DNA of 64,000 nucleotides, taken from IMG/VR virus record IMGVR_UViG_3300043448_000837, positions 1 to 64,000 of that record; one strand, written 5' to 3'. A program made the translations under genes and the position numbers. This document shows, piece by piece, positions 1 to 64,000 of this stretch (position 1 is the stretch's first letter; each line of letters starts with the position of its first letter). Source of the DNA: a virus. The notes below the pieces were generated by a model that saw nothing but the letters and a program-made list of their open reading frames with translations, made no database searches and was not told the DNA's origin.

Positions 1-274
1 CTTGCTCAACCGCAGCTGCTGCTGCAGGCGCTGCGGGAACTAACAGAGCCAGCAAAGTTGTCAACGCTAATTTGCTAGTCTCGGAGAAACTTGAATTTGC
101 CTGACTGCAGACGAGGTTCGTTCGTTCGGTTTCAGCTGAGCTGTTTGAGAGTTTGAAACAGTTGGCAAACTGCGCGCCAGTAGATGCAAACTGAATCAAG
201 AAAATGATAACGAGGCTGCGAATCAGAAAACGCCGCTCGTTGAAATTATTCGTCGTCTTCGTAATCAAGCCCAT
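1..274 (-). CDS. Partial membrane protein, two hydrophobic segments (possibly holin-like); runs off the window edge
   Basis: Own translation, not in the ORF track: MGLITKTTNNFNERRFLIRSLVIIFLIQFASTG...LALTTLLALLVPAAPAAAAAVEQ. Confidence 0.5.
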   Translation of the reverse strand, partial: MGLITKTTNNFNERRFLIRSLVIIFLIQFASTGAQFANCFKLSNSSAETERTNLVCSQANSSFSETSKLALTTLLALLVPAAPAAAAAVEQ

Positions 275-608
275 CGGTTTCCTCCGTTGAAAGTTCGTCA
301 AGAATTTCATCGATAAGGGTATCAATCTCTTCGTCAGTAAGCTCTTCATCCTCCTCGGTCTCTTCCTCTTCGTAGTAGGATTCCGGTTGGAAGGGTTGTT
401 TCAGATCGTCGTCGGGGCCTTTTCCGCTTGGGTATTTCCAAACTCCGACATGATCTATCCACGGCGAGGTGTTAGATATGTGAGAAGTTGGTAATCCTGT
501 TCTTGCGTCGATATCTTGATCCTGGGGGGTAGACAATTGCTGAGCATACGCTGCCCTAAATGCTTCCAGAGCCTCGTGAGAATAATCTCCGCCTATACGA
601 TTTGTCAT
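246..608 (-). CDS. Hypothetical late protein with acidic C-terminus
   Basis: ORF preceded by GGGTAAAA at 635-642; N-terminus GDYSHEALEAF resembles that of ORF 2013-2705. Confidence 0.7.
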   Translation of the reverse strand: MTNRIGGDYSHEALEAFRAAYAQQLSTPQDQDIDARTGLPTSHISNTSPWIDHVGVWKYPSGKGPDDDLKQPFQPESYYEEEETEEDEELTDEEIDTLIDEILDELSTEETDGLDYEDDE

Positions 609-634
609 TTTGTCGTTTTCCTTGAACTAGGTTA

Positions 635-642
635 TTTTACCC
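635..642 (-). promoter_or_regulatory. Putative late promoter motif GGGTAAAA (representative copy)
   Basis: Also at 2731, 5930, 12223, 15853, 17046, 25039, 27270, 30347, 31781, 36349, 38283, 41892, 43575 and 53189; mostly 23-35 nt upstream of start codons. Confidence 0.8.
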
Positions 643-1215
643 CTTCCACTTCATTCCTTTCTCCCAACCTTCACCGGGGCATGCTAACGAGCGAGTTCTT
701 TGACCCTTAGAGTTAACCCACCACGGGAATGAGCAACCTCCTTTTACATTCGTCTGCTTTGCTCTGGCGTCTCGGATTTTTTGTCTAGCTTTCTCTGTAT
801 GTTTCTTTCCGTAAAGGGGGTGCTCTTCGCCTACAGCATACCTTCGGTTCTTCTGTCTCTTTTCTATTGACTCGGCAGAAAGTTTTCTGCCCTTAAGAGA
901 TTCAGATATTCTGCTTCTGTGTTCTTTTGTTTTGACAAGAGAGACAAATCCAGTTGAAGTTTGACGAGCGAGATTGGCAAAATGGGGATTTACGTCAACT
1001 TCAAATAAGTCATGCAAAAGAACCTCAGCCTCAAGACACTCTTGAGGGGTTTCAAACACACCTAGTATAATTTTCTCAGTCGGATTAAATGTTTTGTCCT
1101 TGAATGAGCCCATGTAAGGATCCTCCTCCGGCAAACATTCCGAACCGGACGGTTTAGACCCGATGTAACCTCTGCCCCATTCCTCGTAGGAATAATATAA
1201 ATAGTAGTATCTCAT
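637..1215 (-). CDS. GIY-YIG homing endonuclease with NUMOD3-type DNA-binding repeats
   Basis: YLYYSY...GYIGS, PYMGS, LEAE; C-terminal KTKEHRSRISESLKGRK and HPLYGKKHTEKARQKI. Confidence 0.85.
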   Translation of the reverse strand: MRYYYLYYSYEEWGRGYIGSKPSGSECLPEEDPYMGSFKDKTFNPTEKIILGVFETPQECLEAEVLLHDLFEVDVNPHFANLARQTSTGFVSLVKTKEHRSRISESLKGRKLSAESIEKRQKNRRYAVGEEHPLYGKKHTEKARQKIRDARAKQTNVKGGCSFPWWVNSKGQRTRSLACPGEGWEKGMKWKG

Positions 1216-1225
1216 ACTATTACTA

Positions 1226-1672
1226 TCAGTGCTTCTGTACTTTTCCGGATGTATCTTGCAACATCCTCGAATTTCCCATCAACTTTTCTTCGTACTCTTT
1301 CACTTGCTTCTTGACATCGGCCTTCATCATACCTTCCTGCAGAAGTTTTTCTTTCTTAGCTTCCAGGACCTCCGGGGAATGCGGCTCGTTCTTCTCTCGC
1401 TCTTTCTTCGCTTTCTCCTTGCCTTTCTGCATTGTCTTCGCAGCCTTTTCACGCTTGGCAAGTTCATCCTTGTGAACGATGTTTCCTTGCTTGTCGAACT
1501 CGTGGTCGGTAGGAAGTTCTGGAGGAGTGTACTCCTGGTGGATTTCTTGTGCCAGGCGATCAAGAAGGCGGTCGTAAGAGTCGCGCAGCCGCCTTCTGCA
1601 GACACCCGAAGCAGCCACAGTCATCGGACCACAGGGAACCCTGTGCTGAGAAATTTCTTCGAGTGCGTTCAT
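1226..1672 (-). CDS. Hypothetical protein (likely start MNALEEISQ)
   Basis: ATG immediately follows the stop of 1674-2009; charged coiled-coil C-terminus. Confidence 0.6.
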   Translation of the reverse strand: MNALEEISQHRVPCGPMTVAASGVCRRRLRDSYDRLLDRLAQEIHQEYTPPELPTDHEFDKQGNIVHKDELAKREKAAKTMQKGKEKAKKEREKNEPHSPEVLEAKKEKLLQEGMMKADVKKQVKEYEEKLMGNSRMLQDTSGKVQKH

Positions 1673-1673
1673 G

Positions 1674-2009
1674 TCAAGCTCCGGATCTTGGACGAATGCG
1701 ACCGTCGTTGTGGTGGTCGTAGTGAACCCCTTTCTTCTTTTCTTTGCGGGGGTTTGAATCTTGGCGGTTGGTCTCTCGCATCGACTGAACCATTGTGTCG
1801 CGCATATTTCGCAGTTGCTCTCGCGGGAGAGTGCAATGATCGCTGTCACGATAGGAACGATACCACCGGCAGACTTCCGACGGGTCGTCAGCTTGCAGCA
1901 TCATATTCCACACTCCGAGTGCTTGCGCGTCCGCCAGAGTTCCGGGTTTCAGTTTGGCCTCAATCTCGTGCCGCTCGGGGCGATTGAATCGGGTGTCTTT
2001 GCGCATCAC
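1674..2009 (-). CDS. Hypothetical protein
   Basis: ORF tightly packed in the operon. Confidence 0.65.
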   Translation of the reverse strand: MMRKDTRFNRPERHEIEAKLKPGTLADAQALGVWNMMLQADDPSEVCRWYRSYRDSDHCTLPREQLRNMRDTMVQSMRETNRQDSNPRKEKKKGVHYDHHNDGRIRPRSGA

Positions 2010-2012
2010 TGA

Positions 2013-2705
2013 TCAGAGTTTTCCTATTTGCCATTTAATGCCGACGTCACTGGTCCACGGGTGCACGACTGTATATCCGTCTTTGGTTTTCTTTACTTGG
2101 AAATTATCGCTTCCCTCCTTCTTATTAAGAGCGTTAGCAAGCTCTTGAGCTTTGTTTTTGGGGAAAATTAAAGAGTCGGACGAACGCTCTGACGAAACTC
2201 CTTTTGAACTCTTCCCTCCCTTTGTAAGCTGGGCCAGAGCGCTTTTAGCATATCGTGCAAAAGAACCTTTCCCGCCATCTTCCTGATAACGGTCGGACGC
2301 ATCATCAAGAGCATTAACGAGTTTTTGTTCTTGTTCAGAGGTTAACTTTAGGCCCAGTGCTTTCGCTAATTTCGGTGCGAGTGTCTCCCCGGCATACCCA
2401 GGGGTAGAGTCCGATTTCCCATCCTCAAAAGCCATGAACTCTTTATCCCATGTCTTATACAAACCGTCCAAGATTTTGACTGCGTCTTTCTTTGCTCCAC
2501 CCGTACCCTTCTTTGCTTTTTCTACGATTTCTTTAGCGCCTTCCGTACCCTTTCGGCATTTACCGCCAGTGCCATACGCCGATCCGTCGGGTCTTACGCA
2601 ACGGGTGAAATCGTACGTTTCGCCTTCGGTGAAGTCGGAAGATTGTGTCTGAGCTGCAAGTTGAGCGAAGCGGCGGAGAGCTTCTTCTGAGAAGTGACCG
2701 TTCAT
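2013..2705 (-). CDS. Hypothetical late protein, candidate internal head protein
   Basis: Late motif at 2731-2738; N-terminal HFSEE, DFTEG, YDFTRCVRPDGSAYGTGGKCRKG. Confidence 0.7.
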   Translation of the reverse strand: MNGHFSEEALRRFAQLAAQTQSSDFTEGETYDFTRCVRPDGSAYGTGGKCRKGTEGAKEIVEKAKKGTGGAKKDAVKILDGLYKTWDKEFMAFEDGKSDSTPGYAGETLAPKLAKALGLKLTSEQEQKLVNALDDASDRYQEDGGKGSFARYAKSALAQLTKGGKSSKGVSSERSSDSLIFPKNKAQELANALNKKEGSDNFQVKKTKDGYTVVHPWTSDVGIKWQIGKL

Positions 2706-2745
2706 CTTAGTATGGAGGCTTGATGGTGAATTTTACCCTTGGGGG

Positions 2746-4593
2746 TCATAGGTTCGCAATTTGTTGAAGAACGTCATCTTGAATACCTTTGATCTTAGGC
2801 GCAAGAAAATCAATTAACCCCGTTTTTGTTGAATATTGGGTCTCTCGAACTTTGTTTCCTTTATACTGCTCTTCGTTTAAGTCTAACAGTTTTCTCTGAG
2901 CCGCCCCCAAAATTGCCCCAACTCTCATCAGCCCTTCACTGTCCCCCTTCGCCTGGAGCTCCGCGACTTTCTCTGCTAAGGCTTTACCTACTCCTGCACC
3001 ACCAACATCTTTACCGTACCAGTACAAAGGTTTAGGAACTGAACGTAAACTTCCTTCCTTAGCTGACTGTATTCCAATCGCAACGGTTCGAGAGGCATCC
3101 GTCCACGCCGACACAACTTTTCCCATTAAGTTTGCCCGGTCCCCCGCGTTAATCTCGCTGGTCGGGAGAAGGGCAATGGAGGCAAGTGCCTTTTGTGGAT
3201 CAAGAATTTTGTTTAAGATATCTTCCCCAATTGTTTTCTTTGTTGAGTTTATTTCTTCCCGTTTTTCGTGGAAAAGCCTACCTTCTTCAGTGAGTTTACC
3301 GTTCCCGTCAAAAGTTATCATTCGAGGTTTACCCGAGGTCTTCGATGTATTGGTATTGAACCAACCTCCGGTGTTTTCGGTTAGCAAATAATCCGGACTA
3401 CCTTCGCCTTTACCGCGATTAATTCTGGAGTTTGTCAACGACCAATTGTTTCCGATGTTTGCGTTTGCGCCTGCCACACCAGCGGGTATTAAGTGTTCCA
3501 GGTCTACACTTAACAAATTGAGTTTCTCGCCAGTGTAAACATCCTTGAACCCTGACTCCATGGCGATTTTCATAATCAAGAAAGATTTTGCCCTCTCCTC
3601 CTCGGTTTTTGACATCTTTTTTCCAGAAGGGACTACATCCCCTTTAGGGGTTATCGAGCCATAGGATCCTGGAATATCGGAGCTCCCCGCGCTCTTAAGG
3701 TAAGTAAAAACCTGGGGAGGCATAAGGCCCATCATAAAATGAACCTCCGAGTCCTTGACGTCTTGATTTCTGTACCACTTTGAGAAAGGCTCCAGTGCCT
3801 TAGAGAATTCCTCGGTACTCTTATACTTGCCTTCCTTATAGTTGTCATAGACACTCGTCAACTCCCTGAATTTATCTTGACGCTCTTTTGAGGCCATTCG
3901 CTCGATTCCTTCCACAGAGACTGTGGGGGCTACATCTTTCTTCCCGTAAAGCACATCGAAGGCTTGACTTACCATTTCTCGCATTTTTTGCCTGCGCTCC
4001 TTAGGGTCCGGGTAATCTTGGTTTAAGCCTCGAAGCCCATCTTTAAGAAGGGAAACCCTCTCTTTCAGCTCAGTTTGAACTTTCCCAGTTCTAAACTCTT
4101 TGGGAAGGGTGTCCTCGGCTAATTTGCCTTTTACAAGAGAATTGGAAAAACCTGTGTATTGCTTAAATCGTTTTGCCGCTTCTGTAGTAGTTAAATTACC
4201 TTGTGCTATTTCAGATTTTAGGAAATTGCGAACTTTTGTAACTTCGCCTGAAATTTCCGCGGGTAGCTGAAGGATACAATCGTCACGATAGAAGATGCAG
4301 GAAGCACCGCAAGACTTCCCCTTCTTACACCTGTCTCGTTTTGCAGAAAAACCTTTTCTTTGAGCTGCTGCTGCCATTGCGCGCTCCTTTTTCGCTTCTG
4401 TGATTACTTTCCCAGTACCACTTGAAGCTTTTTTAGCGGATTCAGTTGTCTGAGGAGAAGCCGCTGGCTTGCCAGGTAGAGGTGAAGATTCCCCCGTAAT
4501 TCCTTGCCTTTGCCCAAGACGCTCTACTTTTGCGTCGTCTCCTTGCAAATTGCGAGAGTCTGCAAAGTCAAACCAGCGATACTTACTTCCCAT
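2746..4593 (-). CDS. Large Lys-rich protein with a Cys motif (CKKGKSCGASCI) and an HNH-like nuclease motif
   Basis: DVYTGE...VDLEHLIP...NNWSLTNSRINRGKG fits an HNH/beta-beta-alpha-Me fold. Confidence 0.7.
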   Translation of the reverse strand: MGSKYRWFDFADSRNLQGDDAKVERLGQRQGITGESSPLPGKPAASPQTTESAKKASSGTGKVITEAKKERAMAAAAQRKGFSAKRDRCKKGKSCGASCIFYRDDCILQLPAEISGEVTKVRNFLKSEIAQGNLTTTEAAKRFKQYTGFSNSLVKGKLAEDTLPKEFRTGKVQTELKERVSLLKDGLRGLNQDYPDPKERRQKMREMVSQAFDVLYGKKDVAPTVSVEGIERMASKERQDKFRELTSVYDNYKEGKYKSTEEFSKALEPFSKWYRNQDVKDSEVHFMMGLMPPQVFTYLKSAGSSDIPGSYGSITPKGDVVPSGKKMSKTEEERAKSFLIMKIAMESGFKDVYTGEKLNLLSVDLEHLIPAGVAGANANIGNNWSLTNSRINRGKGEGSPDYLLTENTGGWFNTNTSKTSGKPRMITFDGNGKLTEEGRLFHEKREEINSTKKTIGEDILNKILDPQKALASIALLPTSEINAGDRANLMGKVVSAWTDASRTVAIGIQSAKEGSLRSVPKPLYWYGKDVGGAGVGKALAEKVAELQAKGDSEGLMRVGAILGAAQRKLLDLNEEQYKGNKVRETQYSTKTGLIDFLAPKIKGIQDDVLQQIANL

Positions 4594-4598
4594 TGCAA

Positions 4599-5084
4599 TC
4601 AGTCTTCGTAACGTTTTCGAAATTGAGTGTTAATCCCCCTTGCCTTTTGGTAAGAGGTTAAGCCAGCTGGCGTGCTGATGTGCCCCGTAACTTGACACAC
4701 CCAGCGTTGAGAATTAGTAATTGAAGCACACTTTTCGCTCCTTTTTGTTTTCTCCTCTGGCGTCATTCCGTGAATTCCAACGCCGAGTTGAAATGTTTTC
4801 GGTCCTGCTATAAGACCTCCACGTTTCCCCCCGGCACTAAGGCTTTCAGGTGTCTTCGGAGGTTCTTTACCTTTTCTCCGACGGCTTTGCTCTAGTCTTA
4901 CCCCTCTTTTCAGAGTCTCTGGCAAGAGTGGCCAAGCAACATGTCTGCAATCGAACCATGGACCTCCTTCTAGAAAGTCGTAAGCGTGGTGTAAGGCATG
5001 GTCGTAAGGGGACATAAGTGAAATGTTGTCCGAATTGTCCCCTCCGCCTCGTGACCTTGGGACTATGTGATGTTTGTGAATCAA
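4599..5084 (-). CDS. HNH homing endonuclease
   Basis: HKHHIVPRSRGGGDNSDNISLMSPYDHALHH. Confidence 0.85.
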   Translation of the reverse strand: MIHKHHIVPRSRGGGDNSDNISLMSPYDHALHHAYDFLEGGPWFDCRHVAWPLLPETLKRGVRLEQSRRRKGKEPPKTPESLSAGGKRGGLIAGPKTFQLGVGIHGMTPEEKTKRSEKCASITNSQRWVCQVTGHISTPAGLTSYQKARGINTQFRKRYED

Positions 5085-5902
5085 TCTTCATACCTATCGA
5101 GAATGTGGGCGATGACGGAGTTACGAACGATGTCCTCTTTCGAGAACTCCACGATCCCAACTTCCGACAGGTGGCGCAGTCGGTGAATAGCGTCGACCAA
5201 GCCATTTTCCCTTCGAAACACTTCCATATCGGTCTGCTTCGTGTCACCAATCAGAAGGATCTTCGAATCTTTGCCGACACGGGTCAGAACAGTTTTGATT
5301 TGAGAAGGGAGGAAGTTTTGAGCCTCATCAACAATGATGAAAGCCTCGTTGAGCGAGCGTCCCCGAATGTCTTCCAGGAGAACAGGCTCGATAATTTTCT
5401 TGTTCAGCAGGTACTCACTTGCACCGTGCGATCTCATGATGCAGGGCAAGTTGTCAAGAACAGGCGCAATCAGGGGTGCGATCTTCTCGGAAAGGTCTCC
5501 AGGCAGCGCTCCGCGCCCGCGCTGGAATTCAACACCCACGTCACTTCGAACGTAGTATACTTTGTTGAAATCGCCTGAGGCGACACCATACAATCCGTAA
5601 TGCAACGCAATCAGCGTTTTCCCAGTTCCGGCGCAGCCATGGGCGAGAGTAACAGTGTTTTTCTTGAGGGAATTCCACAGATCTTCTTGCCGCCAAGTCA
5701 GAAACTTGGGAGGCATGACATCCATTCCTTTGTGGTAGGATTGTTCTAGCATCTGGGCATTTTCAGCACGGCGAGCCTTGCGCTTTGTCTTTGAATCTAA
5801 CATGTTTAAGGGAGTGATACAGTCGGTGGGTAGGTCATACACTTTGCTGCTTAACAGGATTACATCCTTATCACCCCCTTCAGAACGAATGGAACGAGTC
5901 AT
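5081..5902 (-). CDS. phoH: PhoH-family ATPase
   Basis: Walker A GCAGTGKT, IRGRSL, IVDEAQN, LTRVG, GDTKQTD, DIVRN. Confidence 0.95.
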   Translation of the reverse strand: MTRSIRSEGGDKDVILLSSKVYDLPTDCITPLNMLDSKTKRKARRAENAQMLEQSYHKGMDVMPPKFLTWRQEDLWNSLKKNTVTLAHGCAGTGKTLIALHYGLYGVASGDFNKVYYVRSDVGVEFQRGRGALPGDLSEKIAPLIAPVLDNLPCIMRSHGASEYLLNKKIIEPVLLEDIRGRSLNEAFIIVDEAQNFLPSQIKTVLTRVGKDSKILLIGDTKQTDMEVFRRENGLVDAIHRLRHLSEVGIVEFSKEDIVRNSVIAHILDRYED

Positions 5903-5973
5903 GGTTGGAAGGGCAACTCGTACAGTGAATTTTACCCTACATTGCCCACCACTGGTCCCACTCGTTCAACTCT

Positions 5974-6171
5974 TCAATGAAGTCGCTCTGCGAAGTCATC
6001 GAACCCGCCTTTTCCGCCACACCATCGAGAGTACCGGTCGGTCGGCACGTTGTATTGTTTGTCCCTTGCTTTTGCCAAATACTGGTCAGCTATTGGCGAA
6101 GTTGCCAATACTACCGTGCCGTGTTCGGCACGCATAATCTCACTGTTAAAGTCAGTCGGATGAATAGCCAT
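5974..6171 (-). CDS. Hypothetical protein
   Basis: ORF filling the gap; TATAAT upstream at 6204-6209. Confidence 0.6.
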   Translation of the reverse strand: MAIHPTDFNSEIMRAEHGTVVLATSPIADQYLAKARDKQYNVPTDRYSRWCGGKGGFDDFAERLH

Positions 6172-6233
6172 GGTAATCTGTTGTAAACAACAGCAACTTT
6201 TAGATTATAGAGTGGTGGTTACCAGATCACCAC

Positions 6234-7967
6234 TCATTCGTAGCCGAGTCGTCCTCTTCCACCCCGTCTTCCGCTCACGAAAGGTGAACGAGCATCAACA
6301 CCCATCGTTGAAGCGTCGTAGTCCGGGTCGTTAATTGCGGTGTCGCCCGAGAACAACTTCTGCCGTCCTGTGCGAATTTCCCCAAAGACGGACTTATCCC
6401 CGAGCCCATCACGAAGTAAATCCCCTTTGAATCGTTTGTTTTGAATAATCGTGTCCTGCAGGTTACGATCAACAACGTCCATTTTCATTGCATAGTAAGT
6501 GAGCGCCCAAGCAAAAGCGTCCGTACTGTCGTCGTGACGAACAAACGGGAATGAGGTTAATTCTTTGATGAATGTGTCAGTCCAGTGCCCCTGAACCAGT
6601 TTAACCCGGCTGTTCTCCAGTAAAGGGCAAACGGCTTGAAGTCTCGTAGTCTTCGACTTCAACGGCCTCATCTCTTCGATCGGAACTCTCGCTTCTTTTC
6701 GAAGAACTTGAATGAGGGAGTGCCCCGAAGCTGCTTTTTCGATGCATAGAACTTTTGCCTGGTAGTATGTGTAGTTTTGCTTCACGGCTTCAACCAAGTC
6801 GGGGAAACCCCATCGACCTTTCACAATCTCTCGAATGTAAATAACAGTCGGATCTCGCATACTAATCCCAGCCACGCAAATCGCGGTTTCGTCCGCCATT
6901 TGTTTCTCGGAGAAAGCGCAGTCAGCCGCTAACCACACGACGTCGAGTGGCGGGCAATCTTCTTCTTCAATAACCTCAATCCAACTGTTCTTGACAATCT
7001 GACCTTCTGCGGCAACAGGAACGCCTTGGTAAAGCGCCGCAAATTTGAAGCTTCCCATGATCTTCTTCTGCGACTCAAGCATCGGCACAGAAAACGTCGG
7101 ATTGTCACCCCAATGCGATTCTCCAATCTGCCGCTCAAGCGGGTCAGTGCGCGGGTCTTCGCAAAGCCCTGCGATATTGATCCAACGCCAACCGAACGGG
7201 TTGTGAACTTCGTCGTAAAGACCGTCGCCTTCCATCAGAACGCCGTGCAAATCTTTCTCGTGGAAGCGAGTTGCGATAACCATCTGACAGTAGTGGTTGG
7301 TTCTTCGGGTGGACGCCTGCTCTTGCCACCAAGACTCAAGGTTGTCGAGTGCTTGTTTTGAGTCCGAAGATTTGAGCGGGTCGTCAATCACCATGGCGCC
7401 AACGCCAGGGCTGTCCATATCTGTTGTTCCGGCGGTGAAACCGGTTAGAACCCCGCCAACGGATGTGGCAAGAATGTAACCGCCGCCGACCATGTCATAC
7501 TTTGAGTCCGGTGAGAATCCAAGCCACTCAGGGAACACCCGCTTGAACTCCTTCGACTTCATCATGTGAACCACTTCGCGGTGAAATTTGAAGGAGAGAG
7601 ACGCACCGTAAGAGGCAATAACGTGCTGAGTCTTCTGATCTCGCCCGAGAAGCCACGCCAGGAACATGGTCGCAAGCATTGACTTTCCCGATCGTGGCGG
7701 GCAGGAAACAATCAATCGCTTGTATCTTCGCGTAGCAAGGTCTTCGAACGCCGAGCCAATCAGCTCGTGAAACGGGGCAACCTGCAGGTCGCCGTGCTTC
7801 ATGATGTCACAGAAAGCAAGGAAGCAATCTCGGGCAGCCTTGTACCGAAAATCCTGAATCACCATGCGTGGTGCTTCCATGAGCGTTAGTTCACGTATGC
7901 CTCGCTGGTATTTTCTCCACGAGCTGTGTTCTTCGAGCTGGCTGGCTTTCGTGATTACGGGACGCAT
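6234..7967 (-). CDS. terL: Terminase large subunit
   Basis: Walker A PPRSGKS, Walker B VIDDP, ATRFH, LYQG, IEKAASG, nuclease HDDSTDA. Confidence 0.95.
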   Translation of the reverse strand: MRPVITKASQLEEHSSWRKYQRGIRELTLMEAPRMVIQDFRYKAARDCFLAFCDIMKHGDLQVAPFHELIGSAFEDLATRRYKRLIVSCPPRSGKSMLATMFLAWLLGRDQKTQHVIASYGASLSFKFHREVVHMMKSKEFKRVFPEWLGFSPDSKYDMVGGGYILATSVGGVLTGFTAGTTDMDSPGVGAMVIDDPLKSSDSKQALDNLESWWQEQASTRRTNHYCQMVIATRFHEKDLHGVLMEGDGLYDEVHNPFGWRWINIAGLCEDPRTDPLERQIGESHWGDNPTFSVPMLESQKKIMGSFKFAALYQGVPVAAEGQIVKNSWIEVIEEEDCPPLDVVWLAADCAFSEKQMADETAICVAGISMRDPTVIYIREIVKGRWGFPDLVEAVKQNYTYYQAKVLCIEKAASGHSLIQVLRKEARVPIEEMRPLKSKTTRLQAVCPLLENSRVKLVQGHWTDTFIKELTSFPFVRHDDSTDAFAWALTYYAMKMDVVDRNLQDTIIQNKRFKGDLLRDGLGDKSVFGEIRTGRQKLFSGDTAINDPDYDASTMGVDARSPFVSGRRGGRGRLGYE

Positions 7968-7968
7968 A

Positions 7969-8247
7969 TCAATCCCCCGTCAGTTTCTTCAGAAGCTCTC
8001 CAACTTTCCCGTCGTACGCAACAGCAAGTTCTTGCTCGCTCTTTGAATCAACTTGGGTCAGGGCAACGATGTCCGAAGTAATTTCTCTGTGCGCTTTGAT
8101 CGCACTGTTGAAGATGGAAACGAGGTCTCGAGTGGAGCACACTTCCATCTGGTTGGCAAGCTGATCCAGAGCATCTTTCGCCACAAGAAGGGTGTCTTGA
8201 GCCAGAATCTCTTTCTGCTTGATAATGTCTTCGCGTGATTTAGCCAT
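7969..8247 (-). CDS. Possible terminase small subunit
   Basis: Small helical ORF directly upstream of terL; positional inference only. Confidence 0.45.
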   Translation of the reverse strand: MAKSREDIIKQKEILAQDTLLVAKDALDQLANQMEVCSTRDLVSIFNSAIKAHREITSDIVALTQVDSKSEQELAVAYDGKVGELLKKLTGD

Positions 8248-8405
8248 CAGTAAAGCCTCTTTCTACATTTGGAGCAACCACCTCGCGGTGGCGGGGGATT
8301 CCCCTTGTATGATACGATCTTTTGCAAGATCTTCTTTGCCTCTTCCATGTCGCCGCGCTGCACGGCGATGTGGTAACTGTTCCAAAGTTCTTGTGATGAG
8401 TCCAT
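8247..8405 (-). CDS. Small hypothetical protein (52 aa, C-terminal CSKC)
   Basis: Own translation MDSSQELWNSY...GGCSKCRKRLY; TAATG/TGATG coupling at both ends. Confidence 0.6.
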   Translation of the reverse strand: MDSSQELWNSYHIAVQRGDMEEAKKILQKIVSYKGNPPPPRGGCSKCRKRLY

Positions 8406-9622
8406 TAACATGGCGCAATAGGACCGGGATTGCCTTCACAGGGAACGCAACCTAACTTCCACAGTGAGTTGATAGAGGCGAGCTGGAACGTATCTTCCAG
8501 AATCCACCCTTTCCCTTGAGGAGATTTAGCCACAAAGTAGAATCTGCCTTTCGGAGTCTGAATGAACGTCTCGGGGACAATTCCGATCACGGATCCGCCC
8601 TCAAGGTACAGTTGTTTTGCCTCCGGATTCAACGGGTCGATGTTTAAGAAGGTGTACGCTCCGGTAATGACCGCAAACTCACCTACGTTCATGCCCGTAA
8701 ACCATTCAGCATATTTTGAAGCCCGATCGGAAATCGGATCGGCTTTTCCTGCGACGTCATTCCACAGCTCGATCGCGTACCGCGCCAGAAACTTTCCGGT
8801 CGGCGAGTAGAAAACTTCCTCAATCGGTTCAGAGGTCTCGGCGTCCCAAACGGTCACAACTAACCTGCCATCTTCAGTATAGCTGTTGTTGCTCAAAAGA
8901 TAAATCGGTTGGTTGAGGGGATCTGGAAGGAATACCGTGTCCGGGTCGCAAACAAACACCCAGTTTCCGGACGAAGTCGCAGGATTGCTCCAACGAACAC
9001 CGTACGGGGCGGAATAGTCTTCCAGAGGCAACTTGATTCCCGTGTACCACGGAACGTAAATCTCTCCGCTTGCGGTGTCAACAACTCCGGCCAAGGGAAG
9101 GCGAGTCTCAACGTTCGGTCCCGGAAAGATTTGCCGGCAATCGCCACGTTGAACGCAAGGGTCAAGGGCAACATACGGCAGCGTTTCCTCAATCGTGAGA
9201 ACGTAAGTTTGAGTGTAAGTGTACTGAGATTCGGGACTGATACCAGTGAACAGTTCGTTTTGACACGTGAAAGGTTCGATCGTCTGCACTGACGCACCGG
9301 ACGGAACACTGCCGTTTATCGTGTTGAAAGCGCCTGCAAGAAGTTGAGTGGCGAAATCGTGACCAGAGGAGGTGAGATAGTTCTGGCAGGAGAAGTTCAG
9401 CTCGAAGCTCATACTCCGCTCGAAAACCATCGGAATGCGATTCTTGACTGTGTTTGAAGAACCCGTGTAACGCACGACGATGTTGTTAGTTTGCTGCACC
9501 ACTCCCTCGTTTTCGATCGCGTCTGCGAGGCGAAGAACATTCACACTGATTGGAATCAAGGGGGAGGCAACAAGAGCATCAACAATGAACTGCTCGATAC
9601 GGGATATTGTGTTAAGTTCCAT
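8405..9622 (-). CDS. Putative tail terminator/neck protein (Mu gp37-like N-terminus) with C-terminal extension
   Basis: ISRIEQFIVDAL N-terminus; follows the DUF1320-like gene. Confidence 0.5.
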   Translation of the reverse strand: MELNTISRIEQFIVDALVASPLIPISVNVLRLADAIENEGVVQQTNNIVVRYTGSSNTVKNRIPMVFERSMSFELNFSCQNYLTSSGHDFATQLLAGAFNTINGSVPSGASVQTIEPFTCQNELFTGISPESQYTYTQTYVLTIEETLPYVALDPCVQRGDCRQIFPGPNVETRLPLAGVVDTASGEIYVPWYTGIKLPLEDYSAPYGVRWSNPATSSGNWVFVCDPDTVFLPDPLNQPIYLLSNNSYTEDGRLVVTVWDAETSEPIEEVFYSPTGKFLARYAIELWNDVAGKADPISDRASKYAEWFTGMNVGEFAVITGAYTFLNIDPLNPEAKQLYLEGGSVIGIVPETFIQTPKGRFYFVAKSPQGKGWILEDTFQLASINSLWKLGCVPCEGNPGPIAPC

Positions 9623-9625
9623 GGT

Positions 9626-10705
9626 TTACGGGAAATTCGTGTTTGAGCCGTCGATATACCAGCCGCCAGCATCGTTCGGTTGAGAAATCTGCAGCGTTCC
9701 GCCCAACTCCAGGAAATTGTTGGACGTGATCCAGTTCGGGAAGTCGTTATTCTGCCCGATTGCTCCCCAACCGATGCGGTAATCCGGGGCCTGGTCTCCA
9801 GCTGTATCGGTTGTCCAGCCTGAAAGACCTTTGCCAGAAACCGAGTTGTAGCGTTGAGGAATGCGCCAGGACCGCATAATTCCCTGAGGCGTATCAATGG
9901 CCGAGTCCCCATTCCCTGCGCGAATCGCAGTCATTCCCATCTCGGCCTGCATCTGCTTCAGAGCGGCGTCGTAATCCTTGTAGACGTCTTCTCTGCGGCG
10001 AACCGTGTCGAGATAGTAACGGGCGATTGTGAGTGCGGTGCGGCGGCGATTGCTTGTAATTAGCACCATGCCAGCCTTGCCTGACTGCTCAATGTACGAG
10101 TCAATCAGAGAGTTGGCGTCTTGAATCGCCATGTGCAGCTTCGCCACATTCACTGTCGTGGCTGCTGCGTCGTCAATGTTTGTTAGCTGAATGGCTTCTT
10201 TGAGGCCGAACGCGATAATGAAGTCGTCGGGTGAAGCACTCCTCGGGTCGGTCTTGTTGTTTGTGAGTACGCCGGAACGGTTCTGGTAAGGGAAGCCGTA
10301 TCCGCCGATGGTTTGGCCCAGGTTAGACTGAACTCGAGAGCCATCGGTTGTTTCATCCGGTGCAAGAGTGTTTCTCGCTGCAACGCGATAAAAAGCTCGA
10401 GAGGCGTTGCGTTTCTTGACAACGTCGTTCGCCGTAGGGGGAATCGGCCCGCGCAGGCAAAGGTTGAGGTCAAGAGGCGGTTCGTAGGAAACGAATGCTT
10501 GGTCCCAGGGGGTTAGAGTGCTGTCCAATCCAAGAGACACCATCGTGTCCGAAGAATAGATCAGGGTTTCCACCCCGTACTGCCCGTAATTGACGGTGAA
10601 GGAAGTGAGCGGAACCGGAACATTTGTGTCCAGTGGCGCGTCAAAGTACAGAACAACCGTCGTCGGTGTCGAAACTAGAATTTCCTTGATCTTAGGCGCA
10701 GCCAT
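9626..10705 (-). CDS. Head-tail connector (Mu gp36/DUF1320-like) fused to an N-terminal Ig/SwmB-like domain
   Basis: AIQDANSLIDSYI...ALTIARYYL...YKDYDAALKQM; N-terminal VVLYFDAPLD..PLTSFTVN. Confidence 0.7.
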   Translation of the reverse strand: MAAPKIKEILVSTPTTVVLYFDAPLDTNVPVPLTSFTVNYGQYGVETLIYSSDTMVSLGLDSTLTPWDQAFVSYEPPLDLNLCLRGPIPPTANDVVKKRNASRAFYRVAARNTLAPDETTDGSRVQSNLGQTIGGYGFPYQNRSGVLTNNKTDPRSASPDDFIIAFGLKEAIQLTNIDDAAATTVNVAKLHMAIQDANSLIDSYIEQSGKAGMVLITSNRRRTALTIARYYLDTVRRREDVYKDYDAALKQMQAEMGMTAIRAGNGDSAIDTPQGIMRSWRIPQRYNSVSGKGLSGWTTDTAGDQAPDYRIGWGAIGQNNDFPNWITSNNFLELGGTLQISQPNDAGGWYIDGSNTNFP

Positions 10706-10713
10706 CAGCTTCC

Positions 10714-11136
10714 TCAGCTATAAAGATTGGTACGAGGGTCGTTGGAGAACGGGTGGAAGTACTCACTCACCCAGAACGAATAAGCGTCTTGTGGAACTTG
10801 AATGACGTAACCGTCCCACTCCCGGTATTTGCAATTTTGAAGGTAATTCGCAGCCAACCGGAGCGGCCACTCGTCTCTCCAGTTCACTTCCCAGGAGTCG
10901 ATTGTAACAAGAAAACCTTCGATCGTGTAGTCGATTCGAGCAACGATTGAACCGCCGCGCTGCTCATCATCAGCGTAAGGCGGATTGCTATAGTCGAAAG
11001 TTTCTGAGACTCGATCGAAAATCTCCCCGTCCCACTTCACCAATAGGTAACGTAACTCACTCGGAGGATCTTCGTAGTAGAGAAAATCCTGAAAGAGCCA
11101 AGTGGGCGATTGAATTCCGGGACGACGAATTGCCAT
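10714..11136 (-). CDS. Hypothetical virion-module protein
   Basis: ORF in the late operon. Confidence 0.65.
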   Translation of the reverse strand: MAIRRPGIQSPTWLFQDFLYYEDPPSELRYLLVKWDGEIFDRVSETFDYSNPPYADDEQRGGSIVARIDYTIEGFLVTIDSWEVNWRDEWPLRLAANYLQNCKYREWDGYVIQVPQDAYSFWVSEYFHPFSNDPRTNLYS

Positions 11137-11139
11137 AGT

Positions 11140-11943
11140 TCAAGAGGGAGGTTTGTACCAGGTGGCTTTTCCGCCGTAGGGGTTTGGGCGAGGAGAAGTT
11201 CCGTAAGCAGAGTTTTTGCTCATTTCCTTTGCCGAAGTGGGGAAAACAAAGTCCCAAATGGATTGCTCCTTGACAGGCTGTTCTGCGTCGCCACGGCTGT
11301 CGTTTGGCTGAGTTCCATCGTTTTCGCCTGCATGACCATGCGCTAAGTCAACGTGGCGGACCCAGATATAGTTGCCGTTTCGTTTCAGACAGACACACAA
11401 CCAGTCGGAGCTCATTGGTCCCCCTTCTTCAATCACGGTGCAACCGTGGTTTTCTTTGGATGCGGGCGGAAGGCTTCCTGCGGGGTATACCGGCAGCCGA
11501 ATCATCGTGCTGTTGTCCGGCATCTTAAGGTTTTTCTCTGCCTTTGAAGTCAGAAGTTGGGGGTCGTACAAGACATCTTGGAGGATGGCGTACTGGTACT
11601 CCCCGCTTGACGGTACGATGTTTACACGCTTTCCGACCAATCCTTTCGGTTGTTTCCCCTTGAACGCAGGGGAAGTGTCAATCCAATGCGATGGTTTGGC
11701 TTGTTGGCCTTCGCGCTCGGCGGAAAACTCTCCGGTGGCACCAGAGATTTGGGGGATTTCGATGTTGTGGTCGTCAAAGATGACCTTCACTCTCCCCCGA
11801 TCCAGCGGATCGTTGATATCCACAATCGTTCCACGCAGAGTTCCCCGAGGCAGTCCAGCAAACTTCATGTTCGCCTCAGTTGCATTGAGCATTGCAACAA
11901 ACTGGCTTACAAATTCAGAAGCTCTGAGTTTGGGTTGGTGCAT
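11140..11943 (-). CDS. Baseplate spike/hub protein (gpV/gp5 OB-fold)
   Basis: RGTIVDINDPLDRGRVKV...SHWI. Confidence 0.75.
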   Translation of the reverse strand: MHQPKLRASEFVSQFVAMLNATEANMKFAGLPRGTLRGTIVDINDPLDRGRVKVIFDDHNIEIPQISGATGEFSAEREGQQAKPSHWIDTSPAFKGKQPKGLVGKRVNIVPSSGEYQYAILQDVLYDPQLLTSKAEKNLKMPDNSTMIRLPVYPAGSLPPASKENHGCTVIEEGGPMSSDWLCVCLKRNGNYIWVRHVDLAHGHAGENDGTQPNDSRGDAEQPVKEQSIWDFVFPTSAKEMSKNSAYGTSPRPNPYGGKATWYKPPS

Positions 11944-11945
11944 GC

Positions 11946-12200
11946 TCAGATGTCCTTACGAAACTGTGAGAATTTCGGTAAGTTTCGGGGATGGCGTTTG
12001 GGCGGAACGGGTGCAACCGGCGGAGAAATCGTTCGACCTGTCGGTTTCGGCTTCAAAGGTTCTTTTACCGTTTCAACTACTTCAACTGTTTCCGAAGGAG
12101 TTTCAACCGTTTCTTCCAAGCTAAATGTTGATTCGTCTTCCATAGTTTCAATTGTACTCGGTTCGATCTGCGAAGGTGTTTTGCGTCGTCTAGGGGCCAT
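11946..12200 (-). CDS. Hypothetical low-complexity late protein
   Basis: Late motif at 12223-12230. Confidence 0.6.
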   Translation of the reverse strand: MAPRRRKTPSQIEPSTIETMEDESTFSLEETVETPSETVEVVETVKEPLKPKPTGRTISPPVAPVPPKRHPRNLPKFSQFRKDI

Positions 12201-12275
12201 CTGTGGGTTAAAGACTGGTAACTTTTACCCCCTCGGGGGCACACGGAAACTGTGTGCGACAGCCTTGTGGTTAGG

Positions 12276-15200
12276 TTAAGGCCCAGGCCAGATTTGTGTC
12301 GCGTCGGCATTATATTTCCAGTCGTCAACAGATTGGAACCATGACGAGGACGCAACTGGTGGCGGAACAGGCGGTCCAGGTACGGTGGAAACCACCAAAT
12401 CGAAAGTTTGAGCTGAGTTTTGGAAGCTAAGGGTAGGGGCAATTGTTGGAACATTCGATTCTGGAACTATGCTCATGGACACACTTGTCGCGGTAATCGT
12501 GGGAGGACCAATTACTGGCAAAGTGGTTGGGTTGATTTCACTGCGAGCGTAGAGACCATAACCCGGCGGGTTGTCAGCAAAGATTGGAGTTCCACCTGCA
12601 GCCAAGGGCTGAAGGAAATCTAGAGAGGAAACGTATTTGTAAGCAGCGGTTCCACCACCACCACCATACAGGCCAATTCCACTTGGCGTAATAATCACAC
12701 GCTGGTTTACCGTATCGAGACTCGCTGCGGCAGAGTAGGGGCTTATTCCGTTCACCTGTGTGAAGAAACTCACTTCATTCAGGTTCCAGTCGTAGTCAAT
12801 CAAATTCACAAGGCTTGGCCAACCAGGCATTCCAAGGTCCGAGTAAAAGTTGACGTAACTGTTCCAAATATAGAAACCAGTGGTCGAGGGTTGCATAGAT
12901 GTTGCCCAACCCGAGAAAGTCCTTGTTTCAATCGGTTGGAAAAACTCATCTAAGAGGTGAATTCTTCCGTTGCTACCTTCTAGAAGGAGATAGCCCCCCG
13001 ACTCAGGATGAAAGAGAATAGCGTATATAGAAATGCCACCAAGATCGACCGCTTGAACAACGTTTGTAAACGTTTCGTCTACCTCTACCAAAAACCGGTC
13101 GTAAGGAAGTCCATTTAGAATTCCAGCCAAAACCCAGTTTCCGTTCGGTTTTTGATCAGCGGCAATAATGCGCCAAACAGGTAGACTGTCCGGTCGCGAG
13201 AAAGAGAATCGTTTTAGGAACGAGCCATTCGTAACGTCAATTAAATTGCAGACGTGAGGTTGATACTGCTGCAACTCCGAGACAAGCATCTGAGTTCTGG
13301 CATTATTCAGTGCACGAAGTTCCCAGTTCTGTTCGTAACTGCCGTCAAGAGCTTGATTGTAAATCGTCTGACCGGAAGAGTTGAGACAAATGAAGTGGTG
13401 ATTTCCGTTGTTGTCGTCTACGACAGTTAAAACTTTGTCGTCCGGCAGTGAGTGAACCGTTTGAGAAACCGCAACCGGACCCCATTCATACTGAGTGTTG
13501 GGTGGTGAAATAGTTTTTGACCACTCCAAATTTCCAAAAATTGAGAATTTACTCAACTCTGACCCTGTGCTGTTGGCAATGAAAGAGTAGATCTCCCCTC
13601 CTGGCCCCACGGCCGAGTTGTGACTGTTGACAGCCCCTTCGTCAATCGTGCTGTAGGCTAACCAACGGTTCGCCAAATTGTTGTACAAAATGTTCCAACC
13701 TTTGGCCTCCAAGTTGTCGAAAGCGACAATAGCGGGGGCAGTCCAGTCTCCGTAGGCAGCGTTAGTTCCTAACGAAATATCGAGAATTCCGTTAAGGGCT
13801 CCGCCGGCATCAATGGAAACCAGAATGTTTTCGATGCTCTCAGCTGTAAGCGCACATTCCCGCCAAGCCACGGTGAAGTTAGTAGCTGCACAGTTGTCGA
13901 AAAGATTAGGGGGAAAGTCGGCTAGGTTTGTGCAGTTAAGCCAAGTTGCCTCAAAAATCGTGCCGTTGTCAAAGTTCAGAGCGGGGAAGGAAGTCAGGCC
14001 GGTGCAACCTTGCCAGGTTCCGGTAAATCCGAGACTTTGGAAATTATTTTGGCCCCCAAACACTGACCCTGAACTGGTATCAATCAGTGGGAAAGATGTA
14101 AGACTTGAGTTGTTTCTCCATGCCCCGTCAAAAGTTGTAACATTACTTGTGTTGAGAAGCGGGAAAGAAGTAAGACCACTACAATCCAACCAGGTGTACC
14201 CTAAAGTAGTACAACTGCTTGTGTCTATGAGCGGGAAAGAAGTAAGTGAATTACACTCTCGCCAAGTATCGTTTAAATTACCCACCGAAGACGTGTCGAT
14301 TAGTGGGAAAGAAGTCAGGGACGAGCAACGCATCCAAGCCCTATAAAGGCTGGTAGCTGAACTCGTATCCAGGGGGGGGAAAGTTTCAAGATCGTAACAA
14401 TTTTGCCAAGTTCCCGAGAAAGATGTGATACCCGAAGTATTCAGTAAAGGGAATGAAGTTAAACTTTCGCAATTTAACCACGTTCTCACTAATGAGTTTA
14501 GTGGTTGACCCGGACTACCCGGAGGTTTCAATGTTATTTGAGGGAATGATGTGAGTGAATAACACTCTCCCCATGTCTCTTCCAGATTGTAAGCATTACT
14601 GAAATCTAGTTGGGGGAATGATGTAAGACTATTGCAACCCCACCAAGCTCTAAGGAAACCCACCCCATTGCTGGTATTGATGGTTGGGAACGAGGTTAAC
14701 CCGCCGCACCCGTACCAGGTCTCATAAAAACTGAGTCCGGACCCCGTATCGATCTGCGGGAAAGAGGTCAGAGACGAGCAATTTCTCCAAGTTCTAGTAA
14801 AACCCGTGGCGGAAGATGTGTCTATAGCGGGAAAAGATGCCAGACTAGTGCAACCTTCCCAAGCCCCTCCCCCAAAACCATTTCCAAGAACTGTGGCAGA
14901 ACTGAAGTCAAGCAAAGGGAAAGACGTTAGAGAATTGCACCCCGCCCAAGTTCCCGTAAACGTGGTCCCTGATTCAATAACTGTAAACGGAAAACTGGTC
15001 AAACTGGTGCAGTTTTTCCAGGTTCGGTCGAAAAGATTGGCTGAACTCAGGTTCAGGTTTGGTTGAAAACTTGTGAGGCTGGAACAACCCTCCCACGTTG
15101 AGACGAACTCGGTTGCGTCGGCTAACTGATAGTACAGGTTTAGTGTTGCAATACTTTGCATCGCAGAGCAGCCGTCCCAGGTTCGGTAGAAGTTAACTCC

Positions 15201-15314
15201 CGAACTCAAATCTTTGGGCGGAAAATTGACTATAGACGTGCAATTACGCCAACCGTCAGAGAAATCTACCACCCCGGTCGTATTTACATTAGGGTCGCAG
15301 TTGAAGGATGGCAT
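12276..15314 (-). CDS. BspA/DUF285-like repeat protein with a C-terminal beta-rich (propeller-like) region; putative adhesin
   Basis: About 19 repeats of TWxxCxSLTSFPxIDTSS, about 24 aa each. Confidence 0.85.
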   Translation of the reverse strand: MPSFNCDPNVNTTGVVDFSDGWRNCTSIVNFPPKDLSSGVNFYRTWDGCSAMQSIATLNLYYQLADATEFVSTWEGCSSLTSFQPNLNLSSANLFDRTWKNCTSLTSFPFTVIESGTTFTGTWAGCNSLTSFPLLDFSSATVLGNGFGGGAWEGCTSLASFPAIDTSSATGFTRTWRNCSSLTSFPQIDTGSGLSFYETWYGCGGLTSFPTINTSNGVGFLRAWWGCNSLTSFPQLDFSNAYNLEETWGECYSLTSFPQITLKPPGSPGQPLNSLVRTWLNCESLTSFPLLNTSGITSFSGTWQNCYDLETFPPLDTSSATSLYRAWMRCSSLTSFPLIDTSSVGNLNDTWRECNSLTSFPLIDTSSCTTLGYTWLDCSGLTSFPLLNTSNVTTFDGAWRNNSSLTSFPLIDTSSGSVFGGQNNFQSLGFTGTWQGCTGLTSFPALNFDNGTIFEATWLNCTNLADFPPNLFDNCAATNFTVAWRECALTAESIENILVSIDAGGALNGILDISLGTNAAYGDWTAPAIVAFDNLEAKGWNILYNNLANRWLAYSTIDEGAVNSHNSAVGPGGEIYSFIANSTGSELSKFSIFGNLEWSKTISPPNTQYEWGPVAVSQTVHSLPDDKVLTVVDDNNGNHHFICLNSSGQTIYNQALDGSYEQNWELRALNNARTQMLVSELQQYQPHVCNLIDVTNGSFLKRFSFSRPDSLPVWRIIAADQKPNGNWVLAGILNGLPYDRFLVEVDETFTNVVQAVDLGGISIYAILFHPESGGYLLLEGSNGRIHLLDEFFQPIETRTFSGWATSMQPSTTGFYIWNSYVNFYSDLGMPGWPSLVNLIDYDWNLNEVSFFTQVNGISPYSAAASLDTVNQRVIITPSGIGLYGGGGGTAAYKYVSSLDFLQPLAAGGTPIFADNPPGYGLYARSEINPTTLPVIGPPTITATSVSMSIVPESNVPTIAPTLSFQNSAQTFDLVVSTVPGPPVPPPVASSSWFQSVDDWKYNADATQIWPGP

Positions 15315-15316
15315 GG

Positions 15317-15829
15317 CTATTCAGGGGTATTAACGGTGAAAGATGTCAGGCTATTGCAGTTTCGCCAGGAGGCTTCGAAGTTATACAGCGTAGGAATGTC
15401 GGTGATTGTAAAATTTGCCGAAGTGCTAGGCTTGCCGGTGGCTATTCCTTGCAGTGTGAAAGTAGCGACATCGTTGTTCGTCCCGGGGTCAACTTGTGTC
15501 AGAATCGGGGTTGAGCCAAAGTTTCCGGTGATTGTGATATTGCCACTGGTTGTGACAAGTTTTGCGCTACCTGTTACTATAAAGGGGATTACAGTGCCAT
15601 CTGCAACGTTGGTTGTGTTGACAGAGGCTGTAAAAGTGCTCCCTTCTCCTGCACTTGAAGGGGTAACTGCTGTAGAAAATGCGGGAGAGGGAGGCGGTGG
15701 TGCCGGAACCGTAAAAACTCTTTGCGGCGCCAAGGTGCCGAAATCAGGTTTCTTCGCCGAAGGTCTTATCCAAATGCCCTCGTTAATGTAAACTCCGGGC
15801 GCTTTGCCCGTATCACCCTGCCTAGCCAT
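15317..15829 (-). CDS. Virion accessory protein: sheath-arm-like N-terminus, Ig-like domain, single BspA repeat
   Basis: MARQGDTGKAPGVYINE...; ends FEASWRNCNSLTSF. Confidence 0.75.
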   Translation of the reverse strand: MARQGDTGKAPGVYINEGIWIRPSAKKPDFGTLAPQRVFTVPAPPPPSPAFSTAVTPSSAGEGSTFTASVNTTNVADGTVIPFIVTGSAKLVTTSGNITITGNFGSTPILTQVDPGTNNDVATFTLQGIATGKPSTSANFTITDIPTLYNFEASWRNCNSLTSFTVNTPE

Positions 15830-15860
15830 CCTATCACAAGCATTATAAGGTTTTTTACCC
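15697..15860. repeat. Direct repeat copy 1 (promoter plus first ~42 codons); copy 2 at 16890-17053
   Basis: Visibly near-identical DNA, e.g. ccctcgttaatgtaaactccggg...tgcccgtatcaccctgcct.gccatcct...ttttaccc. Confidence 0.9.
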
Positions 15861-15876
15861 GCTCACAGTCTAGGGC

Positions 15877-17022
15877 TCAGTCAAAGAATCCACTAGGGGG
15901 AGGGCCACCTATAAGCCAATTTCCAGCCTGGTCGGTATAACCTGTGATGTATGGGGGAGGATCTGTTACTGGTCCGGTCCATGGGTAGTTTAAGCCGAAG
16001 AATGTGTAGTTCGGATCGGCTAAGGTGGATATAAGGGGGACGTTTAGATGCCACATTTTCTTTCCTTGGTTAGGGGGAACGGGCGGAATGGGGTCAAAAG
16101 TGAAAGCAGCAGCGACCCTTGTGTAACTAGCCTGTATAGAAACGTTTACAAAACCCTCGCTAGTGTTTCCGGCGAGGTCTGTAACACGGAAGTGGAATGG
16201 TTCACTCACACCGGTGTAGTAAGGAGGGGTGTAAGGGCTGAGGTTAAGGACTATCGGGTTGGTTAAATCAACAGTGTACTCAAAATCACCGTTTGAGCCC
16301 AGGATAAAGATACCGTAAGACCCAACAGAATCACTGATAAGCTCAAAAATTTGGTTACTTGGTCCCCCCGTACCTACAACGGGTGGCATGGAAACTACCG
16401 GAAGGGTTGGATCGGGCCCAGGGGTGTTAACCTCCCCTGTCAGCAGGTTTCCACCGATGGTTTCAAGAATGCTTCGAATATAGATATTCTGCTGTATTGC
16501 AACAGGGAGTATATCCTCGTAGATGGTTCCAACCACTGGGTTGATCGTTACCGGCGTGTACCCGGAACCCGAAACCAAGGTAATTTCAACAGTTTCGCTG
16601 GATACGATCGAGGCGGCTGGGTCTGGGTCAATCGTAATTTGACCAGTGGTTTGCCCTGCAGGAATGAGAATGCTTCCGCTGGTTGGCGAGAAAGAAGCGG
16701 CACCAGACTGAGTGTAGTCCGTTCCAAGAATCGCCGTCCCCCCAACGTTGAAATTAATAGCCAGCGGGTCAACAGTTGACCCGGTCCGCGTGAAGCTGAA
16801 AACAATGTTAGTTGCCCCGGTATTAACGACTGCGGTAGGCGAGGCAGTTAATGTGATTAGTGCTTCTGCCGGAGGTGGTGGAGGAGGTGATGGTGCCGGA
16901 ACCGTAAAGACTCGTTGAGGTCCCGCGACACCGAAGTCAGGTTTCTTCGTCGAAGGTCTTACCCAAATACCCTCGTTAATGTAAACTCCGGGTGCCTTGC
17001 CCGTATCACCCTGCCTGGCCAT
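15877..17022 (-). CDS. Virion accessory adhesin: sheath-arm-like N-terminus plus Calx-beta-like and VCBS-like domains
   Basis: Start reassigned to MARQGD at 17022; FTRTGST..LAINFNVGGTA..GTDY..IPAGQT (Calx-beta); GSYGIFILGSNGDFEYT..FHFRVTD (VCBS). Confidence 0.75.
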   Translation of the reverse strand: MARQGDTGKAPGVYINEGIWVRPSTKKPDFGVAGPQRVFTVPAPSPPPPPPAEALITLTASPTAVVNTGATNIVFSFTRTGSTVDPLAINFNVGGTAILGTDYTQSGAASFSPTSGSILIPAGQTTGQITIDPDPAASIVSSETVEITLVSGSGYTPVTINPVVGTIYEDILPVAIQQNIYIRSILETIGGNLLTGEVNTPGPDPTLPVVSMPPVVGTGGPSNQIFELISDSVGSYGIFILGSNGDFEYTVDLTNPIVLNLSPYTPPYYTGVSEPFHFRVTDLAGNTSEGFVNVSIQASYTRVAAAFTFDPIPPVPPNQGKKMWHLNVPLISTLADPNYTFFGLNYPWTGPVTDPPPYITGYTDQAGNWLIGGPPPSGFFD

Positions 17023-17053
17023 CCTGCTACAAGCGTTATAGGGGTTTTTACCC
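16890..17053. repeat. Direct repeat copy 2 (promoter plus first ~42 codons)
   Basis: Matches 15697-15860. Confidence 0.9.
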
Positions 17054-20000
17054 TTATCCGGGTGTCGGCAAGATTGTAACGGTGATTGGCTCTCCGGGTC
17101 CGGAAGGCTCGGCAGGGCAGTCCGGTGTGATGTAAAGAGTTTGAGGTTGCGTTTCAGCAAATCTCCACGCTGCTTCCTGCTGAACGTCGAAGAAACCGTC
17201 CTCCGCAGCGGACGCATCGGCCACAAAGTATGCGTAACCGATCTTGTAGTTGTTTGCATCTACATCGTAAGTTTTTGACGGATTGTCGCAGGTTGGGGGG
17301 AACTTGTAAATGCTTGCGTCCCATACTGGCGCTTCAATTAACTCCACCGCCCCATCCAAAAGGTCATTCACATAGTACCCTGAAAGGAAACTGCATGCGT
17401 TGATGTTCAAGTAAACACCTTGCCAGTTACCGAAACCTTCTTTGGAGAAATCTACGAGTCGGTTGTGAAGAGGGTCGTACTCCACAAACTGCGCTTCCGT
17501 GAAATCGTCGTAGTCAATGTCGACGATTGGGCGAACCGAAGCATTTGTGTAGGACGCATCCACAAACGAGAAATCGTCGTACAGGACGGTGGAGTAGAAG
17601 TAAGGCTCAGAATACACATAGGTGTAGTCCGTTCTATCACCCCGGAGGGAAACTTCTTCGTAAATTTCCGGAAGGCTCGCAGGTGGCGGACAATCCATTC
17701 TCTCCGGCTCGATGTTGCTACCGAAGTAAGAGAAATCTTCGCAAACCAGGGCAGTCTTCTGCCACAGTGCTCCATTGCGACCGTAATCAAGAGGGAGACG
17801 AACGAAGAAACGTTGCCAGTTATCAAGAGCTGGCCCGTTGTTGAGGTCCGCTACCAGCGGGTTCGGATAAGTCCCCCGCGCAATCAAACTCTCTGAGTCT
17901 GAGCTTTGAAGGTGCTGGGTCTTCCACAACCTTAGGGGGGTTTCAGCGTCGTACACATTAGGCGACATCTTGTAAATCACACCGCTGAAAACCAACGACG
18001 AGATGTCCAGACGATACGAAGAGGTCAGTGAGTCAGAGATTTCAATCCGGGGGAATTGTGTTTTTCCCTGAAGGTTGAAAGCTCGGTATGTGAAACTGTA
18101 AGAACCTACTACTGTTGTGGTTTCGTAGGAAATGTTGTAGTTTGCTGTTACGAGGCTTTGCCCGTCCTCGAGCAAGTTCCCATCGCAATAGAAACGTATT
18201 GTACTAGGGTCGTAAGTGCTTGGCGGAGATGAAAGTGCCACGTTGTCATTCAAGGGGGTCCACCCGCTTTCAAGCAAAATCTGAGCATTACGTGCTCCTA
18301 CGTTCGCGTCAGCGTAATCCCACCACAGTTCGCCTTCCAGCGGACCATCATAAAGAGAACTGTCCGCAATAAACTTCAAGATTGAGTCTGGAAACAAGGT
18401 CCAGTCAAAGTTATTTTCTTCCTTGCACAGGATTGTTTGGTATTGCCCTGAGACCACAAACTCTAAATTGTTGATCGAGTAATTTGAAGTGGACGGCGAA
18501 AGCCCATCTGAGTTGTAAACGTAGGTCGGCACATTTAACGGTATACCTTGACTCGCCGCAGAGAAGTCGAACTCGTTCTGAAATAGGAAACGAATCGGAA
18601 CCCAGTACTGCGTTCCAGGCTGAGGGTACAGGTACAAACTACCAGGACCAGGGAATCCCCCTTCAATGCCCAGAATATTCGCCGAGTCGGTCAAACCTTG
18701 TATGTCAACAATGACGATGCAAGTCGTATTTTCTGGTACCTGGCCGAAGCCTGACAAAAAGGAATCGACATCCGGAAACACAAAGTCAGGGATCAACTCT
18801 TGTTCAGGTGCTTCTCGGTAGGTGACTTCCACCCAAAATGGGCAATCACCTTCTTGCTTCACTTGGACCGCGAGTTTTCCTGTGGAGCTGTTCCACCAAA
18901 GTTTTCCTGGCGGCAGATCACCTGGAATGCCCGCATCAACTTCAGCCCGCTGTGCATAAACCCGGTCTACCAGATCGTTGAACTCCAGACTTCTCTCAAG
19001 AGTGGGGAAATATAGGGACTTTTCTTCGTCGTACCCGTGAATGGAAAGACTGTCGAACGCCAAGTTAAATGGCAGCGCACCGCCTTTGTTCCCCCACGCT
19101 CCCCGGAAATTCTCAAGGCTGCAAGACCCTCCCCAATCAGACGGGTCAACCCAACTTTGAATCTTAACTTCCAGGCTATAGCCATCTGTCGACAGAAATG
19201 CGGTAACTCCTACAGAAGTCGGGGTCAGATTGGCCGGCAGTCTAAGCACCCAGCGCTCAATCGTTTCGTCGTACTCAGGGGCGATATCTACACTCAGGGA
19301 ACTGCTGTACGACAGGAACACAGGTTTGTCGAACGCATACACAGATCCCGCGAACAAGATTGGGAAGAGGTAAGGGAAAAGTTCGCCGGTGTCGTAACTC
19401 GGGAACAAAATAAGTTTCCCAATAGTTGGAGGCGGAACATCGAACAAAGTCGGACCATCAAACAAAGTCGTTACGGGACTAAAGGATAGTTCTTCTTTGC
19501 AGTGGAAAGAGTTATCTCCAGCAACTCCGATGCTCGGGCGAAGAAACGGTGCGGGTCTTGCGCTAGGTACGTCAATTCGCAGCTGAACATTGCTGTTGAT
19601 CTTGGTGAAGAATGTGTCGTCTACTTCCCCAAAGTTCAGAAGCATTCTGCCGGAAGTTTCCGAGAGCGACTGAATGGTGTAACTATCGGTGTCAAGGTAT
19701 GCCGTCTGCCCTGCGGAAATTCGGTCGTCTCTTTCAATCTCAACGACTGCAACATTCGGTGAGGAAAAATCTTCAATATTGTCCCAAGTTCTGACAGAGA
19801 AGACACGAGGAAGAACGAAATTGTTGTATACTCCGAACGTTCCCCCTAGAAGTTGCCTTTTCTGAGAAACGGTTTCAGGGAGATTTGTCCAGTAGTTGCT
19901 TCCGCTCCAACCCAGCATTTGCGCCAGGAAGTCCAGTTGCCCGTTTACTCGTGACTTGGCAAGGTCAACCTGAGTGGTTTGCTCGGGTGACAGATACTTG

Positions 20001-20059
20001 TTAGTGAAATTCCGAAGCTCAAATTCGCTTGGACTAAAACTAGGATTTGCTTCTGTCAT
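17054..20059 (-). CDS. Large baseplate/tail structural protein
   Basis: 1001 aa, acidic and aromatic-rich; LDFLAQMLGW resembles P2 gpI-like LDxLAxxxG; GKLWWN/GELWWD fibre-like motifs. Confidence 0.6.
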   Translation of the reverse strand: MTEANPSFSPSEFELRNFTNKYLSPEQTTQVDLAKSRVNGQLDFLAQMLGWSGSNYWTNLPETVSQKRQLLGGTFGVYNNFVLPRVFSVRTWDNIEDFSSPNVAVVEIERDDRISAGQTAYLDTDSYTIQSLSETSGRMLLNFGEVDDTFFTKINSNVQLRIDVPSARPAPFLRPSIGVAGDNSFHCKEELSFSPVTTLFDGPTLFDVPPPTIGKLILFPSYDTGELFPYLFPILFAGSVYAFDKPVFLSYSSSLSVDIAPEYDETIERWVLRLPANLTPTSVGVTAFLSTDGYSLEVKIQSWVDPSDWGGSCSLENFRGAWGNKGGALPFNLAFDSLSIHGYDEEKSLYFPTLERSLEFNDLVDRVYAQRAEVDAGIPGDLPPGKLWWNSSTGKLAVQVKQEGDCPFWVEVTYREAPEQELIPDFVFPDVDSFLSGFGQVPENTTCIVIVDIQGLTDSANILGIEGGFPGPGSLYLYPQPGTQYWVPIRFLFQNEFDFSAASQGIPLNVPTYVYNSDGLSPSTSNYSINNLEFVVSGQYQTILCKEENNFDWTLFPDSILKFIADSSLYDGPLEGELWWDYADANVGARNAQILLESGWTPLNDNVALSSPPSTYDPSTIRFYCDGNLLEDGQSLVTANYNISYETTTVVGSYSFTYRAFNLQGKTQFPRIEISDSLTSSYRLDISSLVFSGVIYKMSPNVYDAETPLRLWKTQHLQSSDSESLIARGTYPNPLVADLNNGPALDNWQRFFVRLPLDYGRNGALWQKTALVCEDFSYFGSNIEPERMDCPPPASLPEIYEEVSLRGDRTDYTYVYSEPYFYSTVLYDDFSFVDASYTNASVRPIVDIDYDDFTEAQFVEYDPLHNRLVDFSKEGFGNWQGVYLNINACSFLSGYYVNDLLDGAVELIEAPVWDASIYKFPPTCDNPSKTYDVDANNYKIGYAYFVADASAAEDGFFDVQQEAAWRFAETQPQTLYITPDCPAEPSGPGEPITVTILPTPG

Positions 20060-21343
20060 TTAAGTTAGTTCCACACCGTAAAGTTCAAGAGACAGATATT
20101 CTTGGCTCATGCAGACGACCGGGTTCATCCACAAAACAGAATACCCTGAGAATTGTTCATAGAAGTCGATGAGTTCTTCATCGAAAGGCTTCGTCAACCA
20201 GTCCGCAACGGGCTTGTATTCGCGGTGAATGATTGGTCGAATATCCTGTATGTCTTGCAACAGATAGTCTGAGCCAACATCTATGAATGCAAGGTTGCAG
20301 TAGGTTACGGGAATTTCTTCCCCGTCAGTGTTTGTAACTGTGTTTGGAACAGCATTCTCAGGGTAGATTGAAAGCGCACAACGCGAAGAAGCTCCAGCTT
20401 TCTTCGTCATCTTGGTAACTACCCCCGAGACAGTGATCGTCTGAATTTTCATGTTCAGATCGGTGAAATCCACTCTCCACCCGGTTTGAAAACTAGGCGA
20501 AGGGATAAGAAACTCAAAGTATTGACTAGTGTCGTCCAGACTCACAGAAGCTGTGACAACTTCTTGTGGACCGCTGCTCAGAACATAGCTCAACGTTGCG
20601 CTTCCAGAAAAGCTCGAACCTGATGGGCACCGCAAAACAACCTTTGAAAACGCCGAAGGTAGGTCATCGCCACTAACCCACTCCAGGAAAGTGGAAGTGG
20701 GCTGAGTGGAAGACGGGAAGTAGCTGTCCTGGTTCGACCAAAAGGTGTCTGAGCTCAGGAAAGCGTTCAGAGCAGGGTATCTCCACCCGATAACCGAATC
20801 GGTGCTCGATGTGATCAGCAACTTGGTTCCAGTTAACAAATAGTCGTTAACTTGGTAAAGATGTTCAACTGGGCTGTCGTCGTAGCTAAGCTGATAAGCA
20901 ACAAGATAGCGACCGCTGTCGAAATCCAACTCTTTCAGATTGAGAATGGTTGGAGGGACTGCGATCGTCCCATACTTCCACACAACCTGACCCGACTTGA
21001 CAATCAAGTTTTCAAAAGTTGCAGAAGCAACCACCTCAAGGGAAGTAGGTCCGAAGATGCCCTCTCCCCACGGGATGAAAACATACCCTACATCTTGAAC
21101 TGTGTCAAGTTGAATAGCAGTGTTTGACGCAGGGATTATGTCAAAGAAGTTGACTTGGTAGGTCTCACTTACAGCGGGCAAGCGTCTGTAAATCGGCCTT
21201 CCCCCTGGAATCCACTCGGTTTCCCTGGTTCTCAGGTTCTTAACCTCGATTGACTGATCAGACAAGGTGCTAATAGTCCTACCTTGCGTGCTCGTCTGAA
21301 TGGTTTGAACCCCACCGTCAATGGGAATAAGCTGTTGACTCAT
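20060..21343 (-). CDS. Baseplate/tail structural protein
   Basis: Coupled to the baseplate J gene; beta-rich. Confidence 0.55.
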   Translation of the reverse strand: MSQQLIPIDGGVQTIQTSTQGRTISTLSDQSIEVKNLRTRETEWIPGGRPIYRRLPAVSETYQVNFFDIIPASNTAIQLDTVQDVGYVFIPWGEGIFGPTSLEVVASATFENLIVKSGQVVWKYGTIAVPPTILNLKELDFDSGRYLVAYQLSYDDSPVEHLYQVNDYLLTGTKLLITSSTDSVIGWRYPALNAFLSSDTFWSNQDSYFPSSTQPTSTFLEWVSGDDLPSAFSKVVLRCPSGSSFSGSATLSYVLSSGPQEVVTASVSLDDTSQYFEFLIPSPSFQTGWRVDFTDLNMKIQTITVSGVVTKMTKKAGASSRCALSIYPENAVPNTVTNTDGEEIPVTYCNLAFIDVGSDYLLQDIQDIRPIIHREYKPVADWLTKPFDEELIDFYEQFSGYSVLWMNPVVCMSQEYLSLELYGVELT

Positions 21344-24300
21344 AGCCCCATAGTCCCGTTTCTATAGTTCGGCGGCGAATAGGGGTAGGTTGTTCCAGTG
21401 AACCAGGAAAGCTGCGGAACTTCCGTCGAAGTGGAAGCATTCTCCCAAACGTATAAGTAGGGAGCCGAAGCGTTACTGAACCTGCCACCATTCTTAGGAA
21501 TCAGCGTAATGCTTGCGATGCCAAGTTTGATCGCCGAGATATCCCGACCAAACTGAGATTTGATCTGCTCGTCGCAAGTGTAAGCATTCACGTACCGAAG
21601 AAGGTTACCTTCGTACTCTTCGATTCTGGTTGTGTTGACGACAGTAGTGTTCGTCCAATCGGTAACGGTTGGCACTGGCGAGAAAGCTCGCATGACTCGA
21701 TACAAGTTTCGACCATCTTCCGAAACAATCGTATCCTCGGAGTAGAGCGAGTAGTCCGGGTTGAAATAGGGAATGTACGGTAGAGTTAGGAGGGCGCTGT
21801 CAGCGACATCAGCCGAGGGCACAAACACTTGGTTCTCAAAGTAGACTGAAAAGTCAAACAGCGGTGTTACGTTCGTTGTCGCAGTGTAGGAAAAAATCTC
21901 ACTACCTTGTCTGAAGAATGTGGTGTCGCCCTTAAAGAACCGGAACATTCTCTGCGGAGTTTTAACCGTGCCGTTGTTAATAGACTCAGCAAGTGAAACT
22001 ACCTGAGAAGGCGTGTAAGCCAGCGGTAAAACAAGGTTCTCATCCAGCAAATCGTTGATCAGAGTGCTGTCCGGCGTGAAGTACTGAGTTGCCACAAAAT
22101 ACTGCGGTGCTGACACACTCGATTCTTTGTACTCCAGGTAGGTTCCCACCGGGAAACGGGGTTTGTACTTGTACACTGGCAAACCGAGGTCAGCATTTTG
22201 AACCACGATTTCTTGGATGATGCCGAACTCAACAAGTGTGTCGAAGTATTCTTTGACCGCTAAGTCGTTTGGCTCGTACACAAATCCCTGCAAAACGTAG
22301 GCAAATTTGTTCACGCCACCCTTCAAAGGGTCCACGTAGTTGTAATAAGGGTCTGCCACCGCATTCGGTCCGGATCCGATTTGAGGGGTGGTAACCCACG
22401 TTCCAGACAAATACGAGTTTCCGGGAACCAGCGAGTTGGGGACCACCGAACTTCCTAAAAGACCTGCGGAAAGTGCGCTTGTTGTGTTATTTGAGGGAGC
22501 CTGAAGGGTGAAGTTCTGATCAACAACCCAAACCAAACTTCCGATTCTTGGAACGGTAACTGCTGTAACAGGGATGCTGAAACCAGCGCCAACTCCACTG
22601 TTGCCAAGGTTTGAATCAGCTGCTGTTAAAATCGACCCTGGCGTATAACCGTCACCGGGAGAGACAAGCGCCACTGCTGTTACAACGCCGCCGGAAACCG
22701 TGATGTTTGCTGTTGCTCCTACGCCGAATCCGGTAGTGTTTACCAAGGGAACATTCGTATAATTTCCGTTTGTATACCCTAAACCGGGAGTAATTGTCCC
22801 TAAGGCGGAGATGGGGCCGATCAAGAGTTCTTGGGGCGTTTCGGGAACGAATTGACCGTCACCCGGAACATAGTCGTACTCTACTATGTCCGGGTTGTAA
22901 GAACCGCCCAAATTGCTTACGTAGCTGTTCCCAACCACCCACGGTGAGTAGGTTTTCTCTCCGGATATTTTGCCTCCAACCGCAACGAGAAGGGGAATCT
23001 CTGCTAAAGAGCCGATGTTGATGTTGTCAAGGATCACATGGAGTTTTCCGTCGCCACCGCTCGCTGGACTCCAGTAAACAACGTCACCTTGGTTGTAACT
23101 TCCCGCTTGCAGAAGTTGAATTTGCCTCATGACCAGATTTCCGTAAATCGTCTGATCTTTCTTTTCGGCAGAGTACGGAGTGAAAGAGGTAAGGACGGGA
23201 TAATAAGACGTTGTCGGAATCGTCTCCAGAACCAAATCGTTTTGATTCAGAAGTTGCTCAGATGGGTCAAAAGAGTAGACCTGCGTGTAAAGCGCAGCGG
23301 AAGGTCCGAGTTGTGGCGGAGTGTTGTATGCCTTCGCGGCCACAATTCGGGGGTTAACGTACCGAGTGTCCGCGTCAAACGTTGCGTAGAAAGCGGAATC
23401 AACGTCGCTTACGCTCGGATCGGTAGAGGAAGGAAAAACGTTTCCAGGCTGAAGCAACTGGAAAAGCCTGTCCCGAAAGTTCAACGAGGAGTTCCGTAGA
23501 TTCACTCCGAAAGAACTGTTGGCGTCCACTTCCAGGGTAATGTCGTATTGAACCTGGCTAAGTGTTAGAGGATACAGGTGCCCCGTTGTTCCGATCGGAA
23601 CAGAGAAGTTCACCACATTCTGACCCCTGCTGAGTTGTTCCTCAGTCAGTTCAACACCGCCAGGACCAAGAACGAAGAATGATACTTGACCGCTTGGCAG
23701 AATGTAGTCGGTTAAATAATTGTACGAGAATTCGGACCCTCTGTTGGGTTGCACCGATGTTTGAGTCCCTACTCCGTAAAAGTCGATGAAGAAGTCCTGC
23801 CAATCTTGCGCGCTTACAGGGTTCTTTCGACGAATTAACGTGAAGAAACGTTCCTGAACTTCCTGGTAAGTTTCAACGTCCGATCCGCCGGTTGCGGGCT
23901 CGGGATTTATTGCACTCAAACCAGCGACGTTTATCGCTGAAGAGCCGACGATCGAGTTCGCAGGTACGTTGTAAAGTGACCCGACAAACTCTGAGAATAC
24001 CGGCACGTAAATAACCGTCTCTCCTGGCGAGAAAGTGTAATTCTCAGCAGTCAAGAAAGAATAAACTTGGCCGCCGGTGATGTTCGGGTCAGTTGTGAAC
24101 GAAGAGCCGGAGGGAATTGTGACAGGGCTGTTTGAAGGCGGTATTGTAAGTACGAGCCGAGCGAGAGACGCAGTCCCAAGGCGTCTCATCGCACCCAGGA
24201 AAGGACCAATCCACTCAAGCAGAATCTTTTCTGGCAGCTGGTTCGCCCAAAAGAGAAACTCACCCTGCGCGAAAACCTGCCCTTCCAGCAAAGCAGCCAA

Positions 24301-24432
24301 AGGGTTTCCAGAGCTGAAGTCGTTTAACGTTTGGTTAGAGGCTTGATATACTCTTTGTGAAGCAGCTTGAACAAGCTCTGCTTCATTTCGAGGGTCAATC
24401 GAAACTGACGGTAATGGTGCGTATCTAGGCAT
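21340..24432 (-). CDS. Baseplate wedge J-like protein with a long C-terminal extension
   Basis: IDPRNEAELV, LNDFSSGNP, GSLYNVPANSI, NPEPATGGSDVET, PVSAQDW. Confidence 0.85.
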   Translation of the reverse strand: MPRYAPLPSVSIDPRNEAELVQAASQRVYQASNQTLNDFSSGNPLAALLEGQVFAQGEFLFWANQLPEKILLEWIGPFLGAMRRLGTASLARLVLTIPPSNSPVTIPSGSSFTTDPNITGGQVYSFLTAENYTFSPGETVIYVPVFSEFVGSLYNVPANSIVGSSAINVAGLSAINPEPATGGSDVETYQEVQERFFTLIRRKNPVSAQDWQDFFIDFYGVGTQTSVQPNRGSEFSYNYLTDYILPSGQVSFFVLGPGGVELTEEQLSRGQNVVNFSVPIGTTGHLYPLTLSQVQYDITLEVDANSSFGVNLRNSSLNFRDRLFQLLQPGNVFPSSTDPSVSDVDSAFYATFDADTRYVNPRIVAAKAYNTPPQLGPSAALYTQVYSFDPSEQLLNQNDLVLETIPTTSYYPVLTSFTPYSAEKKDQTIYGNLVMRQIQLLQAGSYNQGDVVYWSPASGGDGKLHVILDNINIGSLAEIPLLVAVGGKISGEKTYSPWVVGNSYVSNLGGSYNPDIVEYDYVPGDGQFVPETPQELLIGPISALGTITPGLGYTNGNYTNVPLVNTTGFGVGATANITVSGGVVTAVALVSPGDGYTPGSILTAADSNLGNSGVGAGFSIPVTAVTVPRIGSLVWVVDQNFTLQAPSNNTTSALSAGLLGSSVVPNSLVPGNSYLSGTWVTTPQIGSGPNAVADPYYNYVDPLKGGVNKFAYVLQGFVYEPNDLAVKEYFDTLVEFGIIQEIVVQNADLGLPVYKYKPRFPVGTYLEYKESSVSAPQYFVATQYFTPDSTLINDLLDENLVLPLAYTPSQVVSLAESINNGTVKTPQRMFRFFKGDTTFFRQGSEIFSYTATTNVTPLFDFSVYFENQVFVPSADVADSALLTLPYIPYFNPDYSLYSEDTIVSEDGRNLYRVMRAFSPVPTVTDWTNTTVVNTTRIEEYEGNLLRYVNAYTCDEQIKSQFGRDISAIKLGIASITLIPKNGGRFSNASAPYLYVWENASTSTEVPQLSWFTGTTYPYSPPNYRNGTMGL

Positions 24433-24441
24433 TTATCAGCC

Positions 24442-25008
24442 TCAGCAGGGTTCGCAAATCGTTGTGCTGGCGTTAGGTGCCGGTGCAGAGTAGTTATTGC
24501 AGGGGCAAGGATCTCCTGCCGAGTTCTCAAGGTAGTAGAAGCCATTGTCAATCACCAGAGTGTCCAACAAGTACTCAATCTGCTCTTTAAGAACGAGTTT
24601 TGTGATCAAGTCTTCAAGTTGAAGAGCGTCGAACCTTTGTGGGATCGTGGAAGGGTTGATTCCAGCAGCGAAGTTATATTTGTCGTTGGTGGTATAACTT
24701 TTCGGTGCGTTCTCTTTCACATTCTCCGTCCCCCCCGGCGGCACCGCAAATCCGAAATTCCAGACACCCGTGACAACTTTTGTTCCAGAAATTGCTAGCC
24801 CGCTAACGTTGTCCCCTTCCAGGTTTGGTTGAGGGGTGCTCAAAGTAACGTATCTTGAGTCAAGCCCGTTCGGGCCAGCCGTGATGAACGAGTTTAGACC
24901 AAGTGGGGGGTAGTGCCAATCGAGATCTTGACCATCGAACGTAATTTGCTTAGCACCGTTAAGCCACTGGCTTGTAACGATTACACCACTAGAAAAAGTT
25001 GTCTTCAT
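24442..25008 (-). CDS. Putative tail fibre-associated protein
   Basis: KTTFSSGVIVTSQWLN resembles the tail-fibre N-terminal motif T-x-V-T-x-x-W-L-N; late motif at 25039. Confidence 0.5.
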   Translation of the reverse strand: MKTTFSSGVIVTSQWLNGAKQITFDGQDLDWHYPPLGLNSFITAGPNGLDSRYVTLSTPQPNLEGDNVSGLAISGTKVVTGVWNFGFAVPPGGTENVKENAPKSYTTNDKYNFAAGINPSTIPQRFDALQLEDLITKLVLKEQIEYLLDTLVIDNGFYYLENSAGDPCPCNNYSAPAPNASTTICEPC

Positions 25009-25049
25009 GAATCCCTACGGATTGCCTTCTTGAATTGGTTTTACCCTAC

Positions 25050-25076
25050 AAAAAATCCCCAGCCGAAGCCGGGGAT
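25050..25076 (-). terminator. Rho-independent terminator after the tail tube gene
   Basis: Minus strand ATCCCCGGC-TTCG-GCTGGGGAT followed by TTTTTT. Confidence 0.9.
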
Positions 25077-25097
25077 AAGTAACTCTGAACCCGAGGA

Positions 25098-25541
25098 TCA
25101 GGTGCGCTCCCAGTAGTTAACTGTGAACGAGCACTCGATCGTCTGAACGTTTCCGCTCTCACGGTCAACGTCAGCGGTTGTGACTGACTTGTATTGGCAA
25201 CCGTAAAGCACGTATTGGCCGCCTGCGGGAGCAGAACCAGCGCCGACGCAATCTTTAGGGGTCACGGTAACCGTGATTTCCTCACAGTTGTACGAAAGCC
25301 AGAATTGCTCGAGTTGTTTGAAGATGGTAGGGTCGTACGGGGCCTCTAACGTTACGTCGTCTGCGGTTCTCGGTCCAATGACGTGGTACAGTCTGTTTCC
25401 AGAACCGTTAGCGTACTTGCTGTCTTCGGCTGAATCCTTGACACCGCTGAACTTAGTGAACACCGCTGTGAAAGTGGGTCCACCAAGAGCTGTGAATGAA
25501 ACTTCGTACTGAGACTTGGTAATCGGTCTTAAAATAGCCAT
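25098..25541 (-). CDS. Tail tube protein
   Basis: FTKFSGV, GPRTADDVTLE, YVLYGC...DVDRESGNVQTIE (T4 gp19-like pattern). Confidence 0.8.
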   Translation of the reverse strand: MAILRPITKSQYEVSFTALGGPTFTAVFTKFSGVKDSAEDSKYANGSGNRLYHVIGPRTADDVTLEAPYDPTIFKQLEQFWLSYNCEEITVTVTPKDCVGAGSAPAGGQYVLYGCQYKSVTTADVDRESGNVQTIECSFTVNYWERT

Positions 25542-25569
25542 GATGACACCTCCTTATGTATTTCTTGGA

Positions 25570-26622
25570 TCAACCAAGAATGTTGGAGATCATCGCGCCA
25601 GAACCGATAAGACCAGTGGCACCAAGACCCACCAGGTTAACAACACGCTCAACAGTGATTTCAGCACGAACCACGCGACGCTCACGAATGTAGTACTCGG
25701 GGCGAACAGCAGGGGTGCCAGTCAGTTGATAGGTGTAAGCGAAAGCAGGGGTAGCAGCATTAGCGCCACCAGCAGGCATTACGCTGTCTGAAGGACCATT
25801 GGGGCTGTAGAACAGCAGGATTCCGTTTGAAGGGAACACAGGCTGCAGGGTGCCATCGGTGGCAAGATAACGGCCCTCAGCAACGCGCAGACCACGCTCA
25901 AGACCGAAGTAACGAGCAAGCAGGTCTGTGTCGATTGAATCGGCAGTGGTGTACTTGATGCGCTCAAGGATAGCCTGGTTGGTCAGCAGTTGATCAAACA
26001 CGGCAGTTCCCAGAACCATCGAGTTCGGACGGATACCGATTTGGTTGGCAACCGAACGCTTCAGGGTCAGGATGTCCTCGATCGGGTTGGAAGTCAGTGA
26101 AGACCAAGCCGAAGGACCAGCGGCAGAACCGTAGGCGGTCTGGAAGTTAGCCCAGGTGGTGAAACCAAGACCGGTCTGAGTACCAGCACCAGCGGTAGGC
26201 TCGTAAGGGTTGTAACCAGCGGTTACGGTCACGGCCTGGCTTACAGTGTACTCGTAAGCATTCATCAGGCGAGACATGGCGTTGCGAGTTTCGATCGCAC
26301 GCAGGTCAACCTGAGCAGGACCTTCACCAGCGTTCTCGATGACTTCTTCGGGCAGTTCCCAAGCCACGACTTCTTGCTCAAGCGCATAAGGCTCGGCATC
26401 GTAACGGCTTTGAACGAACGGAATGTTGGTTCCGTAAGCACGACGGAAGTCGTTGATGGCGAATTGCTCTTTGCCGAAGCGCAGAATGCGGCCAGCACGA
26501 GTCGGGGTGTCAACAACGGGGGCAATAAAGTTGGCGATATTAGTCGCCGGAAGCATGAAACCTTGTGCGAGCGTAGTCAAAATTGGATCTACGCCAGCAT
26601 AGGTTTGCTGGAGGTTCATCAT
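25570..26622 (-). CDS. Major capsid protein (HK97 fold)
   Basis: VDPILTTLAQGF, IGIRPNSMVLG; position after the scaffold and decoration genes; GGAG SD. Confidence 0.9.
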   Translation of the reverse strand: MMNLQQTYAGVDPILTTLAQGFMLPATNIANFIAPVVDTPTRAGRILRFGKEQFAINDFRRAYGTNIPFVQSRYDAEPYALEQEVVAWELPEEVIENAGEGPAQVDLRAIETRNAMSRLMNAYEYTVSQAVTVTAGYNPYEPTAGAGTQTGLGFTTWANFQTAYGSAAGPSAWSSLTSNPIEDILTLKRSVANQIGIRPNSMVLGTAVFDQLLTNQAILERIKYTTADSIDTDLLARYFGLERGLRVAEGRYLATDGTLQPVFPSNGILLFYSPNGPSDSVMPAGGANAATPAFAYTYQLTGTPAVRPEYYIRERRVVRAEITVERVVNLVGLGATGLIGSGAMISNILG

Positions 26623-26715
26623 GGGAGGGAGGCTCCGAGATAGTTAAACGACTTCAAATGGTTGAAAACCACAGTTGGGACTTACACCCGAAGGATGCCC
26701 AACTGAAGTTAATTA

Positions 26716-27195
26716 TCAGGCGAAGCTGACAAGGGCGAACTTACGACCGCCGATTCCGATTTGCTCGCGAATCAGAGGAGTGGTACCGTCCAGGGTGACG
26801 GGGGTGCCGTCGCCAACGCCAACGGCTTGGCCGAGGGAGTTGATTTCGAGCTGAGTGTTCAGAGTCAGATCGGTCAGAACAGCAGCTGGAGCAACTTCAA
26901 CCAGCAGAAGACCGGAGGTAGCAACGGTCAGCTGACGAGCGGTGTAAGGTTGAGCCAGAGCGGTAGGCATGTAAGCCTGGTTGATACCAACGATGGTGAC
27001 TACGCTACCGGGGGTAGTGAAAGCATCGGGGGCAGCAGCGAAGTTGGGGCCAGCCCAGGTAGCATAAGAAACGGCGCGGAATTCGCCGATTTCCACTACA
27101 CCGGGATCGCCGGCTTCGTTGTCAGCAGGAGCTTCGAAAGTTTCTGCGTAACGGATGTACTGACGGCCGTATACGGGACCTGCGTTTGTAGCCAT
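26716..27195 (-). CDS. Head decoration/cement protein
   Basis: Small Ala/Gly/Val-rich protein directly upstream of the MCP; SD before MATNAG. Confidence 0.7.
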   Translation of the reverse strand: MATNAGPVYGRQYIRYAETFEAPADNEAGDPGVVEIGEFRAVSYATWAGPNFAAAPDAFTTPGSVVTIVGINQAYMPTALAQPYTARQLTVATSGLLLVEVAPAAVLTDLTLNTQLEINSLGQAVGVGDGTPVTLDGTTPLIREQIGIGGRKFALVSFA

Positions 27196-27277
27196 GGAAT
27201 TCTCCAAAGTATGAGGACTTCAATTTGTTTACTCTGGGACTTGTTTTTACACCCAGTTAAACTGAATGGTTTTACCC

Positions 27278-27931
27278 TTATCGGTATTCAATACTACACC
27301 GGCAGCGGTCGTAGCACTGACATTCTTTACCTGGCATGGGGAGGGTGCCCAGAGGTTGCCAACCAAGTCGACCAAACATTACACAATCGGGACAAGTTCT
27401 TGAGTCGAGTTTCGGAACTCGTCTCATCTCCCGGTATCCCTGATCTTGTCGAACATAGTATTGACCAAGGTTGAAGAAAGAGTAGGAAGGGTTTGCCAAG
27501 TAGCGAATAACGCGAACTAACAACCCAGGCCAACTCTTAACTTCACTAAAATCTTGTGTTTTGTCGCCCAACAGAATACCTCCGTTGTCGAGTGCGTCTT
27601 TTGTTTCAACCAAAAATTCATGCAAAGGCGGTAACATTTCGCCAACGATGGTTGCCCACGCCCGCTCCATTTTACCGCGAGGGTTGATATCTTCGGCGCC
27701 GAGGTTGACAGCGGCAAGCGCAGAGATGAGAGTTTTGTCAAGAAGAGACCTTTCGTACTCCTCCCATCTCATTTGCTTATCTCGAAGACCTTTCACCAAA
27801 ACTTTCGACTCCTCCGTCATGCGCTCTTCAAGCTCAGCTTGAGAGTTCACTTTCTTTCGTAGAGCCTCGGCCTGGGTGAAATAATCTCCCCTCCGTTTCG
27901 TGGCCATGCCAATCAGAGAGAGGAGATCCAT
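27278..27931 (-). CDS. MuF-like head morphogenesis protein
   Basis: C-terminal DSRTCPDC...PMPG.ECQCYDRCRC. Confidence 0.75.
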   Translation of the reverse strand: MDLLSLIGMATKRRGDYFTQAEALRKKVNSQAELEERMTEESKVLVKGLRDKQMRWEEYERSLLDKTLISALAAVNLGAEDINPRGKMERAWATIVGEMLPPLHEFLVETKDALDNGGILLGDKTQDFSEVKSWPGLLVRVIRYLANPSYSFFNLGQYYVRQDQGYREMRRVPKLDSRTCPDCVMFGRLGWQPLGTLPMPGKECQCYDRCRCSIEYR

Positions 27932-27939
27932 TTCAAACC

Positions 27940-30321
27940 TCAGTTGTACATTGTGCGCTTGATAGCTTCAACGTAGTCGATTCCTTCGGATTCAACCAGT
28001 TTCAGAGCTTTTGCGTGAGGGTCAAGATCTTCCTCAGCGAACTGGAAAGTTCCACCGGCGACCTCATCGTAGTAAACCATCGGAGGAAGCTTGCTCAGCA
28101 GGCCAAGCAGCTTCGTAGCGGCAGTTTCACCTTCGGAGAACTCAAGAGTTCCGAAGTCAAGCCCTTCGCAGTAGCTTTGCAGCTCGGACTGAGGCATGAT
28201 GCCATCGGTCAGGCGACCATCTTCGTAGAGTGACTCAACGAAAGAAGCGATCTTGGCCTTGCGGGCATTCATCTTCTCTTCAGCGAAGCGACGCTGCAGT
28301 TCGGAGTGCTCTTTCTTCAGGCGGTTGAGCTCCTCGAAGATGGCGGCGGGGAAACCGTCCGGCTTGGCTTGGGCCATTGAACCCATGCCGTAATCCATTC
28401 CACAATGGTCAGCGGAAAGTTCGTTGTAGTCCTCTTCGTCGGCGTCGTCATCGCCGTCTTCCTCGTAAGTGGAACCGAATCCAGTCTTGGTGTAAGGACT
28501 CTTCTTCTCACCGTGCTCTTCAGCGAAAACGCCTCCGGAACGCTTGGCGGTTTGATTAGGGCCACCTTCAAAATCACCACTCAGATTGTCCTCAGCGAAA
28601 GCGCCTTCGGGACTAACAACTTGAGCAGCTTCGTCAATCTCATCCATTGCACCAGGAGTGAGTTGCTTCTTGGAAGATTTCTTCTCTCCTTTGTAACCCT
28701 CTGCGAACACACCGTCAGGACCGGTGATTTCGGCAACACCACCTTCAAAGTGACCAGGCTCCAGTTGACCTTTCTTGAGTTTGGCTTTGCCTTGGGTCAG
28801 ATCGTCAACTTCGCCCATCGCAGTTACGCCCAGCTCGGAAGTTACCTCGTCTGCTTCAGGCTCGGCGTGGTCAATCTTGCCGCCCTTGGTGGCTTGACGA
28901 CCATCGCTGCTCTTTTGACGCATTACGCGCATGCTTCCATCAGACATAACGTTGATGGTGCTGACTGCGAACACTTCGTTGTCAGGCGATTCTTCGGTTT
29001 CGGTAGGAATCTTGGTGTTAGCATCTTCGCGGCCAGCAGGGTTAGAACCGGAAGCAGTTTTAGGCTGATTCGGTTCAGGGTAGCTGTCAGCGTCGGTGTC
29101 GTACTGATCGCCGTTCATGGTGCGATCTTCAGCATCGGCTTGACCGGCCCAACGGGATTCACCAGTTGCGTTATCTGAGCCATCTTTGGCAGTCCTTTTG
29201 CGATCGGAATCCTGCTCAGAGTTCTTGGCAACGCTAACGCGATCGGCTTCCTGCTCACTGCTCTTAGAAGTTTTCATGCGGTCGTCGCCAACACCGCCTT
29301 TGCCTTCCTTGCCTGTTCTCATCCGGTCGGCGTAACCGTTGTCAGATGAACGGGCTGTTTCATAACGACCGGACTCATCATAGTCCATTTCGTCGCCTTC
29401 TTCCATTTCAACCTTTTCGCCAGGGTTAGCCTTGGCTTTGGCCTTCATTTCTTCGGCTTTCTTTTTAAGAGCAGGGGGCAGCTCTTTGTGTTGCTCGTCG
29501 TAGACGTTTTCTACAACCTGCATTACTTGGCCGTGGGCACCTTTGGCGTGCTTACGGCTGATTTTTCCGTCTTCCATAAATTGTTCCTCTGGGAATTGGT
29601 CTTCAAGTTCAGCCGTCTGCTGAGTGATTTCGTTGGTTTTGGCGCCCTCCGTAAATTGTTGGTTTTCCTCGGGGCTGGTTATTTCGGCCGGAGCTTGTGC
29701 ACCAGCCGCTTCATCCACGCCAGTTTCCTTCTGAGTATCGCCAGACTCTTGAAGATCTTTGACAGCGGATGAAACATCTTGTCGAACTTCCTCAAGTTTT
29801 TCGCGAAGAACCTCGAGAGGGCTCTTTTCAACGATCAGGGTAGGACCGAGTTCGTCATCAAAGATTTGGTCCGGGGACAAAGTCACTGCGAAGTCAAAGC
29901 ACCCCTCTGCCTCATTAAATGAGAAAGGTTCGAGTCCTTTAACAGCCGGGGGAGATGCCCCCAGCAAGGCCAGGTGCCTTGCGCTCCACTTTCCCCCGTG
30001 CGGGTTGATTTGGCTATCAGGGGAGTAGAAGGAAATTGATACTTTTCGGTAGTGACCGTTCTTGACCAAATCTTTAGCGGTGTCCGTAAAAGAGACATCT
30101 GCGTAAAGATTTTGTCCCTCTCTTGAAAATCCTTGGATCCACCCAAAAGAAGGCAAACTGTCGTTATCACCCTGGTGGCCAAGAACTATGGGAGCTTCAT
30201 GGACCGAAGGGTCATATGTGTCGACAACTTGCTGAAGATCTTCTGGAGAGAATGTCCGCTTGATTCCTTGGGCAGAGGTCTGATCACCCGCACGAAATAC
30301 GTGAATTCTTTTAGTGAACAC
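27940..30321 (-). CDS. Mu gpI-like prohead protease fused to a long acidic scaffold
   Basis: IHVFRAG, APIVLGH, PSFGW, YRKVSISFY, RHLALLGASPPAVKGL. Confidence 0.9.
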   Translation of the reverse strand: MFTKRIHVFRAGDQTSAQGIKRTFSPEDLQQVVDTYDPSVHEAPIVLGHQGDNDSLPSFGWIQGFSREGQNLYADVSFTDTAKDLVKNGHYRKVSISFYSPDSQINPHGGKWSARHLALLGASPPAVKGLEPFSFNEAEGCFDFAVTLSPDQIFDDELGPTLIVEKSPLEVLREKLEEVRQDVSSAVKDLQESGDTQKETGVDEAAGAQAPAEITSPEENQQFTEGAKTNEITQQTAELEDQFPEEQFMEDGKISRKHAKGAHGQVMQVVENVYDEQHKELPPALKKKAEEMKAKAKANPGEKVEMEEGDEMDYDESGRYETARSSDNGYADRMRTGKEGKGGVGDDRMKTSKSSEQEADRVSVAKNSEQDSDRKRTAKDGSDNATGESRWAGQADAEDRTMNGDQYDTDADSYPEPNQPKTASGSNPAGREDANTKIPTETEESPDNEVFAVSTINVMSDGSMRVMRQKSSDGRQATKGGKIDHAEPEADEVTSELGVTAMGEVDDLTQGKAKLKKGQLEPGHFEGGVAEITGPDGVFAEGYKGEKKSSKKQLTPGAMDEIDEAAQVVSPEGAFAEDNLSGDFEGGPNQTAKRSGGVFAEEHGEKKSPYTKTGFGSTYEEDGDDDADEEDYNELSADHCGMDYGMGSMAQAKPDGFPAAIFEELNRLKKEHSELQRRFAEEKMNARKAKIASFVESLYEDGRLTDGIMPQSELQSYCEGLDFGTLEFSEGETAATKLLGLLSKLPPMVYYDEVAGGTFQFAEEDLDPHAKALKLVESEGIDYVEAIKRTMYN

Positions 30322-30348
30322 AGTCTATAAGGGATCTGATAACATTTT

Positions 30349-31746
30349 TTACCCTTCTTGCTCAGCAATCAAGGTTTCCTGCTGGTCTGCTGACTCCTCC
30401 CCGGGGAGGGGAGTTTCTTCGGTCGCAGTTCCACTTTGATCCCCGAAAATTGAACCGAACAGGTCCTGATCTTCTTCAGGGTTGTAAGTCGTTGCCGAAG
30501 CGGTGTCAGCAGGGCCACCACTTTCTTTCTTCTCTTCCAACTCAACACGGAAGTGTCTCTCCAGCCATTCTTTCTTCGGCGTGAAACCAGATTGAATAAG
30601 CAGAGAAACGTCCGGCATCGTAAGAGTTGATTCCTCGATTCGGAACTCCCGAGTAAGAACGGGAGCAGCGACGTCAGTTCCGAAGTTCAGGTCAACGATC
30701 CACCGAATGAGAGTTTGCGTAAGATTTTGTGAAATGATCTCAGAAAGTTCTGACGCCTTCACGACTCGGACAACATTCGCAACCTGGGAGGAAGCACGGG
30801 AACCAGCCTCAGCTTGCCCCGCTTCGTTCTCTCCGCAAATCAACACGCTGATTTCTTTGTCGATGTAGTCAATCAGGTTTTTGAACACATCGGGGCTTCC
30901 GGACGGCGTTACGAACTCTAACTCGTAACCCTCCGGGAGGATCATTGCCGTCTCCTGGCTCAAGTTGGAAAGATGGTCGTACAACGTGTCGATTTCTTTC
31001 GTACTTGCGCTCAAAGGGGCTTTCGCAACGGCTGTCGGCGTGGCGTAGCGGTCGCCGTAAAGCACGTAGGACTCAATCGCCCTGCGACGGAACTTGACGA
31101 GCGGGTACAAGATTCGGCCTAAGGATGAACCGTAAGGGTCGCCATTGTGAGAAACCCAGTACCGATTGACAATGAATTTGCGCGTCGGAAGCTCAACACC
31201 TTCGAACATTCGGTTAAATGTCAGGCAGCGCATTGTGAAACCCGTTTGGGCATCTTCCTTTTCCTGGAAAACAAAACGACGTTGATCACGCATCCGTACA
31301 TCAAACGGAATAACGCCTCTTTTCGTTTTCTTCCACATCACTTCTCCGACGGAGAACCCTGTGATGATTGCTTCCGCAAGTCCCTTGTAAATGTCGTCAA
31401 GAGGAATTTCTTCAAGCACTTCGCTTACGAAATCTCTTACAGCTACGTCGCCGGGTTTGTCACTATATTGCTCAACGTACCATGGACGGGAGGTAATTTC
31501 TTGAACAAGTTTGGCAAAACAGCCCTGAACTTGCTCGTCGTAAAGAAGGCGCTGGTATACAACTAGCGCACGGTTCCCGCCTTTTTGAATGAGGAGATCA
31601 TCGTTAGGCCTGACAATCGTATTACCTTGACCAGTGAACGGGCTGCTAGACCCGAACATGTAGATCGAAGATAGATTATAGGGGTCAGAAGTATAACGAG
31701 CTACCTCTCCCGATGGCACTGGGGCTGTCTTAAATCTCTGAGCCAT
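30349..31746 (-). CDS. Portal protein (Mu gp29/DUF935-like)
   Basis: GFSVGEVMW, DPYGSSLGR, DRYATP, IDYIDKEISVLICG, WIVDLNFG. Confidence 0.9.
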   Translation of the reverse strand: MAQRFKTAPVPSGEVARYTSDPYNLSSIYMFGSSSPFTGQGNTIVRPNDDLLIQKGGNRALVVYQRLLYDEQVQGCFAKLVQEITSRPWYVEQYSDKPGDVAVRDFVSEVLEEIPLDDIYKGLAEAIITGFSVGEVMWKKTKRGVIPFDVRMRDQRRFVFQEKEDAQTGFTMRCLTFNRMFEGVELPTRKFIVNRYWVSHNGDPYGSSLGRILYPLVKFRRRAIESYVLYGDRYATPTAVAKAPLSASTKEIDTLYDHLSNLSQETAMILPEGYELEFVTPSGSPDVFKNLIDYIDKEISVLICGENEAGQAEAGSRASSQVANVVRVVKASELSEIISQNLTQTLIRWIVDLNFGTDVAAPVLTREFRIEESTLTMPDVSLLIQSGFTPKKEWLERHFRVELEEKKESGGPADTASATTYNPEEDQDLFGSIFGDQSGTATEETPLPGEESADQQETLIAEQEG

Positions 31747-31782
31747 CCAATCCTCTGGTAGTTCTAGTCCTTATGTCAAGTT

Positions 31783-31944
31783 TTACCCTCGAGGCAGCTC
31801 GGGGAAGTTTTGCGAGATATAATTTTCAAGTTTAGCCAGGATTCTCGAGTATTCGTCGTAGATCTTCTCGCTTGATGTTTGGCTCATGTAGTACCGACAA
31901 GCTGAGATTAGTCGATAGATGTCTTTTTCTTGTAGAGAGTACAT
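31783..31944 (-). CDS. Small hypothetical protein (53 aa)
   Basis: Own translation MYSLQEKDIYRLISACRYY...; TGATG coupling. Confidence 0.55.
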   Translation of the reverse strand: MYSLQEKDIYRLISACRYYMSQTSSEKIYDEYSRILAKLENYISQNFPELPRG

Positions 31945-32321
31945 CAGTTTGCCAGAGTAAACTGCATCGGTGGCTGGGGAACTCCGTTTACGGCGTACTG
32001 GATGAAAACGTGGTACACCCCGTCATCGCCCTGTGATTTCCAGTCCCCTGTTACGCTCAGGTCAGATAACCCTGAAACGTTTGCAGAAATTGATGCCTGC
32101 AGTTCAGAGTTGATTTGACCCGGATCCAGGACGTTCAGAACCTGATCTGCTATCCCGTAGTTTGCTCTCATAACCCGATCGTAGTAACGGGTTTCGACTA
32201 CGCTCCGAATTTGCTGCGTTATCAAAGCGTAGTCTACACTTGTCGCTAAATTCCCGTTGACGATAGTCAAAGGGTAAGCCAATCCTCGAATACTCGCTGC
32301 TAAAGGCTCGGTTACGCTCAT
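31944..32321 (-). CDS. Baseplate wedge / sheath initiator (gp25/gpW-like)
   Basis: RGLAYPL, IRSVVETRYYDRVMRANYG. Confidence 0.85.
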   Translation of the reverse strand: MSVTEPLAASIRGLAYPLTIVNGNLATSVDYALITQQIRSVVETRYYDRVMRANYGIADQVLNVLDPGQINSELQASISANVSGLSDLSVTGDWKSQGDDGVYHVFIQYAVNGVPQPPMQFTLAN

Positions 32322-32608
32322 CGGTATCTACGGGAAATTTCAAATTCCAGGTTGTTCAACCTTCTGCGAATTTCTTCGGACGGAAGGGAACTCTCAATGA
32401 CTTTGTTCACCTCTTGCCGCATTCCGGTGTGGCTCAAGGATCGATAGTAGGAAGGATCAACCAGATCCTCTTCTTGTTTTACGCCGGAAAGAAGGGAGAG
32501 GCAAAGGGTTTCAACTGAAACCCCTTGCTCTCTGGCCCTTAGTTCAAGCTGTAGTAGAAGAGAGTCAGGAATCAGTAACGTTAATTCCTTGTTCATTATG
32601 ACTCTCAT
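32318..32608 (-). CDS. Ribbon-helix-helix-like DNA-binding protein
   Basis: LTLLIPDSLLLQLELRAREQGVSVETL. Confidence 0.55.
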   Translation of the reverse strand: MRVIMNKELTLLIPDSLLLQLELRAREQGVSVETLCLSLLSGVKQEEDLVDPSYYRSLSHTGMRQEVNKVIESSLPSEEIRRRLNNLEFEISRRYR

Positions 32609-32613
32609 TTAGT

Positions 32614-35600
32614 TTAGAAACCGGTGTTGTTAGTTCCCAGTCCTTGAGCGTTCAGCTCGTTCTGCATTTGACCAACGGCAACGCGGATCAGATCGATCTG
32701 AATTCTTTCCAGAGTCGGGACAGGAGTCACAAACACCTTGGCGTTAATGATTCCGTTCTCGAGTGAGGCAGGAGGGTTGATTCGAGCATCACAGATAACT
32801 TGGAAAGCGTCGCTTGGGCGAGCGCCGAACAGAGCACCACGAGAGTACAGCTGGTTCAGAACGCTATTACCAACCGAAATGATCTGGTTGAACGCCACAC
32901 CGAATCCATCGATAACGTTGAAGATCTGGCTATCGAAGGCATTTCTCAGCGAACCGTAAACAACGTTCAGAATGACGCGAGTGTTTACGAACTGGTACAG
33001 ACGCTGTTGAGCGTCAGCAGTGTTAACGCGAGTTCTTCCGCCCCAGACAAACACCGCGCTGGTTGGGTAACCAGGCAGGGTACGGATTGCGTTGCAACCG
33101 TCAGGGTTGAGAAGGTTTTGCTGAGCCGAGTTGATCGGAATCTGAGCTGCCACTGCGTCGGCAAGTTGATACTTGACACCAGCAGGCGGGAACTGATATC
33201 CTTCAGCGCGGTAACGACGCAGAGCAATTCCGGTCACGTAAGGTGAAGGAGGAATCCACTGACCCGAAGCGTTCTCGATGTAAGGACCGTAGTAAGCAAT
33301 GAAACCGAAAGGTTGGAAGTACCTTTGGCTATCGTTGTACAGACGGTTGACATTGTCAACGCCAGCCTCAATGAACTCAGCCTGGGGAACACCATTGAAC
33401 CCAACGCCACGGATCGCATCGCTGATGATTTCGGTGGAGGTGATTGGGTCAAAGCGCCAGAGAGCACTCGGAGGAGTTGCCTCAGGGGTGAAGTTCAGAC
33501 CAACTTGTGAGCCGTAGCAAGGTTGACCAACAACACTCAAGTCGCCACCAGCAGGGATAACCACCCAGTCGTAAGCGGTTCCGTTGTAAGTCACGGCGAT
33601 CCGATCACCAACTGCAACCTCAGTTACTCCATCAGGGCCAACGGCGCCAGTAGGAGCCACAGTAACGTTGAAGTAAACCCCTACGAGTTTATCTACAACA
33701 GCTTGAATATCGGTACCGGAGTCGGTTGCTGAGAGACCGGTAGAAGTGACATACAAGGTGGCAGTGTCAAGAACACCCGCAGCAGCAGTGGTATCTGCCT
33801 CGTAGTCACCGCCTTCAATCGGGTCGATGGAAGGAACCAGGAATGCCTGTGAAGCAAAGTTCTGGTCAACGGTTGGGGTGCAGTACCAGTTCTCGAGAGT
33901 TGTGGAAGGAGAACCGGGGGCTGAAAGAGTAAGCTCAGGCAGCCAACCTGCGGTAGAATTCTCACCGAAAGGTGAAATCAAACCAACACCCAGAGCGGTC
34001 AAGCTGTTGTTGAAGAAGATCGAGACTTCAGGGTTGGTTGCGGCAGGAGCAGGAGCTGCAGTTGCAACAGCTGCTTCTGAAGCGATCAGGCCGCTATTCA
34101 GACCGTACTTCCGAGCACGAACAAACGGGATAACCGACAGTTCAGCCAAAGTGGCCGAAGTTGCCTCACCACCAAGAACCTTCGTGTAGAAGATTGTGGG
34201 GCTGGAGACAAAGGAGGTTGTTCCGCTCGGAATCGTTACGAAAGAAGAAGCCGTGTAAGAGGTTAAGCTCTCAGCCAGGCAGAAGGTGTCTGCGTCGATC
34301 ACCTGAACGTAGTAAAGCGCCTCAGAAACTTTAGTCGTTGCACGGAAGAGGTTTACTCCGGCGTTGGTCTTCACCGGCTGAGTGAAGTACAGTTTCTGAC
34401 CACTCGTCAAGCCGTGAGCGACACAAGTAACCCGAGCCGTGCCAGTATAAGCTCCTGTAGAACCAGCCACGGAAGTGTCGGGGTTCAGGATTGTACGAGA
34501 TACGAAGTTCAGACGGTAGTTAGCGGTAGCATCCTGAAGGCTAGCAGGAAGGTGCAGTGTGTTGACATACTGAGCGGCCCCAGTAATGTTCTGCAGAAGG
34601 TTTGAAGTCTGACCGTTAATTGTCTGAGGCAGGCTGTAGAAAGGAACAACGTATGTGAAGTCGCAGGTTCCAGTGGCTCCGCCAAAGTTGATCGCATTGG
34701 CAGGGGTCGTCAGGTTGATTGAACCACCAGCAGCAATGACTTCATCCAGAACGGACACAGCGTTAGGTGCGTCGTAGGCGAAGAACACGTTGTTAAACGA
34801 GTAATCACCGGTTGCCCCCAGATCATACGGGGGAGCAATTACAAAGATCGTTCCATCTTCCCCAATCGTGCTCAGAATGTCACCAGTGGCGTTACTGAAG
34901 GTAACTTCCTGAATCTGATAAGACACAGGCCAGTAGTTCTGAGTTGACAGAACGAGCATTGTGTCGTCAACGGTTGAATCAACCTCGAATGTGGCTGAAT
35001 CCAGCAGGCCAACTTTCTCACCAGCGGCCACAGGAGTTGCACTCCGAGACTGAGAGATAGCGGTTTCTGCCGTGGGGGAAGCAATCAGAGCTTGGTAGGT
35101 GAGCTTGTCGTAAGTGACATCGGTGCCAACCCATTCGTACATGGCATTGTCTACCAGGTACTTGTTTCCGGTGACCAGGTCAGCAGCAGGCTCGTGAGGT
35201 GTGTAGGCGCTGTACTTGTTGATGTCGGTCACAAGGAAAGGACCGGGATCAGCAAGAGCCATCCACTTGTAGTTGTTGTTGGCGCAATGATCGGCAGCAG
35301 CAGCTCCGACAGCAGCACGGCCATCAGCATCAAACTGAGCGTACGCAGTTGGAGTGATCAGATAGCCTTGGTCTTGCTGACCGTCGAAAGCGGTCGCGAT
35401 GCACTGAATGTAATCCTGGGGAACTCGCTCCAGGTTCTGCTGTTGGCCAACGATGTTCTGAATGTCATAAACATTCTGCATCATGACGTACTGAGCACCG
35501 ACTGGCAGAACCAGCGGAACAACGCTCACGTTAGCGTCAAACGTAGCGGCAGCAATGCTTACGAAAGCATTCTCAGAGTTTGAGAGAGGATTGATCGAAG

Positions 35601-36246
35601 TTACCAGACCGAAATCACGAACGTAGACGGAGCTACGAACACTCGGGTTGCTCTCAATCGCCTCTGCAATCGCAATTGCGATAGCCGAAGAAATTCTGCG
35701 GTTGTTAACTTCGTCGCCAGGGATGTAGTCTACGGGAATTGTAACCGGAACACCCAGCCACTCTCCGTCGTTGGTGTAACCTGTAGATCCATCGCCTGCT
35801 ACGAGGCGATTTCCGTTGATTACAAGTTGTGCGTAAACAACGTCTCCAGCCTCGAAGTTCGAGGGAAGACCTGCGTTGCTCTGCTTGGTTCCGTTAGGAA
35901 GAATCTCAATCTCTACGATCTGATCAGGAGTGCCAACGCGAACAACACGCAGATCACCAACCTGAGCATTCTGGAAAAACTCGTTAACGCAGTTGTAGCT
36001 CAGCAAGGGAATCCGGGCCTCAGGAACGCTTCCACCAACGAGGGCGAAATAGTCGTTCAGCGAAGTGATCGGAGTAGGTGTGTTATAAGGGAAAACTGTA
36101 ACCGGCACTGTTTCTTCGGTTTCCACCAGCATGTAAACAGTGCTAAAATTAGCAACGTCAGCGTTTGCGACAACACCGGCACGCTCATTGATGTATACAC
36201 CAGGAGCTCCGGGGGTTGTTCCACCGCCAAGAGAAAATGTGGCCAT
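32614..36246 (-). CDS. Tail sheath protein with large insertion domains (about 1210 aa)
   Basis: PGVYINE, FFQN, AYYGPY, IPPS, PPAG, LNPDGCNAIR, VWGGRT, FVNTR, GALFG, AFQVICD. Confidence 0.95.
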   Translation of the reverse strand: MATFSLGGGTTPGAPGVYINERAGVVANADVANFSTVYMLVETEETVPVTVFPYNTPTPITSLNDYFALVGGSVPEARIPLLSYNCVNEFFQNAQVGDLRVVRVGTPDQIVEIEILPNGTKQSNAGLPSNFEAGDVVYAQLVINGNRLVAGDGSTGYTNDGEWLGVPVTIPVDYIPGDEVNNRRISSAIAIAIAEAIESNPSVRSSVYVRDFGLVTSINPLSNSENAFVSIAAATFDANVSVVPLVLPVGAQYVMMQNVYDIQNIVGQQQNLERVPQDYIQCIATAFDGQQDQGYLITPTAYAQFDADGRAAVGAAAADHCANNNYKWMALADPGPFLVTDINKYSAYTPHEPAADLVTGNKYLVDNAMYEWVGTDVTYDKLTYQALIASPTAETAISQSRSATPVAAGEKVGLLDSATFEVDSTVDDTMLVLSTQNYWPVSYQIQEVTFSNATGDILSTIGEDGTIFVIAPPYDLGATGDYSFNNVFFAYDAPNAVSVLDEVIAAGGSINLTTPANAINFGGATGTCDFTYVVPFYSLPQTINGQTSNLLQNITGAAQYVNTLHLPASLQDATANYRLNFVSRTILNPDTSVAGSTGAYTGTARVTCVAHGLTSGQKLYFTQPVKTNAGVNLFRATTKVSEALYYVQVIDADTFCLAESLTSYTASSFVTIPSGTTSFVSSPTIFYTKVLGGEATSATLAELSVIPFVRARKYGLNSGLIASEAAVATAAPAPAATNPEVSIFFNNSLTALGVGLISPFGENSTAGWLPELTLSAPGSPSTTLENWYCTPTVDQNFASQAFLVPSIDPIEGGDYEADTTAAAGVLDTATLYVTSTGLSATDSGTDIQAVVDKLVGVYFNVTVAPTGAVGPDGVTEVAVGDRIAVTYNGTAYDWVVIPAGGDLSVVGQPCYGSQVGLNFTPEATPPSALWRFDPITSTEIISDAIRGVGFNGVPQAEFIEAGVDNVNRLYNDSQRYFQPFGFIAYYGPYIENASGQWIPPSPYVTGIALRRYRAEGYQFPPAGVKYQLADAVAAQIPINSAQQNLLNPDGCNAIRTLPGYPTSAVFVWGGRTRVNTADAQQRLYQFVNTRVILNVVYGSLRNAFDSQIFNVIDGFGVAFNQIISVGNSVLNQLYSRGALFGARPSDAFQVICDARINPPASLENGIINAKVFVTPVPTLERIQIDLIRVAVGQMQNELNAQGLGTNNTGF

Positions 36247-36355
36247 GTTTTTAAGAGGGTGTTCCTTCTTTCCCTTCAGTAGTGCAGGCAAGGATGACTC
36301 CTACGTGGTCTCCGTAGAGCTACTGTTGGGACACAAATGTGTACTAACTTTTACC

Positions 36356-36718
36356 CTACTGAACACCTGTAATCGCAGGCAGGCTATCAAACGAATACCC
36401 GTTGAGAGACTCTCGCAAGACAACGCCTTGCAGAGTATATTTGTTCAACGACGAAACATACTCAGACTCTGAGTCAAACGGAAAGATCTCGTCTGCCTGT
36501 GCCCCTTCAACGTTCCCGGACACAAAAGAAGCTTGTTGCAAACTTCCGGAAGAACTCTCAGGGTTGGGTAGAAGGAGTTGAGCACCAATCGGGGGAAGTT
36601 CAGTAACGTCCCACTGAGGATTCAACTCAAGCACCGCACGGTACTCAAGAGAATTGGTGTAGTACTGGTACCCGAGTTTCCTCCAGGTGAACTGGGGCTG
36701 GAAGGGCAGAGTAATCAT
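36356..36718 (-). CDS. LysM/P2 gpX-like baseplate protein
   Basis: TWRKLGYQYY...YRAVLELNP...LPPIGAQLLLP. Confidence 0.7.
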   Translation of the reverse strand: MITLPFQPQFTWRKLGYQYYTNSLEYRAVLELNPQWDVTELPPIGAQLLLPNPESSSGSLQQASFVSGNVEGAQADEIFPFDSESEYVSSLNKYTLQGVVLRESLNGYSFDSLPAITGVQ

Positions 36719-36720
36719 TT

Positions 36721-37095
36721 TCAGACCATCTTACGAGAGCGAGCCAAAAGACGAGCGCCAATCGATGTTCCACGATTCAGTTCAAAGCCTTCTTCTTCGG
36801 CCACTTTCTTAGCAGCAGCTTCAAGAACGGCGGGGCTGGTTGGAACGAAAATATCTTCTTCTTGAGTGCGACTCTGCAGTTTCGTGCGAACGTCAGTCTC
36901 AATCTGCTCTTTTTCTACAGCAGGCGCGGCTGGAACTGGATCTTCAGTCAACATTTGAACTTCAATCTCTGCGGGTTCCGGTTGTGCCTCTACTTTCACC
37001 TCTTCAGCTTGCACGTAAGCCTCGTTGACTTGCGGGGTCGAAGTGTCGTCGGCGGTGAAAGTTCCGTCTTCGTTGTGAGCTCTTTTTCTAGCCAT
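36721..37095 (-). CDS. Hypothetical late protein
   Basis: Start MARKRAHNEDGTFTADD, 2 nt after the upstream stop. Confidence 0.65.
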   Translation of the reverse strand: MARKRAHNEDGTFTADDTSTPQVNEAYVQAEEVKVEAQPEPAEIEVQMLTEDPVPAAPAVEKEQIETDVRTKLQSRTQEEDIFVPTSPAVLEAAAKKVAEEEGFELNRGTSIGARLLARSRKMV

Positions 37096-37097
37096 GA

Positions 37098-37511
37098 TTA
37101 ACGTTTTTGTGTGAGAATGTTTTTCCAAGCGATCGGAACAATCTGCTTGAGAGACTTGTCCGGAACGCCCATCCACGGCCTCGCAGCCATCTTTGAAGTT
37201 CCGAACTGGTGATATACGCCATACGGGGCGGCCTTCACCTCGAAGCCTTCTCCTTTCGGTAAAATCTGGGCTTCGTTTTGCATGAACCCTGTTGCCCGTA
37301 GAATCGGTTGACCAGGGTATTTGCGAAGTTTCGCAATCGCGTACTTTGGTGTGAGGGAAGCCCAAGGTCTTCCCGTAGTGGGATCAGATTCCTGGCGCCA
37401 AGGAACGGCATGATCTTTCAAGAGAATGGGCGCCCACTCTTTCTGTGTAGGTTTCCACCAGTCTAGGTTAAACTGAAGGAAACCGCCCTTCTTAACTTGA
37501 AAACTGATCAT
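37098..37511 (-). CDS. Virion morphogenesis protein (Mu gpG/P2 gpS-like tail completion)
   Basis: DPTTGRPWASL, ILRATG, YGVYHQFGTSKMAARPWMG. Confidence 0.85.
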   Translation of the reverse strand: MISFQVKKGGFLQFNLDWWKPTQKEWAPILLKDHAVPWRQESDPTTGRPWASLTPKYAIAKLRKYPGQPILRATGFMQNEAQILPKGEGFEVKAAPYGVYHQFGTSKMAARPWMGVPDKSLKQIVPIAWKNILTQKR

Positions 37512-37936
37512 CTCTTCCTCGCGTTCTTTTTGATCGCTTGCTCTTGCTTTTCCGCAAAATCTTCAACAATGTTGATCATTGCAAGAATTTTGCTCATCGG
37601 TTGTTTCTCTAACCAGTCTACAGTGCTATCCCAACGTTGTTTGCACAAGTGGAAAGAAACCTCAAGCCAGTTTTCGACCGTTAAGACTTTTTCGTTGATA
37701 ATCTCTTCCCCAATCCACTTGAAGACTTTTTCCGTTTGAGGAAGGGTGAAATACGCTAAGTCGTCGTGATTCTGAATGAGCCGGGAGATCAAAGGGACCA
37801 TCCCGGTTTCTTTGTTTCGCAGGAGTTGCGCAAAATAAAAGTCTTTCGGGCAAAGCTCTCGAACGTGAAGGGAAACACCCTTACCGAAACTTAGCAGATA
37901 CGTGAAATCTTCAAGGTCTTCAACGATTAGTTTGGG
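37508..37936 (-). CDS. Tail assembly chaperone -1 frameshift extension (T part of GT)
   Basis: The -1 frame is open from CCCAAAC through to the ORF 37508-37801. Confidence 0.75.
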   Translation of the reverse strand, partial: PKLIVEDLEDFTYLLSFGKGVSLHVRELCPKDFYFAQLLRNKETGMVPLISRLIQNHDDLAYFTLPQTEKVFKWIGEEIINEKVLTVENWLEVSFHLCKQRWDSTVDWLEKQPMSKILAMINIVEDFAEKQEQAIKKNARKR

Positions 37937-38256
37937 TCGGTGTCTTCCTCATCGGATCCGCTTGCCTTGGCAACGAGGTCGCTGAGTTTCTTGAAGTCTC
38001 TCACGCCGAGGTCAAGAATTTCGTCGTAAGTGATCTTGTCGGAGCCTACAATCAGGCGCTCGATGATCTTCATACCTCGCTCAACGTCACCGGCTTTGCC
38101 AAGTTCTTTCTCCATATACAGGAGATCGCGGCCAGTCATTTCGCGGATTTGAATCTCTCGACCGTCTGAAATCTTAGTGGAGAATGTTTCGAGCTGCTTT
38201 TGTTTTTTGTCCGCTGCCGGAGTTGGTTGTCCAGCATCTGTTGAAATGGTTCGCAT
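37927..38256 (-). CDS. Tail assembly chaperone (G)
   Basis: IQIREMTGRDL...ILDLGVRDF; ends in a slippery heptamer. Confidence 0.8.
   Translation of the reverse strand: MRTISTDAGQPTPAADKKQKQLETFSTKISDGREIQIREMTGRDLLYMEKELGKAGDVERGMKIIERLIVGSDKITYDEILDLGVRDFKKLSDLVAKASGSDEEDTDPN
37930..37936 (-). other. -1 programmed frameshift slippery site C CCA AAC
   Basis: X XXY YYZ heptamer immediately before the TAA stop. Confidence 0.8.
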
Positions 38257-38264
38257 AGTAATTG

Positions 38265-38489
38265 CTAAGTGAATCTGTCAAGTTTTACCCTCGCGTCAAC
38301 AAGCTGCTTTTCAATCGACTCGGAACCTTCGCCAGGCGGCAGAGACAAGTAAATTTCCTGAGCAGTTTTCCAACTCTGTTTTGCGCCTTCAAGATCTTCC
38401 AGCTTTAGTCGATCCTCGATATCGCATATCCACATGAAGACTATCTCTTTTCGAAAGTAAGGGTCAATTGGAAGGGGGAACGGCGTCAT
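38265..38489 (-). CDS. Hypothetical protein
   Basis: ATGA overlap with the upstream ORF. Confidence 0.6.
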   Translation of the reverse strand: MTPFPLPIDPYFRKEIVFMWICDIEDRLKLEDLEGAKQSWKTAQEIYLSLPPGEGSESIEKQLVDARVKLDRFT

Positions 38490-38674
38490 AGGGCGCGAGA
38501 GATCGTGAATGCTTGTTGAGGAGAAAAGTACTCGGAGTTGTAAGCGCAATGGACCGAGGAGGGAATTTCTCGTCCTTTTTTATCATAGGGGGTGACCAGA
38601 TAGTAAACTCCGGCAATACCAACCATGGTTTCCAGTGAAGCTGATGCGACACGTGACTTGCGTGACTTTTTCAT
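38486..38674 (-). CDS. Hypothetical protein
   Basis: ATGA overlap with the polymerase stop. Confidence 0.55.
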   Translation of the reverse strand: MKKSRKSRVASASLETMVGIAGVYYLVTPYDKKGREIPSSVHCAYNSEYFSPQQAFTISRAL

Positions 38675-41466
38675 TTGATGAGACCTTTCTTGATTGCGTT
38701 GAAACGAGTTGTCAGTTTATCGATGGCCCCAATCTCACTCAGCTCTTTCATCGAGTACTCCAAGCCAGATGGCTCTTTGTCGCCGCCAGGGTTGGAAGGA
38801 GTGACAGTCTTTTCCTTAGGCGACTTACGAATCCGGTTGTCGATTGCAACACTGGAAAAGTAAGCTCGTGACAACGGCAGTTCAGGGATGCCAACCGCAG
38901 AATGAAACAGGGACCAGGTGTACATGTGAGCGATTTGAAACAGAACAGCAAACTGCTCTGCATAACGGTCTGGCGTCATAAACCAGATCTCGTCATGAAT
39001 ACTAAGGATAAACCGTGCCGGAATCTTGTATTCTTCGGTGAGCCAGTGGATGGAGGTAAGGAAGATCGACAGAATTTCAGCGCCGGAGGATTGAATTGTC
39101 CAGTTCACTCGCCCGGTTTTGAAGTCGTCGCCCACGGCAGCCGGACGCATCGCAGTCGAGATCTTGGTACCCAGGCAAGGGAGCTGGGGCACACGAGTTC
39201 GCATTGCGATCTCTTCCATAAAGTTAAAGCAGCCGCTGTCTAAGCCGCCTTCATATAGACCATCTCGTTGCGCTCCTTTCTTGCTCTGTAAGAGCTTGAA
39301 CGCAATGTTTTTTACTTCTTCAGGGGATTTCTCCGGGTATTTGCGACGGATGTATGTCTGCACTGCACGAACACCAGCTCCGTACAGGATAGCGAAACCG
39401 ACGATCTTGGCCGTGTCTCGGTCAATGCCGCAGAGTTTTGCAAGTGCGGAGTGCGGGTCCGTGCCTGCCTCTTTCGAGCCACTCAGGACGTTGTAGCCAA
39501 AGGGTGAACAACCGACGTGGCCGCCTTCCCACTTGTCGCTGTAGATCGAGGCGATCTGCATTTCTTGACCGTCAAAGTCTGCACCAACAATCTTCCAACC
39601 ATCTGGAGCTTTGACTCGCGTTTTGAGTTCAGTGCCGATGCGCCAGTTTTTGGTGGAGCACATCGTAACCATCAACGATTCCACGGTTCTGCGAGTAACT
39701 GTGCCGTGGCAAAGAATCTCCGGCAGAGTGACCAAAGAGTCCTCGCCGTAAGGATTGTTGGCACGCAAGAAGATGCGGTCCATCACACGCTTTCGCACGG
39801 AAGTCCAGTAGGACACGGAGTTGGCAATCTCGAGTGCGCGTTTCGCCTCAGGGAGATCGCTGCTGAGGCGACCAACAGCCATATCTTCGACGAAATCTTT
39901 ACTCAACACCCCGCCAACATTGTCGCCATTGCCTTTCGGGTGTGGGATCTTCGTTAGATTACCGTCTTCGTCATGGTAGCACCACCCGTCATTCTTGGTG
40001 AAGATCATCGGGCTTCCTTCGTACTTGAGCTTCAGCATCAGGTGAGCCAGGTTGGATTTCACGCCGATATGCTGATTCTCGTCCTTGATGAAAGGGCGAA
40101 CCCAGTTTGGAATGTGAGCATACTTGCCTTTCGCAGACTTGACCTTCCAGTCGAGTTGTGAAACCCACGGATCTTTGCGCACCCACTGCTGAGCCTTGAT
40201 GGGATCGTTAAGGTAGAGAACGCGCCAGTCTTCGTAAGTTTTCCACACCAGATCTTTACAGATCTGCGTCATTTCGTCGTTGTATTCTTTGTAAACACGC
40301 TCAACATCCTCAATCCACTCGGACCAGTTATCTACGAGCGGAATGATCGAACCGTTCAGATGATAGTGACCGCAGAGAGCAACCATCGAAGGAGTGCTAT
40401 CCAGGTACTTTGGCCACAGCGCCTGAAAGAGTTCAGCAGTGTAGTAAGCATCCTTCAGGGCGTAATCAAGAGCTTCGGTCAGAACTTGACGAATCTGCGA
40501 GAGGTGAGTCGCATCTACGAAGATGTCACGAACTTTTTTATCCACTGCGCCCAGTTCTTTCACGTCCTCACCAAAATACTTTCGGACGGCTGCCACGTGA
40601 AAGTTGTAGCACTGCACAAGGCTGTTCGTAGCGCCTTTGTCAAGCCACTTCGGAGCATAACGCAACTTGCGCTTCTCCTCTGGCGTCAGACTCTCCGGGT
40701 CTTTTCCTGCGAGAACGTACAGCCAGCGTTGACCACTGGCCAATCCTGACACACCGATGTGAGCGGATAGCGTGTCGAAGTAAAAGTTTTCGGGCGCAGT
40801 CTGATCAAGAGTGTAACCCTCGCGAGCACGAACACGGTCGTAGCTGATGTTGTGGCCCGGAATAAAACGGTTGGTACCAATCGGAATCAGTTCGTGTTGA
40901 TCCCACTGGCTTTCGGGGATGGTTGGATCAATCAGTTCAGAAGCTAGCCAAACATAGGCAGCTTTCGCGCTCAGGGCGGTGCCGATGATCGGAAACGCAC
41001 CGCCGTGAACGTAAGTCTCGGTATCGAACGTGAACGCTTCCTCTTCAGGGAAGTCCACCTTCTCGATGTACCAACCACCGGCAGCGTCATTCTCAACCCA
41101 CTCGTACCGAGTCCAGCCGGATTCAAACCGGAACTCTTCAGGTGGCGGCAGAGGGGGAAGTTTGCACCGGGAGAATTGATCACCGAGCTCTTTGTAGCGG
41201 CCAACTTGATCGCTGGCAATCTTTTCGAAATGATCGCGCAAAAAATCACCCTTCAAGTCTGGAAGCGGCAAAGGGCCATCATACAGACCTGCAGGGTGAT
41301 CTACAGGAACAGAAATATCAAATTCTTTCAGCAGGTTTTCTGCTTTCTGAATGGACAGACGAGACATTTTCTGTGGCTTTTCTGTGCCAAAGATTTTGTC
41401 GTGCAGGTCGTCTGACAGAACGGGGTATCCAAGTTGTGTTTTCTTCACGGACGTTAGGTTTTTCAT
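38671..41466 (-). CDS. Family A DNA polymerase, mitochondrial Pol-gamma-like, with 3'-5' exonuclease
   Basis: FDTET, GHNISYDR, DTLSAHIGVSGL, GTVTRRTVE, VGADFDGQE, RDTAKIVGFAILYGAG, RVNWTIQSS, SIHDEI. Confidence 0.93.
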   Translation of the reverse strand: MKNLTSVKKTQLGYPVLSDDLHDKIFGTEKPQKMSRLSIQKAENLLKEFDISVPVDHPAGLYDGPLPLPDLKGDFLRDHFEKIASDQVGRYKELGDQFSRCKLPPLPPPEEFRFESGWTRYEWVENDAAGGWYIEKVDFPEEEAFTFDTETYVHGGAFPIIGTALSAKAAYVWLASELIDPTIPESQWDQHELIPIGTNRFIPGHNISYDRVRAREGYTLDQTAPENFYFDTLSAHIGVSGLASGQRWLYVLAGKDPESLTPEEKRKLRYAPKWLDKGATNSLVQCYNFHVAAVRKYFGEDVKELGAVDKKVRDIFVDATHLSQIRQVLTEALDYALKDAYYTAELFQALWPKYLDSTPSMVALCGHYHLNGSIIPLVDNWSEWIEDVERVYKEYNDEMTQICKDLVWKTYEDWRVLYLNDPIKAQQWVRKDPWVSQLDWKVKSAKGKYAHIPNWVRPFIKDENQHIGVKSNLAHLMLKLKYEGSPMIFTKNDGWCYHDEDGNLTKIPHPKGNGDNVGGVLSKDFVEDMAVGRLSSDLPEAKRALEIANSVSYWTSVRKRVMDRIFLRANNPYGEDSLVTLPEILCHGTVTRRTVESLMVTMCSTKNWRIGTELKTRVKAPDGWKIVGADFDGQEMQIASIYSDKWEGGHVGCSPFGYNVLSGSKEAGTDPHSALAKLCGIDRDTAKIVGFAILYGAGVRAVQTYIRRKYPEKSPEEVKNIAFKLLQSKKGAQRDGLYEGGLDSGCFNFMEEIAMRTRVPQLPCLGTKISTAMRPAAVGDDFKTGRVNWTIQSSGAEILSIFLTSIHWLTEEYKIPARFILSIHDEIWFMTPDRYAEQFAVLFQIAHMYTWSLFHSAVGIPELPLSRAYFSSVAIDNRIRKSPKEKTVTPSNPGGDKEPSGLEYSMKELSEIGAIDKLTTRFNAIKKGLIK

Positions 41467-41499
41467 GGTTTAGTATAGCGGTTTACTTGCCTCGTAAAC

Positions 41500-41868
41500 T
41501 CAGTACGCGGTCAGGTTGTCGATCGGCGGCGGGGGGATCGATCCGGTTGTTCCGCAAGGAACGATTGCTCTGATGGGCTTCGTAGGTTGGAAACCACCGG
41601 AGTTAGTCCACCAAATGTTAGTTGGCCGCACGGGGAACCATCTGTATCTAGGGGTTCCATTTGCGTCGTAAGAGTAGACGCAGGGTTGACCCGCGAAAGG
41701 GGTTCCGGGGTTGAACTGCAGATTTTCAGTTCGAGTAAAATAGTTCGCACTGTTGTTTGCCCAACCTCTGTATTGAGGAGCCAGGATGTTACCTAGGAGT
41801 TCGGTATCAATGGATCCGGCGTTGTACTCGGTGACGGCTTTTGCCATCTGAACAGCACGGGGATTCAT
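41500..41868 (-). CDS. Hypothetical protein with a late-type promoter motif
   Basis: GGGTAAAA at 41892-41899. Confidence 0.65.
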   Translation of the reverse strand: MNPRAVQMAKAVTEYNAGSIDTELLGNILAPQYRGWANNSANYFTRTENLQFNPGTPFAGQPCVYSYDANGTPRYRWFPVRPTNIWWTNSGGFQPTKPIRAIVPCGTTGSIPPPPIDNLTAY

Positions 41869-41898
41869 ACACTTTCATCACAGTTGAACAATTTTACC

Positions 41899-42156
41899 CT
41901 AGAACACACAGTCCCAGCAGAGCTTACCGGGTTCCTCATCATAAAGCCCAAGATTTCTTGCCTCGTTGATTGAATCGAGAGTTTCCCGATCATTCTTGAG
42001 ACGACGATGCAACCGCAAACGCCAGAGGACGTACTCCCTCGCATTACGTTCGGAGGGATCTTCAAGGTACTTCTGATATTTCGTTTCGACCGTCTGAACG
42101 ATACCGATACCAACTTTTTCAATAAGGTGGTCGACTTTCTGAAGAGCTCTTGCCAT
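41899..42156 (-). CDS. Hypothetical protein
   Basis: TAATG coupling. Confidence 0.6.
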   Translation of the reverse strand: MARALQKVDHLIEKVGIGIVQTVETKYQKYLEDPSERNAREYVLWRLRLHRRLKNDRETLDSINEARNLGLYDEEPGKLCWDCVF

Positions 42157-42962
42157 TAGTTTACGGAGTTGAAGGAGAACATTTTGAGCTCAAAGTTGCG
42201 AACACCGGAGCTTTCGTAAACGATATCTTTGTTCTTCTTGTAAATCTCGTAAGCGTCGAACACCGAAGAGAAGTGAAGCGGGCGGTCAGCGGGGCTGCTT
42301 CGCCAAAGGAGCATTTCCTGGAGGGACAGTGGAACGTCGATATCCCACTGCTCGTCTCGCGAAGAGTACAGGAGGGGAAGGGCGTCATTCCGCCACCAGT
42401 CGCAGATCTGGGGGCTGTATTCATCCCAGGCCAGAGGATCCGTAAGGTGAGTGTCGCAAGTTTCGCGAATCCAGTTCACGTACTGGCGACCACGCTCAAC
42501 AACAAGTTTGGCACTCGCCGGAACTTCTTCCAGGAAGTAAGCTTCCTCGTCACCACGAACGACCCGCTCAATAACCGAGGGGAACAAGAAGGACTCGGAA
42601 ATAAGGCGGAAGTCCTCAGCACCTTCGCTAACCAAACGCAGAACAACCTCAAGGATCGACATAGTGGTTGCAATCTGAAGCTCTTCACCCGAAGCATTAA
42701 CTTTTGGTTTCTCGTTCGACAAACCTTTTCGCAGGAGGCTCAACTCGCGCTCAAGGCGACGAACCTCTCGACCCATTTCTCTCTCGAGTTTGTTCTTGTA
42801 AATCTCCGACTGGGTTACCAGATTGTCGAATTTGTTGTCGAGTTTCTCCAGCTCGACGTCCAGCTGCTCCACGGATATCTTCAAGTTGGATAATTTTTTC
42901 TTGAGAGAAGTTACCGAAGAGCGTATTGAGTTGGTTGCAAAAATTAGGTTGTCAGCAGTCAT
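42156..42962 (-). CDS. Hypothetical protein with N-terminal coiled coil
   Basis: Leu heptad pattern; TGATG coupling. Confidence 0.7.
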   Translation of the reverse strand: MTADNLIFATNSIRSSVTSLKKKLSNLKISVEQLDVELEKLDNKFDNLVTQSEIYKNKLEREMGREVRRLERELSLLRKGLSNEKPKVNASGEELQIATTMSILEVVLRLVSEGAEDFRLISESFLFPSVIERVVRGDEEAYFLEEVPASAKLVVERGRQYVNWIRETCDTHLTDPLAWDEYSPQICDWWRNDALPLLYSSRDEQWDIDVPLSLQEMLLWRSSPADRPLHFSSVFDAYEIYKKNKDIVYESSGVRNFELKMFSFNSVN

Positions 42963-43516
42963 CAGATTGGGCGAATCGTTGCTCTTAGTTGGTCAGTGTT
43001 GACGTCGATGACCTCAACGTTAAACGAGTATAGGCTCTCAGGGTCGCTAAGTAAGTGAAAACTCCCCTCAAAGCGGTCACCATCCCGAGAACGCAAGTAA
43101 AAGTTACCAGGCGTGGGTGGCGAGCAGAGTGCAATGTCGCCTGCGAATTCAGGGTTGGACTCTTCAATCGCCGTGACAAGCCTCTGGTAGATTGCAGAAG
43201 CCGCTGCCATCTCACTGTCGTTTGAAAACTGCGCTCTGAGTTCGCCTTCAATCGCTTCCAGACTTGCCGCGATCCCCGTGTCAAGAACAATCTCGAAAGT
43301 TTCGCCTTCGCCCCGAGTCAGGAAACAAACTTCCTCCGAGTCAAAGTTGCATTCTTCCGGGTTATCAAATGCTTGGAAGCCATGCTCCAGAAGCTCGTAA
43401 AAGGTCTCTTTGATTGTTTCAGCGTCAGGGCCACCCAAGTAGTTGGCGATGGCGTGAAAAATACGAGGGTTGGCGAGCAAACGCGCCACCGGGTAAATCA
43501 GCTGTTGTTCGTCCAT
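42962..43516 (-). CDS. Hypothetical acidic protein
   Basis: Clear ORF. Confidence 0.7.
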   Translation of the reverse strand: MDEQQLIYPVARLLANPRIFHAIANYLGGPDAETIKETFYELLEHGFQAFDNPEECNFDSEEVCFLTRGEGETFEIVLDTGIAASLEAIEGELRAQFSNDSEMAAASAIYQRLVTAIEESNPEFAGDIALCSPPTPGNFYLRSRDGDRFEGSFHLLSDPESLYSFNVEVIDVNTDQLRATIRPI

Positions 43517-43587
43517 TACAGTGCTCCGCCGAAGCAGTATAACGATCTCGTCGTTTGGTAATCGTTTAACATGGTTTTACCCGGCGC

Positions 43588-45582
43588 TCACAGTTGAACT
43601 TCTTCAAGGTTGGCCACCTTGATTCCTTTCGCCCCAGGGCGACCTTGCTTCACAGTGCTGAGGCTAAGCTCCACCTTCCTCTTGCGTATCGAAACCCAAG
43701 GAACAGAGTAAGAGCCTTCACCAAGGTACACAAACTCAGCCTCGGCGGGTAGCCAGAGTTTGCCTTTGCTGGTTGCTTTGCAGAGGTCTTCGCCACTCAG
43801 CACCAAAGCCTTGAGTTGACCCTCGAGTTTGAAGACACACAGGTACTTCCGCTGAGAAACTTCGGCTTCGCGTTTCGCGAGAGCCACAGGGCCATAGCCC
43901 GTGGAGATTGGACCTTTGAAAGTTGCCCCAACCTTCTTCAAGAAGCCATCCTGGGTCATTAAAACCACTTTTTCCTTCGCGTCGACGACCATAGCACCCC
44001 TTGGCCCCTTGGCCTGTTCAACCATGCCTTTTTTCAAATCAATCTTGAGAAACCGGGGCTTGGGCGGGGCTGGGGGCCTCTTCTCCCCGGTCCTCGGGCT
44101 GACGGCCAGGCTTCCGGCCGGAGGCTCCACCAGGGCGCTCCTGCGGGCCTCTCCGTGGCGTTTGGCGAGCTCAGTGATCTGTGTGTACACCCACTTATGG
44201 CGCACCTCTTTGTTCTTTACCAGCTCGTCTAGAGTTTTCAGGCGTTCCTCAAGGGTTTCCTTCTCGGCTTCCAGTTCAGCCTGGTCAAGACCAGTAAGTT
44301 GACGAAGGCGCATTTCAAGGATTGCTTCGGCTTGGTCTCGTGTGAACTTGAATGGGCGGTCTACAAGGGCAACGAGTGCCTCTTTCTTTGAGGCTGACTC
44401 CTTAATCTTCTTGATGATTGCGTCAATCTTGTCGATGGCCTTGATGAAGCCCATCACGATCTCAAGGCGCTGCTCGGTGAGGTCTAGCTCCTGGGAGAAC
44501 TTTCGCTCCAGGCGAGCCATTCGCCACGAGAACCATTTCTGACAAATTTCAACTGGGCTGAGCTCAACGGGTCGCGTACCGTCAATAACCAGCGTTTTTG
44601 CTGAATAGCGAGTGTCGAGATCGGTGTATGCGTAGAGTTGCTCAACCAGCTGCTCAGTTCCGACATTGGGCTTCGCAACAATCGTGACACGATCTCCGGA
44701 GAGATCAGATTCGTCGATAACTTCTGCGATTCCATCGAGTTTTCCTTTCTCTAGAGCGTCACGAACTTGTTCACCGAGTTTCTCAGGGTTGACCCCAGGC
44801 GGGAAATTCGTGAATGTAAGTGTGCCACGATCTTTTGCCTTGCCACTTCGTTTCTGTACGCCTGACTCGTACTTAGCGCGGCAGCGAATGTTGCCAGAGC
44901 CTGTTTCCTTGTACCTCTTGAGTTCTTCGTCATTAACAATGTCGCAGCCAGTTGGAAAGTCAGGAATTAGGAGTTCGCGTGCTTTCGCCTCCTTCGGGGC
45001 TTTGAACTCGCACGCAAGTTTGGTGGCCTCTACAACTGCCCGCAGAGAATGGGGTGCCAGCTTCGTTGCGAATCCTACGGCAATACCTGTGTCGCCATTC
45101 AGCAACACCGAAGGGATCGCAGTGTTAAACCGTTCTGCCTCTTGGCGAGATCCGTCGTAGTTCGGCCTCGTCTCCCAGGTGGCTTTGTCCTGCAGAAGCA
45201 GTTCAACAGCGGAGGGTCGAAGTTTACACTCGGTGTAGCGAGCGGCTGCAGGACCGTCAACGGTGCTACCGAAGTTTCCGTGACCGTCAACCCACGGAAC
45301 GTTGTTGTTCCAGGTTGTGGCCATGTTGACCAGAGTGCCGTAGCAATCGCCGTGCGGGTGGTAGTAACCCATCGCAAGGCCAGTTACGCGGGCGCACTTC
45401 ACATAGCGTTTGTCTGGCATCAACCCTTCCTCGAACATCGTCTGAAGGACGCGACGCTGGGCAGGTTTCAAACCGTCATACATGTCTGGGATGGCTCGCC
45501 CAAGTAGGACGGCCATCGAGTAAGCCATGTAATCCTCCTTCATCTGGGAGGTTAGATTGGTCGTTGTTAGGTTTTCTGTCAT
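43588..45582 (-). CDS. gyrA: Type IIA topoisomerase A subunit (GyrA/ParC-like)
   Basis: RAIPDMYDGLKPAQRR, KCARVTG, YHPHGD, catalytic AAARYTE, PDFPTG, QAEAILEMRLRQLTGL. Confidence 0.9.
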   Translation of the reverse strand: MTENLTTTNLTSQMKEDYMAYSMAVLLGRAIPDMYDGLKPAQRRVLQTMFEEGLMPDKRYVKCARVTGLAMGYYHPHGDCYGTLVNMATTWNNNVPWVDGHGNFGSTVDGPAAARYTECKLRPSAVELLLQDKATWETRPNYDGSRQEAERFNTAIPSVLLNGDTGIAVGFATKLAPHSLRAVVEATKLACEFKAPKEAKARELLIPDFPTGCDIVNDEELKRYKETGSGNIRCRAKYESGVQKRSGKAKDRGTLTFTNFPPGVNPEKLGEQVRDALEKGKLDGIAEVIDESDLSGDRVTIVAKPNVGTEQLVEQLYAYTDLDTRYSAKTLVIDGTRPVELSPVEICQKWFSWRMARLERKFSQELDLTEQRLEIVMGFIKAIDKIDAIIKKIKESASKKEALVALVDRPFKFTRDQAEAILEMRLRQLTGLDQAELEAEKETLEERLKTLDELVKNKEVRHKWVYTQITELAKRHGEARRSALVEPPAGSLAVSPRTGEKRPPAPPKPRFLKIDLKKGMVEQAKGPRGAMVVDAKEKVVLMTQDGFLKKVGATFKGPISTGYGPVALAKREAEVSQRKYLCVFKLEGQLKALVLSGEDLCKATSKGKLWLPAEAEFVYLGEGSYSVPWVSIRKRKVELSLSTVKQGRPGAKGIKVANLEEVQL

Positions 45583-46040
45583 GCTACTTTCTTAACGTAC
45601 TTGGTCCAGCGGCCAAACTTGGGACCCCTCTTGCAGTCTGTGATTGTGATGTACCGTTGGTGCTTGTGCTCCTTGAACGGAATGTGAGCCTCAAAGGTTT
45701 CCCCGGTGCTAGGGCGAGTGAAGATTGCCCTAACGTCCCCTGTGCAGTTAGTCACCTTGATCCGCCAACCGTACGCGGTGTACTGACCGTTGACAGGTCC
45801 GTAAGAGGCTGTGATCTTGCAGTTAGATCCGTCGGCAAGATCCCGGCCAGCTACGCTGTCCAATGGAATTCCGTGGCGAACGGAGGACAAAACCTCGTAC
45901 AACCGGGAAACGTCGAGGCACCCCGTTTTAATCAGATGCTCGAGAAGGTCGGGGCTATCATCCATCAGGGACGAGTACTCTGTGAGCAGCCTCCTGCAAA
46001 GAGGCTCGTGAAGCTCGGCAGCGCGGTCAGTTGTGGCCAT
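45579..46040 (-). CDS. Hypothetical protein
   Basis: ORF coupled to the topoisomerase gene. Confidence 0.6.
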   Translation of the reverse strand: MATTDRAAELHEPLCRRLLTEYSSLMDDSPDLLEHLIKTGCLDVSRLYEVLSSVRHGIPLDSVAGRDLADGSNCKITASYGPVNGQYTAYGWRIKVTNCTGDVRAIFTRPSTGETFEAHIPFKEHKHQRYITITDCKRGPKFGRWTKYVKKVA

Positions 46041-46305
46041 CGTTTGAAGGAAGGTTTTGAATTCGCTCGATCAAGGTGTCTACAGCGTCCACTGTGCAAA
46101 ACCGAATCACATCGTTGGTGATCTCAGTTTCGTACGTCAGGTGCGCGTGCTTGCCCTCATTATGGCTCAGGACGGCCACTTCGTAAAGCGCATCCTCGCC
46201 GACTTCGTATTCCGGGATAACAGAGATTCCGTAACCGTTGTCAAACAGCTCCCTATGCTGGAACCCAGCGGGATGGGGGAAGAGTTTAAGATCTTCGAGC
46301 TTCAT
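46027..46305 (-). CDS. Hypothetical phage protein
   Basis: FDNGYGISVI...LYEVAVL motif seen in small phage proteins. Confidence 0.65.
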   Translation of the reverse strand: MKLEDLKLFPHPAGFQHRELFDNGYGISVIPEYEVGEDALYEVAVLSHNEGKHAHLTYETEITNDVIRFCTVDAVDTLIERIQNLPSNDGHN

Positions 46306-46511
46306 TCTTCAAACAGCTGTGCGTATTCCTCTTGAGTGGACATGTCCTCGATCTCACCGATTAGTTCCTCGTCGGTGTAACTCCCGATGTAATTCAGTTG
46401 GGTATCGACGAAGAATCGCTCAAGGTCGCGAGTGGTCATTCCGTCAAGATAACGCTCAACAAGCCATTCCACAAGATAGGAACGTTTTTCAGGGGTCAAA
46501 ATAGTCATCAT
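46302..46511 (-). CDS. Hypothetical protein; paralog of 54529-54756
   Basis: LVERYLDGMTTRDLE vs VSAIVDGLVSQLTLEQL. Confidence 0.6.
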   Translation of the reverse strand: MMTILTPEKRSYLVEWLVERYLDGMTTRDLERFFVDTQLNYIGSYTDEELIGEIEDMSTQEEYAQLFEE

Positions 46512-46525
46512 TAGTAGTAGCGGGA

Positions 46526-46723
46526 TCAGGCCAGAACGGTTTCGATAACGTTCTCAGAGATGCCGAAGTATTCGCAGATAGCAACGCGACGATTGGTTTC
46601 AGCGGAAACCTCGAAGGCAATATCGCGAACTTCGTCGAGGTTAATATATTCTTCACCGTCAACAAGGCAACCGTTGTCGCTAAACATCAGAGCGTAGGTA
46701 AGCATGGGGGTCGTTTGATTCAC
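46526..46723 (-). CDS. Hypothetical early protein (leaderless GTG)
   Basis: Starts 7 nt after TATAGT. Confidence 0.6.
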   Translation of the reverse strand: MNQTTPMLTYALMFSDNGCLVDGEEYINLDEVRDIAFEVSAETNRRVAICEYFGISENVIETVLA

Positions 46724-46797
46724 TGTAATTACTATAGCGCGTTTTGCCCGTTCTGTAAAGGGTGCAAACCGCCCTGGCAGGTACGGTTAACCGCCCT
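46724..46797 (-). promoter_or_regulatory. Early promoter cassette A
   Basis: AGGGCGGTTAACCGTACCT...AGGGCGGTTTGC..TTTACA-17-TATAGT-7-GTG. Confidence 0.85.
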
Positions 46798-47129
46798 CAG
46801 GCACTCTTGAGAACCAGGCGGTCGGCACTGGAGCCGACGCGAAAGGTGCCATTCCAGAGATAAGCACCCCAGAAGTAGGGGTCCTTGTCGGAAACATTCT
46901 GGAACTCGGCGGTAATCGAGCCGTACTGCTTTTGACGATCAACCTCAAACTCCAAGTCACGCAGGTTGCGAACGCCGAAGAACTCTTTCAGGTCTTGCAG
47001 TTTGCTGAAGTACAGATCGCCGACTTTGAACCCAACGAAACGGTTGGCATCGGTCAAGTCCGCACCTTTGCGAACGTATCCGGCTTTGATGACTTGGCCA
47101 GCGACAAGGTTGGAAACGGTTTTCTTCAT
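46797..47129 (-). CDS. Hypothetical early protein
   Basis: Single ORF exactly bracketed by cassettes B and A. Confidence 0.7.
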   Translation of the reverse strand: MKKTVSNLVAGQVIKAGYVRKGADLTDANRFVGFKVGDLYFSKLQDLKEFFGVRNLRDLEFEVDRQKQYGSITAEFQNVSDKDPYFWGAYLWNGTFRVGSSADRLVLKSA

Positions 47130-47203
47130 GTAATTACTATAGCGCCTTTTGCCCGTTTTCGAAAGGGGGCAAACCGCCCTCCGAGGTACGGGAAACCGTA
47201 CCT
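47130..47203 (-). promoter_or_regulatory. Early promoter cassette B
   Basis: AGGTACGG-TTTC-CCGTACCT, TTTCGA-17-TATAGT-6-ATG. Confidence 0.85.
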
Positions 47204-47450
47204 ACTCGGATATTGAAGCGGGGCGGCCCCAGCGGGCGAGCCGCAGGATGCCAGCGTCTCCATCGCCTGCACAGTGCTCAGACCAAAAAGCGATGATTTC
47301 CATTTCCGTCGGCCCCTGCGGCTCGGGCTGGGCCAGAGCGGCGTTGGCTTTAGCTACCAGCGCAGTTTCGTACCCTTCGTACAGGCTGGTGTGCCTGTGA
47401 AGTTCTTGGGTTAGCTCAGCGCACAGCGCACGGAAATTGGGTTCAGTCAT
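47202..47450 (-). CDS. Small paralog, FRALC/ALAQPEPQGP/LARWGRPA family
   Basis: Shares motif blocks with 47447-47752. Confidence 0.7.
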   Translation of the reverse strand: MTEPNFRALCAELTQELHRHTSLYEGYETALVAKANAALAQPEPQGPTEMEIIAFWSEHCAGDGDAGILRLARWGRPASISE

Positions 47451-47752
47451 TGTTGTTCTCCAGTAGTGGCGGGGCGGCCCCAGCGGGCGAGAACGGCGCG
47501 GGCAAAGTCCAACTCTTGTCTGAACTCTTCGGCAAGGAAACCATGGTAACAGGATGTTTCCACTCCGTACAAGCTCATTAGCTCTTCATCTGTTGGCATA
47601 GGCCCCTGCGGCTCGGGCTGGGCCAGGGCGGCGTCAACACGAACAGCAAGCGGTGACTGTTTGATGCGCTCGACTGGAATGCCGGAGTCGATGGCATCCA
47701 TCAGCTCTTGGCACAGCGCACGGAAGTCAGTTTTGGTTTCGTTCGTTTTCAT
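47447..47752 (-). CDS. Small paralog, FRALC/ALAQPEPQGP/LARWGRPA family
   Basis: Shares motif blocks with 47202-47450. Confidence 0.7.
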   Translation of the reverse strand: MKTNETKTDFRALCQELMDAIDSGIPVERIKQSPLAVRVDAALAQPEPQGPMPTDEELMSLYGVETSCYHGFLAEEFRQELDFARAVLARWGRPATTGEQQ

Positions 47753-47826
47753 GTTTTAATCATAGCTCATTTTCGCCCCAGCGAAAAGGGGGCAAACCGC
47801 CCTCCGAGGTACGGTTTCCCGTACCT
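47753..47826 (-). promoter_or_regulatory. Early promoter cassette C
   Basis: AGGTACGG-GAAA-CCGTACCT; TATGAT-6-ATG. Confidence 0.8.
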
Positions 47827-47838
47827 GCTTGGACTTTA

Positions 47839-48318
47839 CTACGTGAAAAGATATTCTTTCCACTCGGGAACAATGCTGCTGTTCAACGTTAGAAGAAAAC
47901 GACTGAACGGCGCGTGGGGTCTTCTGTTCAAAGGAACTCCCCACTCTTCTGGCGTTCTGTTGTCCTTTACGTTGTTGCAGGTGTAGCAGCACGCTACCAT
48001 GTTCTCCCAAGTATCTCCGCCTCCCCGCGACTGCGGCAAAACGTGGTCAATCGTAAGGTCACGATCAGAACCGCAATACTGACAAGTGAAACCGTCACGT
48101 TTTAGAATGAGGCTACGAGAAGGTTTCTTTGCGTTGATGCGCCGAATCGGAAGCCGCACGTATGTGAGCAAACGAATGACTTGCTCGGACAGAATCTGTG
48201 CTTTTTTCTTCAGCACGAGCACAATGGCACGTCGCCAGGAGCAGACGTTGAGAGGCTCATAGCTGGCGTTAAGTACGAGAATACTTCTGTCGATGGCTAG
48301 AGTAGTAGGCGATGACAT
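47839..48318 (-). CDS. HNH endonuclease (McrA-like, bacterial type)
   Basis: LVLNASYEPL, RDGFTCQYCG, TIDHVLPQSRGG..TWEN.VACC..CNN.K. Confidence 0.9.
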   Translation of the reverse strand: MSSPTTLAIDRSILVLNASYEPLNVCSWRRAIVLVLKKKAQILSEQVIRLLTYVRLPIRRINAKKPSRSLILKRDGFTCQYCGSDRDLTIDHVLPQSRGGGDTWENMVACCYTCNNVKDNRTPEEWGVPLNRRPHAPFSRFLLTLNSSIVPEWKEYLFT

Positions 48319-48321
48319 AGT

Positions 48322-48795
48322 TTAACAATCCCCGGTGTAGCAGCCGTCGTAAGGGTCGAAGCCTTGCTCAAGATCCAAGTCCCCTTCCTCCTCGTAGCTA
48401 GGATCCGTATCAATTATAACGTGACCCAGGTAAATCATGCCGTTCTCGTAGCTGCACTCGAACTCCTGAAGTTCTGCGGAGAACTCCAGTATGTGACCCA
48501 GGCCCCTTTCTACGACTTCAGAAAAGTCGGGGTCGCGAATATCGTCGACGCGAATCGCACCAATGGTGCCGGAATCCACCGAGTACTCATTTCCATACGA
48601 ATCCTCGTAGACACCGTCGCCGTAGGCGGTGCCAAACATGAAGAACTTACGACCGTCGGCCAGAATAAACTCGTGCGAGGAGTTGTCGAAAGGAACTAGG
48701 CTGCATACTTCGTCCCATGCGTCGTGCATCACGTAGCACAGATCGCCAATATAGTAACGGACGGGAAGAGAGTTGCTCATTTCGGTTTCGTTCAT
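48322..48795 (-). CDS. Hypothetical phage protein
   Basis: YYIGDLCYVM, TAYGDG.Y, VDSGTIG; leaderless after TATAAT. Confidence 0.7.
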   Translation of the reverse strand: MNETEMSNSLPVRYYIGDLCYVMHDAWDEVCSLVPFDNSSHEFILADGRKFFMFGTAYGDGVYEDSYGNEYSVDSGTIGAIRVDDIRDPDFSEVVERGLGHILEFSAELQEFECSYENGMIYLGHVIIDTDPSYEEEGDLDLEQGFDPYDGCYTGDC

Positions 48796-48860
48796 GTAAG
48801 TATTATAGGTCAGCTTGGGAGCCAGCGGTCAGAAAGGTAGGCGGTTTGAGAACCGGCCTA
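48796..48860 (-). promoter_or_regulatory. Reduced early promoter cassette D
   Basis: TATAAT-6-ATG; upstream inverted repeat taggcggtt/aaccggccta. Confidence 0.65.
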
Positions 48861-49049
48861 CTCGGCTTCCTGCCAGGCGTTGATGGCGTCTCGGGCGATC
48901 TCGTCGTCGGTCATCTGGGCAGCGTCATAAGGCTGGTCGAGGATGTAGCGGACCTCGGCCTCAGCCGCGTAGCGGCAGTCCCAGCCGGCACCGTGCTCGG
49001 CCCAGGCGTCGACAATAGCCATGATCAGTTCGAATCGGTTCATTTCCAT
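48858..49049 (-). CDS. Hypothetical early protein (start MEMNRF)
   Basis: ATG 6 nt after TATGCT of cassette E. Confidence 0.6.
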   Translation of the reverse strand: MEMNRFELIMAIVDAWAEHGAGWDCRYAAEAEVRYILDQPYDAAQMTDDEIARDAINAWQEAE

Positions 49050-49122
49050 GCTATAAGCATAGCTCATTTTGCCAGTTCTGCAAAGGGGGTAAACCGTCCT
49101 CCCAGGTACGGTTAACCGCCCT
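49050..49122 (-). promoter_or_regulatory. Early promoter cassette E
   Basis: Same repeat consensus; supplies the TAA stop of the upstream kinase gene. Confidence 0.8.
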
Positions 49123-49864
49123 GCGCCTCAGCGAGTAGGCGAGTCAGCAGGCGGTCTACCTCCGGCCACTGGGCGCTGGGCCGGTACTTGCGCAGGCGGA
49201 CCACGTGCGACATCTCAGCTGCCAGGGCCTGGGTCCACAAGGGTTCCCCCAGCCTTTGGCGAAGGTGGGCGCACAGAGGCGCAGGGTCGCCACCTGGGTG
49301 TGAGTTGAACAACCGGTGGTAATCGCTGTGCACAGACTGAAGTAATTTACCCAAGTCGAGCACGTAAGACTGGAACAAATTTTGCTTGAAGTTAGGGTCG
49401 ATCAGAACGATGCCCCCGTTATTTTCTACAATGATGTTTTCAAGCGTCAGATCTCCGTGTGAGAACGAGGATGGTAGTGGCTCAATTTCGTCGAGGATTT
49501 CGAAAGTTCGACGAACTATATCACTGTCCGCCAGAGCGACGTGCTCTGAGTGAAGACGATCTTTGTAAGAAACCCAGTCTGCATTTCGCGTTGCTGGGAC
49601 CGTTGACCACAGAAGAATCTGGTCTACCAACGTGTCAATCAGGCGAGTCGATTCAATCTGCGTGCCGCAAACTCCTTCGACAAACTCAATATCGTACTCG
49701 GAACTGGACACGCAAATGGTTTGAGGAAGTCGAATCCCTGGTGTCAAAGTGTACCGCGAGGCAGTACGAAACCAGTCGCACTGCTCAGCGGCATCCTTAC
49801 ACTTCTTTCGTATGAAATCCCCGGAGAAATCCAGGGTCGCACCACTACTTCCCTTCACGAACAA
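49112..49864 (-). CDS. APH/choline-kinase-like phosphotransferase
   Basis: KGSSGA, FSHGDLTLENI, LIDP, DLGKLLQS. Confidence 0.85.
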   Translation of the reverse strand: MFVKGSSGATLDFSGDFIRKKCKDAAEQCDWFRTASRYTLTPGIRLPQTICVSSSEYDIEFVEGVCGTQIESTRLIDTLVDQILLWSTVPATRNADWVSYKDRLHSEHVALADSDIVRRTFEILDEIEPLPSSFSHGDLTLENIIVENNGGIVLIDPNFKQNLFQSYVLDLGKLLQSVHSDYHRLFNSHPGGDPAPLCAHLRQRLGEPLWTQALAAEMSHVVRLRKYRPSAQWPEVDRLLTRLLAEAQGG

Positions 49865-50558
49865 GCTCCCGAATCCGAGCGCAATCGGCCTCGTAAGTTA
49901 GATCGCCCCAAGTTACACCCAGGGAAGAAAGCGAGATTGCCTCCCGAGTCTTGGCCATGTTGATCATATCGGTGATTTCAACCTCGCCACGATCACTCTT
50001 ACGCAGCTCACCAATCGTGTTCAAGTAACCAGCTGGAAAACGCGCGAAGCCGCAGAAGTAACGACCTTCCAGTTGGCCATGAGGTTTTTCAACTACGTAA
50101 TCTTCAATCACGGTAGCCAGCTGCAGGTTTCGCGGACTCAGTGATTTGTGCAGGAAGGTGAAATAAACTGAATTGTCAAGATCTGAACTCAGCAGAACTC
50201 GTTCTGCAATTGGCATTACCCCTTGATAGTAGTTGTCCCCAAACAATACGGTAAACGGTCCGTCAATCACACCGGCCCACGTTGTAATGGCAGCGCCAGG
50301 ACCATAGGTGTCTTCACTCTGGAAGCGCACGATCGGATCACAAATCTTTGATACTTCGTCAAGAACCGGGTGGTAGATCCGTGTCCCGTCCGTTTTCACT
50401 GCCGACCTTGAAAGTGTCAGGTAAATGTTCTCGGCTCCGTTATCCAGAGCGAACAGTGCCGCCAAGTAGGGAAGCGACATGCCATCAAACTTCTCCTCAA
50501 GTTTATTTCGGCCGAACCGAGTGCTACGACCGGCAGCAAGAATGAGTGCGTTCTTCAT
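49845..50558 (-). CDS. Sugar-1-phosphate nucleotidyltransferase (RmlA-like)
   Basis: ALILAAGRSTRF, VLFGDN, VEKP, SDRGEVEITD. Confidence 0.88.
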   Translation of the reverse strand: MKNALILAAGRSTRFGRNKLEEKFDGMSLPYLAALFALDNGAENIYLTLSRSAVKTDGTRIYHPVLDEVSKICDPIVRFQSEDTYGPGAAITTWAGVIDGPFTVLFGDNYYQGVMPIAERVLLSSDLDNSVYFTFLHKSLSPRNLQLATVIEDYVVEKPHGQLEGRYFCGFARFPAGYLNTIGELRKSDRGEVEITDMINMAKTREAISLSSLGVTWGDLTYEADCARIRELVREGK

Positions 50559-50911
50559 TGTGCGATTTCTTTGTATTTTGCGGAGAACTGAGCGGGTGTC
50601 ACCGCTTTGTCGTCAACGTAGTACGCCGCCCACGGTTTTCCAATCTGAATGGAATCGTAAGGCACATCGTATTTAGTGCAGAATTTTTCGATTTCCTCGA
50701 TAACTTCTTGCCTCACACTTTCGATATTTCCGTTTGAGCGCCCCATTCCACGAGCCGTATGAAGAATAATCGTCCACCCTGCCTCCTTCATTGCTCGCAT
50801 ACCCGTGATAACTTCCATCTTTGGGCGCGAGTTCTCGTAGTCCCTGTTTACCGTGATAAGGATTGTGTCGTCAACGTCGAAGACAATGGTTTTCTTTGGG
50901 TCGGGAATCAT
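50555..50911 (-). CDS. HAD class IIIC phosphatase (capsule-biosynthesis type)
   Basis: VFDVDDTI, HTARGM, VPYD, GKPW, YYVDDKA. Confidence 0.88.
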   Translation of the reverse strand: MIPDPKKTIVFDVDDTILITVNRDYENSRPKMEVITGMRAMKEAGWTIILHTARGMGRSNGNIESVRQEVIEEIEKFCTKYDVPYDSIQIGKPWAAYYVDDKAVTPAQFSAKYKEIAQ

Positions 50912-50982
50912 AGAGAGTCAGGAGCTGATCTAAACATAGGTCGCGAGAGCTGCAAGTAAAGGGCGGAAACCCGCCCAGTTTC

Positions 50983-51807
50983 TCACACAGGAATGACTTC
51001 TGTCGTCAGAGTTTTTAGGCGAATCTCAGCGTATCGAGAAAGCCACTCGTCCTTCGTCCGTCTGGTCTTAGGTGTTGCCAGCTCAGAGAACTCAGCGCAG
51101 ATTCGCTCAACCGTCTCGTTGTTGGTTTGAAGTTTCCGTTCCAGGTCTTCGCAAGTGCCACCACCACCGGTGTGTTGCTTTGCCTTGACGCAAACGTTGT
51201 CGAACCGTAGGGTTCCCTTTCCGTGCACAGTGTGGTACAGCGACAGGAAGTAATCGTCTTTCATGCTGTACTCCGTGATTCGATCAAACGCTGGGTCGCC
51301 AGCGTAGAAACCGAAGGCGTGGCCCATAATGAACTTAAGACCCACGGTGATCTTAGGGTGGAGGAAGCCTTTGTTACGCACTGCGTAGAAACCCCAGAGG
51401 CCGACATCTCGTCGCCCGCTCATTCGAAACCCTCGCTCAATCAGCTCGGACATATTTTCCACCGAGTTTAGGCGGCTCGGGTGGTCCAGCGGCTTTTGCG
51501 TCCCGGTCAGCGGGGCAAGCAGTTCGAGTTCCTCAACGGCGCTAACATCGTCGTCAAATGAAAAAACAGCTGTTCCCTTGTCGTAATAGTTGGAAATGAA
51601 GCGACGTTGATTCGTCAATCCTTTCTCACCAACAACAATCTTGTACTGCGGGTTTGAACTTTGATATTTTTCCAACTCCTGGTCGTTGGCCACGAACAAA
51701 GTCACTCGGGACAGATCGACGTCGGTTTTTTCAAGATAATTCAGAGTCAGTTTTCGGACGCCGTCTGGGCGCCCGTAAGTTGGTATGGCAATCTGGTAAT
51801 CAAGCAT
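50983..51807 (-). CDS. GT-A fold glycosyltransferase, TET-associated (TAGT/GREB1-like)
   Basis: IAIPTYGRP, KGLTNQRRFI, SFDDD, KDDY, GGG; start reassigned to MLDYQ. Confidence 0.8.
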   Translation of the reverse strand: MLDYQIAIPTYGRPDGVRKLTLNYLEKTDVDLSRVTLFVANDQELEKYQSSNPQYKIVVGEKGLTNQRRFISNYYDKGTAVFSFDDDVSAVEELELLAPLTGTQKPLDHPSRLNSVENMSELIERGFRMSGRRDVGLWGFYAVRNKGFLHPKITVGLKFIMGHAFGFYAGDPAFDRITEYSMKDDYFLSLYHTVHGKGTLRFDNVCVKAKQHTGGGGTCEDLERKLQTNNETVERICAEFSELATPKTRRTKDEWLSRYAEIRLKTLTTEVIPV

Positions 51808-53164
51808 TGGGAGTAACGTCGGGTTGTCCTTTGATGTTGGTGTTGGAGCAGCGCTCCATCTTTTGAAGCTTCTTGTACTCATCCCACTCAGGGCTGCACC
51901 ACATTCCGGGGAAGGAACCGTTCCACTTCGGCTCACCTGTTCCTCGCTCAGGGTGGTTGGTTGTAACCCATTCCATGAAGGATCGTCGGCAAGCTTCACA
52001 TTCCAGGTCATCCAGGGTAACGATTGCGTCCCGTGAGTAAAACACAAGAACAAGGTTCTCAGCATCCTCGCTCAGTGGAACGAATGGAGTTTGACCGTGA
52101 ACAAAGCCCTGGTTGTCTCCAATCAGAATGTCACCGTGGCGCATGTGGAAACCAAGGCCAAGTTGAGGCATCACAAAGTCAACGCCATCGTAGGAACCCC
52201 GGTCCATACAAACGAGAGCGGCCACAGCGTCCTTTGCGTTCTGACCGTCGTAATGCCAGCAGGTGGAAAAGTTGTAGTTACAGGTGATTGAGGAGAAGAC
52301 CGTGTCAAACAGGCTGTAACGGGTATCTGCGATATCCTTGTACCTATTTCGCAGGATCCCCCACTCCCTCGGAAAGAGGTCTTTTGTCAGAGAATCAACT
52401 TCCTTGTAGAAAGGTGCGAAAGAAGCGAAGTCGTCGTACCGCTCCATCGTCGGGGCAGTCAACCGGGCAAAGGGTGTTCTCCCTGAGCGAGTGATTGTGC
52501 CTAGAACGGCTGAGAAAACTTTCTGCCCCCGAGGTTGCTTCGTTACGTAACGTGCTTTCCCTGCGATCGCAGCCGCTTTCCGGTCCCCAGAGGGAGCCCA
52601 CTCTCGAACCAACCAATTGTCGAACCACGCCAGTTTGGCAGCATTTCTGTTCAAGATGGCCGTCTGTTTCAGGTCAAACGGCGTGCTCTTTTTTCGGACG
52701 AGGCTGTCCCACTTTTCAATCTCGTCGAGATCCACTAAACCATCCGTTTCGACTTTTCCTACAAAGTAGGTTGTTCTAGAAACGCGAGTATCAGCGGCGA
52801 CGATTGCTCTGGCTTCTTCCAAGTCGGCCACAAGGCCCTTCACAGCCTTACTGAAGAACACTTTCTGACCTTCGGTTAGCCGGATTTCCACGTTCGTGGT
52901 GATTTCCGAACCAGCGGCGTTCCCGCGTTGATCTGACAGAAGGGACTTACAGGCCCAGCGCCAGTACTCAAATTCTTTGCTGTTGGGTCGGATATTGGCT
53001 GCTGCTTTCAGACCTTTTTTGCGAAAAGCGACGGCAAGTGAACCATCGGGGCGGTACACGTTGCAATCTTCATCGATAAGTTCAAGGAAATCCGTCGATG
53101 AAGGCACTCCACCAAGTCGTTTGTCGTCAAACGGAACTAGCGCGTCTAAGTAAATTTCTCTCAT
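51800..53164 (-). CDS. TET/JBP-family Fe(II)/2-oxoglutarate dioxygenase
   Basis: RGNAAG, FSSITCNYNFSTCWHYDGQN (HxD), GDILIGD, VHGQTP, LVFYSR. Confidence 0.82.
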   Translation of the reverse strand: MREIYLDALVPFDDKRLGGVPSSTDFLELIDEDCNVYRPDGSLAVAFRKKGLKAAANIRPNSKEFEYWRWACKSLLSDQRGNAAGSEITTNVEIRLTEGQKVFFSKAVKGLVADLEEARAIVAADTRVSRTTYFVGKVETDGLVDLDEIEKWDSLVRKKSTPFDLKQTAILNRNAAKLAWFDNWLVREWAPSGDRKAAAIAGKARYVTKQPRGQKVFSAVLGTITRSGRTPFARLTAPTMERYDDFASFAPFYKEVDSLTKDLFPREWGILRNRYKDIADTRYSLFDTVFSSITCNYNFSTCWHYDGQNAKDAVAALVCMDRGSYDGVDFVMPQLGLGFHMRHGDILIGDNQGFVHGQTPFVPLSEDAENLVLVFYSRDAIVTLDDLECEACRRSFMEWVTTNHPERGTGEPKWNGSFPGMWCSPEWDEYKKLQKMERCSNTNIKGQPDVTPNA

Positions 53165-53188
53165 GATGTTTAAGGAGTAACCTCACAG

Positions 53189-53253
53189 TTTTACCCACCT
53201 CATTATAACGGTTCGGGTCAGCGGTAAGCAAAATAAAAGGCGGTTTCCCGCCC
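53189..53253 (-). promoter_or_regulatory. Dual promoter region of the TET operon
   Basis: GGGTAAAA at 53189-53196, TATAAT at 53202-53207, GGCGG-N4-CCGCC box at about 53238-53253. Confidence 0.65.
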
Positions 53254-53275
53254 ATCCGACCAACAAGTTAAGGTC

Positions 53276-53890
53276 TTACTGCGTGTATTCGCAGAGGATA
53301 TCGGACTCTTGGTCAAAGGCGCAGTTGAGCAATTTTCGCATTTGGCGGGCGACATCAAGGTCTTTACCGAGGTAAAGAGTCGTTTTCAGAAGGTCGCTGT
53401 ACACAACCGGTTGCTCTTTGGTGATTTCCTCGTCATAGAAGTTGACTCGGTAAGCAACGCCATTTGATTCGCAAAGTTCGTTTATTCGCTTTGCGTGCAG
53501 AATGAAATTCTCTCCGTGACCCTTGATTCCATCATCAAGATTCTTCATGTCGAGATAAGCGTGAAGCATCTCGTGAAGCAAGGTGCTGCGAACTTCCAGG
53601 GGATCTTTCGCAGCGTGGCGGGCGAGTTTGATTTCCCCAGTTCCTCCGTTATTTGGCTTGTAAGTCCCCCACTTAGTTCTGTAACGACCTTCCCACTTGA
53701 GACGCGGATACGAGTTCCAGGTCTCTCCGTTTTCGTCGGTGCGAGAGACAACCTTGGGGACCGGGAGTTCTCCGTTGAAATACTTCGCATTGAACTCGGC
53801 GTACAACTCGCCAAGGTCATAAATCGCGCAAGGGTTGGGGCAGAACCGTTCAAGAAACGAGTTTGAAACTACCGTTTTGAATTCCGTCAT
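53276..53890 (-). CDS. SprT-like zinc metalloprotease
   Basis: FNAKYFNGEL, TLLHEMLH, HGENF. Confidence 0.85.
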   Translation of the reverse strand: MTEFKTVVSNSFLERFCPNPCAIYDLGELYAEFNAKYFNGELPVPKVVSRTDENGETWNSYPRLKWEGRYRTKWGTYKPNNGGTGEIKLARHAAKDPLEVRSTLLHEMLHAYLDMKNLDDGIKGHGENFILHAKRINELCESNGVAYRVNFYDEEITKEQPVVYSDLLKTTLYLGKDLDVARQMRKLLNCAFDQESDILCEYTQ

Positions 53891-54132
53891 CAGTCGCGAG
53901 CGGAGTGGATGGACTCGTTGATCTTCGCGGCGTAGGCCGTGGGGCTCATGCCGGTGACGGCGGACCTCCACTCCAGGAAGGCCACCTCGGCCCGGTCGCA
54001 GAGGTCTTCGTACTTGGCGATGGCATGCGGTGCCCAGGGGCTGGCCATGGCACCCTGCTTGTGGTAGAAGGCCAGCTTGACCTGGGTGGCTTCTTCGTAG
54101 AGGGCTTTGAGTTGGGTTTGAACGTCTTTCAT
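53890..54132 (-). CDS. Hypothetical early protein
   Basis: Leaderless after cassette H. Confidence 0.65.
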   Translation of the reverse strand: MKDVQTQLKALYEEATQVKLAFYHKQGAMASPWAPHAIAKYEDLCDRAEVAFLEWRSAVTGMSPTAYAAKINESIHSARD

Positions 54133-54205
54133 GCTTTAATTATGGCTCATTTTGTCGCGTTTGTAAAGGGGGCAAACCGCCCTCCCAGGTACGGTTAACC
54201 GCCCT
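54133..54205 (-). promoter_or_regulatory. Early promoter cassette H
   Basis: TTTACA-17-CATAAT-6-ATG plus tandem boxes. Confidence 0.85.
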
Positions 54206-54456
54206 CACATCCACCAGCCGATCTCGCGATCGCCATTCATTTGCTCCAGCTGGTAATCGTGGAAGGTTTCGCAAACGTATTCAACAGTAGCGTTATCCGG
54301 CAGTTCGTCGCGGCAGATTACGTACACTTCGTTGTAAAGATTGTCAAAGGCTTCTTTGTCACCATCGTAACCGGCGTAGCAGCAATCGTTGAGAAGCTCC
54401 TTGTGAAGCTGAAAGCTGGCGGCGAGGGCTTTCTGGGAGAGGTCGGTTTTCTTCAT
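54205..54456 (-). CDS. Hypothetical acidic early protein
   Basis: Single ORF exactly bracketed by cassettes I and H. Confidence 0.7.
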   Translation of the reverse strand: MKKTDLSQKALAASFQLHKELLNDCCYAGYDGDKEAFDNLYNEVYVICRDELPDNATVEYVCETFHDYQLEQMNGDREIGWWM

Positions 54457-54530
54457 GTAATTACTATAGCGCCTTTTGCCCGTTTTCGAAAGGGGGGCAA
54501 ACCGCCCTCCCAGGTACGGTTAACCGCCCT
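54457..54530 (-). promoter_or_regulatory. Early promoter cassette I
   Basis: Near-identical to cassettes B and K. Confidence 0.85.
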
Positions 54531-54756
54531 AGTCCAGCTTGGATTCAGGTTCGTTAAACTGGTCGAGCAATTCGGGGGCGTAATCTTCAGCCAGGTCCCA
54601 CAGATCCGTCCAATCTTGCCAAACTGTTTGCTCGTAGTGCAGATCCCAAACAATCTGACGAAGCTGCTCTAACGTCAACTGGGAGACCAATCCGTCTACG
54701 ATCGCGGAAACAACCTCTTCGCGATCTTCTTCAATCCACTCAGTAGGACGATTCAT
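54529..54756 (-). CDS. Hypothetical acidic protein
   Basis: Stop TAG overlaps cassette I. Confidence 0.65.
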   Translation of the reverse strand: MNRPTEWIEEDREEVVSAIVDGLVSQLTLEQLRQIVWDLHYEQTVWQDWTDLWDLAEDYAPELLDQFNEPESKLD

Positions 54757-55040
54757 ACCACTCCGTAGTCGACACGAGATTGTTGCATCAGGGCAACTTT
54801 GTACAGAATCAGGTACCCGATCAGGTCAGAAGTTACATCCTCGTCTTCATCCTCTTGGGCGTTTCTCAGCCGGGAAAGTTTATCATCTAGACGAACTTTG
54901 ATCTGCTCAAGGGTGCTTGCTTTGCTGAAGACTCGGACCGGGCGCAAAGCCGAGTCCCCGTATTTACGGTTCTTTTCAAGAAGCAACTCACGTATTTCAT
55001 CGCAAACTTGGGCAATGTCTTGTTGAGACTGAGTGATCAT
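54753..55040 (-). CDS. Nucleotide-modification-associated domain 1 (DUF1599/MazG-like helical) protein
   Basis: LLLEKNRKYGDS, VRLDDKLSRL, DLIGYLIL. Confidence 0.75.
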   Translation of the reverse strand: MITQSQQDIAQVCDEIRELLLEKNRKYGDSALRPVRVFSKASTLEQIKVRLDDKLSRLRNAQEDEDEDVTSDLIGYLILYKVALMQQSRVDYGVV

Positions 55041-55177
55041 GATTGGGGCAGAATTGAACGGTAGTACGCTTGGTAGCGGGCGAATCTGTGCACGGAGGGT
55101 TCAAACCCGAGCGACCAGCAACATTCACAGTACGAGAGAAACTCAAACCACGGAGTTGTCGGGTCGAGGGCAGGCAT
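55037..55177 (-). CDS. Small hypothetical protein (46 aa)
   Basis: Own translation MPALDPTTPWFEFLSYCECCWSLG...; coupled at both ends. Confidence 0.6.
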   Translation of the reverse strand: MPALDPTTPWFEFLSYCECCWSLGFEPSVHRFARYQAYYRSILPQS

Positions 55178-55389
55178 CACAGTTTTCCACCAACCACGCT
55201 ATCATAGCTTTTGCTACTGTCGGGAAAACCGTCTTGCTCGGCTTTGAGGTACCACCGTGTTGCTTCAACGCACTGTTCCTCAGTCAGGGAAGTTAGGAGC
55301 TCTCTTCCGCTTTTGTGCATGGACACGAAAGTGCCCCAGCGTTGTTTCTTGATGTAGAAACAATCGTCAATCAGTGTTTGCTCAATCAT
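55177..55389 (-). CDS. Hypothetical protein
   Basis: Ends YDSVVGGKL; coupled ORF. Confidence 0.65.
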   Translation of the reverse strand: MIEQTLIDDCFYIKKQRWGTFVSMHKSGRELLTSLTEEQCVEATRWYLKAEQDGFPDSSKSYDSVVGGKL

Positions 55390-55699
55390 GCTGTAACCAA
55401 TCGTTTTCTTTATCTTGCCGGAACCATTCGGCCAAGTCCACCGGGTTTTGCGGCCCGATAAGGTGGTTGGAAGGGTCGGGGTCGCCCAAATCCATTACAT
55501 CAAGAAGTTCGTCAAGGGAGCCTTTCTCGGGCTCGCCGTTGATTGCTCGGCGCCGTGCTCTCCTCAGAATTTCAGCAGCCGAGCGGTTCGCATTCGCCCA
55601 CTTCTGGGCAAATTGCATTTCTTCGAAGGAAACGCTCAAGCCACCCGAAATTCGAGCGGCAATGTCTTCTAGGCGAATCCGTGTTTGAGTTGAGAGCAT
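55382..55699 (-). CDS. Hypothetical protein
   Basis: MLSTQTRIRLE...DLGDPDPSNH. Confidence 0.65.
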   Translation of the reverse strand: MLSTQTRIRLEDIAARISGGLSVSFEEMQFAQKWANANRSAAEILRRARRRAINGEPEKGSLDELLDVMDLGDPDPSNHLIGPQNPVDLAEWFRQDKENDWLQHD

Positions 55700-55727
55700 T
55701 TTACTTTTCCCGTTGGATAATTTTACC

Positions 55728-56009
55728 TCACCTGCCGTGTTTGTTGATCGTGTCCCTCCAGAAATCGGATGTCATTTCCTGAGAGCCTGTCATTTTGGCA
55801 ACGGGCACGCCATCAACCAGTGCGATAAGAGTTGGAGTCGCTTCAACTTCGCACTGTTTTGCAAACTCGGACCACTCTCCGTTCTCTTTGGCGGTGGTAA
55901 TAGTAACGACACTTTCCCAGTTGGGAACCTTCTTCAGTTGTGTTTCGGCGTACATACAGGGTCGGCACCCTTCTTGTACGAATAGGTGGATTTCAGTACC
56001 GATAGCCAT
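55728..56009 (-). CDS. Thioredoxin/glutaredoxin-like protein
   Basis: CRPC active site, ATPTL cis-Pro loop. Confidence 0.85.
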   Translation of the reverse strand: MAIGTEIHLFVQEGCRPCMYAETQLKKVPNWESVVTITTAKENGEWSEFAKQCEVEATPTLIALVDGVPVAKMTGSQEMTSDFWRDTINKHGR

Positions 56010-56214
56010 GGTAGTTGCAAGAGGGGCAGTGGACGTTGTACTGGGGCGGATAAGATGTCAGCATGACACTTGGGCTCGAATCCCACAGTTCGTTTCCGCA
56101 AAGTGGGCACGCGATGCCATTCGGTGCGGGGGATCCCCACCGAGCTCGCTGAACTTCAAAGTTGTGCTCTTCCAGGGACTTGAGATTGTTGAGTTTGGTC
56201 ATGTCAACCTCCAA
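55993..56214 (-). CDS. Small zinc-ribbon protein
   Basis: CPLCG...CPSC. Confidence 0.6.
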   Translation of the reverse strand: MEVDMTKLNNLKSLEEHNFEVQRARWGSPAPNGIACPLCGNELWDSSPSVMLTSYPPQYNVHCPSCNYHGYRY

Positions 56215-56404
56215 CGTCTCCGCTCACAACGACGGGCTCCACATCGCCACAGAGGACCTCGACCTCAATTCGGCCCATGATACTCAGGACATGGTCTCTC
56301 ACCCGCTCTCTCGTTTCCTTTGTGAATCCCTCGTAGTTGGAAATCCTCAAACTCTTGTTGAGCGTGTCAGCGATCACCATCAAGTCACCGGCGGATAGTT
56401 TCAT
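56204..56404 (-). CDS. Hypothetical protein
   Basis: Packed ORF. Confidence 0.55.
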   Translation of the reverse strand: MKLSAGDLMVIADTLNKSLRISNYEGFTKETRERVRDHVLSIMGRIEVEVLCGDVEPVVVSGDVGG

Positions 56405-56406
56405 TG

Positions 56407-56661
56407 TTACTCCTCCCTCACAACTACAAAGTGGCGTTGCGCCTCTGCGGGCAACTGATCGTAAACTTTCTGCTCGTCTCGCAGGGACTTATTCCAGGCT
56501 TGCACCATCAGCAGGTAAATGCAGAGGGAGAGTTCATACGTGGTAATGTCAGGTTTGGGGCGATACTTGAAACTTCGCCCATCCTCAAGCGCCTCCTGCA
56601 GGGAGGTATCCCCAAAGAAGTGAGCGAAGAAGTTAGCGGTGGCGCGATCGGTGTCAGTCAT
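56407..56661 (-). CDS. Hypothetical protein
   Basis: Packed ORF. Confidence 0.55.
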   Translation of the reverse strand: MTDTDRATANFFAHFFGDTSLQEALEDGRSFKYRPKPDITTYELSLCIYLLMVQAWNKSLRDEQKVYDQLPAEAQRHFVVVREE

Positions 56662-56848
56662 TGCTATCAGTGTGAAGACGCCAGTTTACATCACGAGCGG
56701 TTGGAATCTTGAGAGCCATCCGCAGCGTGTTGTTTTCGTGAATCAGCAGCTTGACCATGTCGAGCGTTGTAACCTCGCACTCGGGAAACTGCTTGCCCAC
56801 TTCGTGAGCGATTCGCATGTATTCGGTTTTGTAGTCAAGTTCAATCAT
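56654..56848 (-). CDS. Hypothetical protein
   Basis: ATGA coupling. Confidence 0.55.
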   Translation of the reverse strand: MIELDYKTEYMRIAHEVGKQFPECEVTTLDMVKLLIHENNTLRMALKIPTARDVNWRLHTDSND

Positions 56849-57201
56849 TCGGGCAAAGCCTCCAGTGCGCGGCGGATGTTGGCAAGATCTTTCATCTGGT
56901 CACTGAAGAATTCTCCCGTTGCTACAAGGCGTTTGAGTCCCTCCAGTGCTACCTCCTTCAAGCTCGGTGGCCTTGGACGGCGATAGTTGTAGAACTCAAT
57001 CACATCTTCTTCCTCCCACCCAGCACACTGCTTGAGGTAATTTCCGCAAGCCAGTAGCTCCTGATCTGCGCCCCATTGGGCGGCACTGGCAGCCAAGTGC
57101 AGATCGCTTTGCGCTACTCGCACTGGCGTGCCTTCATGCCAGATCTCGCCAATCCATTTCTCTACGATCTCCGGCGGTGGGGTAAGTTTGGGGTCAGTCA
57201 C
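56845..57201 (-). CDS. Paralog family TPPPE/AAQWGAD/RPxPPSLKE/IRRALEALPE
   Basis: Shares motif blocks with 61787-62131; GTG start. Confidence 0.7.
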   Translation of the reverse strand: MTDPKLTPPPEIVEKWIGEIWHEGTPVRVAQSDLHLAASAAQWGADQELLACGNYLKQCAGWEEEDVIEFYNYRRPRPPSLKEVALEGLKRLVATGEFFSDQMKDLANIRRALEALPE

Positions 57202-57385
57202 TACATGCCTCCTCTCGAAGTTCAGTTGTAATCCAATCAATCTGAGGACCAAACGCCTCCTCCAACCATATCGCCACTTCTCGAATAGCAGCGCGAGCTT
57301 CCGGTTGGCCAGTAGTTTTTGAACGTGCGTATTCAACGTAGATTGCGTGTTGAACCCGATTCACTAACGAGTCGTAGTCACTCAT
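57194..57385 (-). CDS. Hypothetical protein (EARAAIREVA motif)
   Basis: Packed ORF. Confidence 0.55.
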   Translation of the reverse strand: MSDYDSLVNRVQHAIYVEYARSKTTGQPEARAAIREVAIWLEEAFGPQIDWITTELREEACSD

Positions 57386-57986
57386 TTCCCGAACCCTCAC
57401 CTCCCTTCAGTGCCATGAAGGCGTCCCTGAACCCCCACCATCGCATTTCGTACTCCCCGGCCCCCCACTCACCATACTTTTCGTAGTAGGCTTTCAAAGC
57501 CGGGGACAGTTCGTATTTCACGCAGTAGTCGTCGTACAAGTCAAAGACTTTGTTGATAGCGGCCTTGCAAGGATCATCCAGCTCGTACTCTTCGTGTTCT
57601 TCCACGAATTCCAGCATATCCTTAAGAGCCGCAACCTCATCTTCGTTAAAACTGCAAGAAATCTCACCTTGCTCGTAACTCGGAATCAGTTCCGCCTCCA
57701 GCGCCTCGTCAGTCATGATTGGTTGCATATTTGCAAACAGGTGTTTAGCTACTTCTTTGCTTTGCTCTTTGATGTTTGCCTGGGCTCTTGCCATCGCGAT
57801 TCCTTTGGCAAGGTAACCCCAGTCGCGCACTTCGGTGACGGGTTTCGTTTCACCGCAAACCTCACATTGCCCTTCATAGATGCTTGAGCACCCGACAGAA
57901 TACTTGCCGTATGCTTGACCGCAATCTTTGCACACAACGTCGGCTTGGGTCAGCCTTGTGACTAGGTTTTCACTCAAGGGTTTCAT
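57378..57986 (-). CDS. Hypothetical protein with N-terminal Zn finger
   Basis: CKDCG...CEVCG. Confidence 0.65.
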   Translation of the reverse strand: MKPLSENLVTRLTQADVVCKDCGQAYGKYSVGCSSIYEGQCEVCGETKPVTEVRDWGYLAKGIAMARAQANIKEQSKEVAKHLFANMQPIMTDEALEAELIPSYEQGEISCSFNEDEVAALKDMLEFVEEHEEYELDDPCKAAINKVFDLYDDYCVKYELSPALKAYYEKYGEWGAGEYEMRWWGFRDAFMALKGGEGSGNE

Positions 57987-58177
57987 CTGCCTTGCTCCTG
58001 GTTTTGATTGTAATAGTAAGGAAAGAGTTCTCTCAGAATTGTGTCAACGGCGTTGTAGGTTTTACCTCCAATCTTGCAACTCTCAAGCTGGTAACGGCGA
58101 AGGAGTTGGTAAAGGGTACGGTACTCAGAGGGGGTCATAGTTTCTTTGTGCAGCGCACAGAAATTGGGCTCAGTCAT
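57983..58177 (-). CDS. Hypothetical protein
   Basis: Starts MTEPNFCAL, like 47450 (MTEPNFRAL). Confidence 0.55.
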   Translation of the reverse strand: MTEPNFCALHKETMTPSEYRTLYQLLRRYQLESCKIGGKTYNAVDTILRELFPYYYNQNQEQGR

Positions 58178-58386
58178 TTCTTCTCCTTAAGCTTCAGGTA
58201 ATTATACTCCGTGGCGCACTGTTTGGGTTGTTCGGTGCAGTAGATGATTCCGGCGTTTCTGCCACGTTCGATGTTACCTTTCTCTGGCAGAGTTGCGCCG
58301 ATAGAAATTAACATTCCCGAAACCACAAGGACGATAAAGCATGTCATAAATCCGACAAACACTGATTCTCCTTCTGTTCTTATCAT
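58174..58386 (-). CDS. Small membrane protein
   Basis: One hydrophobic helix. Confidence 0.55.
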   Translation of the reverse strand: MIRTEGESVFVGFMTCFIVLVVSGMLISIGATLPEKGNIERGRNAGIIYCTEQPKQCATEYNYLKLKEKK

Positions 58387-58625
58387 TCTCCACCCTCCAG
58401 TTCGTCGGCGATGAGCTCCAGGGTGCTTGCGCGGATGTACTCAACGCCGCCTATGAACTCAGTGTCTACCCGCCAATCGTTTGCAACAGCTCGCAGTGAA
58501 GCGGCGATAGTGGATGCCATCCGCGCTGCTTCATTGGAAACGTCGCAAGGATTAAGGTCGTATTCCTTGCGTATAGCTGCTGCAAGCACCGCATGCGCGG
58601 CGGGGGAGAGTTCAATCATTGGCAC
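58383..58625 (-). CDS. Paralog family LSPAAxAVL/AAxLRA/IADELEG
   Basis: Shared motif blocks. Confidence 0.65.
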   Translation of the reverse strand: MPMIELSPAAHAVLAAAIRKEYDLNPCDVSNEAARMASTIAASLRAVANDWRVDTEFIGGVEYIRASTLELIADELEGGE

Positions 58626-58818
58626 CCTCCAGCTCCTCGGCGATCAGGCGGATCTGGGAGGAATCCACAGCGCGGACACCAAGAACGTCGTAACCAAGTT
58701 GCTCGTCAAGGGCACGCAGTGCGGCGGCAAGAGCTTTGCGATCGGTTTCGAACGAAGGCTCATTGTAAAGGCCAATTCGGTTGAAGGCAGTGTAAACTGC
58801 AAGAGCTTGAGAAGTCAT
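58612..58818 (-). CDS. Paralog family LSPAAxAVL/AAxLRA/IADELEG
   Basis: AAALRA, IAEELEGAN. Confidence 0.65.
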   Translation of the reverse strand: MTSQALAVYTAFNRIGLYNEPSFETDRKALAAALRALDEQLGYDVLGVRAVDSSQIRLIAEELEGAND

Positions 58819-59018
58819 TCGGGCAAAATAAAGTCAATGTCGGAGGCGATTGCGTTGAGAATCGCGGTCTCTTCCCACAGAAGAGTGCCGTAGTCGCGGG
58901 AACCCTTCTCGCAGGCACGATTGCACTCGTGGGTCAGATTGTGCGCCTCGTTGCGAAGGGCTTGGATCACACGCTCCCAATCGGCGCGGCAGAGGGTGAA
59001 GGTGTACAAAGGTTCCAT
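58815..59018 (-). CDS. Hypothetical protein
   Basis: Coupled at both ends. Confidence 0.55.
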   Translation of the reverse strand: MEPLYTFTLCRADWERVIQALRNEAHNLTHECNRACEKGSRDYGTLLWEETAILNAIASDIDFILPE

Positions 59019-59296
59019 CAGTTGAAACCCTCCAGTTCGTCGGCGATGGCGAGGATTGCCTCACGGATTGAGTCACTTCTTGCCTCCATTCCTTGGTCCC
59101 ACTCGATGTGGCCAGTGAATGAGGCATAGTCATCGGGTGCTACCTGATCAGCAGCAGCTCGCAGAGCGGCGGCCACTTCCAATCGCGTGCATTGAAAAGC
59201 AACGATTTCGGTTTCCGGGTGACAAACGGAAGTTGCTGCATTCAGCACCGCCTGCGCGGCGGGAGAGAGAGTGGTCACAGCGGTTTCGTTTTCCAT
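59018..59296 (-). CDS. Paralog family LSPAAxAVL/AAxLRA/IADELEG
   Basis: Leaderless after cassette J. Confidence 0.7.
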   Translation of the reverse strand: MENETAVTTLSPAAQAVLNAATSVCHPETEIVAFQCTRLEVAAALRAAADQVAPDDYASFTGHIEWDQGMEARSDSIREAILAIADELEGFN

Positions 59297-59371
59297 GAAT
59301 TAACTATAGCGCCTTTTGCCCGTTTTCGAAAGGGGGGCAAACCGCCCCATCAGGTAGGGGAAACCGTCCCT
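59297..59371 (-). promoter_or_regulatory. Early promoter cassette J
   Basis: TATAGT-6-ATG plus tandem boxes. Confidence 0.85.
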
Positions 59372-59514
59372 CGGATGGGACCGTCGCCTTTGCCTTCCAG
59401 AGACTTTACAAGTAGCTCGGTGAACTTCTCTTGAGCCTCGGAATCGTACGCCATCATATTGCCGTTCAGCTCTCGAAGTAATTCGGTCAGATCCTTCCAC
59501 TCCTCTTGCTCCAT
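59350..59514 (-). CDS. Small hypothetical protein (54 aa)
   Basis: Own translation MEQEEWKDLTELL...; GAGGA SD; reads into cassette J. Confidence 0.55.
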   Translation of the reverse strand: MEQEEWKDLTELLRELNGNMMAYDSEAQEKFTELLVKSLEGKGDGPIRGTVSPT

Positions 59515-59527
59515 GTTTCGTCCTCAA

Positions 59528-59806
59528 TCAAAAAACATCGTTTGGTGTGAATACTAGGCTAGCGTCTGCTGCCCACTCCACGATTCTATCTCCCAAGTCA
59601 AGTGCTTCTTCCGGGGATAGAAGAATCTCCTCAAAGTCACCATACTCAGATCGCCGCCCCAGAATATAGCGAGCAGCGTGTACAACTCGCTTCCAGAACG
59701 GTAACGGGCTTAGGTGTATTTCGATAAACAGGTCTTCGGTGTCCGAGGTAACTACGAGCGAATGCTGAATACTTCCGCAGCGGCAAAGGTATAGCGTTCG
59801 CTTCAT
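59528..59806 (-). CDS. Hypothetical protein
   Basis: CRCGS..H, FWKRV...YILG. Confidence 0.6.
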   Translation of the reverse strand: MKRTLYLCRCGSIQHSLVVTSDTEDLFIEIHLSPLPFWKRVVHAARYILGRRSEYGDFEEILLSPEEALDLGDRIVEWAADASLVFTPNDVF

Positions 59807-60195
59807 CGCTTCACGTGAATTACAGGAACGTTGTTCCTCTGCAGCATCTCGATATTCCCAGCGTTATCGTCAGCCCAAACAAGCGGATCACCGTAGAACG
59901 AACGGATCCTGTTTAGGTGATCTTCCTTGATAACGTGATCCGGAACTCCCTCTTGATCGTCTGGGCGCATGAAGATTTGAATCGGAAGAAGGCCGCGCAT
60001 CTTCAACCATTCGGTTGTTTGTGGGCGCAGTCGTTCAGGGCGAGCGGTCGAGATTAGCAGAGGACGTTCAGCCTGGAGGGCGATTGCCACAAGAAGCATC
60101 GCGGCATTTTCTCTCAGGGTTAGGAGGTTGTTCTCGTCGTAATGCTCTGAGGTAAGGGTGCCATCAATGTCAAAGACAACAGGTTGTTTTCTCAT
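59803..60195 (-). CDS. HAD phosphatase (T4 PNK 3'-phosphatase-like)
   Basis: VVFDIDGTL, STARPE, T.EWL, FMR, K, ADDN. Confidence 0.8.
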   Translation of the reverse strand: MRKQPVVFDIDGTLTSEHYDENNLLTLRENAAMLLVAIALQAERPLLISTARPERLRPQTTEWLKMRGLLPIQIFMRPDDQEGVPDHVIKEDHLNRIRSFYGDPLVWADDNAGNIEMLQRNNVPVIHVKR

Positions 60196-60449
60196 ACCAA
60201 TTTTGCTTGCAGTTTGTCCAGGGTCTGAAGAAGGTTGTTCATTCGGTTTGCCTCTTGCTGAGCCTCGTCCAGTTGCCCCCTCGTAACGTAGGTGGCGATT
60301 GTTTTCGAGCGCCCCGCGCGATAAGTTTCTGCGTAGGCGTCGGCGCATAGTGCCAGAATCGCCCACTGTTCGTTGGTCAGGGTTACCGAGCGACTGATTT
60401 CGTTCTCAGGCTCTCCTGCGAAAACAACTAGCTCTGTGTCAGTCAACAT
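60192..60449 (-). CDS. Hypothetical protein
   Basis: Packed ORF. Confidence 0.55.
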   Translation of the reverse strand: MLTDTELVVFAGEPENEISRSVTLTNEQWAILALCADAYAETYRAGRSKTIATYVTRGQLDEAQQEANRMNNLLQTLDKLQAKLV

Positions 60450-60678
60450 TTTCTCTCTCTTTGAAGAATTCCGCTGCGATTCTGTCCGCGTTTCGCTTTA
60501 TTTCGTAGCGCACCCATGGGCTGTCCGGGTGATAGCGAACCTTGAACCAGAAACGTTGAAGCTCGATGCGGAGGAGCTTGGATTGCAACACTAACCAGTC
60601 ATACACGTTGCTATCTTGAACAACAACGTAAACGAGGCAAGCGCCAATCGTGAACCAAGTTAGTGTGGCGACGTTCAT
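60439..60678 (-). CDS. Small membrane-anchored protein
   Basis: N-terminal hydrophobic helix. Confidence 0.55.
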   Translation of the reverse strand: MNVATLTWFTIGACLVYVVVQDSNVYDWLVLQSKLLRIELQRFWFKVRYHPDSPWVRYEIKRNADRIAAEFFKERENVD

Positions 60679-60860
60679 AGTATATTTGCCGAGTCAACTA
60701 CTACAAGAGTTGAATCGATAGCAACTAGCCACGTGTTCAACAGTTTTTTCAGTTTATCGTTATCAACGTTCTCACCGTTGATGTTTAGGTTGAGGTCAGT
60801 GTCGTGATCGCCGTTGTAAGACCGGTAGGAAAAGTCAACGGTGTTCTTTTCAGAGCTCAT
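60675..60860 (-). CDS. Hypothetical protein
   Basis: Start MSSEKN. Confidence 0.5.
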   Translation of the reverse strand: MSSEKNTVDFSYRSYNGDHDTDLNLNINGENVDNDKLKKLLNTWLVAIDSTLVVVDSANIL

Positions 60861-61122
60861 TTTGTTTCTTGATGTTGAGTAGGAGAAGGAAGCCTTCGTA
60901 TTTTGAGAAGGTGGCAACAGGTTGCCAGTGGTTCAGATAAGAGGTCGAAAGATACCACTCGTCGTCTTTTTTGTAGACGCGAGCGACAGGAACACCCCCA
61001 TAACTAGCAGCGTAAATCACCTCCGCTTCCGAGGAGGAGACGATCCACAATGGTGACTGATAGTCCAAGGGTTTACCGTACTCGACGAATGTTCTCCCAG
61101 TAAGGAGAGTCTGGACGTTCAT
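60850..61122 (-). CDS. Hypothetical protein
   Basis: Packed ORF. Confidence 0.5.
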   Translation of the reverse strand: MNVQTLLTGRTFVEYGKPLDYQSPLWIVSSSEAEVIYAASYGGVPVARVYKKDDEWYLSTSYLNHWQPVATFSKYEGFLLLLNIKKQNEL

Positions 61123-61381
61123 TGGGTTGCACCTTGATCGGAGTGAGAGTTGCTTTGCGACGCTTGAGAATTTCCCAGAGTCCCGCTTTCAATCGCGGGT
61201 CGGTAGTAGTATTATAGGCAGTCACGAGTTTCGTAAATGCCTCGTCGCGTTCGGGAATGCGGAGGTTTTCACGCGAGAGAATGTCTTTCGTGAGGTCAAG
61301 ATCGCCAGGTTTGCCTTGAACTTTTGCCCTGCCGAAATTGCCGGTGTGAACGCCAGTAGTTCGTAGTCCGTGATTTGCCAT
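61073..61381 (-). CDS. Hypothetical protein
   Basis: TGATG coupling. Confidence 0.6.
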   Translation of the reverse strand: MANHGLRTTGVHTGNFGRAKVQGKPGDLDLTKDILSRENLRIPERDEAFTKLVTAYNTTTDPRLKAGLWEILKRRKATLTPIKVQPNERPDSPYWENIRRVR

Positions 61382-61587
61382 CAGTTAGCACCCTCCAGCT
61401 CGTCGGCGATGGCGAGGAGGATGTCAACAGGGACTACCTCAATCGTTTTATTTACCGCTACGTCGGCAAAGGTACTTTGTTTTGCAGCAGCTCGCAGCAC
61501 GGCGGCAACCGACAGCCTGTTGTCGCAAGGTGCTTTCAGGTAGGCATCCAGTACCGCCTGCGCGGCGGGGGAGAGAGGTTCAGTCAT
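61381..61587 (-). CDS. Paralog family LSPAAxAVL/AAxLRA/IADELEG
   Basis: MTEPLSPAAQAVL...AIADELEGAN. Confidence 0.7.
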   Translation of the reverse strand: MTEPLSPAAQAVLDAYLKAPCDNRLSVAAVLRAAAKQSTFADVAVNKTIEVVPVDILLAIADELEGAN

Positions 61588-61790
61588 AGATTTGAAAGAA
61601 AAACGAGTAGTTGTGCGATCAGAAGCAAAGTCAGGCCTATCGGGCCCATAATGACAAAGTAGGCGTAGAAAATCAACAGCATCATTGCGTCTACAAGTTC
61701 CATGCCTCTGATCCAATGGCGCTCGCTGAACGCGAAAATCAAGCACGAAAAGATGCCAGCGATGATCCAGAGGGTGGTGCTGCCAGTCAT
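61584..61790 (-). CDS. Small membrane protein
   Basis: Two hydrophobic segments. Confidence 0.55.
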   Translation of the reverse strand: MTGSTTLWIIAGIFSCLIFAFSERHWIRGMELVDAMMLLIFYAYFVIMGPIGLTLLLIAQLLVFLSNL

Positions 61791-62131
61791 TCAGGCAGCG
61801 CCTCCAGTGCGCGGCGGATCAGGTCAGAGTCCCCGCCAGATGTTTCAAATGCCGCTGCAAATGACTCAAAGTGGATCAGCGCCTGCTCCTTCAAGCTCGG
61901 CGGCTTGGGGCGGCGAATCATACGAAGATCTGTTGAAACATGCTTGCCGTCGCAAATCAATTCACGGGCAAGCACCTCGCAGCACGCCTCCAGCTCAGTG
62001 TCGGCGCCCCATTGAGCGGCGCGATCAATCATGTAATCTTCGCGCTCAACGCTAATAACCTTGAACGGCGACTCTGATAGCCATTCACACCGCAGCTCCG
62101 GCGGTGGGGTGATGGGGTGTTGGTTAGTCAT
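61787..62131 (-). CDS. Paralog family TPPPE/AAQWGAD/RPxPPSLKE/IRRALEALPE
   Basis: Shares motif blocks with 56845-57201. Confidence 0.7.
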   Translation of the reverse strand: MTNQHPITPPPELRCEWLSESPFKVISVEREDYMIDRAAQWGADTELEACCEVLARELICDGKHVSTDLRMIRRPKPPSLKEQALIHFESFAAAFETSGGDSDLIRRALEALPE

Positions 62132-62141
62132 GTTGGTTAAT

Positions 62142-62378
62142 TCAGTTGCCAGGAAAGGTGATCGTGAGCTCATCGCTCCAGAGAGCAGAACTTTCACAGC
62201 GAGACAGGTGCATCACGCAGCCTCCGCCAACCATTGTGAAGTCAGGGTCAAGTCGAACTAGGAAAGGTTGGTTGGAGTATTCAACTCGGCAGCAAAGGTA
62301 GTGACCCGGTGCGGTAGGTCTGTTGCGAGGTTTAAGGGTTAGGTTCGTTGTGAGGGGCACGGGGTCGTTTTCGTTCAT
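62142..62378 (-). CDS. Hypothetical early protein
   Basis: Leaderless after cassette K. Confidence 0.6.
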   Translation of the reverse strand: MNENDPVPLTTNLTLKPRNRPTAPGHYLCCRVEYSNQPFLVRLDPDFTMVGGGCVMHLSRCESSALWSDELTITFPGN

Positions 62379-62451
62379 GAATTAACTATAGCGCCTTTTG
62401 CCCGTTTTCGAAAGGGGGCAAACCGCCCTCCCAGGTACGGTTAACCGCCCT
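62379..62451 (-). promoter_or_regulatory. Early promoter cassette K
   Basis: AGGGCGGTTAACCGTACCTGGGAGGGCGGTTTGCCCCCTTTCGA-17-TATAGT-6-ATG. Confidence 0.85.
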
Positions 62452-62578
62452 ACTCGTGATAACCGATAATCACGTATCCTTGCTTCCTCAGGTCGTCCAA
62501 AGCGTGTTTCCCCCAGGGAACCCATCGCCACTCAGTTTTTCCACCTGTAAGAAGCAAGTGAACGCACATGTACCTCAT
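62450..62578 (-). CDS. Small hypothetical protein (42 aa)
   Basis: Own translation MRYMCVHLLLTGGKTEWRWVPW...; TAG overlaps cassette K. Confidence 0.5.
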   Translation of the reverse strand: MRYMCVHLLLTGGKTEWRWVPWGKHALDDLRKQGYVIIGYHE

Positions 62579-62579
62579 C

Positions 62580-63461
62580 TCAGCACCCAAGTGTCTGCAG
62601 GATTTTACCTTTGCGCTTCAACATCTGCTTGAACTCAAGCGCCTCGAAGAGCGCCTCGACGTGAAGGGGAATGGGCGGACTCGACGCAAACCAGATCAGA
62701 TCCGGAACGTCGTGCTCCAGCGTTACCAAACGCAGGTTAGCGAGGAAAGTCCCGGCATTGTCTTTCACCTTCGGGTGAAGGCAAATTCGGTCGGCACCGG
62801 TGAGTCCCGAGAAAACGTCCTCCTTGGGGCGACTTTCCTCGATAATTTTGACGGCAGTCTTCGGACCGATCTTAGGAATCCCTGCCACGTTATCGCTGGA
62901 ATCACCGCTGAGCGCCTTGAAGTATTTGACCTCTGCCGGGAACACACCGAAGTGATTAAGCACGCCGTCAATGTCAACAAGCTCGATCTTCTTCGTCGAG
63001 CTAAACAGCAGGACCTTCACCCTGTTGCTAACTAACTGAAGCAAATCTTTGTCACAAGTTAAGATGTGAATTTCGTCGTAGGCCGTTGAATGACGTGAAA
63101 TATGCGCGATTACGTCGTCAGCCTCGTAGCCTGGTGCCTTCGCGATCGTCATGCCCAGCGTGGGCAAAACTTCATCCAGCAGCAGGCTTTGATCGGCGTA
63201 GTGGGCAATGTCGCCACCCTCACGATTGGCCTTGTAGGCAGTTGACTCTTTCTTGCGCCAGTTGTTTCCACCTTCGGCGCAGGGAATCACGCAGCTATAC
63301 TCTTCCTTCGCCATGATGGCAAAGAGTGCGTTTAGGAACCCCATTGTCCCGGTAACGGGAATTCCGGCCGAAGTTGTGAGCTCACCGCAGGTGCGTGTGA
63401 GTGCAGATCGCGAGCGGTGGAACAGGGCGGAGCAGTCGATTAGCAGCAGGCGGTTCTTCAT
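62580..63461 (-). CDS. 5'-3' exonuclease / flap endonuclease (Pol I N-terminal-like)
   Basis: LLLID, YKANR, GYEADD, DKDLLQL, LSGDSSDNVAGIPKIGPKTA. Confidence 0.93.
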   Translation of the reverse strand: MKNRLLLIDCSALFHRSRSALTRTCGELTTSAGIPVTGTMGFLNALFAIMAKEEYSCVIPCAEGGNNWRKKESTAYKANREGGDIAHYADQSLLLDEVLPTLGMTIAKAPGYEADDVIAHISRHSTAYDEIHILTCDKDLLQLVSNRVKVLLFSSTKKIELVDIDGVLNHFGVFPAEVKYFKALSGDSSDNVAGIPKIGPKTAVKIIEESRPKEDVFSGLTGADRICLHPKVKDNAGTFLANLRLVTLEHDVPDLIWFASSPPIPLHVEALFEALEFKQMLKRKGKILQTLGC

Positions 63462-64000
63462 TGAGGGTCGGTTTCGATCTGAAAGAAGGTGTCTTGGGTG
63501 GCGTTGTAGGCAGTTAGCACTCCGGTTTTGTACGCAAGAGTGTCAATGCAAATACCGTTCGGAATTCGGTAGGGCAATGCGCCTTTCGGAGTGTGACCGA
63601 AGACAACTTTCTTGAGGTTCGGGGTCCACTTTTCAAATTGCGGCCCATCGTCCAGAAAGGGTTTCCGCATCCATAGAAATTGCTCTCGAAGGAAGTGCGT
63701 CCCCATCATCGTTTGGGGATCCTCACCAGGCGGGCACCCTGCGTGCGTAAACAGTGTGTCACCGATTACAGCGTAGTACGGCAGCTCGCGAAGCCATTCG
63801 GCGTGTTTCCGTAGTTTTTCGAAATCTTCCCAGTTTCCACCATTCTTGACCCAGTCTTCCCACCCGCAACCCTCGTCAGCGTTTAGAAACATCTGCTCGT
63901 GATTGCCACGAATCACGGTGAATGCCTCAAGACCGTTGCGAGTGGGATCCTCGAGAAGGCAGCGAGTGAGTTCCAGGACGACCAAGTCCTCCCCGCCACG
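63458..64000 (-). CDS. Metallophosphoesterase (Ser/Thr phosphatase, NinI-like); 5' end outside the window
   Basis: RGNHE, FTHAG, LWMR, VVFGHTP, IDT. Confidence 0.88.
   Translation of the reverse strand, partial: RGGEDLVVLELTRCLLEDPTRNGLEAFTVIRGNHEQMFLNADEGCGWEDWVKNGGNWEDFEKLRKHAEWLRELPYYAVIGDTLFTHAGCPPGEDPQTMMGTHFLREQFLWMRKPFLDDGPQFEKWTPNLKKVVFGHTPKGALPYRIPNGICIDTLAYKTGVLTAYNATQDTFFQIETDPQ

Follow-up and report, generated by a model that had tools for sequence, protein, structure and literature searches.

What is the unit that recurs between the early genes of an uncultured lake cyanophage, and does it serve gene expression, gene exchange or both? We analysed a window of 64,000 nucleotides (nt), positions 1 to 64,000 of the 114-kb IMG/VR record IMGVR_UViG_3300043448_000837. 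Its source is a lytic phage whose topoisomerase and pol-gamma-type polymerase are nearest to those of Synechococcus phage S-CBWM1 and other cyanophages; it also encodes a Mu-like portal, is not T4-type and has S-CBWM1 as its nearest isolate. A glutamine riboswitch was found in the record. The unit, of approximately 75 bases, comprises a stop codon, GC-rich stem-loops, a host-type promoter and a start codon at the predicted RNA start. We consider it probable, at about two chances in three, that each unit is a compact, composite cassette with a regulatory role in the early accessory region (upstream stop, stem-loop core, promoter and leaderless start) that also acts as a homology patch for gene exchange. 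An initial annotation, which had seen here the regulon of a dimeric phage protein and an integron-like array of recombination joints, is as a whole partly supported.

A repeat search revealed an 81-nt family with eight copies (46716-46796, 47122-47202, 47744-47824, 49041-49121, 54124-54204, 54449-54529, 59289-59369 and 62370-62450). The box2 17-mer matched eight times with at most three mismatches, always on the minus strand (0.18 expected; 0 of 100 shuffles reached eight), and the box1 19-mer gave five exact matches against 0.00 expected. The eight minus-strand elements of the initial annotation therefore lie where it had placed them, far beyond chance, but the array is larger than the eight: a profile search of the 114-kb record found 20 full copies between 46.7 and 99.2 kb, in the early region and all on the minus strand, besides reduced copies, and no copies in its structural and replication part. 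The three reduced copies annotated in the window are real, but they differ among themselves (48796-48860, 50961-50976 and 53238-53253). Family-wide counts are based on 148 distinct element copies from approximately 40 related lake contigs. The window contains the following cassettes and reduced copies.

62379-62451, minus strand: full cassette (representative), with box1/hairpin 1 at 62433-62451, box2/hairpin 2 at 62413-62429, -35-like TTTCGA at 62408-62413, a 17-nt spacer, -10 TATAGT at 62385-62390, 6 nt, and ATG 62376-62378 of ORF 62142-62378; core RNA fold -22.8 kcal/mol, z -2.4.
59297-59371, minus strand: full cassette whose hairpin 1 is a variant (GGGACGG..CCCTACC) and whose fold is weak (z +0.3); ATG 59294-59296 opens ORF 59018-59296, which is missing from relative G001 and from RNA-run contigs, the latter skipping 59006-59286.
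54457-54530, minus strand: full cassette at the conserved upstream gene end 54529-54756, a hot spot.
54133-54205, minus strand: full cassette (TTTACA, 17 nt, CATAAT) that with 54457-54530 brackets module 54205-54456; fold -24 kcal/mol, z -3.2.
49050-49122, minus strand: full cassette; upstream ORF 49112-49864 has its stop TAA in the hairpin-1 loop, downstream ORF is 48858-49049; its left flank has three different right partners among relatives.
47753-47826, minus strand: full cassette with a perfect hairpin 1 (GGTACGG-GAAA-CCGTACC); upstream partner of the putative G001 deletion crossover.
47130-47203, minus strand: full cassette with a perfect hairpin 1 (GGTACGG-TTTC-CCGTACC), whose fold has two hairpins (-23.2 kcal/mol); identical to cassette 54457 in the promoter and in the first 13 nt of the ORF; downstream partner of the same crossover.
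46724-46797, minus strand: the array's last cassette, lying upstream of the replication genes, with AGTG instead of ATG at +1 and an in-frame ORF to ATG 46705.
48796-48860, minus strand: reduced cassette with one long hairpin, TTTCTG-like -35, TATAAT, 6 nt and the ATG of ORF 48322-48795; G001 has a full cassette at the orthologous site.
50912-50976, minus strand: single-hairpin variant, perfect GGGCGG-GTTT-CCGCCC (50961-50976) against TTTACT, -10 TATGTT, a short leader and ATG 50911; fold -12.8 kcal/mol, z -2.7.
53238-53253, minus strand: stand-alone terminator hairpin of the same family, GGGCGG-GAAA-CCGCCT then TTTTATTTT and a T-rich tail, downstream of ORF 53276-53971.

In the full elements a GC-rich, four-arm core of 45 nt lies directly against TTTNNN and is followed by 17 nt, TATNNT, 6 nt and ATG. 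As initially described, box1 and box2 start 22 nt apart, and a -35-like hexamer (TTTACA/TTTCGA) stands 17 nt from the -10 (TATAGT/CATAAT/TATGAT and, in addition, TATGCT); the distance from -10 to ATG, however, is 6 nt rather than the 6-7 nt first given. Among 91 parsed full elements across the family, the spacer is 17 nt in 90 and the -10-to-ATG distance 6 nt in all 91, so that the promoter reading and the leaderless geometry proposed for the window hold family-wide. ATG lies exactly 6 nt past the -10 in 115 of the 148 distinct copies, and many of the others keep CA in its place, read as CAG. The start codon said to follow every element does so except at 46724. The upstream stop overlaps the first element bases, as had been claimed, for the ORFs ending at 46797, 47202, 48858, 54205 and 54529, and the ORF ending at 49112 stops inside box1, as noted, with its TAA in the loop; a gene is doubtful for the ORF ending at 62450, which has only 46 codons and a TTG start.

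Counted from the cassette ATG, ortholog substitutions at the three codon positions number 39/16/103 over codons 1-26 and 16/5/26 over codons 1-10, and this third-position pattern begins at the ATG itself. Positions +4 to +11 are 54-89% A, and only 35 distinct first-three-codon strings occur among 76 unrelated ORF families. Together, the fixed ATG distance, the codon constraint starting at the ATG and the A-rich first codons strongly predict leaderless mRNAs. The RNA data consist of assembled contigs, in which transcript 5′ and 3′ ends are not visible. Transcription would be driven by a host sigma-70-type promoter (TTTNNN, 17 nt, TATNNT) whose TTT is the TTT trailing the hairpin; because the predicted start base, 7 nt past the -10, is the A of the ATG in an A-rich start (ATG-RAA-AAY), the first gene of each block would be translated without a leader. 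Shine-Dalgarno motifs are scarce in the phage (19% of genes versus 9% at random positions), which fits a picocyanobacterial host, as picocyanobacteria are Shine-Dalgarno-independent and place 6-8% of their primary start sites no more than 10 nt from a start codon (PMC5607370).

We think it improbable that transcription instead starts elsewhere, or that the -10-like hexamer is unused, with TATNNT-N6-ATG-RAA-AAY acting as a translation-initiation signal on read-through polycistronic RNAs. The hairpin tail has just three U, which makes read-through likely; one RNA-run contig spans a complete element (54334-54530); some other AU-rich start signal must exist, because the phage seldom uses Shine-Dalgarno motifs; and conservation extends into the first codons. 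A translation signal, however, leaves the -35/17-nt/-10 geometry kept in 90 of 91 copies unaccounted for, as well as the non-coding tRNA operon, which is also headed by the cassette unit, here as four ATG-less versions in tandem. ATG-less copies moreover keep the pyrimidine-purine CA at the predicted -1/+1, the block is missing from internal genes of the same gene blocks, and in S-CBWM1 the same promoter form stands 25-30 nt from the start codons. For the core RNA the folding energies lie between -22.8 and -24 kcal/mol (z -2.4 to -3.2), and the reduced copies are recognisable as terminators; the U-tract behind the hairpin is only three U long, most full copies escaped a simple terminator scan, the 148-copy alignment yielded no consensus structure in RNAalifold and the hairpin arms show no clean covariation. 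Two pairing imperfections hardly vary: in 116 of 118 copies box2 shows a C.C mismatch or else a bulged C, and in approximately 75% of copies hairpin 1 has a G.A mismatch. The first two loop bases are TT in almost all; the near-invariant mismatches and retained TT look more like sequence-specific recognition than a plain terminator. The two boxes might accordingly be operators, at which a phage or host DNA-binding protein at phased CGGTT-NN-CC sites near -44 and -66 would switch the whole early promoter set on and off, the hairpin potential being a by-product of dyad symmetry. This has perhaps one chance in five and is compatible with termination: beyond the mismatch and the loop bases, the boxes start about two helical turns apart (22 nt), their left arms are direct repeats of each other, the outer arms of hairpin 1 vary almost independently, and the sites are common to all approximately 20 promoters, as in a regulon. 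It sits poorly with the occurrence of both GGGCGG and GTACGG half-sites in one genome, with contig L011, where the box2 left arm follows the box1 right arm (complementarity, not repeat identity), and with the corresponding site of S-CBWM1, a single ordinary perfect hairpin whose loops vary. Copies that stand alone are canonical terminators, G.U pairs are tolerated on the RNA strand that would be C.A mismatches on the other, and no candidate regulator was found. We therefore favour the composite cassette, in which the upstream gene's stop is often built in (TGA/TAG at the first bases, or TAA in the first loop) and the 45-nt core, folding as two hairpins or one long hairpin ending CCCCC-UUU, most likely serves to attenuate or stop transcription coming from upstream and to shield the 3′ end of the RNA made there.

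Between cassettes lie small genes: among 91 parsed full elements, the downstream ORF has a median of 84 codons. The cassette ORFs matched no family of Pfam or PHROG. Two modules are, as first described, single ORFs each between two elements, and a third differs among relatives.

46797-47129, minus strand: single-ORF module, 110-aa ORFan, with a cassette on each side.
54205-54456, minus strand: single-ORF module, 83-aa ORFan, with a cassette on each side; in relative G005 its family occupies a different slot, again directly behind a cassette.
47202-47752, minus strand: two-gene module of tandem paralogs (101 and 82 aa), present in G000, absent from G001; G002 has one 155-aa ORF instead.

The G001 element at 16307 is chimeric: upstream it matches the context of G000 element 47753 (0.94-1.00 identity) and downstream that of element 47130 (0.98-1.00), with the switch inside box2, a pattern that points to precise deletion of module 47202-47752. 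Of the recurrent flanks, 12 of 25 on the left and 16 of 26 on the right were seen with at least two partners, and six relatives each have a different promoter-ORF cassette behind the conserved gene end 54529-54756. A joint of 54488 to 47785 within the core occurs in RNA-run contigs of two studies, in assemblies that break at repeats, that is, exactly at the elements. These observations bear out the proposal that the elements are recombination joints. Adjacency is broken in relatives at 10 of 13 element junctions versus 22 of 57 plain junctions (odds ratio 5.3, p 0.014), although the relatives are metagenomic contigs of common ancestry and the exchanges not independent events; the elements thus appear to be hot spots but not the only joints. 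As module boundaries they stand, but not as the sole ones, since plain junctions are broken too and paralogous genes recombine. Homology breakpoints fall in elements in 16 of 81 cases (4.3% of the sequence) and at plain gene junctions in 34 of 81 (11%), a per-base density no higher in elements, so the association may partly reflect viable exchanges ending between genes. The approximately 20 direct copies in each genome, and those of co-occurring relatives, have nearly identical cores. The core therefore probably also serves as a homology patch, at which promoter-plus-ORF units would be deleted, inserted, replaced or moved by ordinary homologous recombination.

Site-specific exchange by a dedicated recombinase, with the core as a structure-specific site in the manner of integron attC, seems very unlikely to us. 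The core does form an imperfect palindrome of four arms, with unpaired bases that are conserved, crossovers fall within it, and the 54488-to-47785 joint has the topology expected of an excised circle; a variant gene order would explain that joint just as well, and the depth of the joint equals that of neighbouring contigs. Breakpoints also occur at the 5′ edge, at the box2/-35 border, just past the ATG and between paralogous genes, as general homologous recombination would give. The integron-like array of the initial annotation fails on the same grounds: no Phage_integrase-family protein or tyrosine recombinase was found in the 114-kb record, which is incomplete, each cassette has its own promoter, and the crossovers resemble ordinary homologous exchange in the 45-nt core. 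Many copies, a palindromic core and intergenic placement would also suit selfish dispersed palindromes (REP- or MITE-like) with an accidental promoter likeness, but every copy lies on the coding strand at a gene start at a fixed ATG distance, upstream stop codons are fitted into the elements, the structural region is free of copies, and neither target duplications nor a transposase was found; we give this next to no credence.

The regulatory cassettes do resemble integrons, with their IntI tyrosine recombinase, attI and attC sites and cassettes that have no promoter of their own and are transcribed from a single Pc, in being arrays of small exchangeable genes limited by imperfect palindromic sites, and differ in the promoter carried by each unit and the integrase not found here. 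The closest known system is instead, as initially suggested, the promoter-early stem-loop (PeSL) cassettes of the T4-type phages RB49/phi1, PST/T4 and nt-1/KVP40 (Arbiol et al. 2010, PMC2839356; Comeau et al. 2014, PMC4122927). Both are small intergenic units with a sigma-70-like early promoter and a GC-rich stem-loop, present in many direct copies that flank ORFans in a plastic early region; both show indels and replacements between close relatives, with crossovers inside the motif, including the stem-loop region and the -10-to-ATG stretch, and neither has a known dedicated recombinase. Promoter activity, terminator activity and mini-circles have been demonstrated experimentally for PeSLs (PMC2839356, PMC4122927); for the present cassettes, promoter and terminator activity are predicted. 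The present phage lies outside the T4 type, its stem-loop, directly against the -35 and without an AT-rich UP-like region, is a double unit with four arms, the upstream gene's stop codons are part of the element, and the ATG at the predicted +1 would leave no 5′ UTR. The elements are thus the (predicted) leaderless form of the known T4 PeSL shuffling cassettes and not a new kind of system.

S-CBWM1 (Aokuangvirus, NC_048106), of the same lineage, has terminator-promoter units at the same early-region position, with a perfect GGGCGG-loop-CCGCCC hairpin against TTTACA/TTTGCA, a 17-nt spacer and a TAnnnT -10 (TAAAGT/TAAGCT). BLAST found no DNA similarity. Where the window lineage has a doubled imperfect core and predicted leaderless starts, S-CBWM1 shows a single perfect hairpin whose loops vary and a leader of 25-30 nt before the start codon. 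A familiar leaderless mRNA is that of lambda cI from PRM (review by Moll et al. 2002, cited in PMC5607370). The cassettes would share with it a 5′-terminal AUG, the lack of a Shine-Dalgarno motif and an A-rich unstructured start. To our knowledge, leaderless mRNAs in phages of Gram-negative hosts are those of single genes, whereas here most promoters of a whole early programme, in a cyanophage, are predicted to be leaderless.

A repeat search of the window returned an 81-nt family with eight copies, which recovers all eight of the elements proposed in the initial annotation. Box2 (17 nt) occurs eight times and on the minus strand only, against 0.18 occurrences expected, and box1 (19 nt) has five exact occurrences against 0.00 expected. 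Alignment together with a pattern scan gave the minus-strand order box1, box2 starting 22 nt later, TTTACA or TTTCGA, 17 nt, a -10 hexamer (TATAGT, CATAAT, TATGAT or TATGCT), exactly 6 nt and ATG. The array is larger than had been claimed: a profile of the eight copies found 20 in the whole 114-kb IMG/VR virus record, whose first 64 kb make up the window, all on the minus strand and all within 46.7-99.2 kb, and none in its structural or replication part. Four tandem copies precede the tRNA operon, where a purine-rich non-coding start takes the place of the ATG. The three reduced copies that had been annotated alongside the full elements exist, but they are not of one type.

Elements and reduced copies in the window
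46724, 47130, 47753, 49050, 54133, 54457, 59297, 62379 (first coordinates), minus strand: full elements
48796-48860, minus strand: single-hairpin cassette, whose ortholog in the related metagenomic genome G001 is a full element
50912-50976, minus strand: perfect hairpin (50961-50976) and promoter with a leader; the hairpin is GC-rich and has a U-run
53238-53253, minus strand: plain stand-alone terminator, a GC-rich hairpin with a U-run

Scanning the whole record against all Rfam families gave no match at the elements. The region and a single element were queried by megablast and blastn against a set of 50,697 phage records, with no match; no isolate carries the cassette. Nearly all genes of the window lie on the minus strand, in the order small early genes, topoisomerase II, pol-gamma-type DNA polymerase and structural genes (Mu-like portal, baseplate J, terminase), and the nearest match in both gene order and sequence is Synechococcus phage S-CBWM1 (NC_048106; 52-57% amino-acid identity). 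A cyanobacterial host is well supported by this likeness, by a DNA polymerase that matches almost exclusively cyanophages, by approximately 30 tRNAs found with Rfam, by a glutamine riboswitch (RF01739, 53.9 bits, L097:14800-14861, record positions 98,800-98,861) downstream of the most upstream cassette at 99.1 kb, and by a group I intron beyond it (RF00028, 68.3 bits, L097:16638-17516, record positions 100,638-101,516). The habitat label of the coded runs is lake water, but such runs make up a small share of the sequence. The cassette ORFs were assigned to no Pfam or PHROG family.

The exact 18-mer formed by box2 and TTT was found in 67 stretches from about 40 IMG/VR contigs, 56 of which align to the window genome at 65-97% identity, and five relatives were fetched whole or in large part. 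Across all this material the ATG lies exactly 6 nt past the -10 hexamer in 115 of 148 distinct element sequences (78%); many of the remaining copies read CAG at this place, retaining the C(-1)/A(+1) pair. The promoter layout and the leaderless geometry proposed in the initial annotation hold at the level of sequence, as the pattern TTTNNN, 17 nt, TATNNT has its 17-nt spacer in 90 of 91 parsed full elements and the distance from -10 to ATG is 6 nt in 91 of 91. A simple scan for sigma-70-like promoters scored two window copies at 10 of 12. A sigma-70-type -10 hexamer occupies positions -12 to -7, and after six more bases +1 falls on the first base of the ATG; the predicted 5′ end of the transcript is thus the A of the cassette start codon. 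A phage RNA polymerase would be another possible reader of these promoters, but a scan of the large ORFs showed no such enzyme and the hexamers fit the host sigma-70 type. Relatives of the region are present in four lake metatranscriptome runs as short assembled contigs, in which no starts, ends or strands are visible; contig ends at the repeats are assembly artefacts, and we therefore draw no claims on starts or terminators from the RNA runs.

The cassette start is AUG, not GUG or UUG, and opens a real coding frame (median 84 codons in the 91 parsed full elements). Substitutions between orthologs, counted by codon position in the ATG frame, number 16/5/26 over codons 1-10 and 39/16/103 over codons 1-26. 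Positions +4 to +11 are 54-89% A, and only 35 first-three-codon strings occur among 76 unrelated ORF families, ATGGAAAAC for example being common to 12 of them; the conserved element therefore extends into the first codons. Genes internal to blocks have no such conserved start block, and a Shine-Dalgarno-like motif precedes only 19% of the non-cassette genes, versus 9% of random positions. We take the ATG as the true start because the third-position excess begins with the first codons, the A-rich start is shared, block-internal genes do not have it and Shine-Dalgarno motifs are scarce. In picocyanobacteria, translation is reported to proceed largely without Shine-Dalgarno pairing, and 6-8% of primary start sites lie no more than 10 nt away from the start codon (PMC5607370); in S. 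elongatus, 19 transcription start sites were scored as yielding leaderless transcripts (PMC6091082). We found no description of leaderless cyanophage genes in the literature searched. The 17-nt spacer in many copies holds a small dyad of its own, which takes in the TTT of the -35 and the A-run before the -10 (TTTCGCC-GGA-GGCGAAA, TCAGAC-GCA-GTCTGA), and differing sequences retain the symmetry (for example L090:18895-18985, L055:1747-1837 and L067:5808-5898).

The 45 nt upstream of the -35 comprise four arms, arranged as L1-loop-R1, spacer and L2-loop-R2, with L1 resembling L2. The majority type folds into one long hairpin, L1 pairing with R2 and R1 with L2 (-22.8 to -24 kcal/mol, z -2.4 to -3.2), and the GGTACGG type into two hairpins (-23.2 kcal/mol); one core variant folds no better than shuffled sequences, and the opposite strand of the core folds worse. 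RNAalifold yielded no consensus structure from a gappy alignment of 148 copies and was replaced by direct pair counts on 118 parsed copies. Among these, four inner pairs of hairpin 1 are retained in 86-100%, with G.U common, pair 5 is a G.A mismatch in about 75%, box2 has a C.C mismatch or a bulged C in 116, and the loops nearly always read TT[TA]N. The half-sites vary and the outer arms assort nearly independently; in one contig (L011) the box2 left arm tracks the box1 right arm, a hint of complementarity. As had been annotated, upstream stop codons either reach into the first bases of an element or sit in the box1 loop: among full elements with a preceding ORF of at least 40 codons, that ORF ends inside the element in 62 of 87.

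Built-in stop codons in the 62 elements
First bases of the element: TGA or TAG, 31 elements
TTAA loop: TAA, 23 elements
Inter-box spacer: TGA, 8 elements

In full copies the hairpin is followed by UUU only. Where hairpins of this family stand alone with a T-rich tail, they are ordinary terminators, and at the homologous places S-CBWM1 has a single perfect hairpin (GGGCGG-loop-CCGCCC) that abuts TTTACA or TTTGCA and is followed by 17 nt, TAAAGT or TAAGCT and a leader of 25-30 nt. From these two observations we read the core as a putative terminator-derived stem-loop whose trailing TTT also begins the -35. Set beside S-CBWM1, the cassette illustrates how a unit of this type can evolve out of a plain terminator-promoter junction.

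Repeated hairpin-promoter units in S-CBWM1 (locus L076; several share the spacer GACTGGCCNCNNTGACC)
about 7640-7716: hairpin-promoter unit
11550-11626: hairpin-promoter unit
14885-14960: hairpin-promoter unit
16615-16689: hairpin-promoter unit
17995-18071: hairpin-promoter unit

Box2-like hairpins joined to the window-type promoter form, here with leaders (..TACTTCAGTCCA), also occur in a 277-kb contig (L012, L015) and a 190-kb contig (L062, L070) with almost no DNA similarity to the window genome; either the phages follow common host rules for promoters and terminators, or the unit has passed from one phage lineage to another. The conserved imperfections of the core make a protein-binding role possible, as the operator reading of the initial annotation would have it. 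We identified no cognate DNA-binding protein for the boxes, and the likeness of the GTAC-containing arms to sites for NtcA (GTA-N8-TAC) or to a cyanobacterial LexA box was rejected on spacing.

A wider reading, to which we give roughly one chance in eight, joins a translation apparatus shifted by infection, behind a leaderless early programme, to a fold switch in the core tied to the ribosome at the built-in stops. Infection, or an early phage product, would tip picocyanobacterial translation towards leaderless initiation, with nearly the whole early programme on 5′-AUG messages, so that early phage genes would be translated selectively and host messages shut out. The four-arm core may toggle between two hairpins and one as the ribosome stops at the built-in stops, so that read-through into a following block would be tied to translation of the block before it. 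Apart from this wider reading, confirmation of the predicted starts would give, in one phage family, upwards of 100 natural leaderless messages of diverse sequence in picocyanobacteria, where translation without Shine-Dalgarno pairing is the rule yet poorly understood, and the cassette would be a ready-made compact expression part that packs terminator, promoter and start into 75 nt.

The cassettes are not a new kind of system. Their closest known counterpart is the PeSL found in T4-type phages, which pairs a terminator stem-loop with a sigma-70-like early promoter; many copies stand among ORFans of hyperplastic regions, crossovers fall within the motif and mini-circles form (PMC2839356, PMC4122927). 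The analogy drawn in the initial annotation stands, in that the cassettes appear to work like PeSL: each copy carries a putative sigma-70-like early promoter sequence, many copies (20, in 46.7-99.2 kb only) lie beside ORFans in a plastic, non-essential region, and indels and replacements among close relatives have their crossovers inside the motif. Unlike PeSL, the cassette is carried by a phage that is not a T4-type myovirus (Mu-like portal, pol-gamma-type DNA polymerase, S-CBWM1 as nearest isolate), its stem-loop is doubled, imperfect and directly against the -35, and it has built-in stop codons and an ATG at the predicted +1. PeSL-type modular gene shuffling thereby reaches beyond T4-type phages into a cyanophage lineage unrelated to them. 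The integron-like array that had also been suggested fell away: integrons hold promoterless cassettes expressed from one common promoter, whereas each unit here has its own promoter-like sequence, and PF00589 found no IntI-type tyrosine recombinase in the incomplete 114-kb record, with positive controls.

Comparison of relatives bears on the proposal that the elements are joints for gain and loss of genes. Where the window genome has two elements, G001 has one, the upstream part of which is the context of element 47753 (identity 0.94-1.00) and the promoter and ORF of which are those of element 47130 (0.98-1.00), with the switch inside box2; this chimeric element marks the precise loss or gain of a two-gene module (47202-47752). 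In 153 unique element contexts, two or more different downstream partners occur with 12 of the 25 upstream flanks that recur, and two or more upstream partners with 16 of the 26 downstream flanks that recur. Six different promoter-plus-ORF units follow the end of gene 54529-54756 in six contigs, and the 54205-54456 family occupies a different slot in another relative (G005), again right after an element. An ORF family retains its own promoter spacer; what travels is therefore a promoter together with its ORF, and the shared core is the joint. In contigs of lake RNA libraries from two studies, 54488 is joined to 47785 inside the core, which has the topology of a circle and fits a variant gene order equally well.

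The link to the next gene is interrupted in one or more relatives at 10 of 13 element junctions; among plain junctions, with one artefact removed, the count is 22 of 57 (odds ratio 5.3, p 0.014). Counted per base, the elements hold 16 of 81 homology breakpoints in 4.3% of the sequence and plain gene junctions 34 of 81 in 11%, an about equal enrichment; as the elements are no denser, the claim of a hot spot rests on the per-junction test and the chimeric elements. RNA-library contigs of two studies also join 57084 to 62093/62099, a deletion of approximately 5 kb whose ends lie in two paralogous genes, so recombination there was not at a cassette. The proposal thus stands for the chimeric element, the re-assorted flanks and the per-junction excess and fails as an exclusive rule: plain junctions and paralogs break too, and the elements are frequent joints, though others exist and the elements are not demonstrably special. 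A search for a RecA-family protein was negative, and host or unrecognised phage recombination functions would therefore have to act.

The region around these joints has several further features. Paralogous small-gene families (56842-57336 and 61784-62197; 58380-59271 and 61378-61577) share conserved ends (..ADELEG), with GGAGGG as a Shine-Dalgarno-like motif and TGATG as an overlapping junction. The adjacent 101- and 82-aa genes at 47202-47752 (minus strand) are tandem paralogs with internal repeats 97-100% identical and 251-290 nt apart, and the related genome G002 has a single 155-aa ORF in this slot. Directly upstream of cassette 47753, beside a module that varies among relatives, lies an HNH endonuclease gene (47839-48318, minus strand). 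A candidate cytosine hypermodification pathway is encoded at 49112-53164 (minus strand) by genes for a TET/JBP dioxygenase (51800-53164), a TET-associated glycosyltransferase (50983-52065), an NTP-transferase-like protein (49845-50558) and a kinase-like protein (49112-49864); the cluster lies in one cassette-headed block with the single-hairpin promoter at 50912-50976 inside it, and its slot holds other genes in G002.

Follow-up and report, generated by a model that had tools for sequence, protein, structure and literature searches.

In the base J pathway of kinetoplastids, a TET/JBP enzyme (JBP1 or JBP2) converts T to 5-hydroxymethyluracil (5hmU), which the TAGT-family GT-A enzyme JGT then glycosylates from the cellular UDP-glucose pool. 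TET/JBP enzymes are also carried by phages, and those of the 5mYOX clades C1 and C2 occur without an adjoining C5-methyltransferase (O'Toole et al., PNAS 2026, PMC13229309; Burke et al., PNAS 2021, PMC8256090; Pyle et al., Cell Rep 2024). The neighbourhoods of these two clades hold linked glycosyltransferases, or GATase, kinase and AADT genes (PMC13229309), and APH and HAD are among the domains that co-occur in phage 5mYOX surveys (PMC13229309; bioRxiv 10.1101/2023.12.21.572611). A glycosylated 5hmU product is unreported for C1 and C2 clusters in the published surveys of them (PMC13229309; PMC8256090). In a further route, thymidine is hypermodified via 5hmU kinases and AADTs (Lee et al., NAR 2021, PMC8989533). 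Finally, the sugar donor itself can be made by phage enzymes: AfhE (a nucleotidyltransferase-kinase) and AfhF (a HAD phosphatase) make UDP-arabinose for arabinosyl-5-hydroxycytosine (PMC13326640). This pathway is found in RB69, DLP3, HY126 and Serratia 92A1, and includes an arabinose-5-phosphate isomerase (PMC13326640; Mahler et al., Cell Host Microbe 2025).

The locus described here lies in a window of 64,000 nucleotides, positions 1 to 64,000 of the virus record IMGVR_UViG_3300043448_000837, which is 114 kb in length with a CheckV completeness of about 51%. As the original prediction held, five adjacent genes are found on the minus strand (49112-53164), encoding a TET/JBP dioxygenase, a TET-associated GT-A glycosyltransferase, a small HAD phosphatase, a sugar-1-phosphate nucleotidyltransferase and an APH-like kinase. 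All five recur in unchanged order as gp8-gp12 of S-CBWM1, a cultured Synechococcus phage. The same five functions are clustered in the distant Stenotrophomonas phage DLP6, as a TAGT (AAY80_028), an unannotated HAD ORF, a nucleotidyltransferase-kinase fusion (AAY80_029) and a dioxygenase (AAY80_030); DLP6 DNA is listed as resistant to restriction enzymes (PMC8228603). Across related viral loci (L026-L033) the block of four partner genes is 82-89% identical, whereas the adjoining dioxygenases are only about 41% identical, so the four genes travel together as a single unit. The source phage is an S-CBWM1-like cyanomyovirus, and its five genes most likely form a DNA hypermodification module. We think it probable that this module oxidises thymine in the phage's own DNA and then adds a sugar activated by phage-made enzymes.

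The dioxygenase (51800..53164, minus strand, 454 aa) is predicted to hydroxylate the C5 methyl group of thymine in DNA. It was expected to match the Tet_JBP family and it does so, with 51.8 bits against PF12851 (cut-off 34.9). The HYD...HG motif that had been noted from the sequence is invariant in 26 homologues as H304-Y-D306 and H356-G, with H304, D306 and H356 as the iron ligands and Y376-x-R378 as the base-contact motif. An AF2 model (pLDDT 92.8) is closest in fold to TET2 (Z 20.1), CMD1 (Z 19.1) and NgTET1 (Z 18.6), with AlkB at about 12-14. Unlike the characterised phage enzymes, which have about 280-320 aa, this one carries a large helical insertion and lacks the canonical Arg-x-Ser. 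It also has no ParB partner here, in contrast to 5mYOX systems. In comparison with the base J pathway the setting is viral rather than eukaryotic, and neither a J-binding nor an SNF2 domain is present.

The absence of an obvious Arg-x-Ser had been remarked on before, and correctly: Asn370-Leu-Val372 aligns where TET2 has Arg1896-x-Ser1898. The arginine is absent in 127 of the 146 family members and no conserved basic residue is gained in its place, although the S-CBWM1 enzyme keeps Arg-x-Ser. In TET2 and NgTET1 these residues hold the C5 carboxylate of 2-oxoglutarate, thus the activity or co-substrate of the present enzyme could differ. The Arg-less enzymes of this subclade might use another co-substrate or make another product, as the algal CMD1, among the best structural matches, does with vitamin C, and the downstream enzymes would then elaborate that product. 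We regard this as quite unlikely. Dioxygenases with and without the arginine adjoin the same downstream modules, of the sugar kind as well as the AADT kind, which argues for one common product, 5hmU. Among 2-oxoglutarate oxygenases, the residues that hold the C5 carboxylate are known to come from different strands (PMC7854593), and the invariant Arg342 might stand in for the missing arginine.

The original prediction left the target base as either thymine or 5-methylcytosine. Of the two, thymine is now the better supported, and is most likely the target on the genomic evidence. No C5-methyltransferase (PF00145) was found in the 114-kb record, in the complete S-CBWM1 genome or in DLP6, which extends to the whole record what had been noted for the cluster and the window. 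Nor is there a ThyA-type hydroxymethylase in the record or in complete S-CBWM1, which encodes ThyX, dUTPase and dCMP deaminase. We compared what comes after the dioxygenase in 35 related viral loci: at least 17 have genes for an amino-acid:DNA transferase (AADT, PF18724), a GATase and an ATP-grasp enzyme there, and 12 have the sugar module. Since amino-acid:DNA transferases act on 5hmU (PMC8989533), the position of the dioxygenase's close relatives directly upstream of these genes indicates that enzymes of this family supply 5hmU for hypermodification. It is this linkage, together with the lack of a C5-methyltransferase in complete S-CBWM1, that leads us to prefer thymine. The same module could instead act on 5-methylcytosine supplied by a host or unseen phage methyltransferase, giving a glycosylated 5hmC like that of the C5-MT/TET/GT phage clusters already published. 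The clade A and clade B phage TETs that have been characterised do oxidise 5mC (PMC8256090), and Asn309, three residues past the HxD aspartate, matches a TET2 Asn that contacts N4 of 5mC (PMC7854593). The record is incomplete, therefore a methyltransferase could sit in the missing part, although the complete S-CBWM1 has none. Oxidation of T has been demonstrated for phage 5mYOX enzymes that have no C5-methyltransferase beside them, and surveys class such enzymes as T-dioxygenases (PMC13229309). We consider the 5-methylcytosine reading unlikely.

The second gene encodes a 274-aa TET-associated GT-A glycosyltransferase (50983..51807, minus strand), for which we predict sugar transfer onto 5hmU in DNA. 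The listed ORF (50983-52065) runs into the dioxygenase; the gene actually begins with the ATG at 51807, giving an 8-nt overlap with the dioxygenase stop (ATGCTTGA). The R...DDD...DDY/F motifs that are common to phage GT-A enzymes and JGT (bioRxiv 10.1101/2023.12.21.572611) are present here. The IPTYGR (R13) and DDD (D85-D86-D87) motifs, both named in the original prediction, are invariant, and a further motif is K183-D-D-Y-F. The proposed search against TAGT was positive as well (PF20691, 37.1 bits, cut-off 27.5), as was PHROG 842 (E 2.9e-10). The AF2 model (pLDDT 93.8) has a GT-A fold, with structural matches to RmlT, AvpGT, TarS and TarP.

In ADP-heptose synthesis (HldE/GmhB) and MurNAc recycling (MupP/AmgK/MurU), conversion of a sugar phosphate to an NDP-sugar needs no mutase: an anomeric kinase works together with a HAD phosphatase and a nucleotidyltransferase. 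The remaining three genes suggest a comparable logic, although the kinase here is APH-like, unlike the ribokinase-like kinase of the bacterial routes, and there is no GmhA-type or other SIS isomerase. The cap-less HAD phosphatase (50555..50911, minus strand, 118 aa; DxD 12-14, T52, K...DD) is predicted to remove the distal phosphate from a sugar 1,n-bisphosphate, a role like that of AfhF or GmhB. It matches HAD-IIIA (E 3e-7), PHROG 1238 (E 1.3e-21) and TIGR01689 EcbF/BcbF (E 3.6e-26), the last falling short of the model's own cut-off. Similarity to MupP was not significant (E 0.098). The same HAD family occurs inside an ADP-heptose cluster of the T4-like cyanophage S-CAM1, which fits the proposed role. 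The nucleotidyltransferase (49845..50558, minus strand, 237 aa) shares 4 nt with the end of the HAD gene and carries an N-terminal AAGRSTRFG loop. It is a predicted NDP-sugar maker, with matches to NTP_transf_3 (E 1.9e-5) and to Arch_glmU, AglF and RmlA-type models; its family profile finds glucose-1-phosphate thymidylyltransferase in the PDB (E 9e-10).

The kinase (49112..49864, minus strand, 250 aa; K20, HGDLTLEN 136-143, IDPN 155-158) is an APH/choline-kinase-like small-molecule kinase, whose true start may lie two codons past the listed TTG. It scores 23.9 bits against Pfam APH (cut-off 23.2), its family profile matches choline kinase LicA in the PDB (E 8.8e-4), and we predict it to be an anomeric kinase acting on a sugar phosphate. 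Many of its 276 homologues are fused to a HAD or a nucleotidyltransferase: about 70 of 150 homologue clusters hold HAD-kinase fusions, and one (P0133) a nucleotidyltransferase-kinase fusion. These fusions link the three enzymes and lend support to the earlier suggestion of a phage-made sugar donor built by a heptose-type route.

Further support comes from the AfhE/AfhF pathway (PMC13326640), of which the three enzymes are, by sequence comparison, a split form. The HAD shares 30-38% identity with its counterpart in arabinosyl-5-hydroxycytosine phages, e.g. Serratia 92A1, and at the profile level the kinase aligns with the C-terminal half of that phage's AfhE-type protein (hhalign probability 94%, E 8.5e-8). 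AfhE unites two activities that are encoded by separate genes here, and the nucleotidyltransferase comes from a different lineage, with no detectable kinship to the AfhE N-terminal domain past the glycine loop. There is also no arabinose-5-phosphate isomerase here, therefore the identity of the sugar is not transferable from the arabinose system. Other contrasts are the lack of a ThyA-like 5-hydroxy-dCMP synthase, a GT-A TAGT rather than a GT-B glycosyltransferase, and an acceptor, probably a uracil derivative, that the dioxygenase would make after replication. What the original prediction overstated is the novelty. AfhE/AfhF is a published precedent for a phage kinase/phosphatase/nucleotidyltransferase route to a donor for DNA glycosylation. 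Phage T dioxygenases and the GT-A enzymes that partner them have likewise been described, along with the APH and HAD domains that occur beside them (PMC13229309; bioRxiv 10.1101/2023.12.21.572611), and each part of the cassette belongs to a recently published kind. Only this particular combination and, chemically, the base that it would produce have yet to be described.

A very different use of the same enzymes would be to glycosylate a virion protein or host surface polysaccharide, with the dioxygenase as an unrelated neighbour or acting on another substrate. Bacterial homologues of the HAD, named 'capsule biosynthesis phosphatase', are widespread in capsule/LPS-looking loci beside APH-like and nucleotidyltransferase-like genes, the S-CAM1 cluster lies near a tail-fibre-like gene, and mycobacteriophages carry distant homologues of the glycosyltransferase without an obvious dioxygenase. 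However, the glycosyltransferase gene begins before the dioxygenase gene has ended, the enzyme's family includes the base-J glucosyltransferase, whose motifs it shares, and the dioxygenase and its four partners co-occur in three distant phage lineages. Moreover, viral HAD-kinase fusions are mostly on contigs with genes making hydroxylated pyrimidines; among 32 viral contigs with such a fusion, Tet_JBP is found in 3, a divergent ThyA-like gene in 17 and TAGT in 5. A target other than DNA is, in our judgement, very unlikely.

For modification of thymine in DNA we envisage three steps. Judging from its family and gene context, the dioxygenase would hydroxylate the thymine methyl group in polymerised phage DNA, giving 5hmU. 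A host sugar phosphate would be converted to an NDP-sugar: the APH-like enzyme would phosphorylate the anomeric carbon, the small HAD would strip the distal phosphate, and the nucleotidyltransferase would join the sugar-1-phosphate to an NTP. This donor, apparently built by three phage enzymes, differs from the UDP-glucose of the base J pathway. The JGT-like glycosyltransferase, translationally coupled to the dioxygenase, would then place the sugar on the 5hmU hydroxyl. No AADT is encoded in the window, and the hydroxyl would be glycosylated directly, not pyrophosphorylated and substituted as in the AADT route (PMC8989533). The predicted end product is a base-J-like O-glycosylated 5hmU, and its likely purpose is to shield phage DNA against host nucleases.

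A GC-rich hairpin with a T run (53238-53253) is followed downstream by TATAAT at 53202-53207, a motif that had been noted for the operon. A consensus scan called no full sigma-70 promoter at this site. The whole unit (53202..53253, minus strand), one copy of the region's repeated intergenic cassette, precedes the ATG of the dioxygenase by 38 nt. A second copy of the hairpin (50961..50976, minus strand), between the glycosyltransferase and HAD genes, divides the module into a dioxygenase-glycosyltransferase unit and a phosphatase-nucleotidyltransferase-kinase unit.

The original prediction read five adjacent genes as a DNA hypermodification cassette, in which a TET/JBP dioxygenase and a glycosyltransferase are served by their own NDP-sugar pathway. 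Our analysis upholds this interpretation overall, with thymine as the likely target, given the link of the dioxygenase family to amino-acid:DNA transferases (AADTs) and the lack of a PF00145 match. The window comes from a 114-kb IMG/VR virus record, ~51% complete by CheckV. Its capsid, portal, terminase, sheath, polymerase, gyrase, RNR and psbA proteins are 45-85% identical to those of Synechococcus phage S-CBWM1, a cyanomyovirus of the genus Aokuangvirus, and the record is therefore from an uncultured relative of that phage.

The cassette genes occupy 49112-53164 on the minus strand, one behind the other, and encode the dioxygenase (454 aa), the glycosyltransferase (274 aa), a HAD phosphatase (118 aa), a nucleotidyltransferase (237 aa) and an APH-like kinase (250 aa). 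The ORF listed for the glycosyltransferase (50983-52065) runs into the dioxygenase gene; the true start codon is an ATG at 51807, within ATGCTTGA, which also contains the dioxygenase stop codon, so that start and stop overlap by 8 nt. A 4-nt overlap also joins the HAD gene to the nucleotidyltransferase gene. Ahead of the dioxygenase lie a GC-rich hairpin with a T run (53238-53253) and then a TATAAT (53202-53207), and the hairpin is repeated ahead of the HAD gene (50961-50976). Hairpins of this type, GG(G/C)GG-N4-CCGCC, are found in 11 copies with at most one mismatch between 47165 and 62427, against ~2 expected; most are intergenic in the early-gene region, both cassette joints included.

The two enzymes predicted to act on DNA belong to the families that had been proposed for them. 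The dioxygenase matches Tet_JBP (PF12851) over residues 248-378 with 51.8 bits, against a curated cut-off of 34.9, and the glycosyltransferase matches the TET-associated glycosyltransferase family (TAGT, PF20691) with 37.1 bits against 27.5. The latter match covers only positions 1-94 of the 205 in the profile; PF20691 is also present in many homologues of the glycosyltransferase, and a match to PHROG 842 is nearly full length. The AF2 model of the glycosyltransferase (pLDDT 93.8) has a GT-A fold and matches RmlT, AvpGT, TarS and TarP with E-values of 1e-6 to 1e-7. In the homologue alignment R13 and D85-D86-D87 are invariant and K183 and D185 nearly so; the K183-D-D-Y-F motif includes Y186, which is taken from the sequence. 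Motifs of the form R...DDD...EDY/F are common to phage GT-A enzymes and the base-J glucosyltransferase JGT (bioRxiv 10.1101/2023.12.21.572611). R13, D85-D87 and K183-D-D-Y-F are, as judged from sequence, the R...DDD...(E/K)DDY/F active-site motifs of this TAGT/JGT group.

In the dioxygenase the iron triad HxD...H (H304, D306 and H356) is invariant in 26 and in 10 aligned homologues. Its AF2 model (pLDDT 92.8) compares best with TET2 (Z 20.1, 261 aligned, rmsd 4.0), CMD1 (Z 19.1) and NgTET1 (Z 18.6), whereas AlkB-type enzymes reach only 12-14, and the protein is thus modelled with a TET-type double-stranded beta-helix fold. The alignments with TET2 and CMD1 extend from residue 1 to ~400; the extended N-terminal region is hence best described as TET core with a helical insertion. 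For the same reason we no longer consider the first ~250 residues a fused domain of their own, e.g. a ParB-like one; an Atlas search with residues 1-245 gave weak Tet_JBP-type leads only. Full-length homologues of the dioxygenase form >120 clusters in metagenomes.

One feature of this enzyme is unusual. In TET2, Arg1896 binds the C5 carboxylate of 2-oxoglutarate, as does Arg289 in NgTET1, and this residue has been termed strictly conserved (PMC7854593). Asn370 and Val372 of the window's dioxygenase align with the Arg and Ser of TET2 that bind this carboxylate, which bears out the earlier remark that the usual Arg-x-Ser is absent. A nearby candidate for the arginine, R378 of Y376-S-R378, was rejected, since its aligned counterpart in TET2 is H1904, which contacts the base, and in CMD1 R418. 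The arginine is absent in 127 of 146 unique family members, and no conserved basic residue gained in exchange was seen among these. E-R-V-S is kept in the other 19, which include S-CBWM1 gp8 and the enzyme of Stenotrophomonas phage DLP6. Since Arg-bearing and Arg-less enzymes adjoin the same downstream modules, the Arg-less ones are probably active, and this subclade poses an enzymological question in its own right. It may bind its co-substrate in a new way or use another one, like the algal CMD1, so that the cassette would write a thymine-derived base with a phage-made sugar, unseen in viruses, whose chemistry would depart from that of base J in the first step too; we regard this as a long shot.

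Which base is the target can be approached from the genes that accompany the cassette. The C5-methyltransferase profile PF00145 has no match in the 114-kb record, in the complete S-CBWM1 genome or in DLP6. Pre-replicative 5hmdUMP, 5hmdCMP or 5-hydroxy-dCMP is made by ThyA-family enzymes. We rejected pre-replicative synthesis of 5hmU or 5hmC because a ThyA-family gene is absent, with no match to PF00303 in the record or S-CBWM1. The genes of S-CBWM1 do include ThyX, dUTPase and dCMP deaminase, and it follows that ordinary dTTP is made. The ParB-dependent subclass of the TET/JBP 5-methylpyrimidine dioxygenases (5mYOX) was rejected as well: the ParB-like activator (ParB_N, PF02195) has no match in the record or S-CBWM1, which would place the dioxygenase among the ParB-less members.

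The strongest argument comes from comparative neighbourhoods, for which we used 35 viral loci encoding this dioxygenase family (locus numbers below carry the prefix L). AADT (PF18724) modules follow the dioxygenase in at least 17 of the 35, together with a GATase, an ATP-grasp or an inositol-1-phosphate-synthase-like gene. The block of glycosyltransferase, HAD, nucleotidyltransferase and kinase follows it in 12, with exonuclease-like and R2K ATP-grasp genes in between in 7 of those 12. AADTs work on activated 5hmU in DNA (PMC8989533), and a family linked to them is best read as a predicted thymine dioxygenase. It has also been demonstrated that T is the base oxidised by phage 5mYOX enzymes with no methyltransferase nearby (PMC13229309), which fits this reading.

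A megablast search of 50,697 phage records with the cassette gave no match, and its relatives were found by protein-level searches only. In S-CBWM1, gp8-gp12 match the cassette gene for gene and in unchanged order, at 36-62% identity. In DLP6 (KU682439; L002:3018-7308) the TAGT gene AAY80_028, a HAD ORF that is unannotated in the record (L002:3895-4275), AAY80_029 and the dioxygenase gene AAY80_030 are adjacent. AAY80_029, called ModA in the DLP6 paper, has 563 aa, with an N-terminal nucleotidyltransferase domain and kinase motifs in its C-terminal part, and AAY80_030 is a TET/JBP dioxygenase homologue annotated as 'SNF2 DNA repair protein'. DLP6 DNA is listed as restriction-enzyme resistant in a review table (PMC8228603).

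The neighbourhoods also illustrate how modular the locus is. When L019:6932-13773 and L020 are compared with 47839-53971 of the window, the HNH gene is 100% identical and other neighbours are 87-95% identical (95% for a 157-aa protein, 87% for SprT), but the dioxygenase is only 42% identical and is followed by a GATase, a 312-aa protein and an AADT in place of the sugar module. Conversely, in L026-L033 the sugar block is 82-89% identical and the adjoining dioxygenases ~41%. These comparisons show that the locus is a swappable modification island, and the repeated hairpin cassettes lie exactly at its joints. The exchange of a sugar module for an AADT module behind divergent dioxygenases in near-identical phages is a clear footprint of an arms race.

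Several other arrangements were seen among these loci. Rv2179c-like exonuclease and R2K ATP-grasp genes lie between the dioxygenase and the sugar module in L026-L033. Tandem TET/JBP paralogues, both with E-R-V-S, are present at L028:6875-10237, L035:6953-9876 and L024:6875-10560, and are followed by the same two kinds of gene. An AADT and an inositol-1-phosphate-synthase-like gene come after the dioxygenase in eight viral loci (L010-L015, L022 and L034; e.g. L014:8511-10921). In the cultured Caulobacter phage Cr30 (L205:1209-7682) a single stretch contains the dioxygenase, a TAGT-like gene and a gene annotated as inositol-1-phosphate synthase.

We now turn to the sugar donor. All four HAD motifs are present in the HAD protein, which hits the EcbF/BcbF 'capsule biosynthesis phosphatase' model at E 3.6e-26, under the model cut-off. 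A family profile of the nucleotidyltransferase finds solved sugar-1-phosphate nucleotidyltransferases in the PDB (E 9e-10), where the single sequence gave one weak match (E 0.0041). The kinase has the motifs of APH/choline kinases (the lysine, HGDLxxxN and IDP); its single sequence had no match in the PDB, whereas a profile of its family picks up LicA choline kinase and fructosamine-3-kinase. When homologues of the kinase were searched for exhaustively, 276 were obtained. Of the best 150 representative clusters, ~70 have at the N-terminus a domain with 35-49% identity to the window's HAD, and one cluster, P0133, is a nucleotidyltransferase-kinase fusion. Both kinds of fusion indicate that the three proteins work together.

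HAD-kinase fusions were located with a 10-sequence alignment, as a 30-sequence version was too diverse. On the 32 viral contigs with such a fusion, a Tet_JBP gene is adjacent in 3, a TAGT gene occurs in 5, and 17 have a divergent ThyA-like gene, often no more than ~1 kb away. This gene company is explained by the published arabinosyl-5-hydroxycytosine route. In HY126 the bifunctional AfhE (nucleotidyltransferase and kinase) and the HAD phosphatase AfhF make UDP-arabinose from arabinose-5-phosphate, by way of arabinose 1,5-bisphosphate and then the 1-phosphate, for use in arabinosyl-5-hydroxycytosine; RB69, DLP3 and Serratia 92A1 carry the same genes (PMC13326640). By tblastn the window's HAD matched 394 phage records; the HAD proteins encoded by Mosigvirus phages, Serratia 92A1 and Acinetobacter T4-like phages share 30-38% identity with it over ~87% of its length. 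With hhalign, the kinase family aligns to the C-terminal half (residues 226-429) of the 566-aa AfhE-type protein of Serratia 92A1 (probability 94.4%, E 8.5e-8). The nucleotidyltransferase aligns to the N-terminal domain of AfhE in the N-terminal glycine loop alone (E 0.0037, probability 9%), and is not detectably of the AfhE lineage.

The same HAD family is found within the ADP-heptose cluster of the T4-like cyanophage S-CAM1, which suggests that the family generally removes the distal phosphate of sugar bisphosphates. Together with the fusions and the AfhE/AfhF homologies, this makes the 'heptose-type' logic proposed for the kinase, phosphatase and nucleotidyltransferase a sound one. Heptose itself is unsupported, as a GmhA-type SIS_2 domain is absent and the kinase is not of the ribokinase type. 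No SIS-type isomerase (PF01380, PF13580), such as an arabinose-5-phosphate isomerase, was matched in the record or in complete S-CBWM1; the genes present therefore do not point to a particular sugar, and the substrate must be a host sugar phosphate. An arabinose reading taken over from RB69 may or may not apply, given that the phage has no SIS isomerase.

The predicted mechanism of the cassette resembles base J synthesis. Base J itself is not known to occur outside kinetoplastids and their kin. The cassette fits in with the published phage 5mYOX/GT-A clusters, among whose neighbours APH and HAD domains are already listed (PMC13229309; bioRxiv 10.1101/2023.12.21.572611). Its donor route appears to be borrowed from the one characterised for cytosine arabinosylation in the arabinosyl-5-hydroxycytosine phages. 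In those phages, however, AfhE is a nucleotidyltransferase-kinase fusion, whereas the window has separate genes, and a ThyA-like 5-hydroxy-dCMP synthase supplies the acceptor base, whereas PF00303 was not found here. What is new is how the parts are combined, the occurrence of this combination, misleadingly annotated, in genomes of cultured cyanophage and Stenotrophomonas phage, the Arg-less dioxygenase subclade and the predicted product, an O-glycosylated 5hmU. A literature search with a limited set of phrases found no report of glycosylated 5hmU in phage DNA. If the prediction is true, the DNA of S-CBWM1-group cyanophages and of the soil phage DLP6 contains a thymine derivative with a sugar attached, which would be the counterpart of base J in viruses, with a phage-made sugar donor. 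Two of the carriers, S-CBWM1 and DLP6, are in culture. Such modified DNA would affect restriction, CRISPR and the nanopore base-calling of abundant aquatic phages.

Some further observations concern the HAD family and its relatives in cells. The small HAD of PHROG 1238 is widely labelled 'phosphoheptose isomerase' in phage and GenBank annotations; as it has HAD motifs and no SIS domain, this looks like a propagated misnomer. Stand-alone bacterial homologues (L104:7998-10737, L053:8004-10658, L071 and L055, from Moraxella, Acinetobacter, Helicobacter and Pseudomonas) are followed by a ~520-aa protein with a weak APH match and a ~240-aa nucleotidyltransferase-like protein, a gene set that is the cellular version of the trio. 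On an Alteromonadales MAG contig (L044:5489-9573) a HAD-kinase fusion lies beside a protein weakly similar to T4 DNA alpha-glucosyltransferase, with a C5-cytosine methyltransferase on the fusion's flank, after a 161-aa ORF; this is another DNA-glycosylation context of the same sugar enzymes.

Finally, the gene next upstream of the dioxygenase on the minus strand (53276-53971) encodes a SprT-like metalloprotease (PF10263, E 2e-12). Most related viral loci, and S-CBWM1 too, have a homologue (43-87% identical) shortly ahead of the dioxygenase; the S-CBWM1 protein, gp6, is annotated as 'transcription elongation protein'. This position could reflect plain synteny or a link to DNA-protein crosslink repair.
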